From Dokdonia sp. (GTDB lineage Bacteria; Bacteroidota; Bacteroidia; Flavobacteriales; Flavobacteriaceae): 50,804 nucleotides of DNA. Under the pieces are notes generated by a model. It did not search any database. It saw nothing but the letters and a program-made list of their open reading frames with translations, and had not been told where the DNA came from. The translations under genes and the position numbers were made by a program. Position 1 is the first letter of the stretch. Every line of letters begins with the position of its first letter. This document shows, in pieces, positions 1-50,804 of the stretch. The stretch covers positions 1 through 50,804 of the forward strand of contig JALZVV010000098.1 of NCBI GenBank assembly GCA_023299935.1, written 5' to 3'.

Positions 1-3000
1 GTAATGCGTTATACAGATGTATGGAATGACCTTACTGAAAAAATGGGTTATTGGGTAGATATGGAAGATCCGTATATCACCTACAAATCCAAGTATATGG
101 AGACTGTATGGTGGTTGCTTAAAAATATTTATAACAAAGATTTATTATATAAAGGTTATACAATACAGCCCTTTTCTCCTAAAGCAGGAACAGGTTTAAG
201 CTCACACGAACTTAATCAACCTGGTTGTTACCGTGATGTAACAGATACTACGGTTGTGGCTCAGTTTAAGGCTATAAAAGATCAACGTTTTGAAGCCTCA
301 CCTCTTGGAGGTGGTTTGGAAGGGGATATTTATTTCCTAGCTTGGACAACTACACCTTGGACATTGCCTTCTAATACCGCACTTACCGTTGGGAAGAAAA
401 TAGACTACGTACTTATAGAAACCTTTAATCAGTACACTTTTGAGCCTGTAAAAGTTATTCTTGCTAAGAATTTAGTTTCTAAGCAGTTTGATAAAAAGTT
501 TATTTCCGCTTCCGCGAAAGAAGAAATGGATGCCTACAATTCTGGTGACAAGAAAATACCATATCAAGTAATCCGCGAATTCAAAGGAGCAGACCTCCTA
601 GAATTGCGTTACGAGCAGTTGTTTGATTATGTATTACCTAATGATAATCCTCAAGATGCTTTTAGAGTCATTGCAGGAGACTTTGTTACTACAGAAGACG
701 GTACAGGAATCGTACATACAGCACCTACTTTTGGAGCAGATGATGCGCTAGTTGCAAAACAAGCCTCGCCAGAAGTGCCTCCACTACTTATTAAAGATGA
801 GAATGGAAACTTGGTGCCTTTGGTAGATCTCCAAGGAAAGTTTCGTCCGGAGATGAAGGAGTTTGGAAACAAATACATCAAAAACGAATATTATGATGAT
901 GGAGAAGCACCAGAAAAGTCTATGGACGTCGAGCTGGCTATCCGCCTCAAAGAAGAAAATAAAGCCTTTAAGGTAGAAAAGTATGTACACAGTTATCCAC
1001 ACTGCTGGCGTACCGATAAGCCTGTTTTATACTACCCATTAGACTCGTGGTTTATTAAAGTAACAGACTTTAAAGACCGTATGCACGAACTTAATTTAGG
1101 TATTAACTGGAAACCTAAAGCTACTGGAGAAGGACGTTTTGGAAACTGGCTTGCAAATGCTAACGACTGGAATTTATCCCGTAGCCGTTTTTGGGGAATT
1201 CCATTACCTATCTGGCGTACAGAAGATGGTACAGAAGAAATGCTCATAGGTTCTATAGCCGAGCTTAAAACCGAAATCCAAAAAGCATTAGACAAAGGTG
1301 TGATGGATAGCGACCCTTTTGCAGATTTTAAGGTGGGCGATATGAGCGATGAGAACTACGAGCTTGTAGACCTTCATAAAAACGTAGTAGACCGCATCAC
1401 GTTGGTTTCAGATTCTGGGCAAGCGATGACACGAGAAGCAGACCTTATAGATGTTTGGTTTGACTCTGGTAGTATGCCTTATGCACAATGGCATTACCCG
1501 TTTGAAAATAAAGAACTCGTAGAAAAAACTTGGCGCAAGGCAGATTTTATTGCAGAAGGGGTAGACCAGACTCGTGGTTGGTTTTATACCCTACACGCTA
1601 TTGCAACAATGACTTTTGACGATGTTGCCTATAAAAATGTGGTTTCTAACGGACTTGTACTAGACAAAAAAGGGCAAAAAATGTCTAAACGTCTCGGTAA
1701 TGCTGTAGATCCATTTGAGACATTATCTACCTACGGAGCAGATGCTACCCGCTGGTATATGATAAGCAATGCAAACCCTTGGGATAACCTTAAGTTTGAC
1801 CTAGAAGGGATAGAAGAGGTAAAACGTAAATTTTTCGGAACGCTATATAATACTTATGGTTTCTTTGCTTTATATGCCAATCTGGATAATTTCGCTTTCG
1901 CGGAAGCAGAAATTGACCTAGAAAAACGTCCAGAAATAGACCGCTGGATTCTATCTGAATTGCACACCCTAATCGCCAAAGTAGATAGCTTTTACTCAGA
2001 ATACGAGCCTACCAAAGCAACCAGAGCAATAGACAAATTTGTACAAGAAAACCTATCCAATTGGTTTGTGCGTCTCTCTAGAAGACGTTTCTGGAAAGGA
2101 AGCTATGGAGAAGATAAAATAAGCGCATACCAAACCTTATACACTTGCTTGCTTACCGTTGCAAAACTAGGTGCTCCCGTAGCCCCATTTTTTATGGAGC
2201 GCTTATATAAAGACCTCAACGTGGTAACTGGAAAAGAAAAAACAGAAAGTATACATTTATCACTTTTTCCAGAAAGTAACACGAGTTATATAGACAGTGG
2301 TTTAGAGCAAAAAATGCGCAAGGCACAAACGGTTAGTTCACTAGTGCTTTCGCTTAGGGCGAAAGAAAAAATCAAAGTACGCCAACCACTACAACGTATT
2401 ATGATTCCTGTGCTTACTCCTACCGAAAAAGAAGAGATTATAGCCGTTTCTGATTTAATCAAGTCTGAGGTTAATGTAAAAGAAATAGAACTTATAAGTG
2501 ATGATTCTGGCATATTAGTAAAACAAATCAAGCCTAACTTTAAAGTGCTAGGCCCTCGCTTTGGAAAAGATATGAAACTGATTGCTAATGCAATACAAGA
2601 TTTTGGTCCAGATCAAATCTCAAAAATTGAAAGAGATGGGCAACTAGATGTGGAAATTAACGGAAAAATGACTACTTTACTACTGTCAGACGTTGCGATA
2701 AGCTCTCAAGATATAGATGGGTGGCTAGTGGCTAGTCAAGCAGGCGTAACTGTCGCTTTAGACGTTACTATCTCAGACGAATTAAAAAAAGAAGGGGTAG
2801 CAAGAGAGTTGGTAAATCGTATACAAAACTTGCGTAAAGACTCTGGTTTTGAAGTAACAGATCGTATTAAAATAGTGTTACAAGAAGACACGTTAATTAA
2901 TCAAACTGTAGCAGATAACGCGGCTTATATTAAAACAGAAACACTAGCAGATTCACTAGAAGTGATGAACAAAGTAAAAGATGGCTTAGAAATAAGTTTT

Positions 3001-3039
3001 GATAACATAACAACCTATTTATCCATATCCAAAATGTAA
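1..3039 (+). CDS. ileS: Isoleucine--tRNA ligase (type 2, Bacteroidetes-like), 5'-truncated by the window edge
   Basis: WTTTPWTLPSN, GTGIVHTAP, YPHCWR, DWNLSRSRFWG, EGVDQTRGWF and KMSKR motifs. The HIGH motif is absent and the frame is open from base 1. Confidence 0.97.
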   Translation, partial: VMRYTDVWNDLTEKMGYWVDMEDPYITYKSKYMETVWWLLKNIYNKDLLYKGYTIQPFSPKAGTGLSSHELNQPGCYRDVTDTTVVAQFKAIKDQRFEASPLGGGLEGDIYFLAWTTTPWTLPSNTALTVGKKIDYVLIETFNQYTFEPVKVILAKNLVSKQFDKKFISASAKEEMDAYNSGDKKIPYQVIREFKGADLLELRYEQLFDYVLPNDNPQDAFRVIAGDFVTTEDGTGIVHTAPTFGADDALVAKQASPEVPPLLIKDENGNLVPLVDLQGKFRPEMKEFGNKYIKNEYYDDGEAPEKSMDVELAIRLKEENKAFKVEKYVHSYPHCWRTDKPVLYYPLDSWFIKVTDFKDRMHELNLGINWKPKATGEGRFGNWLANANDWNLSRSRFWGIPLPIWRTEDGTEEMLIGSIAELKTEIQKALDKGVMDSDPFADFKVGDMSDENYELVDLHKNVVDRITLVSDSGQAMTREADLIDVWFDSGSMPYAQWHYPFENKELVEKTWRKADFIAEGVDQTRGWFYTLHAIATMTFDDVAYKNVVSNGLVLDKKGQKMSKRLGNAVDPFETLSTYGADATRWYMISNANPWDNLKFDLEGIEEVKRKFFGTLYNTYGFFALYANLDNFAFAEAEIDLEKRPEIDRWILSELHTLIAKVDSFYSEYEPTKATRAIDKFVQENLSNWFVRLSRRRFWKGSYGEDKISAYQTLYTCLLTVAKLGAPVAPFFMERLYKDLNVVTGKEKTESIHLSLFPESNTSYIDSGLEQKMRKAQTVSSLVLSLRAKEKIKVRQPLQRIMIPVLTPTEKEEIIAVSDLIKSEVNVKEIELISDDSGILVKQIKPNFKVLGPRFGKDMKLIANAIQDFGPDQISKIERDGQLDVEINGKMTTLLLSDVAISSQDIDGWLVASQAGVTVALDVTISDELKKEGVARELVNRIQNLRKDSGFEVTDRIKIVLQEDTLINQTVADNAAYIKTETLADSLEVMNKVKDGLEISFDNITTYLSISKM
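507..520. repeat. Iterated palindrome copy 1 (1 mismatch), in ileS
   Basis: CGCTTCCGCGAAAG, encodes SASAK. Confidence 0.55.
1893..1907. repeat. Iterated palindrome copy 2 (1 mismatch), in ileS
   Basis: CGCTTTCGCGGAAGC, encodes AFAEA. Confidence 0.65.
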
Positions 3040-3043
3040 AGTT

Positions 3044-3424
3044 ATGGCAACCAATAAAGTAAAATACAGCGATAAAGAACTCGAAGAATTTAAAGTTCTT
3101 ATTCAAGCAAAGATTGATAAGGCACAGCACGATTTAGAACTTATCAAAAGTGCATACCTTAATGATGGTAATAATGGTACAGATGACACCTCTCCTCAGT
3201 TTAAATCTTTTGAAGAAGGAAGTACCACAATGAGTAAAGAGGCAAATAGTGCCCTTGCCATACGCCAAGAAAAGTTTATTCGTGACCTTAATAATGCTAT
3301 TACCAGAATTAATAATAAAACCTACGGAATTTGTAGAGTTACGGGCAAACTCATTAATCCTGAACGGTTAAAACTTGTACCTCACGCGACACTGAGCATA
3401 GAAGCAAAAAATATGCAAAGCTAA
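3044..3424 (+). CDS. dksA: TraR/DksA family protein, one-cysteine variant
   Basis: Coiled coil followed by YGICRVTGKLINPERL..P.ATLSI; lies between ileS and lspA. Confidence 0.85.
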   Translation: MATNKVKYSDKELEEFKVLIQAKIDKAQHDLELIKSAYLNDGNNGTDDTSPQFKSFEEGSTTMSKEANSALAIRQEKFIRDLNNAITRINNKTYGICRVTGKLINPERLKLVPHATLSIEAKNMQS

Positions 3425-3432
3425 AACCTTTT

Positions 3433-3458
3433 AAAAGCGTCCTAAAAGGGCGCTTTTT
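3433..3458 (+). terminator. Rho-independent terminator after ileS-dksA
   Basis: AAAAGCGTCC-TAAAA-GGGCGCTTTTT hairpin with T tract. Confidence 0.75.
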
Positions 3459-3469
3459 CACACTACTTA

Positions 3470-4090
3470 ATGAAAGCATTGCTATTATTATTGTCACTTC
3501 CTATGTGCCTTCTTGCCCAGAAACGCATTGAGAATACCTTTGATGCAAAGGGTATTAAGACCTTACATATCCATAGTGATGCCATTTTTAAAATAGCAAT
3601 AACGACTGAGGCGCTAGACAAAATAACCATAAAAACGATTATTGAAGGAGAAACCTATGAAAGCTCTGTTGTGAAAACAGTCATTGTAGGTGAACGGTTG
3701 GAAATAAGTACCGGGCGCTTACCTGATTTCATCCCTTTTAATGATAAGCTCTCAGCCCACAAGGTGCTTTCTATAGAGTTAGTCATTAGTATCCCTAAGG
3801 ATATTGATATTGATATTCGTTCGGTCCTAGCAGAGGTTTCCTTGCAGGGGGACTGCGGTTCCATTGCTATTAATCTAGGAAGAGGTGGGTTTATTGGGAA
3901 TGCGTTGCGCTTTCGCGAAAGCGCAATAAACACCATTTCTGGCAACATTACTCTCGCATTGTATGAAGAAGCTAGAATCACTTACCGTTCTAGAAACGGA
4001 ATGGTTGCGGTGCCTACTAATTTTAACAATGGTCCTCTTTGCCAGATACAAAGTATTCATGGTGATATAGAAGTGCTTCAAGTAAAGTAA
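3470..4090 (+). CDS. Secreted hypothetical protein, DUF4097/adhesin-like beta-repeat
   Basis: Signal peptide; repeated INTISGNI / SRNGMV / IQSIHGDI beta-turn motifs. Confidence 0.6.
   Translation: MKALLLLLSLPMCLLAQKRIENTFDAKGIKTLHIHSDAIFKIAITTEALDKITIKTIIEGETYESSVVKTVIVGERLEISTGRLPDFIPFNDKLSAHKVLSIELVISIPKDIDIDIRSVLAEVSLQGDCGSIAINLGRGGFIGNALRFRESAINTISGNITLALYEEARITYRSRNGMVAVPTNFNNGPLCQIQSIHGDIEVLQVK
3905..3926. repeat. Iterated palindrome copy 3 (22-bp perfect), in the DUF4097-like gene
   Basis: TTGCGCTTTCGCGAAAGCGCAA, encodes LRFRESA. Confidence 0.9.
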
Positions 4091-4096
4091 AAAGTT

Positions 4097-4104
4097 TATT
4101 TTTG
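4097..4104 (+). promoter_or_regulatory. Bacteroidetes -7 promoter element for lspA
   Basis: TATTTTTG matches TAnnTTTG, 18 nt before the ATG. Confidence 0.55.
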
Positions 4105-4122
4105 CGGTATTAAATTGCTTAT

Positions 4123-4746
4123 ATGTCTCTCAAAAAAGCCTTCTGCATTGTATTTCTGATTTTATTGATTGATCAATGTGTGAAAGTATATATCAAAACA
4201 CATTTCTATCTGGGAGAATCTGTTAAGGTTGTAGGTTGGGAATGGTTCCAGATTTATTTTGTAGAGAATGAGGGGGCCGCTTGGGGAGCACAATTACCAG
4301 GAGAATACGGGAAGTTAACCTTGTCTCTATTTAGACTTATTATCGCGCCCCTTATTGGATATTGGCTCATAAAGTCTGTAAAGGAAAATGCTCCAAAACT
4401 TCTAGTAATTGCTGTATCTCTTATTCTTGCCGGCGCTATTGGAAATATTATTGATTCATTATTGTATGGGGTTATTTTTGATGCTAGTAGCGTCACAACC
4501 AGAAACATAGCTACATTTCTACCTGAGTCTGGCGGGTATTCAAAACCTCTATATGGTAATGTAGTAGATATGCTGTATTTCCCATTTATTAAAAATGCCA
4601 CCTGGCCAGAATGGATACCGCTAATAGGCGGAAAAACATTTACCTTCTTTAATGCTATTTTTAATATTGCAGATATGGCGATTAGTACTGGCGTAGGAAT
4701 CTTGCTGGTTTTTAACAAAAGAGTATTCCCTAAAACTGAGAATTAA
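4123..4746 (+). CDS. lspA: Lipoprotein signal peptidase II
   Basis: DQ..K, ENEGAAWG, AGAIGNIID, VVDM and FNIADMAI motifs. Confidence 0.95.
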   Translation: MSLKKAFCIVFLILLIDQCVKVYIKTHFYLGESVKVVGWEWFQIYFVENEGAAWGAQLPGEYGKLTLSLFRLIIAPLIGYWLIKSVKENAPKLLVIAVSLILAGAIGNIIDSLLYGVIFDASSVTTRNIATFLPESGGYSKPLYGNVVDMLYFPFIKNATWPEWIPLIGGKTFTFFNAIFNIADMAISTGVGILLVFNKRVFPKTEN

Positions 4747-4754
4747 GCGTGCCA

Positions 4755-5324
4755 CTAAGACCCAAAGGAATATATCTTATGGGGCGAAACACAGTAATTC
4801 ATTGGCAAATCTGTCTCATTTAATGAAATAATTTCTTTCTCCGCAAGGAAATAAGACAATCCTATTTTTATTACATTATCCGAACATTTGGCTAAAAAAC
4901 GATCATAAAATCCTTTTCCGTAACCTGCTCTATTGCCATTCTTATCAAAAGCCAATAAGGGTAGGAAAACTACTTCTATCTCCTTAGGGTCAATTTTAAT
5001 GCCTCCTTCGGGTTCCGGTATTCCATATGCATTAACTACAATTTTTGTACTATCCGTTAAAAGATAATTAGTCATCTCCATGCTTTTAAAATCACTTTTT
5101 GAAAGTATGATGTGCTTATCCTTGCCCTGGAGAATACTCAATAGATATTGGGTATCTATTTCTAATTGTAGTTCTATAGGCAAAAAAATATGGTAGTAGG
5201 AGTAGTCCCAAATATCCATATCAATTGCTCGATTGGCGATCTCAAGACTATATTGATCTCTCTCTTCTGGAGAAATTTCTTTTCTTAAGGCCTTATTCTT
5301 CTTCCTCAGCGCTTCCTTGTCCAC
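4755..5324 (-). CDS. 5-formyltetrahydrofolate cyclo-ligase
   Basis: K..LRK start, YGIPEP, PLLAFD..GNRAGYGKGFYDRFL. Confidence 0.92.
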   Translation of the reverse strand: MDKEALRKKNKALRKEISPEERDQYSLEIANRAIDMDIWDYSYYHIFLPIELQLEIDTQYLLSILQGKDKHIILSKSDFKSMEMTNYLLTDSTKIVVNAYGIPEPEGGIKIDPKEIEVVFLPLLAFDKNGNRAGYGKGFYDRFLAKCSDNVIKIGLSYFLAEKEIISLNETDLPMNYCVSPHKIYSFGS

Positions 5325-6300
5325 TATTATTTACATCTCTAGAAATATTAAAAATTGCATCTCCTTGGTAAACTAATGATGCCTCGTTTACATTAATAAT
5401 ATAGCCATCTCTAGGGGCATTAATAGGATGTCTAAATCTACCATAAGGGTCAGTAATGGTTGCGATTTTCTGGCCTTTCTCTACAAACTGACCACAAACC
5501 ACCTTAATATGCAATAAACCGCTATATTTTGCCCTAAGCCATCTTGTCGATTCTACCAGCACAGACTCTGCTACTGGCTTAGGTACTTCAAAAGTATCAT
5601 CTAACATTCCTAGATGATTCAGTATTCTCATTGCTCCTTCCACTCCCTCTTTTGCAATAGATTTATCACTTACTTTAGACTTCCCTCCTTCAAAAAGTAA
5701 AATGGGAATTCCTAGTCTCGAACAAGTAGACCGAAACGACTTAGGAATGATTTTAGAATTGAGAGTAAATGGAGCGTTAAAAATATCTGCATACTCCCTT
5801 GTTACTAAATTTGTTGGATCTACTCGGGTCTGTGCCACATTAAAACGACTTGCGCCACCAGTGTGAAAATCTAAACAGAAATCTGCCACTGGAAGTATTT
5901 TTTTTACAAATTGATATGCAAATCTACTCGCCAAGGAGCCGCGTGGATTTCCTGGAAAAACTCTGTTAAGATCACGGCCATCTGGAAAGGCTCTTTTCAT
6001 ATCCAAAAAGCCAAAAATATTAAGTACCGGAATACAAATTATGGTTCCTTTTTTAGGCTTATTAATCTTCTTTGCAATAATCTGCCGTACAATTTCCACC
6101 CCATTTATTTCATCCCCATGAATTCCTGAGGTCATGAGTACTACTGGTCCTTTCTTTTTTGCCCGCTCAACGATTATAGGCACTTCTACCGTAGAAGTGG
6201 TATATAACTTTGCAAGATTAAAGTTTACTGTAGCACTAGCGCCTGGAGGAATCTCTTGCCCTAAAAGGGTTAATACGTTGTTCTTATCTATTGCTTTCAT
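5293..6300 (-). CDS. Succinylglutamate desuccinylase/aspartoacylase family (M14) protein
   Basis: GIHGDEING, DLNRVFPG, DFHTGG motifs and a C-terminal biotinyl-like domain. Confidence 0.9.
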   Translation of the reverse strand: MKAIDKNNVLTLLGQEIPPGASATVNFNLAKLYTTSTVEVPIIVERAKKKGPVVLMTSGIHGDEINGVEIVRQIIAKKINKPKKGTIICIPVLNIFGFLDMKRAFPDGRDLNRVFPGNPRGSLASRFAYQFVKKILPVADFCLDFHTGGASRFNVAQTRVDPTNLVTREYADIFNAPFTLNSKIIPKSFRSTCSRLGIPILLFEGGKSKVSDKSIAKEGVEGAMRILNHLGMLDDTFEVPKPVAESVLVESTRWLRAKYSGLLHIKVVCGQFVEKGQKIATITDPYGRFRHPINAPRDGYIINVNEASLVYQGDAIFNISRDVNNSGQGSAEEEE

Positions 6301-6301
6301 G

Positions 6302-7177
6302 CTATTTTTTATTGCGCTCTATATAACTAATAATTTCGCTGGCTATGTCAGTTCCTGTTGCTCTCTCAATACCTTCCAAGCCTGGAGAGGAATTCACTTC
6401 TAGAATTAATGGCCCTCGCGCACTAGGTAACATGTCTACTCCTGCTACACCTAATTTCATTGTTGCCGCTGCTTGTATTGCTGCTTGCTCTTCTTCGCGA
6501 GTAAGCGTTATAATACGCGCTGTACCTCCGCGATGTAAATTGGAGCGAAACTCCCCTTCCCTAGCCTGTCTCTTCATAGCCCCAACGATTTTGCCATCTA
6601 CTACAAAAGCTCTAATATCTGTTCCTTTTGCCTCTTTTATAAATTCTTGAACAATAACCCTAGCTTCCAGTCCATTAAAGGCTTCGATAACTGATTCTGC
6701 AGCAGTTTCGGTTTCGGCAAGTACAACGCCCAAGCCTTGAGTCCCTTCTAGTAATTTTATAACAAGTGGGACGCCGCCTACACTGTCTATAACACTTTTT
6801 ACATCTCTAGAGTAGTTGGTAAATATCGTTTTGGGTAATCCTAAATCTGCCTTAGACAATAACTGCAAACTACGCAGCTTATCTCTGCTTCGTATCAATG
6901 CCTGAGAAGTTGTTGTTGTAAAAACTCCCATCATCTCAAACTGACGAACAACAGCTGTCCCATAATAGGTTATAGACGCTCCAATGCGCGGGATTATAGC
7001 ATCTGTGGTGTCAAGAAACCTTCCTTTATAGTTAACCGTTGGTTGTTCTTTTTCAATGATCAGATCACAACGTAATGGATCTATAACCTCCACACTATGA
7101 CCTCTTTTTAATCCCTCCTCTACCAATCGTTTGGTGGAATACAAATGAGAATTTCTAGAAAGTATTTTAAGATTCAT
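6302..7177 (-). CDS. rimK: RimK family alpha-L-glutamate ligase (ATP-grasp)
   Basis: [50 protein letters not shown]. Confidence 0.93.
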
Positions 7178-7262
7178 GCAGTACTAGATATGTAAAATTT
7201 ATTCTAGTTGCAATTTACGTATTTCTAAAAACTGATAAAGGCAAGTTTTATAGTATTTTTCA

Positions 7263-7278
7263 CGCTTTCGCGAAAGCG
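7263..7278. repeat. Iterated palindrome copy 4, intergenic rimK/uvrC
   Basis: CGCTTTCGCGAAAGCG. Confidence 0.9.
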
Positions 7279-7306
7279 CACTCCATAAGAATATATATCT
7301 TTGAGT

Positions 7307-9097
7307 ATGCCAGCAGCAGCTTTAGACATACAAATTAAGACCCTGCCCGCCAGTCCTGGTATTTATCAATATTTTGATAAGGATGAGAAATTGCTTTATG
7401 TGGGCAAAGCCAAAAACCTCAAGAAAAGGGTTCAATCATACTTTAATAAGATACAAGACAACGGCCGTATACGTACAATGGTCAAAAAAATAGTAGATAT
7501 AAAGCACATTGTTGTCGCCACCGAAACAGACGCTTTATTGCTTGAAAATAATTTAATCAAAAAGTACCAACCCCGATACAATGTCCTGCTTAAAGATGAT
7601 AAAAGTTATCCTTGGATTTGTATAAAGAATGAGCGCTTCCCAAGAGTCTTCCCAACAAGACGTGTTATTAAGGATGGCAGTGAATATTTTGGCCCATACA
7701 CCAGTATGAAAACGGTTAAGACGCTACTGGACTTGATTAAAAGTTTGTACAAACTACGTACTTGCAACTATGACCTATCCAAGGAAAAGATAGATGCTGG
7801 CAAGTTTAAAGTATGCCTAGAGTTTCACCTTGGAAACTGTAAAGGAGCCTGTGAAAACAGAGAGTCTGAAACAGAATATCGCAAGCACATTGAGCATATA
7901 CGCCAGATTGTAAAAGGTGATTTTAAAAGTTCTTTAGAACAGTTTAGAAATCAGATGAAAGCCCACGCTCAGGCCATGGAGTTTGAAGATGCTCAACGGA
8001 TTAAGGAAAAATTAGATGTACTAGAAAACTATCAATCAAAAAGTACCGTCGTTAACCCCAAGATTAATAATGTAGACGTGTTTTCTATTATAAGCGACGA
8101 AGGCTATGGCTATGTAAATTTTTTGCAAATTGCGCATGGTGCCATAATACGCTCGCATACCTTAGAACTGAAAAAACGTCTGGATGAGACAGATCAGGAG
8201 CTTCTAGAACTGGGTATTGTAGAGATACGACAGCGTTTTGACTCTCATTCTAAAGAGCTTTATATTCCTATGCAGCTGGCCTTAGGTGATGGTTTAAAAA
8301 TTACCGTTCCTAAGTTAGGAGACAAGAAAAGAATACTCGAGCTATCCGAAAGAAACGCAAAGTACTTTAGAATGGAGCGTTTTAAGCAGACTAAAATTGT
8401 GGATCCAGACAGGCATTCTAATAGGATTATGGCTCAAATGAAAGTTGATTTACGATTATCTCAAGAGCCCAGACATATTGAATGCTTTGACAATTCTAAT
8501 ATACAAGGAACAAACCCCGTTGCCGCCTGCGTTGTTTTTAAGAACGGAAAAGCGAGTAAAAAAGACTATCGCAAATTCAATATTAAAACGGTAGAAGGTC
8601 CTGATGATTTTGCTAGTATGGAAGAAGTCGTTTTTAGACGGTATAAAAGACTTTTAAATGAAGAAGAAGCCTTGCCCCAGCTCATTATAGTAGATGGAGG
8701 CAAGGGCCAACTCTCTAGTGGCGTGAAGGCTCTCGAAGCTTTGGGTTTACGAGGGAAAATTGCGATTGTGGGTATTGCTAAGCGGCTAGAGGAGATTTAT
8801 TATCCTGGTGACAGTATCCCTTTGTATCTCGATAAAAAAAGTGAAACTCTTAAAATTATACAGCAATTGCGTAATGAAGCCCACCGTTTTGGTATTACTT
8901 TTCATAGAAATAAAAGAAGTAATGCAGCTTTAGGAACAGAGCTCTCTACCATAATAGGTATAGGTGAAAAAACCAGTGTAGAATTATTAAAACATTTTAG
9001 ATCCATTTCGAAAATTAAAGAAGCTAGCAAAAATAGCCTTGCAGAAATTGTAGGCAATGCAAAAGCGCAGATCGTATACAATCATTATCATAGTTAA
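7307..9097 (+). CDS. uvrC: Excinuclease ABC subunit C
   Basis: GIY-YIG (PGIYQ..YVGKAKNL), ECFDNS, DGGKGQL and C-terminal HhH. ATG at 7307 chosen; TTG at 7301 is possible. Confidence 0.96.
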   Translation: MPAAALDIQIKTLPASPGIYQYFDKDEKLLYVGKAKNLKKRVQSYFNKIQDNGRIRTMVKKIVDIKHIVVATETDALLLENNLIKKYQPRYNVLLKDDKSYPWICIKNERFPRVFPTRRVIKDGSEYFGPYTSMKTVKTLLDLIKSLYKLRTCNYDLSKEKIDAGKFKVCLEFHLGNCKGACENRESETEYRKHIEHIRQIVKGDFKSSLEQFRNQMKAHAQAMEFEDAQRIKEKLDVLENYQSKSTVVNPKINNVDVFSIISDEGYGYVNFLQIAHGAIIRSHTLELKKRLDETDQELLELGIVEIRQRFDSHSKELYIPMQLALGDGLKITVPKLGDKKRILELSERNAKYFRMERFKQTKIVDPDRHSNRIMAQMKVDLRLSQEPRHIECFDNSNIQGTNPVAACVVFKNGKASKKDYRKFNIKTVEGPDDFASMEEVVFRRYKRLLNEEEALPQLIIVDGGKGQLSSGVKALEALGLRGKIAIVGIAKRLEEIYYPGDSIPLYLDKKSETLKIIQQLRNEAHRFGITFHRNKRSNAALGTELSTIIGIGEKTSVELLKHFRSISKIKEASKNSLAEIVGNAKAQIVYNHYHS

Positions 9098-9101
9098 ACC
9101 C

Positions 9102-11339
9102 ATGAAATATCTACTATTTTGCATAATGTTGATTTTATCTGGTATTGCCAGTGGTCAAATAGTATCTGAACATGAAGATATAAAAGTAGGGCTTGTATTG
9201 AGTGGCGGTGGGGCAAAAGGATTGGCTCACGTAGGCGTTATAAAAGTACTAGAAGAAGCTGGCGTACGTGTAGATTATATCGCGGGCACTAGTATGGGAG
9301 CGGTAATAGGTGGTTTATATGCTTCTGGATATAACGCTCAACAATTGGATTCCATCATAAAAGAAGTAGATTTTGATAAAATAATACAAGACAATGTCCC
9401 CAGAAGCGCAAAGACTTTTTATGAAAAAGAAGATACAGAACGTTATGCGATTACACTTCCTTTTGACTCCTTTAAACTATCGTTTCCACAATCTTTATCT
9501 AAGGGTCAGAACACCTATAATTTATTAGCTCAAACACTAGATCACTTGAGTGGTATAGACAATTTTGAGGAACTTCCTATTCCTTTCTTTTGCATTGCTA
9601 CAGACGCCACAAACGGTGAGCAAATTATTCTGGATAAAGGCTTTCTTCCGGAAGCAATAGGTGCCAGTGGTGCATTACCCAGCCTCTTTAGCCCCGTGGC
9701 ACTAGGAGACAAACTACTAATAGATGGGGGTGTAGCAAATAATTACCCCATAGACGAGTTACGCGCCAAAGGTGTAGATATTATCATTGGGGTTGATGTT
9801 CAGGATGATTTACGTTCTAAGGAAGAGCTTGGTACCGCTCCAGAGATTCTTATTCAAATCAGTAATTTCAGGTCAATCGCCTCTATGCAGGCTAAAAGAG
9901 ATAGTACTGATATTTATTTAAAGCCGGATGTTACTAACTACTCTGTGGTTTCTTTTGGAGATAAATATGAAATTATTGAAAAAGGTGCCGCTGCTGCTAA
10001 CGAACAATTTGATGCGCTAAAAGGAATTAGTATGCGGCAAAGTTCGCTTTCGCGAAAGCGACCCATTTCTAATCCCATGCCACAAGACAGCATAACAATA
10101 CACGCAGTTGAACTAACTGGTAATGAAAATTATACCCGCTCTTATATTTTAGGTAAGTTAAAACTAGCTCCTCCGGCAACCCTAAGCTATGGAGATTTTG
10201 GAGATAGAATTAATAATCTTGCAGCCACAGAAAACTTTAAACGCATAGGTCATCGTTTTCACAATATCCCGGAGGGGAAGCTACTTTCTATGAAGTTACA
10301 GGAATCAGAAAGTCGGCAATTTGTTCGTGTAGGGCTTCATTATGACGATCTTTTTAGAACTGCCGCCCTAGTAAACTTTACTAGAAAACGCTTACTTTTT
10401 AATAATGATATCGCTTCTTTTGATTTTATTCTTGGTGAAAATTTGCGGTATGAATTTAATTATTACATTGATAAAGGATATTACTGGAGTGTAGGTGCCC
10501 GGTCTATTTTAGACGATTTTCAAAAAGGGGTTAGTGCTCGCCTTTTAGAGCAAACCAGTGCACTAGATTTTTCTAGTATAAATCGTGTGCGAATCGATTA
10601 TCAAACCTTTACCAACCAGATTTATCTACAAACACTTTTTATGAAAGAGTTTTCTTTAGATCTAGGGGTTCAACATAAATTTATTGATATTGAAACGTTA
10701 ACGGTAGAGGATGATGATCTCACTCAACCCGGATTAATTTTTGATCAAAGTAATTTTTATGGGGCGTATGGTCAGATAAAATTTGACACTTTAGATAATT
10801 TATACTACCCGACTTCTGGAGTATATTTTGATGGAGATTTTGATTTGTTTTTATACGCTTCTGATTTTAATAATAACTTCACAGAATTCTCCATTGCTAA
10901 TGCTAGTTTTCTTTATGCAAAAAAGTTATTGCCTAAACTCACCTTACAGACTGGAATAGACGGCGGCTTTAAAATAGGCGGTTCTGAGGTTCGTTCTTTA
11001 GATTTTTTCTTAGGAGGCTATGGCAATAAGAAGGTAAATAATTTCGTCTCTTTTTGGGGTTATGATTTTATAAGTATCACAGGAGGTGGATATGTAAAAG
11101 CAAGCTTTTTATTTGATTACGAACTCTTTAAAAACCACCACGCATCGCTAGGGGCAAACTTTGCAAATGCAGGTAATAACATCTTTCAATCAGAAGAATT
11201 CTTCTCTTCACCGGATTTCTCCGGTTACACAGCAGGTTATGGAATTGAGACATTACTAGGTCCTTTAGAGCTTAGATATTCCTATAGTCCAGAGCTAGAC
11301 CGTAATGAATGGTATATAAGTCTTGGATTTAGATTTTAA
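9102..11339 (+). CDS. Patatin-like phospholipase with POTRA and Omp85-type barrel (PlpD-like)
   Basis: Signal peptide, GGGAKG, GTSMG and DGG motifs; C-terminal aromatic beta-strand (YISLGFRF). Confidence 0.88.
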   Translation: MKYLLFCIMLILSGIASGQIVSEHEDIKVGLVLSGGGAKGLAHVGVIKVLEEAGVRVDYIAGTSMGAVIGGLYASGYNAQQLDSIIKEVDFDKIIQDNVPRSAKTFYEKEDTERYAITLPFDSFKLSFPQSLSKGQNTYNLLAQTLDHLSGIDNFEELPIPFFCIATDATNGEQIILDKGFLPEAIGASGALPSLFSPVALGDKLLIDGGVANNYPIDELRAKGVDIIIGVDVQDDLRSKEELGTAPEILIQISNFRSIASMQAKRDSTDIYLKPDVTNYSVVSFGDKYEIIEKGAAAANEQFDALKGISMRQSSLSRKRPISNPMPQDSITIHAVELTGNENYTRSYILGKLKLAPPATLSYGDFGDRINNLAATENFKRIGHRFHNIPEGKLLSMKLQESESRQFVRVGLHYDDLFRTAALVNFTRKRLLFNNDIASFDFILGENLRYEFNYYIDKGYYWSVGARSILDDFQKGVSARLLEQTSALDFSSINRVRIDYQTFTNQIYLQTLFMKEFSLDLGVQHKFIDIETLTVEDDDLTQPGLIFDQSNFYGAYGQIKFDTLDNLYYPTSGVYFDGDFDLFLYASDFNNNFTEFSIANASFLYAKKLLPKLTLQTGIDGGFKIGGSEVRSLDFFLGGYGNKKVNNFVSFWGYDFISITGGGYVKASFLFDYELFKNHHASLGANFANAGNNIFQSEEFFSSPDFSGYTAGYGIETLLGPLELRYSYSPELDRNEWYISLGFRF
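10044..10061. repeat. Iterated palindrome copy 5 (18-bp), in the patatin gene
   Basis: TCGCTTTCGCGAAAGCGA, encodes SLSRKR. Confidence 0.9.
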
Positions 11340-11395
11340 AATAAAATGTGTTTTTGTGTTAATTTTATAAATTATTATATATAATAATTTAATTA

Positions 11396-12244
11396 ATGAT
11401 AGGGTTATTAGTATATAGTAACAATTTAAAACCTAATCATTATGAAAACCCTATTCACCTTTTAGCTGTCATTCTTATTGTCTTAGCAAGCTGCAAACCT
11501 GCTACACAACAAAGCGAAGCAGCAGTTCAACCCGCACCAGCTGCGCACGCAGTGCAAGATGTTGTATTTACTGAAACTCATTTGAGGCCTAATGCTCCAT
11601 CCATCAGAAAGTTATTCATTACCGCTCGAAGTGGATTATCCTTAAGACAAGGGACCAATTTAAAATCTGAAAAAATATTAACTATCCCCTATGGCTATCA
11701 GGTAACACACCTAAGTTCTCCTAAGCAAACTACCATGACTGTCGCTGGCATAGAAGGGAATATGGTAGAGGTGAATTATCTAGGCACAACTGGTTTTGTT
11801 TTCTCCGGCTATTTAAGCACGCTTGCGCCTCCTCTTGTGGATGAAACAGCAACCCAGTATGCTAAGCGTCTTTCTTCACCAGAAAAAACAATAAAAGTGT
11901 CTAAAATCAAAAATACTAAAGGAGATGAATTTGGCCTCACCACTTCTATAACCTTACCTGCTTCTTCTTGGGGAGAATCTTATATGCTAGCCCAAGCATT
12001 GTTTGATATCCCTAAAACTATTGCTGTAGATCTAACAGAAAACAGCAGGTCTACTATTGTCAATATAAAGAAAAGACTCAGAACTAAAACCGATGAAGTG
12101 ATCCTAGGTAGAGATAAAGATTCTAACATAAACCATATCACGTACTCATATAGTATAAGAGGATACAAACGCACCGTAAGCATCAAGAGCGTTGACAAAA
12201 ACTTTATGATAACGGAGGTTGAATGGTCATACATGAATTTATAA
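11396..12244 (+). CDS. SH3b-domain lipoprotein; the likely native start (ATG 11442) is out of frame, so possibly a frameshifted gene
   Basis: Lipobox LASC; A.SGLSLR..IPYG..V and GFVFSGYLS SH3_3-like motifs. See the frameshift finding. Confidence 0.6.
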   Translation: MIGLLVYSNNLKPNHYENPIHLLAVILIVLASCKPATQQSEAAVQPAPAAHAVQDVVFTETHLRPNAPSIRKLFITARSGLSLRQGTNLKSEKILTIPYGYQVTHLSSPKQTTMTVAGIEGNMVEVNYLGTTGFVFSGYLSTLAPPLVDETATQYAKRLSSPEKTIKVSKIKNTKGDEFGLTTSITLPASSWGESYMLAQALFDIPKTIAVDLTENSRSTIVNIKKRLRTKTDEVILGRDKDSNINHITYSYSIRGYKRTVSIKSVDKNFMITEVEWSYMNL

Positions 12245-12254
12245 TAAAGACAAA

Positions 12255-12287
12255 AATGGTCATACATGAATTTTATGTATGACCATT
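12255..12287. terminator. Bidirectional terminator-like hairpin between convergent genes
   Basis: AATGGTCATACAT-GAATTTT-ATGTATGACCATT, 13-bp stem. Confidence 0.6.
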
Positions 12288-12338
12288 AGTTTTGTAACAA
12301 ATAGGGTTATCTAAAACAACAAATGCGCTTGGGATTTG

Positions 12339-12833
12339 CTATTGCTCCCCTATTGTTTGAGTTTCTGTTTTGATGCAAGTGCCTTCATTAAAAGGGCATC
12401 CTGAACAAGAGCACAAACTTCCAGTAACCGTTAATCTACATCCGTTAGGACATCCTGAACAAGAGCAAGTTTTACCCCTTACCATGTAGGTCCTATCGTC
12501 TATTTTTTCTAAAAAACTGCCTGTTTCTAGCGTCCCATCTTCACTCACAGCTTTTAGGAAATAGAACCGTTTGCCATCTTCCTCTGATGCTATAATTTCA
12601 AATATAGATAAAGTTACAGATTTACCCGACTCACTTTTAATCTCGGCCGCCCATCTAGTTTGAATGTCTTTAGTTGTTACTTCAATATTATTGCTTTCTG
12701 ACTCGTTGTACACTAATCTCACGTTTGCAATTTCTTCAATCGTTTCTGCCTTCGTGTCTATTTCAAATTCGTTATCTGTAGAGCACGACGTGATAATAAG
12801 TGGCAGGAATAAAAGGTAAATAAAGTTTTTCAT
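12339..12833 (-). CDS. Hypothetical lipoprotein with Cys-rich C-terminus
   Basis: Lipobox ITSC; 8 Cys including two CSCSGCP repeats. Confidence 0.7.
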   Translation of the reverse strand: MKNFIYLLFLPLIITSCSTDNEFEIDTKAETIEEIANVRLVYNESESNNIEVTTKDIQTRWAAEIKSESGKSVTLSIFEIIASEEDGKRFYFLKAVSEDGTLETGSFLEKIDDRTYMVRGKTCSCSGCPNGCRLTVTGSLCSCSGCPFNEGTCIKTETQTIGEQ

Positions 12834-12955
12834 TATATAATGCCTTGATTAATAAGGCTTTAAAAATAAAACTAATTTTAATTTTAATTTTAATTTTAAG
12901 GAAACATTAACAATTTTAACCAAATATATATTGCTATTAATGAACACTTTACATA

Positions 12956-14383
12956 TTAAACCTCAGAAACCCGCAAGGTGTTTACCATCCCTTTATCTAC
13001 AATGGGCATCGCAGCAAGATTAATAAGCATATCACCCTTTTTTACAAAGCCTTTTTTACAAGCTATCCTATTTACATCCTCTACCGTTTCGTCTGTACTC
13101 ACATATTTGTCATAGTACAATGCTTTTACACCCCACAATAAATTAAGTTGTGTAAGAATACGTTTATTAGAGGTAAATGCTAGAATATGGGCTTGTGGCC
13201 TCCACGCCGAAATTTGAAAGGCAGTATAACCACTATTGGTTAAGGTAGAAATTGCCTTGGCGTCAATCTCATTTGCCATATGCGCTGCGTGATAACAAAT
13301 CGCTTTTGTAATGTATCTATTAGTTCTAATATGAGGTGGGTCTTGAGGGACCTGTACAAGCTCAGAATCTTCTACATTTCTACAGATCGCTGCCATTTTT
13401 TCTATCACCTGCACTGGGTATTTACCTACAGAGGTTTCTCCGCTTAACATCACCGCATCTGCTCCATCCATTACTGAGTTTGCCACATCATTTACCTCAG
13501 CTCGTGTGGGTGTAAGACTAGAAATCATAGTCTCCATCATCTGAGTAGCAATAATTACCGGAATTCTAGCTGTTTTTGCTCGTAAAACTAATTTCTTCTG
13601 AATTAAAGGCACCTCTTCTGCAGGTATCTCCACTCCTAAATCACCTCTAGCAACCATAAGGCCGTCACAGTACGCAATTATTTTATCAATATTAGCTACC
13701 GCTTCAGGTTTTTCAATCTTAGCAACAATAGGGATTTTGTAATCACTATGTTCTTTTATTATTGCCTGTAGTTCTTTAAGGTCATCTGCATGACGTACAA
13801 ATGAGAGGGCAATCCAATCTACCTCTTGCCCGATAGCAAAAATGGCATCTCTTACATCCTTCTCGGTAAGTGCTGGTAGAGAAATATTAGTGTTAGGCAG
13901 GTTTACTCCTTTGCGTGACCTTAGTGGCCCTCCTTGCACAACCTTAGCCTGAACTTCGCTTTTTTTATCCGTTTTAACGACTTCAAACATAAGTTTTCCA
14001 TCATCCAATAAAATGCGCTCCCCTTTATTAACGTCCTGTGGGAACTGTTTGTAATTCATATAAACGCGTTCACTCGTACCTTCAAACTCTTCTTTTGTAG
14101 AGAACACAATCAAGTCTCCTGGCTGAACAATCACCTCTTCCTTCATACGACCTACGCGTAGTTTAGGTCCTTGTAAATCTGCCAATATAGACGTATTAAA
14201 CCCGTGTTTAGTGCTTAATTCTCGTATCATTTTTACACGATTCTTTACGTCATCGTAGTCTGCGTGCGAAAAATTTATTCTAAACACATCTACCCCTGCC
14301 TGCATCATCTTAAGCAAGGTTTCTTTTTTTGCAGTGGCAGGTCCTAATGTTGCGACTATTTTGGTTTTCTTTCTATTTGGCAT
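12956..14383 (-). CDS. pyk: Pyruvate kinase
   Basis: TKIVATLGPA, RINFSH, DLQGPKLR, MVARGDLGVE, ATQMMETM, MLSGETS. Confidence 0.98.
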   Translation of the reverse strand: MPNRKKTKIVATLGPATAKKETLLKMMQAGVDVFRINFSHADYDDVKNRVKMIRELSTKHGFNTSILADLQGPKLRVGRMKEEVIVQPGDLIVFSTKEEFEGTSERVYMNYKQFPQDVNKGERILLDDGKLMFEVVKTDKKSEVQAKVVQGGPLRSRKGVNLPNTNISLPALTEKDVRDAIFAIGQEVDWIALSFVRHADDLKELQAIIKEHSDYKIPIVAKIEKPEAVANIDKIIAYCDGLMVARGDLGVEIPAEEVPLIQKKLVLRAKTARIPVIIATQMMETMISSLTPTRAEVNDVANSVMDGADAVMLSGETSVGKYPVQVIEKMAAICRNVEDSELVQVPQDPPHIRTNRYITKAICYHAAHMANEIDAKAISTLTNSGYTAFQISAWRPQAHILAFTSNKRILTQLNLLWGVKALYYDKYVSTDETVEDVNRIACKKGFVKKGDMLINLAAMPIVDKGMVNTLRVSEV

Positions 14384-14865
14384 TATTCAAATATTAAGTT
14401 TTGTTTTGTTTTTAGCTGGTCAATCTCGACGCTATATGCAGTTATGATTTGAGGTATGCTATTTATTTGTTTGAGAATTTGTGCTTTCGCGAAAGCCTTA
14501 CCTTCATCATACACCTTTAAAAAATAATCTACCTTAGGTAGGTCGTTAATAAACAAATCGCTTACTGAAACCTCATTTTCTTCATCAAATAGACCCTGCG
14601 AAACTTGCTTTAAAACAGTTTTGGCACGGTTATTAAAAAAATGGTAGTTCACGTATTTTTGAGGGTTTTCATACTCAAATAATGAGAAATCTACCGAATA
14701 TTTTCCCCTATTAACAAACAAATCATTTGAGGTTCTGGCTAATTGTAACCGCAAATTTTTATTGAGTAAAAAAGCGACATAATAGGCTTCCAATGAGGTA
14801 TGGATTGCAATTAACACAAAGTCATATCCAAAATCATCCTCTAATAAAAGCTTATGTTTTGCCAT
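14383..14865 (-). CDS. IPExxxVDY family hypothetical protein
   Basis: LIAIHTSLE.Y..AF.LN, LPKVDYFLK; translationally coupled to pyk. Confidence 0.75.
   Translation of the reverse strand: MAKHKLLLEDDFGYDFVLIAIHTSLEAYYVAFLLNKNLRLQLARTSNDLFVNRGKYSVDFSLFEYENPQKYVNYHFFNNRAKTVLKQVSQGLFDEENEVSVSDLFINDLPKVDYFLKVYDEGKAFAKAQILKQINSIPQIITAYSVEIDQLKTKQNLIFE
14483..14496. repeat. Iterated palindrome copy 6, in the IPExxxVDY gene
   Basis: GCTTTCGCGAAAGC, encodes AFAKA. Confidence 0.9.
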
Positions 14866-14930
14866 AATGTTTTACGAGATTTAAAGATACGTAAAGTGCA
14901 GTTAAACTAGCTCAAGCAATTACTATTCTC

Positions 14931-14946
14931 ACGCAAACGTTTGCGT
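14931..14946. promoter_or_regulatory. Perfect LacI-family operator-like palindrome ACGCAAACGTTTGCGT
   Basis: 16-bp perfect palindrome with an AAACGTTT core in the intergenic region upstream of the IPExxxVDY-pyk operon. Confidence 0.55.
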
Positions 14947-14963
14947 CTAAGGAATTTCTATCC

Positions 14964-16595
14964 CTACAGCGGCAGGGTAAAACTAGTAATTGTTCCTACT
15001 GAAAGTTTGCTTTCAATATCAAGCTTTCCATTATGCATTTCTATAAACTGCCTAGAAAGCACAAGGCCCAATCCGGAGCCTTTTTCGTTATTTGTCCCTC
15101 TTTGTGTTGTCACTTCTGTAATATCAAATAGCTTATCCAGATGTTCTTGAGGTATCCCGACTCCAGTATCCTCTACGCTAAAAGAAACCTCATTCTCTAG
15201 TTTAGAAATTTCTATGGCGACTACATGCCCTTCGTAAGAAAATTTTATAGCATTAGAAATGAGATTCCTTATCACATTAGCGATTAGATTTCTATCTCCT
15301 TTTATTTTTTCATTAAAACTACAATCTAAATCTATTCTCAGCCTTTTTGAATCTGCCGCGTATTGCTGCACCTTCAACTGATCTTTAGTTATGCTGAGTA
15401 AATTTAAGTCTACCGGGCTATAATTGATTTTTCCTGTTTGAACTTTAGACCATTTTAGTAAATTATCTAGAAGCGTAAGACTGTTTTTGCTAGAATCTCC
15501 TAGCCCATCTACAATCTTTTTATTAGTTGCGCCTTCTGTGCCCTCGGACCTCAGTATGTCAAGGAAATTTACAACAGAGCTTAACGGGCTTCTCAGGTCA
15601 TGAGCTATTATGTTGAAAAACTTGTTCTTTGTAGCAACGAGCTCTATAAGCTGGCGTTTTTGAGTAGCAATGATGTCATTCTTACGTTTATAAATATAAA
15701 AACGCGTCAACAATAAAAACATAAATCCAAGAAGAACTAAGTACCATATCAATGAAGTGGTATACATCCCAGGACTAAATTTATAGGGCTCTTTAAAAGC
15801 CGTTCCTATGGTAAAGGTATTATTGTAATAGGGAACTTCACTATACACATATTCCTCTGGGGCTATTTCAAAATTCTTAAAATACTCTGGATCCTTGTTT
15901 GAAGAATACAATTTTTGCGAATTGTATGACCTTGCCCTATCAAAGTAATTCCCGTTGCTGCTTCTAAAGCTCAATACAACATCTTCTTTATCAATTATTT
16001 TATAGACTCTATCTACAATAGGCGCAAATAAGGCGACACTTGTCATATAGCCTCTAGAGTTTCCGTTTTCATCCAAAATAGCAAACCCTAGGGGTAACCC
16101 TACTCCGCCTTCTAATAAATTAGTTGGGTTAGAAGCATAATATCCTTTTTTGAGCATTAGAGAATCCCTGCGTTTTACGCCTGGAGCGCCAATAACACTC
16201 TGCATAGGCTGGCCTTTTAGAAATACTTCTTCTACTCCACTAAAAACAAGGTCATATACAATTATATGGCTGGAATCCACATAAGTAACACTAAATGGCG
16301 GATCCATTTCTAAGTCTTTATGCTGCAGTTCAATAAACGCTCTTAGCCTAGCTTTACTAGGAACATTGTCATTGATCTCAACAAAACTTTTAACACCAGA
16401 AAGCAAAGTGGCATAGTTATTTAAAGCATCATTTAATTCTGTCGCGGCAACCCTATTCGCTCTTTCGAGAAGGAGTTGTCTTGCTTCCTTTTCTTTATTA
16501 ACAATTCGTGAGGACAAATAGACAACACCTAATGCACTGCCAATCGCAATTACGATAAAGATTAAATAATAAAGTTTAGGCTTTTTTTGTGACAT
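14964..16595 (-). CDS. Orphan sensor histidine kinase with periplasmic (CHASE-like) sensor
   Basis: Two TM segments; H-box IIAHDLRSP, N-box NLISNAIKF, DTGVGI, GSGLGL. Confidence 0.9.
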   Translation of the reverse strand: MSQKKPKLYYLIFIVIAIGSALGVVYLSSRIVNKEKEARQLLLERANRVAATELNDALNNYATLLSGVKSFVEINDNVPSKARLRAFIELQHKDLEMDPPFSVTYVDSSHIIVYDLVFSGVEEVFLKGQPMQSVIGAPGVKRRDSLMLKKGYYASNPTNLLEGGVGLPLGFAILDENGNSRGYMTSVALFAPIVDRVYKIIDKEDVVLSFRSSNGNYFDRARSYNSQKLYSSNKDPEYFKNFEIAPEEYVYSEVPYYNNTFTIGTAFKEPYKFSPGMYTTSLIWYLVLLGFMFLLLTRFYIYKRKNDIIATQKRQLIELVATKNKFFNIIAHDLRSPLSSVVNFLDILRSEGTEGATNKKIVDGLGDSSKNSLTLLDNLLKWSKVQTGKINYSPVDLNLLSITKDQLKVQQYAADSKRLRIDLDCSFNEKIKGDRNLIANVIRNLISNAIKFSYEGHVVAIEISKLENEVSFSVEDTGVGIPQEHLDKLFDITEVTTQRGTNNEKGSGLGLVLSRQFIEMHNGKLDIESKLSVGTITSFTLPL

Positions 16596-16670
16596 AAAAG
16601 GCAGGCACCATCTGAAGATCTTATATTGCCTATAGCCAGCAAAAGTAAGTAATAAAATTGAATTTTATCG

Positions 16671-17408
16671 TTATTTGGCTTGAATTTCTCGTTGAAATGC
16701 ATAATAAGCTCGTTTTGCCGCTATTTCTTCTGCCTTCTTCTTAGAGGTGGCACGTGCCTTTCCAGCTACACTTTTATCTATTGTTAACTTAACACCAAAA
16801 TGTTTTACGGCGTCTTGCCCAGTGTCTTCATAAACTTCAAAATTAAATTTCTTCTTCTCTTTCTGACACCATTCTATCAACACACTTTTATAGCTTATGA
16901 TACGGCCTTCCAATTTCTCAATATCTACATAGGGTTCTATTACCCTTTTGAAAATAAATTTCTCGCAATATTTATAACCACGGTCAAGATATATAGCTCC
17001 TATGAGAGCTTCAAACAGATTACCGTATATATTCGCTCCAAAATGCTCCTTGGGAATGGCTGCTCGCACATACCGTAATAAGTTGAGTTCTCTTCCAAGT
17101 TCATTTAAATGTTTCCTACTTACTACTTTAGACCGCATCTTAGTAAGATAGCCTTCATTTCCTCCTTGTACTTCTCCAAAAAGATGTGCCGCAATGACAG
17201 CCCCAAGCATTGCATCGCCTAAAAACTCTAGGCGCTCATAATTCAAAGGGTTTCCATCGTTCTTGCTTAGACCTAATGACCTGTGCGTGAATGCCTTTTC
17301 ATAGTATCCAATCTCTTTAGGCTTAAAACCAAGAATACTTTGCATACGCTTAAAAAAAATCCCGTCCTTATCAGGACGGGATTGAAATATTTTTTTTATT
17401 GCGCTCAT
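16671..17408 (-). CDS. rnc: Ribonuclease III
   Basis: NYERLEFLGDA signature, FEALIGAIYLD, C-terminal dsRBD. Confidence 0.96.
   Translation of the reverse strand: MSAIKKIFQSRPDKDGIFFKRMQSILGFKPKEIGYYEKAFTHRSLGLSKNDGNPLNYERLEFLGDAMLGAVIAAHLFGEVQGGNEGYLTKMRSKVVSRKHLNELGRELNLLRYVRAAIPKEHFGANIYGNLFEALIGAIYLDRGYKYCEKFIFKRVIEPYVDIEKLEGRIISYKSVLIEWCQKEKKKFNFEVYEDTGQDAVKHFGVKLTIDKSVAGKARATSKKKAEEIAAKRAYYAFQREIQAK
17352..17383 (-). terminator. Terminator-like hairpin inside the 5' end of rnc
   Basis: Minus strand reads AATCCCGTCCT-GATA-AGGACGGGATT running into a T8 tract. Confidence 0.6.
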
Positions 17409-17411
17409 TAT

Positions 17412-18665
17412 TTACGCAATTAATTTTTTAAACAATACACACGCATTGTGACCCCCAAACCCGAAAGTATTGCTCATTGCAATATTAATCTCTTTAGCTT
17501 GTGCTTTATTAAGAGTAAGGTTAAAGTTAGGATCAATCCTTTCATCTATAACACCATGATTAATGGTAGGCGGTACAATACTGTTTTGCATTGCTAGAAT
17601 AGAGGCAATAGCCTCTATAGCACCAGCAGCTCCCAGTAGGTGACCTGTCATAGATTTTGTAGAGTTAATGTTAATGTTATGGGCATGTTCTCCAAAGACC
17701 TTTGAAATCGCTTTGAGTTCTGCAACATCTCCAAGTGGAGTAGATGTCCCGTGAGTATTAATGTGATCAACATCCTGAGGTTCAAGACCAGCGTCTCTTA
17801 AACAATTGAGCATCACTCGCTCTACGCCTATCCCATCTGGATGAGGAGCTGTCATGTGGTATGCATCACTGGACATACCGCCTCCTACTACTTCTGCATA
17901 TATTTTTGCGCCTCTCGCTTTTGCATGCTCATACTCCTCTAGAACAAGTGCTCCAGCTCCTTCTCCTAATACAAAACCATCTCTAGTCGCGTCAAAAGGT
18001 CTCGATGCTTTTTGTGGATCATCATTTCTAGTAGATAATGCATGCATTGCATTAAAACCTCCCATCCCTGCTTGTGTAACTGCAGCTTCACTACCTCCAG
18101 TAACAATAATATCACAATGCCCTAATCTAATGTAGTTTAAGGCGTCTATAGTTGCGTTTGCAGAAGATGCGCAGGCAGAAACTGTAGTATAATTAGGGCC
18201 CATAAACCCATGCTTAATAGAAATATTACCTGGAGCAATATCTGCTATCATTTTAGGGATAAAGAATGGGTTAAATCTTGGAGTGCCATTTCCTTGAGCA
18301 AAATTGATAACTTCATTTTGAAAGGTTTCTAGCCCGCCTATACCAGCGCCCCATATTACTCCTACTCTAAATTTATCTACAGTCTCAAGGTCAATCCCGG
18401 CATCATTGATGGCTTCATCAGAAGCCACCAATGCATACTGGGCAAATCTATCTAGCTTGCGAGCCTCTTTTCTATCAAAGAAATCGCTAGCATTAAAATT
18501 TTTAAGCTCACAAGCAAACTTGGTTTTAAACAGTTCAGTATCAAAATACGTAATGGGTGCACACCCACTCTTACCTGTAGACAACCCTTCCCAATATTCT
18601 TGGACATTGTTCCCTATAGGTGTGAGAGCACCTAGACCTGTTACTACTACTCGCTTAAGCTCCAT
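17412..18665 (-). CDS. fabF: Beta-ketoacyl-ACP synthase II
   Basis: VVTGLG, SACAS, HGTSTPLGD, KSMTGHLLGAAG, NTFGFGGHN. Confidence 0.97.
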   Translation of the reverse strand: MELKRVVVTGLGALTPIGNNVQEYWEGLSTGKSGCAPITYFDTELFKTKFACELKNFNASDFFDRKEARKLDRFAQYALVASDEAINDAGIDLETVDKFRVGVIWGAGIGGLETFQNEVINFAQGNGTPRFNPFFIPKMIADIAPGNISIKHGFMGPNYTTVSACASSANATIDALNYIRLGHCDIIVTGGSEAAVTQAGMGGFNAMHALSTRNDDPQKASRPFDATRDGFVLGEGAGALVLEEYEHAKARGAKIYAEVVGGGMSSDAYHMTAPHPDGIGVERVMLNCLRDAGLEPQDVDHINTHGTSTPLGDVAELKAISKVFGEHAHNININSTKSMTGHLLGAAGAIEAIASILAMQNSIVPPTINHGVIDERIDPNFNLTLNKAQAKEINIAMSNTFGFGGHNACVLFKKLIA

Positions 18666-18675
18666 TTACAAAAAC

Positions 18676-18909
18676 TTATTTTGCTTCTTCTATATATGAG
18701 ATCGCTTGACCTACAGTAGCAATGTTTTCTGCTTGGTCGTCTGGGATTTGAATATCAAATTCTTTTTCAAATTCCATAATAAGCTCAACAGTGTCTAAGG
18801 AATCAGCGCCTAAGTCGTTTGTGAAGCTAGCTTCTGTTACAACTTCATTCTCGTCTACACCTAATTTGTCTACGATAATCGCTTTTACTCTTGATGCAAT
18901 GTCTGACAT
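18676..18909 (-). CDS. acpP: Acyl carrier protein
   Basis: [12 protein letters not shown]; start MSDIASRV at 18909. Confidence 0.97.
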
Positions 18910-18940
18910 AATTTCTAAATTTAATTTTTGATTTAAGTGG

Positions 18941-18948
18941 CAAAAATA
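18941..18948 (-). promoter_or_regulatory. -7 promoter element of acpP-fabF-rnc
   Basis: TATTTTTG on the minus strand. Confidence 0.55.
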
Positions 18949-19085
18949 ACAAACTTTACGGTTTGACAATATTTCCACCTAAAAATGTGAAGGTAATTTA
19001 CGTATTTAATAACTAAGTTTATGATAAAAAACCTTCATTTGTTACTAATAATTGTTTGTTTTGCACACACAACTGCCTCAAAACT

Positions 19086-19670
19086 ATGAAACGAATTGTG
19101 ATTTTTGCCTCTGGTAACGGAACAAATGCCCAGCGTATTATTAATCATTTTAAGGGCAGCTCGGATATCGAGGTTGCGCAGGTGCTCAGTAACAAGAAGA
19201 GTGCCAAAGTTTTGGAACGTGCTGCTGCCAGTGGTGTTAGAACAGCTAGTTTTGATAGAAATGATTTTTATAAGACAGACACTCTATTAAATATTCTTAA
19301 AAATATCAAGCCCGATATAATTGTACTAGCTGGATTTTTATGGCTCTTTCCAGAAAAAATAATTAATATTTTTCCAGATAGTGTTATAAATATTCATCCA
19401 GCATTACTTCCTGACTTTGGAGGAAAAGGAATGTATGGCAAACACGTGCATGAGGCTGTTTTCGCTTTCGCGAAAGCGAATTCAGAACAAAAAACCTATA
19501 CCGGAATCACCATTCATAAGGTAACTCCAGAGTATGATAAAGGTAAATATATCTTTCAAACCAAAATAGAAGTGACACCTGAAGACACCCCAGAAACTAT
19601 TGCTAAGAAAGTGCGTGAATTAGAGCACAAGCATTTTCCTGAAGTGATCGAGAAAATACTAATGGGATAA
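19086..19670 (+). CDS. purN: Phosphoribosylglycinamide formyltransferase
   Basis: FASGNGTN, VLAGF, INIHPALLP, GITIH. Confidence 0.93.
   Translation: MKRIVIFASGNGTNAQRIINHFKGSSDIEVAQVLSNKKSAKVLERAAASGVRTASFDRNDFYKTDTLLNILKNIKPDIIVLAGFLWLFPEKIINIFPDSVINIHPALLPDFGGKGMYGKHVHEAVFAFAKANSEQKTYTGITIHKVTPEYDKGKYIFQTKIEVTPEDTPETIAKKVRELEHKHFPEVIEKILMG
19461..19480. repeat. Iterated palindrome copy 7 (20-bp), in purN
   Basis: TTCGCTTTCGCGAAAGCGAA, encodes FAFAKAN. Confidence 0.9.
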
Positions 19671-19709
19671 TATAGTAACGAGATACCCGTCTACACGGGT
19701 ATGAGAGAA

Positions 19710-20348
19710 ATGAGTAAAAAGAAGGAAAAATTTTATGTGGTCTGGGAGGGTAAAAAACCCGGCATCTACATTAGCTGGGCAGATTGCAAAGCTATGATTA
19801 CGGGCTATGCAGGAGCTAAGTACAAGAGTTTTGAAACTTTTGCAAAAGCCAAACAAGCCTACAACGGAAACTATGAAGATTTTAAAGGCACTTCTAAAAA
19901 GAAAAAGATACTCAGCTCAGAAGAAAAAGAAAAATACGGCTTTCCCAATCTCTACTCTATTGCCGTAGATGCAGCCAGTTCAGGAAATCCAGGAGTTATG
20001 GAGTATCGGGGTGTAGATACTCAAACCGAAAAACAACTCTTTCATCAAGGTCCTTTTAAACAAGGCACTAATAATATAGGGGAGTTTCTTGCCTTAGTGC
20101 ACGGTCTTGCTTATCTCAAAAAGAACGTTAGCGATCGTGTGATTTATTCTGACTCTCGCATTGCCATAGGATGGGTTAAAAAGAAAAAATGCAATACTAA
20201 GCTCAAGACTAATGCAAAAAATAAGGACGTTATGGCCTTGGTACAAAGAGCCGAAAATTGGCTCAAAACCAATACCTATACAACTATTATTGTAAAATGG
20301 GAAACCAAAGCTTGGGGTGAGATCCCTGCAGATTTTGGCAGGAAATAA
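19710..20348 (+). CDS. rnhA: Ribonuclease HI with N-terminal viroplasmin (hybrid-binding) domain
   Basis: FYVVWEG..PGIY..W..C, AVDAASSGNPG, TNNIGEFLA, WGEIPADFGRK. Confidence 0.88.
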   Translation: MSKKKEKFYVVWEGKKPGIYISWADCKAMITGYAGAKYKSFETFAKAKQAYNGNYEDFKGTSKKKKILSSEEKEKYGFPNLYSIAVDAASSGNPGVMEYRGVDTQTEKQLFHQGPFKQGTNNIGEFLALVHGLAYLKKNVSDRVIYSDSRIAIGWVKKKKCNTKLKTNAKNKDVMALVQRAENWLKTNTYTTIIVKWETKAWGEIPADFGRK

Positions 20349-20460
20349 TAGAAATGCTTTAATAATATTAAACAAAGGGGTGCGTCTCTAGCAACGCTTT
20401 ATCTTTAGACCCCTTAAAACAGTAATTTTATTACACTCTTAGGTTTAAAACAATAAGGCT

Positions 20461-21051
20461 ATGTTCAAAAAAATTCTCTTTTTTATCCTATTAATAGGTG
20501 CAAGTGTAAATGCACAAAAAAAATTAATTGTCCTATCCTTAGATAATGACACCTATATTGGAGTAAAAAAATATGACCTATTAGAATTTGCAATGAACAT
20601 CAAACCTGTTGTAGGAAAACCAAAACATATAAAATATTCATCTATAAAGGAATTAAGAGTAGAGGGCGTTAGTGAAGAAAAAGATGGCGTTTATCATTAT
20701 ATACTTTTTGGTGAGCCCAAAGAAATAACATTGGCCAACGGGCGCAAACGTAGAGCAAAAAAAGAAAGTCGTACAGGTTCTTTTATGAAGTTGCTTTATG
20801 ATGGATCAACCAAGCTTTATGAAGACACAAAAATAAATCCTATAAAAAAAGACGGGGTTGTCCTTGCTAAAACAGAAATCAATCAATATATCAAGGAAGG
20901 CACAGGCGACCCTATTCCTGTAAAAGGCAAAAGAGAAGTGCTTGCATTTTTTAATAAATGTCCAGAATTAGCAAATCAAATAGATGCTCGATTTCGTTTA
21001 AATGAAATTTCAAAATATTTAGACCTCTATAATAAGCATTGCTCTAAATAG
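20461..21051 (+). CDS. Secreted basic hypothetical protein
   Basis: Signal peptide (VNAQ) and a 196-aa ORF. Confidence 0.6.
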   Translation: MFKKILFFILLIGASVNAQKKLIVLSLDNDTYIGVKKYDLLEFAMNIKPVVGKPKHIKYSSIKELRVEGVSEEKDGVYHYILFGEPKEITLANGRKRRAKKESRTGSFMKLLYDGSTKLYEDTKINPIKKDGVVLAKTEINQYIKEGTGDPIPVKGKREVLAFFNKCPELANQIDARFRLNEISKYLDLYNKHCSK

Positions 21052-21117
21052 GCAGAAGCAAAAAAAATCTTCTCATTAAAACTGTAAAGTTTTACTAGAA
21101 TACCCTACTTAACTACT

Positions 21118-21717
21118 ATGAAGTTAATTAGTTATTTTTTGATCTCTATAAGCGCACTGGTGAGTACTCCAGATTTTGGTGAGTGGGAGCTTAAGAAAAG
21201 TGAATCCGATATTCATATTTATACACGAGATGTGGCAGAGAGTGCTTTAAAAGAATTTAAGGCAACGACTATTTTTAAAAATGTCTCTATAGATGAAGTT
21301 TTCGAACAAGTCTATAAGGCACCATATTACAATGAAGATTGGGAATTTAGCACCAGCTATGTTATCCAAGAACTAAGTTCTGATGATGAACGCTATTTTT
21401 ATTACTCAGAACAATTGCCTTGGCCTATCAAAAATCGTGATGTGGTAACTAAACTTGTTTTAGAAGAACAAAGTCCAGACAAAATTGTACTCTCTATTAA
21501 GGCAATGCCAGAAGGAATCACACCAAAAGCCAAGACCATACGAATTCAAGATTTAAAAGGTTCTTGGTTAATAGAAAAGCATCCTTCTGGGATAAAAGCT
21601 ACGCAGCAAATCTATATGGACCCCGGAGGTTCTGTACCTGCTTTTATCGTAAATTCTTTAATTGTAAAAGGACCTTTAAAAACCTTCACAACATTAAAAA
21701 AGAGCCTTAAACAATAG
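21118..21717 (+). CDS. START/lipid-binding domain protein
   Basis: W.L.K....I.IY, PWPIKNRD, DPGGSVPAFIVN. Confidence 0.8.
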   Translation: MKLISYFLISISALVSTPDFGEWELKKSESDIHIYTRDVAESALKEFKATTIFKNVSIDEVFEQVYKAPYYNEDWEFSTSYVIQELSSDDERYFYYSEQLPWPIKNRDVVTKLVLEEQSPDKIVLSIKAMPEGITPKAKTIRIQDLKGSWLIEKHPSGIKATQQIYMDPGGSVPAFIVNSLIVKGPLKTFTTLKKSLKQ

Positions 21718-21757
21718 GCGCAAAGCCCTATATTTGCAAAAAAAATAAATCCTCAAA

Positions 21758-22681
21758 ATGAGTAAACTTGTAATTGTAGGCACCTGCGCTTTTGATCAAA
21801 TAGAAACTCCATTTGGGAAAACTGATAAAATATTAGGTGGCGCAGCTACTTATATTGGTCTTAGTGCATCGCAGTTTGATATAGATCCCGCTATAGTATC
21901 TATTGTAGGGGAAGACTTCCCGCAAGAGTATATAAATAAGCTTACAAGTCGTGACATTAATGCAGAAGGAATAGAAGTTGTTAAAGACGGAAAAACTTTT
22001 TATTGGAGTGGTAAGTATCATAATGATATGAATACTCGCGATACGCTAGTTACAGAACTCAATACTTTAGAATCTTTTAATCCTGTCGTTCCTGAGTCTT
22101 ATAAAGATGCAGATATTGTAATGCTAGGTAACTTACAGCCTACAGTACAGTTAAGTGTAATAGAACAAATGACGAGCCCAAAACTTGTTATTTTAGACAC
22201 TATGAACTTCTGGATGGATATTGCCTTAGATGAGCTTAAAACTACCCTTAAAAAAGTAGATGTCATTACCATTAATGATGAAGAGGCAAGGCAGCTAAGC
22301 GGAGAATACTCTTTAGTAACTGCGGCAAAAATAATACATTCGATGGGACCACAATATGTGGTAATCAAAAAAGGAGAACACGGAGCACTATTATTTCATG
22401 ACAACGAGATGTTTTATGCCCCTGCGCTTCCACTGGCCGAAGTTTTTGACCCAACAGGAGCAGGAGACACATTTGCTGGTGGGTTTGCTGGGTTTCTAGC
22501 ACAATCTGGAAACATCTCTTTTGAAAATATGAAAAATGCACTTATCTATGGTTCTTGCCTAGCTTCTTTTACAGTAGAGAGTTTTGGAACAGAACGAATA
22601 GAGAGTGTCTCTAAAGACGAAATAAAAAAACGTTTGCAGCAGTTTAAACAACTAACGCAATTTGATATAGAATTTAACTAA
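21758..22681 (+). CDS. PfkB family carbohydrate/nucleoside kinase
   Basis: GGAATY, NDEEA, KKGEHG, DPTGAGDTFAGG; TATATTTG promoter element at 21729-21736. Confidence 0.92.
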   Translation: MSKLVIVGTCAFDQIETPFGKTDKILGGAATYIGLSASQFDIDPAIVSIVGEDFPQEYINKLTSRDINAEGIEVVKDGKTFYWSGKYHNDMNTRDTLVTELNTLESFNPVVPESYKDADIVMLGNLQPTVQLSVIEQMTSPKLVILDTMNFWMDIALDELKTTLKKVDVITINDEEARQLSGEYSLVTAAKIIHSMGPQYVVIKKGEHGALLFHDNEMFYAPALPLAEVFDPTGAGDTFAGGFAGFLAQSGNISFENMKNALIYGSCLASFTVESFGTERIESVSKDEIKKRLQQFKQLTQFDIEFN

Positions 22682-22687
22682 TATAAC

Positions 22688-22715
22688 GCGCTCCACAATG
22701 GAGCGCATTTGTTTT
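22688..22715 (+). terminator. Hairpin/terminator between pfkB and purF
   Basis: GCGCTCCA-CAA-TGGAGCGC followed by ATTTGTTTT. Confidence 0.55.
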
Positions 22716-22719
22716 AACT

Positions 22720-24618
22720 ATGAGTGACGCTATAAAACATGAATGTGGGATTTCTTTAATCCGATTAAAGAAACCTTTAGAATTCTATAAAGAAAAATAT
22801 GGTACTGCCTTTTATGGTGTAAACAAAATGTACCTTATGATGGAAAAGCAGCACAACCGTGGTCAAGACGGAGCTGGTTTTGCTAGTATTAAACTTGATA
22901 TGGCGCCTGGAGAAAGATACATATCCAGACAACGATCTGTAGCACAACAACCTATACAGGATATTTTTGCAGAAATTAATGGTCGTATTAATGACCTTAT
23001 GGTTACCAATCCTGATAAAAAAGATGATGTCGCTTGGCAAAAAAAGAATGTTCCTTACATAGGTGAGCTATTAATGGGTCACGTACGTTATGGTACTTTT
23101 GGAAAAAACAGTGTAGAAAATGTTCATCCATTTTTAAGGCAAAACAACTGGATGCACAGAAACCTAATTGTGGCAGGTAACTTTAACATGACTAATGTAA
23201 GTACCCTTTTCAAAAAATTAGTTTCACTAGGACAACACCCTAAAGAAAATGCTGATACCATTACCGTTATGGAGAAAATAGGCCATTTTCTAGATGACGA
23301 AGTAGCAAAACTGTATAAAAAACTCAAAAAAGAAGGCTTTAACAAGCAACAAGCCTCGCCCCAAATAGCCGAGCGCTTAAAAGTAGCCAAAATTCTTAAA
23401 CGAGCTTCAAAAGATTGGGACGGCGGTTATGCTATGGTAGGTCTTTTAGGTCACGGAGATGCTTTTGTACTGAGAGACCCTGCAGGAATACGACCTGCAT
23501 ATTATTTTGAAAACGATGAGATTGCAGTAGTGGCTAGTGAACGCCCCGTAATACAAACTGCTTTTAATGTCGCTTTTGAGGATGTGCTTGAACTAGACCC
23601 GGGTTGTGCCCTTATTGTCAAGAAAAATGGAAAACTCAGTATTGAAAAAGTATTAGAACCGCTTACGCGAAAAGCTTGTTCTTTTGAACGCATTTATTTT
23701 TCCAGAGGTAGTGATGCCGAAATTTACGAAGAGCGCAAACAACTAGGGCGCTTATTAATGCCTGAAGTTCTTAAAAGCATTAATCACGATACAAAGAATA
23801 CTGTTTTTAGTTTCATCCCTAACACTGCAGAAACTTCTTTCTATGGACTAGTAGAAGCGGCTCAGGACGAGCTCAACAGACAAAAGAAGGAAGAAATCCT
23901 AGCTTCAAAAGGACAGTTGGATGATGTAGGCTTGGAGAAAATACTTTCGCGAAAGCTTAGAACAGAAAAGATTGCTATTAAAGATGCAAAGCTCAGAACT
24001 TTTATTACCGAGGATAGTAGTCGTGATGATCTTGTGGCTCACGTATATGATGTGACTTATGGGGTGGTCCAGCCTAAGGACACGCTGGTAATTATAGATG
24101 ATAGTATTGTGAGAGGTACTACACTTAAAAAGAGTATTATTAAGATGATGGCTCGTCTTGAGCCTAAAAAAATAGTTGTTGTTTCCTCTGCGCCTCAAAT
24201 CCGTTATCCAGATTGTTATGGTATTGACATGGCTAAGCTTGAAGATTTTATTGCTTTTAGAGCTGCAATTGCCCTGTTAGATGAAAGAGGTCTTGGAGAT
24301 ACTGTGCATGAGGTTTACAAAAAATGTAAAAAACAGGTAGACCTAAAAGACAAGGACGTAATCAACTTTGTAAAGGAAATATATGCTCCTTTTACAGATA
24401 AAGAAATCTCTGCAAAAATTGCAGAATTACTAAGTGACGAAACTGTTAAGCCAGAAGTAGAAATTATTTATCAAACTGTAGATAATCTTCATAATGCTTG
24501 TCCTAAAAACTTAGGCGATTGGTATTTTACAGGAGACTATCCTACAGACGGTGGGCATCGTGTTGTAAATAAGGCTTTTATTAATTATGTAGAAGGAAAT
24601 AGTGAGAGAGCCTACTAA
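22720..24618 (+). CDS. purF: Amidophosphoribosyltransferase
   Basis: HECG propeptide/Ntn Cys, HNRGQDGAG, GHVRYGT, CSFERIYFSR, IIDDSIVRGTT. Confidence 0.93.
   Translation: MSDAIKHECGISLIRLKKPLEFYKEKYGTAFYGVNKMYLMMEKQHNRGQDGAGFASIKLDMAPGERYISRQRSVAQQPIQDIFAEINGRINDLMVTNPDKKDDVAWQKKNVPYIGELLMGHVRYGTFGKNSVENVHPFLRQNNWMHRNLIVAGNFNMTNVSTLFKKLVSLGQHPKENADTITVMEKIGHFLDDEVAKLYKKLKKEGFNKQQASPQIAERLKVAKILKRASKDWDGGYAMVGLLGHGDAFVLRDPAGIRPAYYFENDEIAVVASERPVIQTAFNVAFEDVLELDPGCALIVKKNGKLSIEKVLEPLTRKACSFERIYFSRGSDAEIYEERKQLGRLLMPEVLKSINHDTKNTVFSFIPNTAETSFYGLVEAAQDELNRQKKEEILASKGQLDDVGLEKILSRKLRTEKIAIKDAKLRTFITEDSSRDDLVAHVYDVTYGVVQPKDTLVIIDDSIVRGTTLKKSIIKMMARLEPKKIVVVSSAPQIRYPDCYGIDMAKLEDFIAFRAAIALLDERGLGDTVHEVYKKCKKQVDLKDKDVINFVKEIYAPFTDKEISAKIAELLSDETVKPEVEIIYQTVDNLHNACPKNLGDWYFTGDYPTDGGHRVVNKAFINYVEGNSERAY
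23944..23956. repeat. Iterated palindrome copy 8, in purF
   Basis: CTTTCGCGAAAGC, encodes LSRK. Confidence 0.85.
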
Positions 24619-24655
24619 TTCTTCTCTCAAAATATTGCCAATTTTTGCAAATCTT

Positions 24656-24694
24656 GTGTATTTGGTCTAAAAATCGTGTATTTGGTCTAAAAAT
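24656..24694 (+). repeat. Tandem 19-bp direct repeat (20-bp period) GTGTATTTGGTCTAAAAAT
   Basis: Copies at 24656-24674 and 24676-24694. Confidence 0.85.
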
Positions 24695-24730
24695 TGTTGT
24701 GTGGTTGAAAATCAATACTATATTAGCATA

Positions 24731-24803
24731 TGCCATAGCATAAGTAGGTTAAGTTCATGGTAGATTTGGGGCAAAAAAAGGTGGATCTTTCTGCCTTTTT
24801 TTA
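24731..24803 (+). ncRNA. Candidate small RNA (~70 nt) with its own promoter-like element and terminator
   Basis: TATATTAG (-7-like) at 24719-24726, no substantial ORF, strong terminator hairpin at 24765-24810. Confidence 0.4.
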
Positions 24804-24971
24804 TGCCCAATAATCAAGGATATGGCAAGCGCTTTAGTTATGCCTTTAGCCTTGAATTAGCCTATTCCCAATAATAAAATCCTTAGTATAGTTTACGTTT
24901 CTGCGCGAGCAGTTTATTCATTTTCTGGTCGTTCTGCATTTTCTATACGCAATGATCAAGGATTAACCTGA

Positions 24972-25009
24972 AATAAAAAGAGAACACTAAATAGTGTTCT
25001 CTTTTTATT
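24972..25009 (-). terminator. Bidirectional terminator downstream of sod
   Basis: AATAAAAAGAGAACACT-AAAT-AGTGTTCTCTTTTTATT. Confidence 0.8.
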
Positions 25010-25025
25010 AGTATTAAAGGAGTTC

Positions 25026-25634
25026 TTATTTACCCTCCCCGTACATAGCACTAACCTTCGTCCAATTAATTACATTAAAGAATGCATTAATATAATCTGG
25101 TCTTCTATTTTGATAGTTTAAGTAGTATGCGTGTTCCCAAACATCTAATCCTAAGATTGGGGATCCGCCACATCCTACGCCTGGCATAAGTGGGTTGTCT
25201 TGGTTAGGAGTGCTGCAAACCTCAACTTTACCTCCTTGATGCACGCAAAGCCAAGCCCATCCTGAACCAAACTGCGTAGCTGCCGCTTTAGAGAAAGCAT
25301 CTTTAAAAGCCTCAAAACTTCCATAAGAGTCATTAATTGCAGTCGCGAGAGCCCCAGATGGCTCTCCTCCTCCATCTGGAGATAATATTTCCCAGAAAAG
25401 GCGGTGGTTGTAAAATCCACCTCCGTTATTTCGAACAGCACCATTAGACATATCAAGGCTAGCAAGAATATCCTCAATACTTTTTCCTGCTAAATCTGTT
25501 CCTTGTACAGCTGCATTTAACTTAGAAGTATAGCCGTTATGATGCTTCCCGTGGTGTATCTCCATAGTACGTGCATCTATATGTGGCTCCAATGCGTCGT
25601 ATGCAAAGTTTAATTTTGGTAATTCAAATGACAT
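25026..25634 (-). CDS. sodA: Mn/Fe superoxide dismutase (Mn-type signature)
   Basis: [33 protein letters not shown]. Confidence 0.9.
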
Positions 25635-25869
25635 AGTTTCTAAAATTTTTAGATTAATAAATCAATACTATACAAATTTAAGGATTAGATAATTGAATAT
25701 TAGATAGAGGAGAGAAAGATTGCTTTTAGTGCAATAAGTTTTCCTTATACCTTTAATTGCCATTATATCTGTTTTTAAATTAAAAAGCGTATAAATCCCC
25801 TTTAGCAGGTATTTTTTGAGGAGCCTCATTATTTATTTTTGACCTGAACCCTTTTAATTTAGAACAGAT

Positions 25870-27384
25870 ATGAAATGTATTAAACCTTTATTTATTTTTA
25901 GCCTTCTTTTATTGTTAGTCTCATGCGGCGATGATGACGATTCAAGTACAACAAACCCAGATGATATGGGTGACGACCCTCAAGACCAGTCTGTAATTCT
26001 AAACAATGAGCGGGACGAAACCGTTGCTATATTAACCGATGCCAATCTTGACAAAATATGGAGATTCTCTCAGGCAATGCTAACCAATGACGCGGGTACG
26101 TTTGAGATTACTAATAACTTTAACGTTAGAGATGACGAGTTTGTTTTTTCTGGAACCAGAACAAATGGTGTTTTTGAATGGAGACCTGCTAATGACATTA
26201 ATGTAGAGGGTACAACAATTTCAGAAACTTTATTAGACTTCTACATTCCTACAGAAACCTCACCTTTTATTTTTGACCAAGATAGCAGCACTTCACTTAC
26301 GGCTCTCAATGGAAATATGGAGCTTATTGTAGTAAATGAAAATACTATTACAGGAACCCTAACTTTTGACGGAACAAGAAGTGCGTTTGCTGGAGAAACC
26401 ATAGATTTTACTTTGACTACTAAGCAGGCAGAAGACTATATAACCCCTCCAGAATCAGGAATGGTTTTTAATGAAGTGGCTAGCTTTTTGGCCACTGATT
26501 TTTTTGCACAACAAAGCAATTCAGGCCTTATTGGATCTTATGCTGATAATAGTCTATTTATAACCTTCAGAAATGATTGCAGCAATAACAATGGTGCTCC
26601 TAGCAGAACATTAAAATATAGTGTTGATGACGATACCTTTATTGAGAGAAATGATGAATTCGCAGACTTTTTCACCAGAAAAATTAATATCATTAACAAT
26701 GACCTTATAGTAACTGGAGGTCAAAACATTTATACTTATGATTTAGATTTAACGCAAGCACCAGTAATAACACCTCATAACGCCCCTGCTCTATCTCGCT
26801 TTTCAACCGCTACTCTTGGAGGTGATATTTATGTAGTGGGGGGTGACCTTGATTTTGTAGCAGATAGTTTAAGAAGAATTAATAGTGACACAGGAACATT
26901 AGAAGTTGTTGCAACTATGCCTTTGCCAAAAGTTCATGCCGGGTCAGCATTTGTAAATGACAACCTATACATTTTTAGTGGTCGTGAAGCGTTTTTTGAT
27001 TTTGAAACAATAACGCCTACTTCATTTATTTATAATACAAATACAGGTGAGTTCACCACGTTTGAGATGCCCGTGGCATTAGGAAATAGCTTTGCCGCAC
27101 AGTTTGAAAACCTAATCTATATCGTAGGAGATATTCAAGAAGATTTGGATGGGGATGGTGGTCTTGACAATCACGATGTGTGGATAGGTGTTTATGATAC
27201 TCTAACAGATGAGATTACGGAACTTTCTCATAATCTTGACGATTCAGACGAGTTCTCCTATGTCCATTCTATGACTGTTTTTAATGACAACTTATATGTA
27301 ATCTATGGCAACCTGCTAGATAATAATGGCAACCCTGATTGTCCAGAAGTAAACTGGTCTATTCTTGCTGCTCCTTTAAATTAA
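25870..27384 (+). CDS. Acidic lipoprotein with Kelch-type beta-propeller
   Basis: Lipobox LVSC with DDDD export signal; IYVVGG, LYIFSG, IYIVG and LYVIYG Kelch repeats. Confidence 0.75.
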   Translation: MKCIKPLFIFSLLLLLVSCGDDDDSSTTNPDDMGDDPQDQSVILNNERDETVAILTDANLDKIWRFSQAMLTNDAGTFEITNNFNVRDDEFVFSGTRTNGVFEWRPANDINVEGTTISETLLDFYIPTETSPFIFDQDSSTSLTALNGNMELIVVNENTITGTLTFDGTRSAFAGETIDFTLTTKQAEDYITPPESGMVFNEVASFLATDFFAQQSNSGLIGSYADNSLFITFRNDCSNNNGAPSRTLKYSVDDDTFIERNDEFADFFTRKINIINNDLIVTGGQNIYTYDLDLTQAPVITPHNAPALSRFSTATLGGDIYVVGGDLDFVADSLRRINSDTGTLEVVATMPLPKVHAGSAFVNDNLYIFSGREAFFDFETITPTSFIYNTNTGEFTTFEMPVALGNSFAAQFENLIYIVGDIQEDLDGDGGLDNHDVWIGVYDTLTDEITELSHNLDDSDEFSYVHSMTVFNDNLYVIYGNLLDNNGNPDCPEVNWSILAAPLN

Positions 27385-27540
27385 GGGCCGTTAATGTGAA
27401 GTTTATTGATTTCGCGGCAGCACAACAACAACGCTAAGGACGCAACCTAGCACATACATTTGCGTCTTACTAATAACTGTTGTTGCCTATTCAATAGAAT
27501 CGGAACATCAGTACAAGATTAAATTTAGTTTAAGTTAGGT

Positions 27541-27571
27541 AAAAAGCTGTTCATTTATGAGCAGCTTTTTT
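27541..27571. terminator. Terminator hairpin immediately upstream of the addA-like gene
   Basis: AAAAAGCTGTTCAT-TT-ATGAGCAGCTTTTTT. Confidence 0.6.
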
Positions 27572-27582
27572 ATCTTAGTCCA

Positions 27583-30500
27583 ATGGCTACACAATCTCCT
27601 GTTACAATTTACAACGCCTCTGCTGGTACTGGCAAAACCTATAGTCTTGTAAAGAATTATCTTAAGACATTAATTAGTAGCCGTTTCAAGAACAAGCATC
27701 GTCATTTGCTCGCTATAACTTTTACAAATAAGGCTGTAGCTGAGATGAAAGAGCGTGTGCTGAGTACACTTAAGGATTTTGCTTTTTATGAAAAAAAGGG
27801 TGATGTCATTCCCGCCATGCTTATAGATATTGCTTCAGAAACAGGCATACACCACAAAACGATTTCGCTTAAAGCGGCGACATTACTTAACGAGATATTA
27901 CACAACTATGCCGCTTTTGATATTGTAACCATAGATACGTTTACTCATCGCATATTACGTACTTTCTCTAGAGATTTAGACCTTTCTGGAAATTTTGAAG
28001 TCTCTCTAGATGTAAAAGACCTGCTCACAAAAGCTGTAGATAGAGTGATTGACAAAACAGGTGATGATAGTAAAATAACAGAAGTGCTCGTTAACTATGC
28101 CTTGCAAAAAACAGACGATAATAAGGACTGGAATATCTCACGCGACTTAAATAGCATCGCTGCGCTTCTTCTTAAAGAAAACGATGCCGCCGCTATGGCC
28201 TCTATGAAGGATAAAAGTCTAGACGATTTTACCGCACTTTCTAAAACACTATCCTCAAAAAAAGCGGCCGTCTTAACCGAAATTAAAGCCAAAGCAAAAA
28301 GCCTTCTAGAAACATTTGGTAATCTCGGATTAGATGCCTCCCATTTTAATAGAGGTACGTTTTACAATCACGTAAATAAACTTGCTCAAGACCCTTTGAG
28401 CTTCAAGTTTGAAAAAAAGAGCAAATGGCAAAATGATATAGAGCATTATAGCTTCTATACTAAAAGCACAGATCAAATTACAAAAAGTAGCATAGCCAGT
28501 ATTCAAGAAGAGCTCATCGTTTTTTTTAAAGAAACATTGGCTATGTCTTTTGAAGTGCAAACACTTGCTGCTTTTCAAAAAAACATTGTGCCCCTTTCCA
28601 CTTTACAACTCATTAATAAAGAATTACAAAATATTAAGGAAGAAGAAAATATCCTTCTTATATCTGACTTTAATGCAATTATTCACAAGTCTCTAAAGGA
28701 CCAGCCTGCAGCTTTTATTTACGAACGTATAGGAGAGCGATATACCAATTATTTTATAGATGAGTTTCAAGACACTTCTGTCTTGCAGTGGAACAATCTT
28801 GTGCCCCTTATTGAAAACGCCCTTATCTCAGAAAACAAAGATGCCACAACCAATAGTTTACTTATTGTAGGAGATCCTAAACAGGCGATTTATAGGTGGC
28901 GCGGTGGAAAAGCTGAACAATTTATTGATTTAGCCGGAGGCAACACTCCTTTCATTTCAAATGAAACATCTGTAGTTTCTTTAGACAAAAACTATAGAAG
29001 TCATAAAACAATTGTTCATTTTAACAACGATTTATTTTCGCATATCGCACAAGTTTTTGATAACCCTACTTATCAAGAAATCTATACACAAGACAATAAG
29101 CAGAAGTACAATTCTGATGCAGAGGGCTTTGTCTCCTTGCAGTTTATTGATGCAAAAACTAATGAAGATGCCCATGAAGTTTACCCTCCAGCCGTATTAG
29201 AAATTATAGAAAAAGCTACGCACGATGGATTTGAAAAAAGTGACATCTGTATTCTAATTAGAAGCAACAAACAAGGGGCTCTCATCGCGCAATATCTCAC
29301 AGAACAAAATATACAAGTAGTATCTTCAGACAGTTTACTAATAAAAAATTCTGCTACGGTTCTCTTTGTAGAAGATATTCTCACATTACAAGACCAGCCT
29401 CATAATATGCCTGCTGCTGTGCGAGCCTTGCGTTTTATTGCGCAGCAATATTCTATTGAAGATCCTCACCTTTTTATGGATAACTGGTTAAGCAGTGAAG
29501 ATTTAGGTTTGTATCAGTATCTAGAAAAGCTTGATATCCATTTCTCAAGCACAAGATTTGCGGCATTACCACTTTATGAGGGTGTAGAATATATAATTAG
29601 AAGCTTCCGTCTCACAGCACTTGCAGATGCTTTTGTCATAGGCTTTTTAGAAACAGTCTTTAACTACAGCACATCACAAAATAGAGGTTTGATTGGTTTT
29701 CTAGAATATTGGGGAAAGAAAAAAGATAACTTAAGTATTCACGCTCCATTACAAAAGGATGCTGTCCAAATAATGACCATACATAAATCTAAAGGTCTGG
29801 AGTTTCCCATTGTGATTTTTCCCTATGCAGATGGAGAGTTGTATTCTTCTAAAAACGAGCATCATTGGTATGACATCCCTAATAATGAATATAACGGGTT
29901 TACAAAACTAATGATCGGGCATTCAGAGACTCTCAAAAAGTATAGTGAGCAGGGAGAAGCCCGGTTTACAAAACGCCATAGTGAGCAAAAGTTTGACTCA
30001 ATAAATGTGCTGTACGTTGCACTTACTAGACCTGTGCAGCGATTGTATGTGTTGTCACGCTTTCGCGAAAGCAAAATACCTAAATATTACAGTGACCTAT
30101 TCATAAACTATCTTAAAGATAGCAAGCATTGGGAAGAAAATAAGATGCAATATAATTTTGGAACCCTACAAGCTCCAATACAAAAGAATGGTTCTATTGA
30201 GGACACCATTATGATTCCATTTACTTCTTCTAGCAAAGAAGAACATAATATTAATATCATTACCCGAAAAGGAATTGTAACCAATGAAGAGGTCGAAAAA
30301 GCAATCTACTATGGAAACTTGGTTCATGACCTCCTAGCAGAAATTAATACCGTAAACGATATCGAACACGCACTACAGCGTTTTGTGTTAGATGGTCACA
30401 TCCTAAAGGAAGAGCAGGATGGATTTTCCAAGACTTTACATAAAATAGTGCGGCATCCTGAACTTGCGCCGGGTTTTAGCAAAGAAAACACCATCTATAA

Positions 30501-30726
30501 TGAAAGAGCTATCCTTTCTAAAGAAGGAAGGACATTCATTCCTGATCGTGTTGTAGTATCACCTAATGGACATACCACAGTTATAGATTATAAAACAGGA
30601 ATTCCTAAAGAAGAGCACAGTTTTCAAATAGAAAATTACGCTGTACTACTTCAAGAAATGAATTTTAATGTCGTTCAAAAATTTCTAGTATATATTAATG
30701 AGGAGATAAAAGTAATTAGCGTTTAA
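27583..30726 (+). CDS. addA: UvrD-family helicase with C-terminal PD-(D/E)XK nuclease (AddA-like)
   Basis: ASAGTGKT, TFTNKA, IDEFQDT, VGDPKQAIYRWRG, TIHKSKGLEF, YVALTR, PDRV...IDYKTG. Confidence 0.85.
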   Translation: MATQSPVTIYNASAGTGKTYSLVKNYLKTLISSRFKNKHRHLLAITFTNKAVAEMKERVLSTLKDFAFYEKKGDVIPAMLIDIASETGIHHKTISLKAATLLNEILHNYAAFDIVTIDTFTHRILRTFSRDLDLSGNFEVSLDVKDLLTKAVDRVIDKTGDDSKITEVLVNYALQKTDDNKDWNISRDLNSIAALLLKENDAAAMASMKDKSLDDFTALSKTLSSKKAAVLTEIKAKAKSLLETFGNLGLDASHFNRGTFYNHVNKLAQDPLSFKFEKKSKWQNDIEHYSFYTKSTDQITKSSIASIQEELIVFFKETLAMSFEVQTLAAFQKNIVPLSTLQLINKELQNIKEEENILLISDFNAIIHKSLKDQPAAFIYERIGERYTNYFIDEFQDTSVLQWNNLVPLIENALISENKDATTNSLLIVGDPKQAIYRWRGGKAEQFIDLAGGNTPFISNETSVVSLDKNYRSHKTIVHFNNDLFSHIAQVFDNPTYQEIYTQDNKQKYNSDAEGFVSLQFIDAKTNEDAHEVYPPAVLEIIEKATHDGFEKSDICILIRSNKQGALIAQYLTEQNIQVVSSDSLLIKNSATVLFVEDILTLQDQPHNMPAAVRALRFIAQQYSIEDPHLFMDNWLSSEDLGLYQYLEKLDIHFSSTRFAALPLYEGVEYIIRSFRLTALADAFVIGFLETVFNYSTSQNRGLIGFLEYWGKKKDNLSIHAPLQKDAVQIMTIHKSKGLEFPIVIFPYADGELYSSKNEHHWYDIPNNEYNGFTKLMIGHSETLKKYSEQGEARFTKRHSEQKFDSINVLYVALTRPVQRLYVLSRFRESKIPKYYSDLFINYLKDSKHWEENKMQYNFGTLQAPIQKNGSIEDTIMIPFTSSSKEEHNINIITRKGIVTNEEVEKAIYYGNLVHDLLAEINTVNDIEHALQRFVLDGHILKEEQDGFSKTLHKIVRHPELAPGFSKENTIYNERAILSKEGRTFIPDRVVVSPNGHTTVIDYKTGIPKEEHSFQIENYAVLLQEMNFNVVQKFLVYINEEIKVISV
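30058..30072. repeat. Iterated palindrome copy 9, in addA
   Basis: CGCTTTCGCGAAAGC, encodes RFRES. Confidence 0.9.
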
Positions 30727-30753
30727 TCTCTAAATTTGTGTAAAACTTATTTT

Positions 30754-31947
30754 ATGTACGGAAACATCCAACAGCACCTGCAAAAGGAACTTGAGAACAT
30801 TAAAGATTCTGGTCTCTATAAAAAAGAAAGAATTATTACTACACCACAAGATGCGGTTATTAAAGTATCTACTGGGGAAGAAGTGATTAACTTTTGTGCC
30901 AATAACTATTTAGGTTTATCCTCTAATAAAGAGGTGATTCAAGCCGCAAAAGATGCCATGGATTCCCATGGTTTCGGGATGAGTTCTGTACGATTTATTT
31001 GTGGCACACAGGATATCCACAAAGAACTTGAGCAAAAGATTGCTAATTTTTACGGGACAGAAGACACTATATTATATGCAGCGGCTTTTGATGCTAATGG
31101 TGGCGTATTTGAGCCTTTATTAGGCAAAGAAGATGCTATTATTTCTGACTCTCTAAATCACGCTTCTATTATAGACGGGGTGCGTTTGTGTAAAGCGGCT
31201 CGCTATAGATATCAAAATAATGATATGGCAGATTTAGAAACTCAGCTTCAAAAAGCAAACGAAGCGGGCTCTCGATTTAAAATTATTGTAACCGACGGCG
31301 TTTTCTCTATGGACGGGCTTGTCGCGCCATTAGACAAGATTTGTGACCTTGCAGATACATACGATGCTTTAGTAATGATAGATGAATGTCATGCAACAGG
31401 TTTTATAGGTGATACTGGAAGGGGTACGCTTGAAGCGAAAGGCGTAATGGGGAGAGTAGATATTATTACCGGCACATTGGGTAAAGCTATGGGCGGCGCT
31501 ATGGGAGGTTATACCACTGCCAAAAAAGAAGTGATTGAAATCTTAAGACAACGCAGTAGACCTTACCTTTTTTCAAACTCTCTTGCCCCTGCAATAGTGG
31601 GTGCCTCAATTAAAGTGTTTGATATGCTAGAAAACGACACTAGTCTTAGAGACACATTAGAAAAGAACACCAATTATTTCAAAAAGGGGATGAAAGATGC
31701 AGGCTTTGATATTATTGACGGAGACTCTGCCATTGTTCCTGTTATGTTATATGACGCTAAGCTTTCTCAGGACATGGCAGATGCCTTACTTCAGGAAGGA
31801 ATTTATGTAATAGGCTTCTTTTTCCCTGTGGTTCCTAAGGAAAAAGCCAGGATTAGAGTTCAATTAAGCGCGGCGCATACCCAAGAACATCTAGATAAAG
31901 CGATCATTGCGTTTACCAAAGTAGGTAGGAGGCTAGGGGTTATTTAA
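30754..31947 (+). CDS. kbl: Glycine C-acetyltransferase (2-amino-3-ketobutyrate CoA ligase)
   Basis: [43 protein letters not shown]. Confidence 0.96.
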
Positions 31948-32025
31948 AAATAGCCTAAGAAGTGCAAATAAATAGAAATTATAAAATTTTCACAAAATTA
32001 TCTTTGATGATTACTTTTAACCACT

Positions 32026-32033
32026 TACTTTTG
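32026..32033 (+). promoter_or_regulatory. -7 promoter element of the ompA-family gene
   Basis: TACTTTTG. Confidence 0.55.
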
Positions 32034-32066
32034 CTTTTAATTAACACTTAAACTTAAGAATAGAAA

Positions 32067-33488
32067 ATGAAACATCTTAACAGATTTTTAGTTGCTTCAC
32101 TACTGATAATGTTTGTCGGCACAGTGAACGCGCAAGATGAAAACAATCCTTGGGCAATTAATGTCGGTGTAAATGCCGTAGACTTTTATCCTACAGGAGC
32201 AGTAGAGAACTCAATACCTGGAGTTGGAGGAGAGAGCGATGCGCTTTTTGACGAATTTTTCAATGCAGAAGATCACTGGAATATTGTGCCTTCAGTATCC
32301 TATTTACAAGTATCACGCTACATAGGAGACGGTTTTACTGTTGGTGTGGCAGGGTCTTTAAATAGAATTAGTCAGATTGGAGATAGAGTGCCTAACGGTG
32401 ATTTACAATATTACTCGGCTGATGGGGATGTAAACTACAGCCTTAAAAGTTTAATTAAATCAGAATGGATTGATCCTTACGTAACAGTAGGAGCAGGTTA
32501 TTCTTGGTTAGAAAGTGAAGACACTGGAAACAATATAGGATTTGGCACCGCAAATGGAGGTTTAGGTCTTCGTTTATGGATTGCAGAAAACTTTAATGTA
32601 GGTATTAGATCACAGTATAAGCACGCTTTTGAGGAAGACAGAAATAGACTCTTCCAACATGTAGCTACCTTAGGAGTTGCTTTCGGAGGAAAAGATACAG
32701 ATGGTGACGGCATATATGACAAAGATGATGCCTGTCCAGAAGTTCCTGGATTGGAAGAGTTTAATGGATGTCCTGATTCTGATGGAGATGGTATTGAAGA
32801 TTCTAAAGATTCTTGTCCTAACGTAGCGGGTCTAGCTGAGTTTGACGGATGTGCGGATTCTGATGGAGATGGTATACCAGATCCTAAAGATGCTTGTCCT
32901 ACTGTACCTGGAGTTGCTTCTTTAGCGGGTTGTCCCGATGCAGATGGAGATGGAATCAAAGATGCAGATGATGGTTGTCCTAATGAGGCAGGTCCTCGTG
33001 CAAACAATGGATGTCCTTACCAAGATGCAGATGGAGATGGAATCCTAGATAAGGATGACAACTGTCCTAATGAAGCAGGAACAGCTGCTAATGACGGATG
33101 TCCTGAGCCAGAAGTTCCTCAAATTTCTGTTGAAGTAATCAACGATCTTAACGTACAATTCCAGAACGTTCTTTTTGATTATAATAAAGCGACCATTCGT
33201 ACAGAGTCTTTTGCTACTCTTAATAATGTGGCTAACATTATGAAAGAGTACACTAATACTGTATTCTTAATTGAAGGGCACACAGACGATAGAGGACGTG
33301 ATTCTTACAACCTTAACCTTTCAGATCAGAGAGCTGCATCTGTAAGAAGTTACTTGACTAACAGAGGAATTTCTTCTTCTCGTTTACAGTCTAAAGGATT
33401 TGGAGAAGCTAGACCTGTTGCATCAAACGGTACAGCTGCTGGTCGTCAACAAAACAGACGTGTAGAATTATCGATCATTTCTCAATAA
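32067..33488 (+). CDS. OmpA family outer-membrane protein with thrombospondin type-3 repeats
   Basis: N-terminal barrel; five D.DGDGI.D..D.CP repeats; C-terminal IEGHTD...LS..RA...NRRVE. Confidence 0.93.
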   Translation: MKHLNRFLVASLLIMFVGTVNAQDENNPWAINVGVNAVDFYPTGAVENSIPGVGGESDALFDEFFNAEDHWNIVPSVSYLQVSRYIGDGFTVGVAGSLNRISQIGDRVPNGDLQYYSADGDVNYSLKSLIKSEWIDPYVTVGAGYSWLESEDTGNNIGFGTANGGLGLRLWIAENFNVGIRSQYKHAFEEDRNRLFQHVATLGVAFGGKDTDGDGIYDKDDACPEVPGLEEFNGCPDSDGDGIEDSKDSCPNVAGLAEFDGCADSDGDGIPDPKDACPTVPGVASLAGCPDADGDGIKDADDGCPNEAGPRANNGCPYQDADGDGILDKDDNCPNEAGTAANDGCPEPEVPQISVEVINDLNVQFQNVLFDYNKATIRTESFATLNNVANIMKEYTNTVFLIEGHTDDRGRDSYNLNLSDQRAASVRSYLTNRGISSSRLQSKGFGEARPVASNGTAAGRQQNRRVELSIISQ

Positions 33489-33524
33489 GAAGAAAAGAAA
33501 AATAATTCTTTCTAAATAATTAGT

Positions 33525-33555
33525 AAACGCCTCGCAAATTTGCGAGGCGTTTTTT
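33525..33555 (+). terminator. Rho-independent terminator of ompA
   Basis: AAACGCCTCGCA-AATT-TGCGAGGCGTTTTTT. Confidence 0.85.
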
Positions 33556-33566
33556 ATTTTAGGCCT

Positions 33567-36278
33567 ATGTCTACATTTATTCAGGGGGTTATTTCCGATT
33601 TAGCCCAAAAGCAACTAGATTTTTCCAATCTAGTTTTTGTTCTCCCTAGTAGGAGAGCAGGTGTTGTATTACAACAAACTATATCTACTGAACTAACACA
33701 TACCATATTTTCTCCCTCTATATTGAGTATTGAAGAGTTCATTGAGAATATTTCTGGACTACAGTCAATCTCATCCCTTGATGTATTGTTTCACTTCTAT
33801 GAAATATACCTTGAACTTACGCCTCTCGCTGAGCGAGAATCTTTTCAATCATTCATTAATTGGGCCCCTACCCTGCTAGATGATATCAATGAAATTGATA
33901 GACATCTTTTAAACCATTCTGAGATATTTAATCATATCAATGCAATCCAAGAAATGGATCATTGGTCCAAAACCGCATTGACCGAACTTGTCAAAAATCA
34001 TGTTAAATTTTGGAGCAAGCTCCCCTCTTACTATACAGGCCTAACAAATAAGCTATTGTCTCAAAATCAAGGGCACCAAGGATTATTATACAGAAAGGCT
34101 TCTGAGGAGATTGAGTTTTACATCAATACCAATCAATCCAGGCATCATGTGTTTTTAGGTTTTAATGCTTTAAATACATCAGAAGAACGAATTATTCAAT
34201 CATTGTTAGCTAACGGAAATTCTAGTATTTATTGGGATGCTGAGGAATATTTTATGAGTCATCCCACCCATAATGCTTCAGTTTTTCTAAAAAAGCACAA
34301 GGCCAACTGGAAATACTACATTAAGAATGAATTTAAGTGGATATCGAATAATTTTACCACCACAAAGAATATACGTTGCACCGGCGTTCCTCAAAATATT
34401 GACCAAGTCAAATACATTGGTAAGCTATTGTCTTCTTACGATGAAAATGAACTAAATAAAACCGCTGTTGTGTTAGGGGATGAAGGGGTCATTATCCCGC
34501 TTCTCAATTCTTTGCCAAATAATATAAAAGATGTAAACATTACCATGGGGATCCCATTGGGTCAGACTTCGATAGCTTCTTTTTTCCAAAATATTTTTGC
34601 CCTTCAATTAACTCATTCAGACAAAGGCTATTATTATAAAAATTTGCTCTCCGTTATTCAACACCCCCTCTCTGGGCATAGCATAGGTGCCGAAACTCTC
34701 AAATCCCTTACCGATCACCTAACTAAGAATAACATCATTTATATTTCCTATGATGACCTTATTACATTAGACCCTAAACAGAACTTAGCGCTTTTATTAT
34801 CCCCTTGGAACAATCAAGTTGCCCTTGCCCTCAGGAATACTAGCCAGCTCATCTCTTCTCTATTCCAGTCCATTTCCCATAAAGAAGACGCGCTCTTAAT
34901 TGAATATTTAAAGGGTTTTAGAAGAGCTTTTATCAAGTTAGAAACCATTTGCAGCACATATTCATATATAGAAAACATTAAAGTCTTAGAACGCTTTTAT
35001 TTAGATGTTGTCGCTAAAGAGGTTATCGATCTTCGAGGAAATCCTCATAAAGGTCTCCAAATAATGGGGATGCTAGAGTCTCGATTATTAGATTTTGAAA
35101 ATGTTATCATTACCTCTGTAAATGAAGGGGTGCTTCCTTCCGGTAAATCCTCTAATTCCAATTTGCCTTATGACCTCAAAATGCACTATGGCTTACCTAC
35201 CTATACAGAAAAAGATGCGGTATACACCTATCATTTTTACAGGTTATTACATCGAGCAAAAAATATAGAACTCCTATATACAACAGCTTCATCTGGGCTA
35301 GGTTCCTCTGAAAAAAGCAGATTAATCCTTCAGCTTGAGGCAGAAAGGGTTCATAACATAAAACATCAGGTTGCATCAGCACCAATACTTAAATCAACTT
35401 CTGAGATAGAATCAATACCCAAAACTCCTGCCGTCCAGGAAAAAATAACGCAGTTCCTTAAGTCAGGAATTTCTCCGTCGGCCATAGGTAGTTATTTACG
35501 TAATCCTCTGGATTTCTATTATCAGTATATACTTAGGGTAACACCCCCTAATCAGGTTGAAGAAACCATAGCAAGTAATACAATAGGCACTATTGTGCAT
35601 AATGTTCTTGAACGCTTATACTTGCCTTTCAAAAATAAGTTAGTCACTATAAATGACCTAAAATTACTATTAACACATAGTAAAACTAGCGTGGATGAAG
35701 AATTCAAGAGACAAAGTGGCTATTCCAGTTTACAAGGGCAAAATCTAATAATATATGAGGTGATCTGCCGTTTTATAGACAACTTTCTTAAGATGGAAAT
35801 CTCCTCGCTTAAGAGCGGCGCTACCCTGCAAATTGATTCTTTAGAAAATAAGCTCAAAACTACACTAATCCATCCAAGTCTTCCTTTTGAGATTAGCCTT
35901 AAAGGAACAGTAGATCGCGTAGACATATACAATAATGTCATGCGGGTTATTGATTATAAAACTGGAACGGTTGAAAAAACAGATCTTAAAATTAAGGCGT
36001 GGGAGGATTTGCTTGCGCCAGAGGGGAAATATGAAAAAGCTTTTCAGATTCTGTTTTACGCTTATATACTTAACAAGCAAAAACCTTTCAACGATGCTAT
36101 TTCTGCTGGCATAATTTCGACTAAAAAAATACAAAACGGCTATATGCCTTTTACCATAGGTAAGGAAACCCAAATCAACAAAGACACTCTGTATAATTTT
36201 GAAAAGATACTAATTCAACTTATTCAAGAGATTAGTAATCCTGAAATCCCTTTTGAAGATTCTGGATTTTCCTATTAA
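33567..36278 (+). CDS. addB: PD-(D/E)XK nuclease family protein with inactive helicase region (AddB-like)
   Basis: VLPSRRA, LQIMGMLESRLLDF, ISPSAI..Y..NP..FY, GTVDRVD...VIDYKTG. Confidence 0.8.
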   Translation: MSTFIQGVISDLAQKQLDFSNLVFVLPSRRAGVVLQQTISTELTHTIFSPSILSIEEFIENISGLQSISSLDVLFHFYEIYLELTPLAERESFQSFINWAPTLLDDINEIDRHLLNHSEIFNHINAIQEMDHWSKTALTELVKNHVKFWSKLPSYYTGLTNKLLSQNQGHQGLLYRKASEEIEFYINTNQSRHHVFLGFNALNTSEERIIQSLLANGNSSIYWDAEEYFMSHPTHNASVFLKKHKANWKYYIKNEFKWISNNFTTTKNIRCTGVPQNIDQVKYIGKLLSSYDENELNKTAVVLGDEGVIIPLLNSLPNNIKDVNITMGIPLGQTSIASFFQNIFALQLTHSDKGYYYKNLLSVIQHPLSGHSIGAETLKSLTDHLTKNNIIYISYDDLITLDPKQNLALLLSPWNNQVALALRNTSQLISSLFQSISHKEDALLIEYLKGFRRAFIKLETICSTYSYIENIKVLERFYLDVVAKEVIDLRGNPHKGLQIMGMLESRLLDFENVIITSVNEGVLPSGKSSNSNLPYDLKMHYGLPTYTEKDAVYTYHFYRLLHRAKNIELLYTTASSGLGSSEKSRLILQLEAERVHNIKHQVASAPILKSTSEIESIPKTPAVQEKITQFLKSGISPSAIGSYLRNPLDFYYQYILRVTPPNQVEETIASNTIGTIVHNVLERLYLPFKNKLVTINDLKLLLTHSKTSVDEEFKRQSGYSSLQGQNLIIYEVICRFIDNFLKMEISSLKSGATLQIDSLENKLKTTLIHPSLPFEISLKGTVDRVDIYNNVMRVIDYKTGTVEKTDLKIKAWEDLLAPEGKYEKAFQILFYAYILNKQKPFNDAISAGIISTKKIQNGYMPFTIGKETQINKDTLYNFEKILIQLIQEISNPEIPFEDSGFSY

Positions 36279-36419
36279 CAATAGCACCACTTAACAACTA
36301 GCCCATAGTTACTCTTGACTGTTAATTAAACTTAAAGCTACATAAATTAACCGCTAGCCTTATTACTCAATAATTTTAGATTCATCCATTTCTCACCCCA
36401 TCTCCTCAATAGCTTCTTA

Positions 36420-37598
36420 TTACAAGTTAAATTGAAGCCCCAACCTAAGCTGGCTATTCCAATCTAATGGATCTAGACTTTCTTGTTCATTGAGATTATT
36501 AAAATATTGTAATTTTACCATTGCATCAAACCCTTTGAGTTGATACGCTAGCGATCCTGAAAATCTTTTTGAATCACCTATATTGAGATCATTAAGATCT
36601 AATTGTTCGTAACGAACGGAAACGATAGTCTTTATATCCTTAAAAAAATAACTAAGCTCAGACAGGTAGCCTCCTGCAAGAATTTTGCCTTCTGTTTGAT
36701 CCGGAGTGAGTCCTAAAAATAAAGCGTCGTTTTCATTTTGTGGTTCGGCTTTGATCTGATGAATCTCAAACAGCCCCGAAAAACCCCTGTACTGAAAAGT
36801 AAAGTCCATACCATAAGTATATTTTTTGCCATCAATCAGTTTTAGTCCAAATTCACCTGCTGCCCCATCTGGAAAATCTTCGCCTTCTGGCAGGTTTTTA
36901 TTAGCAAACCGCCCATTAATACCAATTGCAAAAAGCGGTATGGGTGTATGCACATAATCAACCTGACGATATTTCATAGGAGCAGGATACGATAGGTCTA
37001 CTCGACCAATAAACTCCGGATTCCCACTAGCATCATTGTCTCCACCTCCACTAATTGAAGACTCTCCCAAGCCTGTATAAATTCCTGCATACGCATTTAC
37101 ACGCTTCTTCCAGAAGTCTTTATAGAGAGTTAATCCTACATCTCTACGGCTAAAAAAATCGCCACGAACAAACTGCGCCCTTTGCCAGTACGTTGTAGCT
37201 GGAAAAGGCGTAAGAGAACTTCTAGAATAAGGTAATTTGCTATAACCTACCTTAATATTAAAGGCATCTAACCCTTTATAAGTAACAAATGCATCCATCA
37301 AACCTGGGTTTTCAGGATCAATATCCCCAGAATTATTAGCGCCTATATCTGCAAAATCAACTTGTACTTCATATTCCCATTGGTCACTAATACGTCCTTC
37401 AACAATAAGCTGTGCATCTCTTAGTCTAAATCTGTTTTTATCACGATCGCTTTCTCCATCTTTTAAAAAACGTTGATTGTAAAACGTAGAAATTCTTGAT
37501 GAAATTTCTATGTTATGCTCCCCTGTAGAGAATGATACCTGAGCTTGAACAAAACCTCCTATAAAAAGGGTAAACAATAGGCAAAATGTGTTTTTCAT
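36420..37598 (-). CDS. Outer-membrane porin, OprO/OprP (phosphate-selective porin)-like
   Basis: Signal peptide; FRLRDAQL..EG, DAFVTY, KVG..KLPYSR, RRDVG; C-terminal LGLQFNL. Confidence 0.72.
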   Translation of the reverse strand: MKNTFCLLFTLFIGGFVQAQVSFSTGEHNIEISSRISTFYNQRFLKDGESDRDKNRFRLRDAQLIVEGRISDQWEYEVQVDFADIGANNSGDIDPENPGLMDAFVTYKGLDAFNIKVGYSKLPYSRSSLTPFPATTYWQRAQFVRGDFFSRRDVGLTLYKDFWKKRVNAYAGIYTGLGESSISGGGDNDASGNPEFIGRVDLSYPAPMKYRQVDYVHTPIPLFAIGINGRFANKNLPEGEDFPDGAAGEFGLKLIDGKKYTYGMDFTFQYRGFSGLFEIHQIKAEPQNENDALFLGLTPDQTEGKILAGGYLSELSYFFKDIKTIVSVRYEQLDLNDLNIGDSKRFSGSLAYQLKGFDAMVKLQYFNNLNEQESLDPLDWNSQLRLGLQFNL

Positions 37599-38329
37599 CT
37601 CTGAATGTTTTCTGGGTTGTTAAAATAATATAATCGTTCTAGTGCATCAGAGGCTATAATCAAATTTCCATCTGCTCCAAACGTTAAGCCTTCTGCATTT
37701 AAGACTGGTATTTCCCACTTAGCAAGAACACTATAATCATTGGGATTGAGTTTAAAAATAGTGCGATCTTCATCACTTAGTACCCATAAATGATGGTCAT
37801 AATAGGTAGCGGCAGAAATATCTCTAGCAAGTTTACCTAAGTTTATTTCGTTTACTTTTTCTAAGTTTTCGTCCAATTCAAAAACGTAAAGCGGGTCCTT
37901 CTCGACAAATAATGAAAAAACAGCTTTAGCTTTATTATAAGTAAACCCTTCATAGCCCTTGTTTCTTCCTCCATAGTAAGGAATTTTAACTGTTTTTTCC
38001 AAAATTAGATCTGGAAGGCTAAACATTTTTATTTTACGTGTAAATTCCTCAACTACATATACGTGAGACGTATTCACATAAACAGCCTCAACATCAAGAC
38101 CTTTATAATCTGCCTTACGTATAAGAGTGCCTTCAAGATCTGTCTCAAATAAATAACCATTATCACTTACAACAAAGAGAGATTTTCCATCTTGACTATG
38201 AGCAATATCTGACGGTTCAGGAACTAGAATGTCTATTTTCTTAACAGGATCTAGTTTTAATATCTCTTGAGCATAAACACTCGAAAAACATAGTACAATC
38301 CCTAAGATGGTAATTATCGTTTTTTTCAT
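37595..38329 (-). CDS. SdiA-regulated/YjiK-like beta-propeller protein
   Basis: EPSDIA, VVSD, DVEAV, NKGYEGFTY, DISAA, LSDED, AEGLTF. Confidence 0.8.
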   Translation of the reverse strand: MKKTIITILGIVLCFSSVYAQEILKLDPVKKIDILVPEPSDIAHSQDGKSLFVVSDNGYLFETDLEGTLIRKADYKGLDVEAVYVNTSHVYVVEEFTRKIKMFSLPDLILEKTVKIPYYGGRNKGYEGFTYNKAKAVFSLFVEKDPLYVFELDENLEKVNEINLGKLARDISAATYYDHHLWVLSDEDRTIFKLNPNDYSVLAKWEIPVLNAEGLTFGADGNLIIASDALERLYYFNNPENIQR

Positions 38330-38355
38330 AAGTTTTTTATTAGCTAGTATAGTAT

Positions 38356-40041
38356 CTATAGGGTATCTCCTTCCAGACTCAAGTTATCAAAACGGCTATT
38401 GCCGCTATCAGAAGTAGTACTTGTCTCATCAAATCGTATTCGAACCTTAAAATCTAGATTGTTATTAACCTGAGTAATTGCAGAAAAGTCAAACTCAAAT
38501 AATTCATAATCTTCTGTGAGTGTAAAAACAGTAGCACTAATTCCTGTATCTATAAAATCTGATCCATTTACGGTATAATCTATTTGAAATGTCTCAGAAC
38601 CACTTCCAGATCGCCGTACAGCAAATATGAGTGAGAGATTTTCATATCCTGTAGAAGGCACAGTAATAATAAAATCTCCTGATGGATTTCTTAATCGTAG
38701 CCCTGTACCCGCTTCATCTTGATTTCTTGCATTTAACTCGCTACCTCCTACATCATCAAAAGAATCACCATTATACTCTAAACTTCCATTACCTATATTA
38801 GGTGTAATTAGTGTGGCCAAGTCTGTATCATCATTAAAGTTCCAATATTGAAATAATTCAAATTGTGAGTTTGATGATTGTGGCGCCGTGTTATCAATCT
38901 CTCCTTCCACACTTAAATTATCAAAACGGCTATTCCCACTGTCTGAAACACTACTATCTTCATCAAAGGTGAGTCTTACTTTAAAATTTGGGTTATTATC
39001 TACCCCTTCAATTCCAGTAAAATCAAATTCTCTCAATTCATAAGATTCTGAAATAACAAAAGTAGATGGGTCAATGCCAGCCTCTGTATACGTTGTTCCA
39101 TCTGTAGTATAAGCAATATCAAAATCTTGAGAGCCACTTCCAGATCGAGTAACCGCAAATTTAACTTCAATATTTCTATACCCTGTTGTAGGTATGTTCA
39201 TTATTAAATCTCCAGAAGGGTTACGAAGGCGCAATCCCTTTCCTGGTTCAGCTTGATTTCTTGCATTGAGATCACTACCATCTACATCATCAAAGGTAGC
39301 TCCAAAATAAGATAAACTCCCATCACCTACGTTAGGTGTTATAAGTGTAATATTATCGGTATCATCATTAAAATCCCAATAGTGAAAAAGCTCCGTATTC
39401 CCTCCTGGCGGTGGTGTACCATCTCCAGTAGGAATACCATCTAGTGTAAAGTTATCAAAGCGAGAGTTTCCAGAATCACCATCTGCATTGATATCAAATT
39501 CAATTCTGATTTTAAAATTAGGATTGTTATCCGTATCGGGGATATCAGCAAAATCAAATTGACGCAAAATATATGTTTCAGTAACTCCGTAAGAGGTATT
39601 CTCTAATCCAGCTTGAGTAAAAGTATTTCCATCTGTTGTATAAAAAAAGGTCTGTTGTTGTGCGCCACTATTAGAACGTTTTACGGCATACGTTACTATT
39701 GCGTCTTCAAAACCCGTAGTAGGAAGGTCTACTATAAAATCTCCAGAAGGGTTTCTTAATCTTAAGGCATCTCCCTCTAGGTCATTATTTCTTACATTTA
39801 ATAAGCTAGAATCATCTACATCATCAAATTCTGCTCCTTGATAAGTCATTAATGCTCCTCCTATAGTTTGAGTAGGCATAATAAGTGTCTCAGTACTTGA
39901 TACATCATTAAAATTCCAGTAGTGAACAAGCTCGAAGTTCGAGGTTTCAGGAATTGTTATGTCAATAATTTCAAAATCTCTATCTGTCGTGCAAGAAAAC
40001 AGAACTAGTATAACCGCTATAAAAGCAAAGTATTTGATCAT
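38356..40041 (-). CDS. Acidic lipoprotein made of three tandem ~185-aa homologous domains
   Basis: Lipobox LFSC; three copies of (H/Q)YW(N/D)FND...LRLRNPSGD...TGY/F...RS.SG...SGNSRFDN. Confidence 0.8.
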   Translation of the reverse strand: MIKYFAFIAVILVLFSCTTDRDFEIIDITIPETSNFELVHYWNFNDVSSTETLIMPTQTIGGALMTYQGAEFDDVDDSSLLNVRNNDLEGDALRLRNPSGDFIVDLPTTGFEDAIVTYAVKRSNSGAQQQTFFYTTDGNTFTQAGLENTSYGVTETYILRQFDFADIPDTDNNPNFKIRIEFDINADGDSGNSRFDNFTLDGIPTGDGTPPPGGNTELFHYWDFNDDTDNITLITPNVGDGSLSYFGATFDDVDGSDLNARNQAEPGKGLRLRNPSGDLIMNIPTTGYRNIEVKFAVTRSGSGSQDFDIAYTTDGTTYTEAGIDPSTFVISESYELREFDFTGIEGVDNNPNFKVRLTFDEDSSVSDSGNSRFDNLSVEGEIDNTAPQSSNSQFELFQYWNFNDDTDLATLITPNIGNGSLEYNGDSFDDVGGSELNARNQDEAGTGLRLRNPSGDFIITVPSTGYENLSLIFAVRRSGSGSETFQIDYTVNGSDFIDTGISATVFTLTEDYELFEFDFSAITQVNNNLDFKVRIRFDETSTTSDSGNSRFDNLSLEGDTL

Positions 40042-40057
40042 CTCAATAAATTTTGAT

Positions 40058-40113
40058 CAAAAGTACTTGCCCATTGTTAAGCTATTGTTAATCCTAAATT
40101 AGTTGATTGTTAA
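40058..40113 (-). promoter_or_regulatory. Promoter (-7 TACTTTTG) with 11-bp-phased TTAACAAT direct repeats (Pho-box/OmpR-like)
   Basis: ATTGTTAA at 40073, 40084 and 40106; CAAAAGTA at 40058-40065. Confidence 0.55.
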
Positions 40114-40213
40114 TTCTTACTAAGGAGATTCAAAAGGAATAAAACGATATAAAAAAGACTTATACCAAACGAACTGCTAGCCTCACATCTCTGTGAAGCC
40201 CTGCTATTACTTG

Positions 40214-40287
40214 TGGAGAAGATGGGATTCGAACCCACGACCTCTTGACTGCCAGTCAAGCGCTCTAGCCAACTGAGCTACATCCCC
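40214..40287 (-). tRNA. tRNA-Ala (anticodon GGC)
   Basis: Reverse complement GGGGATGTAGCTCAGTTGGCTAGAGCGCTTGACTGGCAGTCAAGAGGTCGTGGGTTCGAATCCCATCTTCTCCA; G3:U70 Ala determinant; CCA not encoded. Confidence 0.96.
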
Positions 40288-40368
40288 TTTTTCGTGCCTT
40301 GCTATTGGTGCTGTGCCCAACACAGCTTTAGCTAAACCTGTCCCAACGGTAGGTCGGGAAGCGCAACA

Positions 40369-41166
40369 CTACTGCTCCTGAGCGGCTAATATAAGCAAGG
40401 GTTTTGTGGTATAAAATTCTTTTTTAAGCACTGTCCCTTTTTCCCAAAGCTTTTTAAAGAAGCCTCTCTTTCTTCGTACTACACAAATCATATCAGGATT
40501 ATGAGATTGGAAATGTTCTAGCACCCCTTGATAGGTAGTTGCGTTTTCTGTTCTAGTATAGCTGTTTTGTAACCTCTCTAATTTACCACTCACCTGCTCC
40601 ATTTCTAATGTGCTTGTAGGTGTTTTTACATGAAGCAAATCTAAGCTCGTATTGAAAAGTTTTATGAGCTTGGGCAATGGCTCCAGCATACTTTTCTTTG
40701 AGAAGACACCGTTCTTAAAGGCCATTAGTATTTTTTTGGGACCACTAAAAATAGCGCCATCTGGTACTATTAATACTGGCATATTTGTCCCTTTTACCAA
40801 CCCTCCGGTCGTTTTGCCTAAGTACACATCTTCATTTATTGAATTACTGCGAGGAGACAATACCATTAAATCTACTGGCACGTGTTTGTTAAAACGCTTA
40901 ACACCTTCTAAAACTTCTCCTTTTATGGGGTGAGCAATTACAGAAATTCCTTTAAAATCTACTTTTTTGAGCGCTTTTGATATCCGGTTTTCCGAATCCT
41001 CTTTAAGTAAGGAATTTACTTTAGACAATCCGCCAACTTTTGAGAATTCTTGAAAAACAGAGATAACATAAACATTTGCATCTGCTTCTTGGGCTAAATC
41101 AATAGCATACTGAAGTGTGTCTACGCCTGTTGATGAAGAGCCTAAAGGCACAAGTATATTTTTCAT
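40369..41166 (-). CDS. Universal stress protein (tandem Usp domains)
   Basis: MKNILVP, YA..LA, LGKTT..LVK....PVLIVP, PLLIL. Confidence 0.85.
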   Translation of the reverse strand: MKNILVPLGSSSTGVDTLQYAIDLAQEADANVYVISVFQEFSKVGGLSKVNSLLKEDSENRISKALKKVDFKGISVIAHPIKGEVLEGVKRFNKHVPVDLMVLSPRSNSINEDVYLGKTTGGLVKGTNMPVLIVPDGAIFSGPKKILMAFKNGVFSKKSMLEPLPKLIKLFNTSLDLLHVKTPTSTLEMEQVSGKLERLQNSYTRTENATTYQGVLEHFQSHNPDMICVVRRKRGFFKKLWEKGTVLKKEFYTTKPLLILAAQEQ

Positions 41167-41383
41167 AGATATGGGTCTTTTTATTTCTACTCTGCAAAAA
41201 TACTTCTATTCTGTGATTGTCTGTATATAAATTTGGGAAATAGCAAAATATGTGTTTTTCCTATTTATCTGTCAATCAATGTAAAACAGAAAATACATCT
41301 CTTGTTTTGTAAGGAATAATGATACTTATTGACTATACCCTAATGTTCATTGAACATTATCCTAACAAAAACGAATACTAATT

Positions 41384-42442
41384 ATGAAAAAAACTACCCT
41401 ATTCCTTGCCTTATTATTTTTGCCTTTTGTTCTTTTTGCACAAGTGTCCAATGTCGTTACAGGACTATCTGACCCCTTTGATGTGGTTGTAGAAGGTTCT
41501 GATGCTTACGTAGCTGAATTTTCTGGAAATGCCATTGTACGCGTAGACCTAACAGCTGCCAATCCAGTTCCAGAAGATGTGGTAACAGGTATTGCTGGGC
41601 CTACGAGTTTGCTTTTTGATGGCGATGATGTGTATATTTCTCAAGTGGGCGGGCTAATTACTCGAAGAGATGCTAGCGACCTTACCTCAAACCAGACTAC
41701 TATAGCAAGTGGCCTTGTAACACCAGTTTCTATGGTGCGTATAGATAATGACTTATATTTTTCTGAGTTTCAAGGAGGTCGTATCGGTCGTATAGACCTT
41801 GCTACAGGGAGCGTTACAACCGTAATAAATAATCTTAATTTTCCAGAGCAAATGGTACTTGTGGGCGATGAAATCTTTTTTGCGCACGCAGGTGCAAATC
41901 GCGTTTCAAAATTTGACGTTACAGAAGCAAACCCTGTAATTGAAGATGTAGTAACGGGACTCAACAATCCCGCAGGCATTCACGCTGTTGGAACCTCCCT
42001 TTTTGTTACAGAATTTATCAATAACGGTTCCATCTTTAGAATAGAAACTGCTGATGCTTCACCTACTGCCGAAGAAATAGTTGCTGGACAAAACAACCCT
42101 TTTGGGGTGAGTTTTTATGATGAAGATCTCTATTTTGTGCAAAATGGTTCTGGCATCCTGTCTCGTTACGAAGGGAATGTCCTTTCTATTAACGATCAAG
42201 TACTATCAGAAGCTTTGAGTCTTTTTCCTAACCCAAGTTCAGGGCCTATTACTATTAGTGGCTTAGAAAATGAAATTCTAAGTAGTGCAACAATTGTAGA
42301 TGTCACTGGCCGTATCGTAAAGGAGTTTGAAACATCAGAATTAACGTCAAATACTATTAATTTTAATGGGTCAAAAGGAACCTACTTTATAAACTTAAAT
42401 ACTACTAAGGGAGTTGTTGTAAAACAATTTGTAATACAGTAA
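41384..42442 (+). CDS. T9SS type A sorting domain protein with NHL-like beta-propeller repeats
   Basis: Signal peptide; about six VVTGL..P repeats; CTD LFPNP...GTYFINL...KQFVIQ. Confidence 0.85.
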   Translation: MKKTTLFLALLFLPFVLFAQVSNVVTGLSDPFDVVVEGSDAYVAEFSGNAIVRVDLTAANPVPEDVVTGIAGPTSLLFDGDDVYISQVGGLITRRDASDLTSNQTTIASGLVTPVSMVRIDNDLYFSEFQGGRIGRIDLATGSVTTVINNLNFPEQMVLVGDEIFFAHAGANRVSKFDVTEANPVIEDVVTGLNNPAGIHAVGTSLFVTEFINNGSIFRIETADASPTAEEIVAGQNNPFGVSFYDEDLYFVQNGSGILSRYEGNVLSINDQVLSEALSLFPNPSSGPITISGLENEILSSATIVDVTGRIVKEFETSELTSNTINFNGSKGTYFINLNTTKGVVVKQFVIQ

Positions 42443-42525
42443 ATCTATTTTAAGCCTTAAACCGTATGGCGGTTTATTCAGGAATAGACGTATTTTTGTA
42501 GTCGTACAATTAATCTGTTTATATA

Positions 42526-43029
42526 GTGATTTTACAAGCACAGGTTTCGGAAGTAGCAGGAATTCTCGAGCTAACTCGAGCTTGTGCTAAAGCTATGATT
42601 GCTCAAAATATCTTCCAATGGAATGAGCATTACCCCTCGCAAGAGGCTTTTGAGAATGACATTGAAAGAGGAGAGTTGTTTGTCTTAAAACAAGAAAACA
42701 AGCTTATAGGTACGGTCGTCATCTCCACACATATGGACGAAGAATATGTTCCAATTGAGTGGCTTACTCAAAACACAAACAACTACTATATCCATAGGCT
42801 TGCCGTGCGTCCTAACTATCAGCATAAAGGCTATGCGCGCCAGTTAATGGACTATGCAGAAGCTTTCGCGAAAGCAAAAAAAGCCGCCTCCATCCGGCTA
42901 GATACTTTTAGTCAAAATCATAGAAACCAGCGATTTTATGAAGCTCGTGGTTATCAACGGTTAGGAAGTATCTTTTTCCCGAAACAAAGTAAACATCCTT
43001 TTTACTGTTATGAACTTGTATGGCCGTAA
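42526..43029 (+). CDS. GNAT family N-acetyltransferase
   Basis: QWNEHYP, IHRLAV.P.YQHKGYA, IRLDT...N...RFYE.RGY. Confidence 0.88.
   Translation: MILQAQVSEVAGILELTRACAKAMIAQNIFQWNEHYPSQEAFENDIERGELFVLKQENKLIGTVVISTHMDEEYVPIEWLTQNTNNYYIHRLAVRPNYQHKGYARQLMDYAEAFAKAKKAASIRLDTFSQNHRNQRFYEARGYQRLGSIFFPKQSKHPFYCYELVWP
42862..42875. repeat. Iterated palindrome copy 10, in the GNAT gene
   Basis: GCTTTCGCGAAAGC, encodes AFAKA. Confidence 0.9.
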
Positions 43030-44354
43030 TTGACATCTCCTTTAAGCGCATACAACAACTCGCCATACCGGCCATAATCGCAGGTATAGCAGAGCCTATT
43101 TTATCCAGCACAGATGCTGCTGTTGTTGGTAATATGGAGGCCTATAGCACAGAGTCTCTTGCGGCTATTGGTATTGTCGGGACATTTCTGTCCATGCTTA
43201 TTTGGGTTTTAGGACAAACTCGAAGCGCTATTGCGACTATTATTGCACAGAATCTAGGGGCTGGAAAAATAGATGAAATTAAAATCTTACCGGCACAGGC
43301 AATCTATTTTAATGTGCTACTTAGCCTTATTGTTCTAGGAGGCACCTACTTTTTTGTAGAAGAAATTTTTATGTTTTTTAATGCAGAAGACTTGGTGCTA
43401 GATTTAAGTATTGATTATTATAATATTAGGGTTTGGGGCTTCCCGCTCACCTTGTTCACCTTTGCTGTTTTTGGGATATTTAGAGGTCTTCAAAATACTT
43501 TCTGGCCTATGTTAGTAGCTGCTTCTGGCGCGATTATTAATATTGGGTTGGATTTTCTATTGGTCTATGGTTTTGAAGATATCATTCCGGCAATGGGAGT
43601 AAAAGGTGCCGCTTGGGCAAGTCTCATTTCTCAGGTAATTATGGCCTTACTTGCGCTTGTTTTTCTTCTTTTTAAAACTAATGTTTCTTTGCGTTTACAA
43701 TTTCCGTTACATCCTGAAATAAAAAGACTTGCGGGTATGAGTCTCAACCTATTTGTGCGCTCCATATCACTTAATGTAGCATTAGTGCTCGCAGTAAGAG
43801 AGGCAACGGCACTTGGAACAGAAGTAGTTGCTGCGCATACCATAGCTGCCAATATCTGGCTCTTTACCGCATTTTTTATTGATGGTTATGGCGCTGCCGG
43901 TAATGTAATAAGCGGTAGGCTATTAGGTGCTAAAGATTATAAATCTCTATGGACCCTTACAAAACGGGTTAATAGCTATAACCTAATTGTGTGTGTCGTC
44001 TTAATGTTTGCTGCCACTGTTTTGTATAGCCAATTAGGGGAGCTTTTTAGCAATGAAAAAGCCGTGCTAGACAATTTTTACGGTGTGTTTTTTATAGTAA
44101 TCTTGATACAGCCTCTTAATTCTATTGCCTTTACCCTAGACTCTATTTTTAAGGGTCTCGGAGAAATGGCTTACTTAAGAAATACCTTGCTTATTGCCAC
44201 TTTTATTGGCTTTGTGCCTATGCTTTACCTCGCAAATCAACTGCAATGGGGGTTAAAAGGAGTGTGGATTGCCTTTGTGGTTTGGATGCTGTTTAGGGCG
44301 TCTATATTAGTTTATAAATATTGGTCAAAATACTATGTATTAGCAAAAAGCTAA
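43020..44354 (+). CDS. MATE family efflux transporter (DinF-like)
   Basis: LAIPAI, D.AVVG, GIFRGLQNT..P, NI.LD, GV.GAAWA; about 12 TM segments. Confidence 0.92.
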   Translation: MAVIDISFKRIQQLAIPAIIAGIAEPILSSTDAAVVGNMEAYSTESLAAIGIVGTFLSMLIWVLGQTRSAIATIIAQNLGAGKIDEIKILPAQAIYFNVLLSLIVLGGTYFFVEEIFMFFNAEDLVLDLSIDYYNIRVWGFPLTLFTFAVFGIFRGLQNTFWPMLVAASGAIINIGLDFLLVYGFEDIIPAMGVKGAAWASLISQVIMALLALVFLLFKTNVSLRLQFPLHPEIKRLAGMSLNLFVRSISLNVALVLAVREATALGTEVVAAHTIAANIWLFTAFFIDGYGAAGNVISGRLLGAKDYKSLWTLTKRVNSYNLIVCVVLMFAATVLYSQLGELFSNEKAVLDNFYGVFFIVILIQPLNSIAFTLDSIFKGLGEMAYLRNTLLIATFIGFVPMLYLANQLQWGLKGVWIAFVVWMLFRASILVYKYWSKYYVLAKS

Positions 44355-46186
44355 GCTGCTTCCCCTTGCATAGGCTTGCCTAGATATGCGACCATACAAT
44401 TCTCAAAAGACTTTAATTCAAGGTTTTCAGTATAGGAACCTATAATATCTATAGTGCCATCTTTTGCTTTTACAAACAATGGAATCATATCTACGTCATT
44501 TGTAAGGGCCTTTATAACTGCCTGATATTCTTCTATCGAATTGATAGGCACCTCCTGTATAGCTGGGTATTTTCTTGATACTTCGATTAGATTGATAAAA
44601 TCATCTGTAGCAGAAAAGAGTCCTTCTTTAGGAATTTTATTTTTGTCTTCTATCTCATTCTTGGTAATTAGTCTAAACGAGCCGTTTTCTCCAAATTGCT
44701 TTTTAAACTTCTCTAAAACATAGCTATTAATCTCATTATTACCCGTAAGTGCCATAAGATACCCTACATCACTTAGCTCTATATCAGACACCAGGTCGTC
44801 AGAATAAATATTTCCTTCTATTGCCGCAAGGTCTAAATCTCTCGCTGCTCTAATATTATTTGCATTACTATCTACAAGTACGACGTGTCTGCCATTTTTT
44901 TGTAAATATCTAGCGATAAGTCTAGAAACTTCTGAAGCTCCAATGATTAGTATCCCTTGAGATTTTGTTAAAAAGACTCCTATTGCTTTGGCAAATAATC
45001 GTGCCGTTGTCGCATTTAATAATACTGTTCCCAGTACAATCATAAATACTAGCGGAGTTATATACTCTGCTCCGGGTTCTCCTGCTATAATAAGTTTGGA
45101 TCCAAATAATGAAGCAATCCCGGCAGCCACGATACCACGAGGCCCAACCCAACTTATAAAGACTCTTTCATTCATCTTTAAATCTGAGCCTTTTGTGCTT
45201 AAGAAAACCCCAATAGGCCGCACTACAAAGGCCACTACAAGAAATAAAGCCAGAGTTTCCCATCGGTAAATAAGTTCCAAGTCTGCCATATTAATATTAG
45301 CCGCGAGCAAAATAAAAAGAATAGAAATTAATAAAACACTAAGCGATTCTTTAAAATACAATAACTCTTTAAGGTTGGGAAGATTAATATTACCTAGAAC
45401 CATTCCCATAACCACAACTGCGAGTAGTCCAGACTCATGGGCAAACATATCAGACATCACAAACACACCTAAAACCGCAGAGAGGGTAAATACGTTTAAT
45501 AAATAATGAGGGATTAATTTTTTCTTAGTTGCAAAAGCTAGTGCGTGAGCAAAAGAAAAACCAAAAGTACTCCCAAACAAGACAATTTTTCCGAACTCCT
45601 CCAGAGCCGTAAGCGTAAACTCACCTCCTCCTTCTGCAACAATAAATTCATAAACCAATACAGCTACAAGAGCGCCTATTGGGTCAATTAAAATCCCTTC
45701 CCATTTGAGAACGGAAGACACATCTTTTTTAAGCGGAATATTCCTTAAGATAGGTGATATTACAGTAGGTCCAGTCACAATGATTAGCCCTGAAAACAGG
45801 AATGAAATCTTTAAACTCAGTCCAAAAATAAAATACGAGGCTACACCAGCCCCAATAAATGTAACTAGACTACCCAGTGTGATTAGTTTTGTAATAACAG
45901 GGCCTATGTTTTTAATTTCGGAGCGCTTAAGCGTTAAACCTCCTTCAAAAAGGATGATGCTTATCGCTAGAGAGACAAAGTAATAAAGGCCATCTCCAGG
46001 AAATAACCCTTCGGTGCCGTTCCAGATAGGTTCTATCCATTTTGTGCCATCTTCAGATAATAAAGTAGATATGGGTCCTACAAAAAGACCTATAAGAATA
46101 AGAGGTAGGATGGCGGGTAGCTTAAGCCTCCAAGCTGTCCATTGAGCGATAATCCCTAAGATAATAATTCCTGCTAATTCTAACAT
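44351..46186 (-). CDS. CPA1 cation:proton antiporter with C-terminal TrkA-N-like domain
   Basis: ILFEGGL, VTGPTVI, WEGILIDP, WVGPRGIVAA, IIGA. Confidence 0.9.
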   Translation of the reverse strand: MLELAGIIILGIIAQWTAWRLKLPAILPLILIGLFVGPISTLLSEDGTKWIEPIWNGTEGLFPGDGLYYFVSLAISIILFEGGLTLKRSEIKNIGPVITKLITLGSLVTFIGAGVASYFIFGLSLKISFLFSGLIIVTGPTVISPILRNIPLKKDVSSVLKWEGILIDPIGALVAVLVYEFIVAEGGGEFTLTALEEFGKIVLFGSTFGFSFAHALAFATKKKLIPHYLLNVFTLSAVLGVFVMSDMFAHESGLLAVVVMGMVLGNINLPNLKELLYFKESLSVLLISILFILLAANINMADLELIYRWETLALFLVVAFVVRPIGVFLSTKGSDLKMNERVFISWVGPRGIVAAGIASLFGSKLIIAGEPGAEYITPLVFMIVLGTVLLNATTARLFAKAIGVFLTKSQGILIIGASEVSRLIARYLQKNGRHVVLVDSNANNIRAARDLDLAAIEGNIYSDDLVSDIELSDVGYLMALTGNNEINSYVLEKFKKQFGENGSFRLITKNEIEDKNKIPKEGLFSATDDFINLIEVSRKYPAIQEVPINSIEEYQAVIKALTNDVDMIPLFVKAKDGTIDIIGSYTENLELKSFENCMVAYLGKPMQGEAA

Positions 46187-46326
46187 GATTGCGTTGGTTT
46201 AATCTGTTGCTTCTGTGCATAGCACAATTGCATAAAAGGAAAGATACAATTCTTTGTTAAAAACTAATGTAACTACATTTCAAAAATAGGGTTTTTCCTT
46301 ATTTTGCAGAGCCTTTGTATCTGGTA

Positions 46327-46342
46327 CGCTTTCGCGAAAGCG
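46327..46342. repeat. Iterated palindrome copy 11, 5' of the MBL hydrolase gene
   Basis: CGCTTTCGCGAAAGCG. Confidence 0.9.
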
Positions 46343-46363
46343 GGATGCACAAACCACAAACCC

Positions 46364-47224
46364 ATGAACATATATCCTATTGAAGCTGGAAATTTTAAAC
46401 TAGATGGCGGCGCCATGTTTGGTGTGGTACCCCAAAGTTTATGGACACGCACCAATCCAGCAGATGCAAACAATATGATTGATATTGCAGCCAGATGTAT
46501 GCTTATTGAAGATGGTGATAAACTTATTCTTGTTGATACGGGTATGGGTAATAAGCAGTCTGATAAATTTTTTGGGTACTATTATCAATGGGGAGACCAT
46601 ACCATAGACCGCTCCCTTGCGAGTCACGGTTTTAATAGAGATGATATCACAGATGTATTTATGACCCATCTGCATTTTGACCATTGCGGGGGGTCGGTTC
46701 AATGGAATAAAAACCGCACAGGCTATGAGCCTGCTTTTAAAAATGCTCGCTATTGGAGCAATAAAGAACACTGGCAATGGGCTACACAGCCTAATAGAAG
46801 AGAGAAAGCTTCTTTTCTTTCTGAAAATATCTTACCCCTTCAAGAAAGTGGGCAACTTCAATTTATTACTAGAGAAAACGGAGTTTATCAAGACAATAAC
46901 GAGCTGGGTTTTGGTATCTTTTTTGCAGATGGGCATACAGAAAAGCAAATGATACCGCATATTTCGTACAAAGGGAAAACCATTGTTTTTATGGCAGATC
47001 TTTTGCCCACAGCTGGACATTTACCTATTCCTTTTGTGATGGGATATGATACGCGACCATTGCTCACATTAGACGAAAAAGAACTATTTTTAAACACTGC
47101 TGCAGATAATGAGTATTATCTTTGGCTAGAGCACGATGCTCACAACCCTATAATAACCGTAAAACATACAGAAAAAGGCGTCCGCCTGAAAGAAAAATTT
47201 ACACTTAACGAATTTTTTAATTAA
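46364..47224 (+). CDS. MBL-fold metallo-hydrolase
   Basis: LDGGAMFG, THLHFDHCGG, GHT, ADL, HD; the ATG at 46364 is more plausible than TTG 46304. Confidence 0.9.
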   Translation: MNIYPIEAGNFKLDGGAMFGVVPQSLWTRTNPADANNMIDIAARCMLIEDGDKLILVDTGMGNKQSDKFFGYYYQWGDHTIDRSLASHGFNRDDITDVFMTHLHFDHCGGSVQWNKNRTGYEPAFKNARYWSNKEHWQWATQPNRREKASFLSENILPLQESGQLQFITRENGVYQDNNELGFGIFFADGHTEKQMIPHISYKGKTIVFMADLLPTAGHLPIPFVMGYDTRPLLTLDEKELFLNTAADNEYYLWLEHDAHNPIITVKHTEKGVRLKEKFTLNEFFN

Positions 47225-47231
47225 AATACTT

Positions 47232-48902
47232 ATGAATACAATTTTAAAACCACTTGTTCTTAGTGCATTTGCAGCTGCCTTAGTTGTAGGCTGTGATACA
47301 CCTGCTGCTTTACTATCTGTACCTGCAGAAAATGTAGATAATAATCCCTTAAAAGTTGCGGCGCTTACAGATGTTCAAGAAAAAGCATGGAGTTCTAAGG
47401 ACCTAAAATCAGACACTATTCCCGGAATGAGTGTGGAGAAAACCTATAGAGAAATTCTTCCAGGAAAATCTGCAACCCAAACTATTGTTGCCGTAATTGA
47501 CAGTGGTATTGATATTGAGCACGAAGACTTAAAAAATGTTATCTGGACCAACCCAAAAGAAATTGCGGGTAATGGCAAGGATGATGACAATAATGGGTAT
47601 GTAGATGACGTACATGGCTGGAATTTTCTAGGAGATATCGAAGCAGAGCAATTAGAATTTGCTCGTATCATAGATCGTTACGACGCTGAGTTTTCCGGAA
47701 AATCACTAGCTTCTGTAGCTGCAGATAAAAAAGAGATTTTTCAAGTCTATCAGAAAGCAAAACAAGAACACACTCAAAAATCAGGAGAAACAGAGCAAAA
47801 CAAACAACGCTATACTCAGATTTTAGGGCAGGTTACAACTTCACATGCTGCTGTAAAAACAGTGCTAGGAAAAGAAGATTATACGGCTGCAGATCTTTCG
47901 GGAATTAAAAACCCTAATGAAGAAATGCAAAATCATATTGGGCTTTTAACTCAGATGTTCCAGTTTAGCGATTCTATGCCTGACTTTATGAAAAATCTTA
48001 ATGATGGTTTAGATTTCTTTAATGGGCAACTAGAAGCAAACTATGCCTTAGGAGCAAGCTTCAGAAGTGTGTTAGGAGACGATCCTTATGACATTACTGA
48101 TACCTCTTATGGAAATAACAACGTAATAGGTCCAGAAAAAAGCGGAGCTAGACACGGAACTCACGTTGCTGGAATTATTGCAGCACAGCGCGATAATGGT
48201 AAAGGAATGAATGGTGTTGCAAATAGTAACATTAAGATTATGGCGCTTCGTGCAGTCCCAGATGGTGATGAGTATGATAAGGATATTGCGCTAGCAATTC
48301 GTTATGCTGTAGACAATGGAGCAAAAGTGATTAACACGAGTTTTGGAAAATATTATGCACAAAATCCAGAATGGGTGTATGATGCTATAAAATATGCAGC
48401 AAAAAACGATGTTCTTATCGTAAATGCAGCTGGAAATGAAGGATTAAACTTAGATGACCCAACCAATAGAGTATATCCTAATGATCAATTAGATAATCTA
48501 ACAGAAATGGGAGACACTTTTTTGACTGTAGGAGCCTTAGCGCCAACCTATGGAGGAGAATTGGTTGCTAACTTCTCTAATTACGGTAAATCTAATGTAG
48601 ATGTTTTTGCGCCAGGCGTGCGTATCTACTCTACTACACCAGAAGACAACTATGAGTTTTTACAAGGTACTTCTATGGCCTCACCTAATACGGCTGGAGT
48701 TGCGGCTATGTTAAGAGCGTACTACCCAAAACTTAAAGCAAATCAAGTTAAGGATATCATTATGAAAAGTGGTCTTGAGACTACTACTTCAGTAATTGTG
48801 TCTGGAGATCCAGATAAAAGAGCTGCTTTTAAAGACCTTTCTAAATCTGGAGAAATGGTTAATATGTACAATGCCTTTAGACTGGCAGAACTTCAAAAAT
48901 AA
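47232..48902 (+). CDS. S8 subtilisin-like serine peptidase (lipoprotein)
   Basis: Lipobox VVGC; catalytic motifs VIDSG, HGTHVAG, AAGN, GTSMASP. Confidence 0.93.
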   Translation: MNTILKPLVLSAFAAALVVGCDTPAALLSVPAENVDNNPLKVAALTDVQEKAWSSKDLKSDTIPGMSVEKTYREILPGKSATQTIVAVIDSGIDIEHEDLKNVIWTNPKEIAGNGKDDDNNGYVDDVHGWNFLGDIEAEQLEFARIIDRYDAEFSGKSLASVAADKKEIFQVYQKAKQEHTQKSGETEQNKQRYTQILGQVTTSHAAVKTVLGKEDYTAADLSGIKNPNEEMQNHIGLLTQMFQFSDSMPDFMKNLNDGLDFFNGQLEANYALGASFRSVLGDDPYDITDTSYGNNNVIGPEKSGARHGTHVAGIIAAQRDNGKGMNGVANSNIKIMALRAVPDGDEYDKDIALAIRYAVDNGAKVINTSFGKYYAQNPEWVYDAIKYAAKNDVLIVNAAGNEGLNLDDPTNRVYPNDQLDNLTEMGDTFLTVGALAPTYGGELVANFSNYGKSNVDVFAPGVRIYSTTPEDNYEFLQGTSMASPNTAGVAAMLRAYYPKLKANQVKDIIMKSGLETTTSVIVSGDPDKRAAFKDLSKSGEMVNMYNAFRLAELQK

Positions 48903-48905
48903 AAC

Positions 48906-50747
48906 ATGAATACTATTTTTAAGCTTACGGTTTTTGTTGCGGTATTCGTTTTCGCGAAAGCGGACTCACTTGCACAAAACACATCATACTGGCAACAACA
49001 TGTAGATTATCAGATGGATATTGATATGAATGTCAATAACTATCAATACGATGGAAAACAGGAGCTAGTGTATACAAACAATTCTCCAGATACATTAAAG
49101 CAGGTGTTTTATCACCTTTATTTTAATGCTTTCCAACCCGGAAGTGAAATGGATGTACGTTCACGCACCATTGCAGATGCAGATAGACGTGTGCAGGACC
49201 GTATAAGTAAGCTAGGGCCGGACGAAATAGGCTTTATTGAAGTAAATTCTTTAAAACAAAACGGTAAAAAGTTAGATTTTCAAATAGCAGGAACCGTTCT
49301 TGAAGTTAATCTTGCTAAGCCTATACTGCCTGGTGCTAAAACTACCTTTAAAATGGATTTTAAGGGACAAGTGCCTGTGCAAGTACGCCGCAGCGGCCGT
49401 AATAATGCCGAAGGCGTTGCGCTTTCTATGACGCAATGGTATCCTAAAATGGCAGAATATGATTTTGAGGGTTGGCATGCAGATCCGTATATCGCTAGAG
49501 AGTTTCACAGTGTCTGGGGAGATTTTGATGTAAAGCTCACTATTGATGCAGATTATACTGTGGGTGGTACAGGCTACTTACAGAACGGAAACGAAGTAGG
49601 ACATGGTTATCAAGATGCAGGGGTGAAGCCAGGAAAAGCAAAAAAAGGGAAATACACCTGGCATTTTGTAGCTCCTAATGTGCACGACTTTACCTGGGCA
49701 GCAGATCCAGATTATATTCACGATACGCTGGAAGCAGAAAACGGAGTAAAACTCCATTTTCTCTATAAAAATGATCCTGAGATCAAAGAAAACTGGAAAA
49801 ACCTACAGCCTAAAACGGCTCAAATTTTATCCTACCTCAGCAAACACGTAGGGCAATATCCATATAAGCAATACTCTGTAATTCAAGGAGGAGATGGTGG
49901 TATGGAGTATGCCATGTGTACGCTCATCACAGGAAAACGTAAATTTGGAAGTCTGGTGGGAGTAACTGCACATGAGTTTGCACACACTTGGTTTCAATTT
50001 TTATTAGCTTCTAACGAGGCAAAACACGAATGGATGGATGAAGGATTTACCTCTTATATTTCTGCCCATGCTATGAACACGGTGATGGATGAAAATAAAG
50101 AGAGCCCTACCGCTGGTTCTTATAGTGGCTATTATAGACTCGTAGAGAGTGGATTTGAACAACCACAATCTACCCATGCCGATCGTTATAATAGAAATTT
50201 TGCATACGGGGTAGCAGCATACAGCAAAGGAGCTGTTTTTCTTTCTCAATTAGAATATGTGATTGGAAAAGAAAATGTGGCTAAAACACTCAAGAAATAT
50301 TTTGATGATTTTGCTTTTAAGCACCCTACACCTAACGATATCAAGCGCACTGCAGAGAAAGTATCTGGAATACAATTAGACTGGTATCTCACAGATTGGA
50401 CACAGACCACAAACACCATTGATTATGCGATCAAAGAAGTGGTGGCAGATGGGAATAAAACAAAAATAACGCTAGAGCGCAAAGGTTTAATGCCTATGCC
50501 TATTGATTTATATGTAACAATGGGCAACAAACAGGAGTCGCATTATATTCCATTGCGTATGATGCGTGCAGAAAAGGCTAACCCTACGCCAGATATGCCT
50601 AGAATGCAACAAGAAGACTGGCCTTGGACTAATCCTACCTATACCTTTACTATAGATGCACCACTATCTGCGATTGATACGATTATGATAGATCCAAGTA
50701 AACTTATGGCAGATGTAGATCAAGAAAACAATAGCTGGAAGAAATAA
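48906..50747 (+). CDS. M1 family metallo-aminopeptidase (secreted)
   Basis: GGMEY, HEFAH..(18)..E (WMDEG), YSKG. Confidence 0.92.
   Translation: MNTIFKLTVFVAVFVFAKADSLAQNTSYWQQHVDYQMDIDMNVNNYQYDGKQELVYTNNSPDTLKQVFYHLYFNAFQPGSEMDVRSRTIADADRRVQDRISKLGPDEIGFIEVNSLKQNGKKLDFQIAGTVLEVNLAKPILPGAKTTFKMDFKGQVPVQVRRSGRNNAEGVALSMTQWYPKMAEYDFEGWHADPYIAREFHSVWGDFDVKLTIDADYTVGGTGYLQNGNEVGHGYQDAGVKPGKAKKGKYTWHFVAPNVHDFTWAADPDYIHDTLEAENGVKLHFLYKNDPEIKENWKNLQPKTAQILSYLSKHVGQYPYKQYSVIQGGDGGMEYAMCTLITGKRKFGSLVGVTAHEFAHTWFQFLLASNEAKHEWMDEGFTSYISAHAMNTVMDENKESPTAGSYSGYYRLVESGFEQPQSTHADRYNRNFAYGVAAYSKGAVFLSQLEYVIGKENVAKTLKKYFDDFAFKHPTPNDIKRTAEKVSGIQLDWYLTDWTQTTNTIDYAIKEVVADGNKTKITLERKGLMPMPIDLYVTMGNKQESHYIPLRMMRAEKANPTPDMPRMQQEDWPWTNPTYTFTIDAPLSAIDTIMIDPSKLMADVDQENNSWKK
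48947..48962. repeat. Iterated palindrome copy 12 (1 mismatch), in the M1 peptidase signal-peptide region
   Basis: CGTTTTCGCGAAAGCG, encodes VFAKA. Confidence 0.75.
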
Positions 50748-50774
50748 ACGTTCTTTTAAGGCTACAATAAAAGT

Positions 50775-50803
50775 AAACCCGCCAGCAAATGGCGGGTTTT
50801 TTT
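50775..50803 (+). terminator. Rho-independent terminator
   Basis: AAACCCGCCA-GCAAA-TGGCGGGTTTTTTT. Confidence 0.85.
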
Positions 50804-50804
50804 A

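What the first reader, a model, noticed from the sequence alone, without database searches (positions are those of the whole stretch)
507..48962. Highly iterated palindrome (CG)CTTTCGCGAAAG(CG) dispersed through core genes: candidate undescribed chromosome-wide DNA signal
Seen: 12 copies in 50.8 kb, starting at 507, 1893, 3905, 7263, 10044, 14483, 19461, 23944, 30058, 42862, 46327 and 48947. Nine have the exact core CTTTCGCGAAAG and three have one mismatch, giving about one copy per 4 kb. A rough base-composition estimate (~36% GC) expects about 0.002 exact 12-mers per window, so chance is very unlikely. Flanks are unrelated, and there are no target-site duplications or transposase nearby. Established: short motifs saturating coding DNA are known as DNA-uptake sequences (Neisseria DUS, Pasteurellaceae USS), cyanobacterial HIP1, and binding sites for chromosome organisers (parS/ParB, NBS/Noc, SBS/SlmA, matS/MatP). 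The TTTC-n-GAAA arms echo parS (TGTTTCACGTGAAACA) and NBS (ATTTCCCGGGAAAT) but with a shorter spacer. I do not recognise this motif as described for Flavobacteriaceae. Inference: a dimeric DNA-binding, uptake, methylation or recombination system maintains it.
Basis: partly seen in the sequence, partly recalled or inferred. Interest (0 to 1): 0.92.

Follow-up and report, generated by a model that had tools for sequence, protein, structure and literature searches.

The report
Evenly spaced 52-base palindromic genome signal
Dokdonia, Nonlabens and a few related marine bacteria carry hundreds of evenly spaced, letter-perfect copies of one 14-base palindrome with mirror-image G/T-rich arms, written over their genes, which likely marks the cell's own DNA for uptake and recombination through a reader protein that is still unidentified.

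Summary
Real. The core is the 14-mer GCTTTCGCGAAAGC: 393 exact copies in this 2.6-Mb genome, 275 in genes against 0-3 in protein-preserving codon shuffles. It is abundant in Dokdonia (34 of 34), Nonlabens and one unnamed sister genus, weak in Leeuwenhoekiella (4-189), and at background in 295 of 301 family genomes and all 250 other phylum genomes sampled. Copies repel each other (0 of 202 gaps under 500 bases; 20 expected), mostly replace codons in place, and move between positions in orthologues. No RAYT transposase, ParB paralogue or conserved methylase (three families) tracks it; a partial gene-subtraction hunt found no reader. Best reading: a self-DNA uptake/recombination signal akin to USS/DUS and HIP1 (0.45); chromosome-organising site (0.25). 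Not found in the papers searched. This scan noted the same motif before on other Nonlabens/Dokdonia DNA (12 notes); none of the 9 note summaries I saw mentions the arms.

The parts
508..521 (.). degenerate copy (2 mismatches to the 14-mer) in ileS, read ASAKE
1894..1907 (.). copy with 1 mismatch in ileS, read AFAEA
3909..3922 (.). exact 14-mer in unannotated ORF 3470-4090, read FRES; arms about 3890-3941
7264..7277 (.). exact 14-mer, intergenic between a RimK-family ligase (-) and uvrC (+); arms about 7245-7296
10046..10059 (.). exact 14-mer in patatin-like gene, read LSRK; same site in Dokdonia locus L010
14483..14496 (.). exact 14-mer in IPExxxVDY gene, read AFAKA; no length change against most orthologues
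19464..19477 (.). exact 14-mer in purN, read AFAKA, in a loop about 4 residues longer than in motif-free genera
23943..23956 (.). copy with 1 mismatch in purF-like gene, read LSRK; replaces LSKK/LSAR/LSER-type codons without a gap
30059..30072 (.). exact 14-mer in AddA-like helicase-nuclease gene
42862..42875 (.). exact 14-mer in GNAT acetyltransferase gene
46328..46341 (.). exact 14-mer at the 5' end of ORF 46304-47224 (YtnP-like hydrolase); may lie upstream of the true start
48948..48961 (.). copy with 1 mismatch near the 5' end of an M1 peptidase gene

Best explanation
The 14-base palindrome and its two polar arms of about 19 bases form one symmetric 52-base DNA signal, which is likely read by a two-fold symmetric protein complex acting in DNA uptake or the recombination that follows, so that own-lineage DNA with a site would be taken up or integrated preferentially and sites would accumulate to about one per 4-6 kb. 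Shown: exact core, preferred extension TTAC...GTAA, arms that are G/T-rich and C-poor 5' of the core on each strand with fixed A peaks at -5 and -14/-15, mutual repulsion of sites, gain and loss mostly by in-place substitution at permissive protein positions, arms that come and go with the core. Inferred: a protein reader; graded affinity that lets sites build up step by step; a second site close by adds nothing, hence the even spacing; the step affected is uptake or recombination.
For: Anatomy: positions 3, 4 and 7 of the half-site almost never vary (1, 1 and 6 single variants) while position 6 does (47), although 3 and 6 are both wobble positions in the commonest frame; 1 spacer-length variant. 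Arms: G/(G+C) about 0.8 from -4 to -18, falling to 0.5-0.67 beyond -19, G+C content unchanged, 684 sites; present at all three codon positions and in non-coding arms, where the fine structure repeats in two data sets (170 and 271 arms); no pairing between arms beyond composition; bias graded with core quality 0.32/0.24/0.19/0.12/0.02 for 0-4 mismatches; absent at orthologous positions in motif-free G115 (0.53 vs 0.76, 92 sites) and in motif-rich relatives that lack the site there (0.52 vs 0.77, 31 sites). Behaviour that matches USS/DUS as described in passages of PMC2817400, PMC2397512 and PMC7811141: even spacing, excess outside genes, permissive positions (31% amino-acid identity at sites vs 62% gene-wide), depletion in the most conserved genes, extra DNA of large genomes poorly marked (53 sites per extra Mb; 229 vs 168 per Mb in 18 of 33 congeners that are >=99% complete). 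Intact ComEC, ComEA-like and DprA genes in the motif-rich genomes tested. Palindromic HIP1 raises transformation in cyanobacteria (abstracts of 10.1101/2024.09.10.611283 and PMC13756078), and a flavobacterial relative, Riemerella columbina, prefers its own DNA (section 16 of PMC7965970). Two Nonlabens phages without an annotated integrase have no copy at <=2 mismatches in 35.7 and 35 kb.
Against: No uptake, transformation or recombination was measured, and no reader was found. ComEC, ComEA and DprA are equally present in motif-free G115, so they do not discriminate. USS and DUS are non-palindromic and about 3-5 times denser (0.80-0.89 per kb, vs 0.15-0.27 here), and DUS pair up in terminators, whereas only 12 of 116 intergenic copies lie between convergent genes, about 16 expected by length. 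Even spacing and a symmetric footprint fit a chromosome-organising protein equally well. 37 of 115 orthologous coding sites differ by 5-12 bases with none at 4, which stepwise mutation alone explains less easily than block replacement. 6 of 123 sites in this genome sit at a 12-base length gain (0.94 expected, P=4e-4, post hoc), not repeated in other loci (1 of 63). The same word in Nonlabens and Dokdonia, which the quick trees do not join, is odd for a species-specific tag. AddB shows no special likeness between the motif-rich lineages.
Confidence: 0.45

Rival explanations
1. An array of binding sites for a lineage-specific chromosome-organising protein (loop anchor, spreading or wrapping factor) that needs about one site every few kb anywhere on the chromosome.
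For: Symmetric 52-base footprint with A peaks about one and two helical turns from the dyad; under-dispersion (variance/mean 0.47 in 5-kb windows); positions move while density stays (28 of 115 orthologous coding sites shared; same gene, different position in 7 of 111 gene pairs); flat distribution over the first 2.17 Mb of a complete chromosome (chi-square P=0.81); copies in three temperate-type phage contigs (found by scanning for the motif, so biased) but not in two phages without integrase. HIP1 periodicity has been read this way (passages of PMC5861425).
Against: Density falls as genomes grow; stretches of 12-23 kb without a site, some in core genes; sister Leeuwenhoekiella genomes live with 4-189 copies; no ParB/Noc paralogue; no terminus-type gap in the 2.17 Mb listed (the last 1.1 Mb was not listed).
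Confidence: 0.25
2. Sites are written by an enzyme (cut-and-patch conversion, or insertion of 10 bases with a 2-base GC duplication) rather than selected for a function; the arms are a scar of strand-specific processing beside the cut.
For: Bimodal differences at unshared sites (25 at 1-3, 0 at 4, 37 at 5-12 mismatches); six 12-base gains; exact copies outnumber one-mismatch copies 393 to 105; 5' arms are G/T-rich, the polarity that unchecked scan notes report beside HIP1 and hairpin repeats.
Against: 140 of 186 alignable coding sites show no gap against motif-free orthologues (96 of 123 and 44 of 63); the 12-base excess did not replicate; arms keep their G+C content, stop sharply at -19 and have fixed fine structure, unlike a deamination gradient; writing alone does not explain why sites repel each other; no Y1 transposase in two complete motif-rich genomes.
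Confidence: 0.15
3. A 'self' mark for a defence system that destroys or ignores DNA according to whether a site lies within a few kb.
For: Even spacing; temperate-type phage contigs carry it near host density (3-4 per 18-20 kb).
Against: Two Nonlabens phages with no copy evidently infect their host (the host's own motif content was not checked); large Dokdonia genomes keep much poorly marked DNA; no defence gene was shown to track the motif.
Confidence: 0.07
4. A by-product of methylation-directed repair, as proposed for HIP1.
For: CG-rich palindrome; HIP1 co-occurs with GATC and CGATCG methylases (passages of PMC4390886). PF07669 matches in 5 of 5 motif-rich genomes.
Against: PF00145 not found in 10 of 18 other Dokdonia-genus genomes, G248 or G374; PF01555 over the cut-off in 2 of 14; PF02086 not found in G268, G305, G307, G308, G248, G014; single-contig G305 and G308 have none of the three over cut-off. 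The PF07669 hits are proteins of unlike lengths and weak in G248. The inner words are at background once the motif is masked (TCGCGA 0.98 of expected).
Confidence: 0.05
5. A transcription-level element (regulator site, terminator or RNA hairpin).
For: Fourfold excess per base outside genes; 56 of 275 coding copies in the first 120 bases, 33.6 expected.
Against: 70% of copies are inside genes in all three frames; no preference for convergent gaps; no arm pairing; positions are not kept between species; no Rfam family at the sites.
Confidence: 0.03

Closest known systems
HIP1 (GCGATCGC) and alternate highly iterated palindromes of cyanobacteria
   Same: Palindromic, chromosome-wide, mostly in genes, conserved beyond codon need, non-random spacing, sometimes extended at both ends, linked to transformation (PMC4390886 and PMC5861425 passages; abstracts of PMC13756078 and 10.1101/2024.09.10.611283).
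   Different: 14-22 bases instead of 8; 150-270 per Mb instead of 300-2700; different phylum; no conserved methylase of three families tested; sharp 19-base arms; repulsion at under 1 kb rather than a period of tens of kb.
DNA uptake sequences: USS of Pasteurellaceae and DUS of Neisseriaceae
   Same: Excess of perfect copies, even spacing, excess outside genes, permissive protein positions, scarcity in acquired DNA and highly constrained genes, weakly specified flanks around a strict core (passages of PMC2817400, PMC2397512, PMC7811141).
   Different: Perfect palindrome rather than a polar word; longer core and two mirror arms; not paired in terminators; lower density; no receptor known and uptake not tested.
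Chi sites of RecBCD/AddAB (recalled)
   Same: Dispersed signal tied to recombination; G/T-rich sequence on the 5' side (Chi in GT-rich islands is recalled, not checked).
   Different: Chi words are 5-8 bases, non-palindromic and polar (recalled); here neither 8-base half is abundant alone (26 and 31 vs 17 and 22 expected) and AddB follows species divergence.
parS/ParB, NBS/Noc, SBS/SlmA, matS/MatP (recalled)
   Same: Palindromic 12-16 base sites read by dimers.
   Different: Hundreds of sites instead of tens; no ori or ter bias in the part listed; canonical parS and a single ParB exist separately.
REP/REPIN repeats with RAYT (TnpA-REP) transposases (recalled)
   Same: Short abundant palindrome, enriched between genes.
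   Different: Mostly coding, no clusters or pairs, mostly no length change, no Y1_Tnp gene in complete G301 and G248.

Membership tests
HIP1 | The octamer GCGATCGC or a derivative | tested here: not met
   The core is an unrelated 14-mer; GATC is depleted, 0.62 of expected.
HIP1 | Palindrome far above chance, mostly coding, conserved at DNA level | tested here: met
   275 vs 0-3; 28 of 115 orthologous coding sites letter-perfect between species.
HIP1 | Cognate methylase co-distributed with the motif | tested here: not met
   PF00145, PF01555, PF02086 each missing from motif-rich single-contig genomes; PF07669 inconclusive; PF02384 not tested.
USS/DUS uptake sequences | Preferential uptake of DNA carrying the word | not testable with these tools
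   Needs an uptake assay.
USS/DUS uptake sequences | Even spacing, core-genome bias, permissive positions, gain without insertion | tested here: met
   (a minor 12-base insertion route is not excluded).
USS/DUS uptake sequences | Non-palindromic word, often paired in terminators | tested here: not met
   Perfect palindrome; 12 of 116 intergenic copies convergent, about 16 expected; no gaps under 500 bases.
USS/DUS uptake sequences | Competence machinery in the host | tested here: inconclusive
   ComEC, ComEA-like and DprA present, also in motif-free G115; no pilus or receptor tested.
parS/NBS (ParB-Noc family sites) | A ParB-family reader with matching specificity; sites biased to or away from ori/ter | tested here: not met
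   One ParB in 5 of 5 genomes, canonical parS present, flat distribution over 2.17 of 3.29 Mb.
REP/RAYT | Y1 HUH transposase gene and extragenic, clustered hairpins that spread by insertion | tested here: not met
   No Y1_Tnp in G000, G301, G248 (2 of 5 genomes had one); 70% coding.
Chi | Short polar single-strand word that switches RecBCD/AddAB | tested here: not met
   Palindromic 14-mer whose halves are not abundant alone; activity on AddAB not testable here.

The most novel reading that the evidence does not exclude
The first sequence-specific self-DNA signal in Bacteroidota and a new design: a methylation-independent 'two-way Chi', where a dimeric enzyme cuts or halts at the dyad and leaves, on either side, a 3' end whose last 26 bases are G/T-rich with a 3-base ripple suited to loading RecA; its gene was shared between the Nonlabens and Dokdonia lineages, making them one gene-exchange community.
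Probability: 0.15. Interest if true: 0.9.

Novelty: new variant of a known kind. Interest (0 to 1): 0.72.

Why it matters
Only two uptake-sequence families and the cyanobacterial HIPs are known to saturate genomes and bend protein sequences this way, and HIP1's job is still argued. This motif is longer and far more specific, has a measurable 52-base anatomy, occurs in culturable marine heterotrophs, and comes with natural controls: motif-free sister genera and a 4-189 gradient inside Leeuwenhoekiella. If it boosts transformation it is also a practical handle for genetics in Dokdonia and Nonlabens. The AFAKA/FRES/LSRK peptides it imposes can mislead protein comparisons in these genera.

Tried and rejected
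Reader hunt by subtraction: 2.16 of 2.95 Mb of motif-free G115 plus other motif-free loci against the 2,427 ORFs of G000 left 1,078 without an orthologue, inflated by the 27% of G115 not held. Of these, 185 had a counterpart in 1.2 Mb of motif-rich loci; 74 were scanned with Pfam and were mostly housekeeping genes; a further 263 were filtered, part of them read by eye, and 8 scanned. Three candidates were profiled and dropped: a 381-aa protein (present in motif-poor G383), a NUMOD4-HNH protein (not found in G301, G268, G248, G014; 18 of 40 matched) and a 490-aa TPR-like protein (34 of 60 matched, many motif-free; not found in G309 with 700 copies). AddB gave no sign of transfer between motif-rich lineages. 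An identity-outlier scan against distant motif-rich loci showed nothing. Membrane and secreted candidates were largely not examined, so an uptake receptor could have been missed. Extended hairpin: no arm covariation and no folding gain (P=0.51). Other palindrome 'dialects': none in 80 loci or in 2.12 Mb of G115. One search's count of shared sites was dropped (perfect pairs counted twice, alignments seeded by the motif) in favour of codon alignments. The ESM Atlas did not answer. No RNA holder was listed. The difference table was cut, so strain variation at the sites could not be read. Trees are quick searches; no one-clade test was run. Literature: no paper holds the 14-mer; 14 hold the inner 10-mer, the 12 listed titles unrelated; Dokdonia+palindrom (6), Nonlabens+palindrom+repeat (9), 'highly iterated palindrome'+Bacteroidetes (0), and two wider searches showed no description, judged from listings only; supplements and most subscription papers were not searched.
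Full report
Observation. All 12 sites are present. In the whole genome (2.62 Mb, 37% G+C, 85% complete) the 12-mer occurs 403 times and 393 of these are the 14-mer GCTTTCGCGAAAGC; no other long word comes close. With a simple ORF caller, 275 copies are coding (frames 163/47/65, read AFAKA, FRES or LSRK) and 118 lie in the 9% non-coding DNA; 20 shuffles of synonymous codons that keep every protein give 0-3. Twelve control palindromes of the same letters have 0 exact copies.

Who has it. One genome per genus of the family: 4 of 301 have 393-797 copies, 2 have 14-16, 48 have 1-6, 247 none; the inner 10-mer gives the same picture plus weak excess in G028, G061 and G099 (26-42). All 34 genomes of the own genus have it (70-906; 33 of 34 at 272 or more). 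Named records place it: Dokdonia 827, Nonlabens xiamenensis 553, Leeuwenhoekiella 189 and 25, a further record 276, and 0-5 in the other 45 of 50 genomes searched, taken from 80 loci; 23 Leeuwenhoekiella-genus genomes have 4-189; 250 other phylum genomes have at most 4. The window's genome is sister to the Dokdonia record; Dokdonia, G248 and Leeuwenhoekiella form a clade, while Nonlabens and G014 are long branches of unsure place outside it (quick trees). In the six low-count genomes examined, the copies fetched sit in a shared heavy-metal efflux island (RND pump, outer-membrane efflux protein, P-type ATPase), likely imprinted in a motif-rich host.

Anatomy. Single-base variants summed over both halves: G1 10, C2 25, T3 1, T4 1, T5 15, C6 47, G7 6; spacer-length variants 1. 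The preferred extension is TTAC before and GTAA after; a 21-base form alone has 161 and 156 matches on the two strands of G301. Beyond that, each strand is G/T-rich and C-poor 5' of the core: G/(G+C) near 0.8 from -4 to -18, down to 0.5-0.67 past -19, with unchanged G+C content (684 sites). The bias holds at all three codon positions and in non-coding arms, where A peaks at -5, -14 and -15 and a weaker G/T ripple at -7, -10, -13 appear both in this genome (170 arms, where the pattern was first seen) and in other genomes' loci (271 arms). The two arms do not pair beyond composition. The bias scales with core quality and is missing at orthologous positions that lack the core, in motif-free G115 (0.53 vs 0.76) and in motif-rich relatives (0.52 vs 0.77). 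So the unit is about 52 bases, symmetric, and the arms arrive and leave with the core. Reading this as a protein footprint is inference; a strand-specific mutation scar is the alternative, and unchecked scan notes report the same polarity, over longer distances, beside HIP1.

Spacing. 0 of 202 gaps are under 500 bases (20 expected, minimum 6 in 300 randomisations), 2 under 1 kb (38 expected), CV 0.59 vs 0.91. The first 100 sites of G301 (mean 3.8 kb; 1 of 99 under 500, 12 expected) and the first 80 of G338 (mean 6.1 kb; 1 of 79 under 1 kb, 12 expected) agree. A subset of sites is flat across the first 2.17 Mb of the 3.29-Mb chromosome of G301. Larger genomes add only about 53 sites per Mb (18 of 33 congeners). 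Site-free stretches of 12-23 kb exist.

How sites come and go. In codon alignments between this genome and motif-rich relatives, of 115 scorable sites 28 are perfect in both, 25 differ by 1-3 bases, none by 4, 37 by 5-12, and 25 lie near a gap of no consistent length; 5 more near gene ends were not scored. Several genes carry the site at different positions in different species. Against motif-free orthologues most sites show no gap (96 of 123; 44 of 63), at positions of 31% amino-acid identity in genes of 62%. A minority route by 12-base gain is suggested in this genome (6 of 123, 0.94 expected) but did not replicate (1 of 63). Genes at 80% identity or more are depleted (3.9 vs 12-17 per 100 kb).

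Phages. They were selected by the motif, so this shows only that such phages exist. Nonlabens phages P12024S and P12024L, with no integrase annotated, have none at up to 2 mismatches (about 5 expected each at the density's Nonlabens genome).

Machinery. One ParB in 5 of 5 genomes and canonical parS in G000; no Y1 transposase in G000, G301, G248; no methylase family of three tracks the motif, a fourth is inconclusive; ComEC, ComEA-like and DprA are present but also in motif-free G115; AddB follows species divergence. The subtraction hunt was incomplete (73% of one motif-free genome) and found no reader; this leaves open any gene in the part not compared, any membrane protein, a gene missing from this 85% assembly, and a universal protein with changed specificity.

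Mechanism. The population-level behaviour matches what passages of PMC2817400, PMC2397512 and PMC7811141 describe for uptake sequences, and the one other palindromic case, HIP1, improves transformation (abstract of 10.1101/2024.09.10.611283; abstract and section 14 of PMC13756078). I therefore commit to a self-DNA signal for uptake or the recombination after it (0.45), with a chromosome-organising array as the main rival (0.25; passages of PMC5861425) and enzyme-written sites third (0.15). It works like USS/DUS or HIP1 but fails their membership tests on word, symmetry and methylase (passages of PMC4390886). Statements on Chi, Noc, SlmA, MatP, REP and RecA preferences are recalled, not checked.

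Novelty. Not found in nine paper searches of the held library (listings only unless cited above; no supplements read). This scan had already noted the motif on other Nonlabens/Dokdonia DNA (12 notes hold those words, 9 seen), also without a reader. Added here: the 52-base anatomy with its orthologue control, the third genus and the Leeuwenhoekiella gradient, the genome-size relation, the phage contrast, and the negative tests for ParB, RAYT and methylases.

Noticed in passing
L212-L219 (G101, G277, G138, G115, G016): Motif-free genera share a heavy-metal efflux island that carries 2-4 copies per 20 kb with shared spacings (933 bases), a traceable mark of passage through a motif-rich host.
   Followed up: partly
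window 27583-36278: AddA-like and AddB-like genes are split by kbl and an OmpA-family gene; 30073-42861 is a 12.8-kb stretch without a site.
   Followed up: partly
window 19056-19670: purN has a loop about 4 residues longer than in motif-free genera exactly at the site; six more such 12-base gains genome-wide.
   Followed up: partly
G000 contig C23, near 27211 and 29112: Two canonical parS sites, separate from the motif.
   Followed up: yes
G328 (own genus, 70 copies) and G028, G061 (sister pair, 10-mer 42 and 27): Genomes with intermediate counts that may have lost or weakened the system; good natural controls.
   Followed up: partly
G000 contig C132, 16837-17712: ComEA-like protein: the second helix-hairpin-helix scores weakly in G000, G301 and G014 but well in motif-free G115; not tested further.
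   Followed up: no
L495 (G000 C121) and L496 (G000 C92): A patchily distributed NUMOD4-HNH gene (89% identical, two copies, in G349), and a C5 methylase beside a BsaWI-like nuclease gene.
   Followed up: partly
L002 and L047: Contigs filed under a cyanobacterium and an Acidimicrobiia bin encode a pyruvate kinase 80-81% identical to this window's; L002 falls with Winogradskyella in the tree: likely contamination.
   Followed up: no
window 40214-40287 (-): A tRNA gene, the only Rfam match in the window.
   Followed up: no
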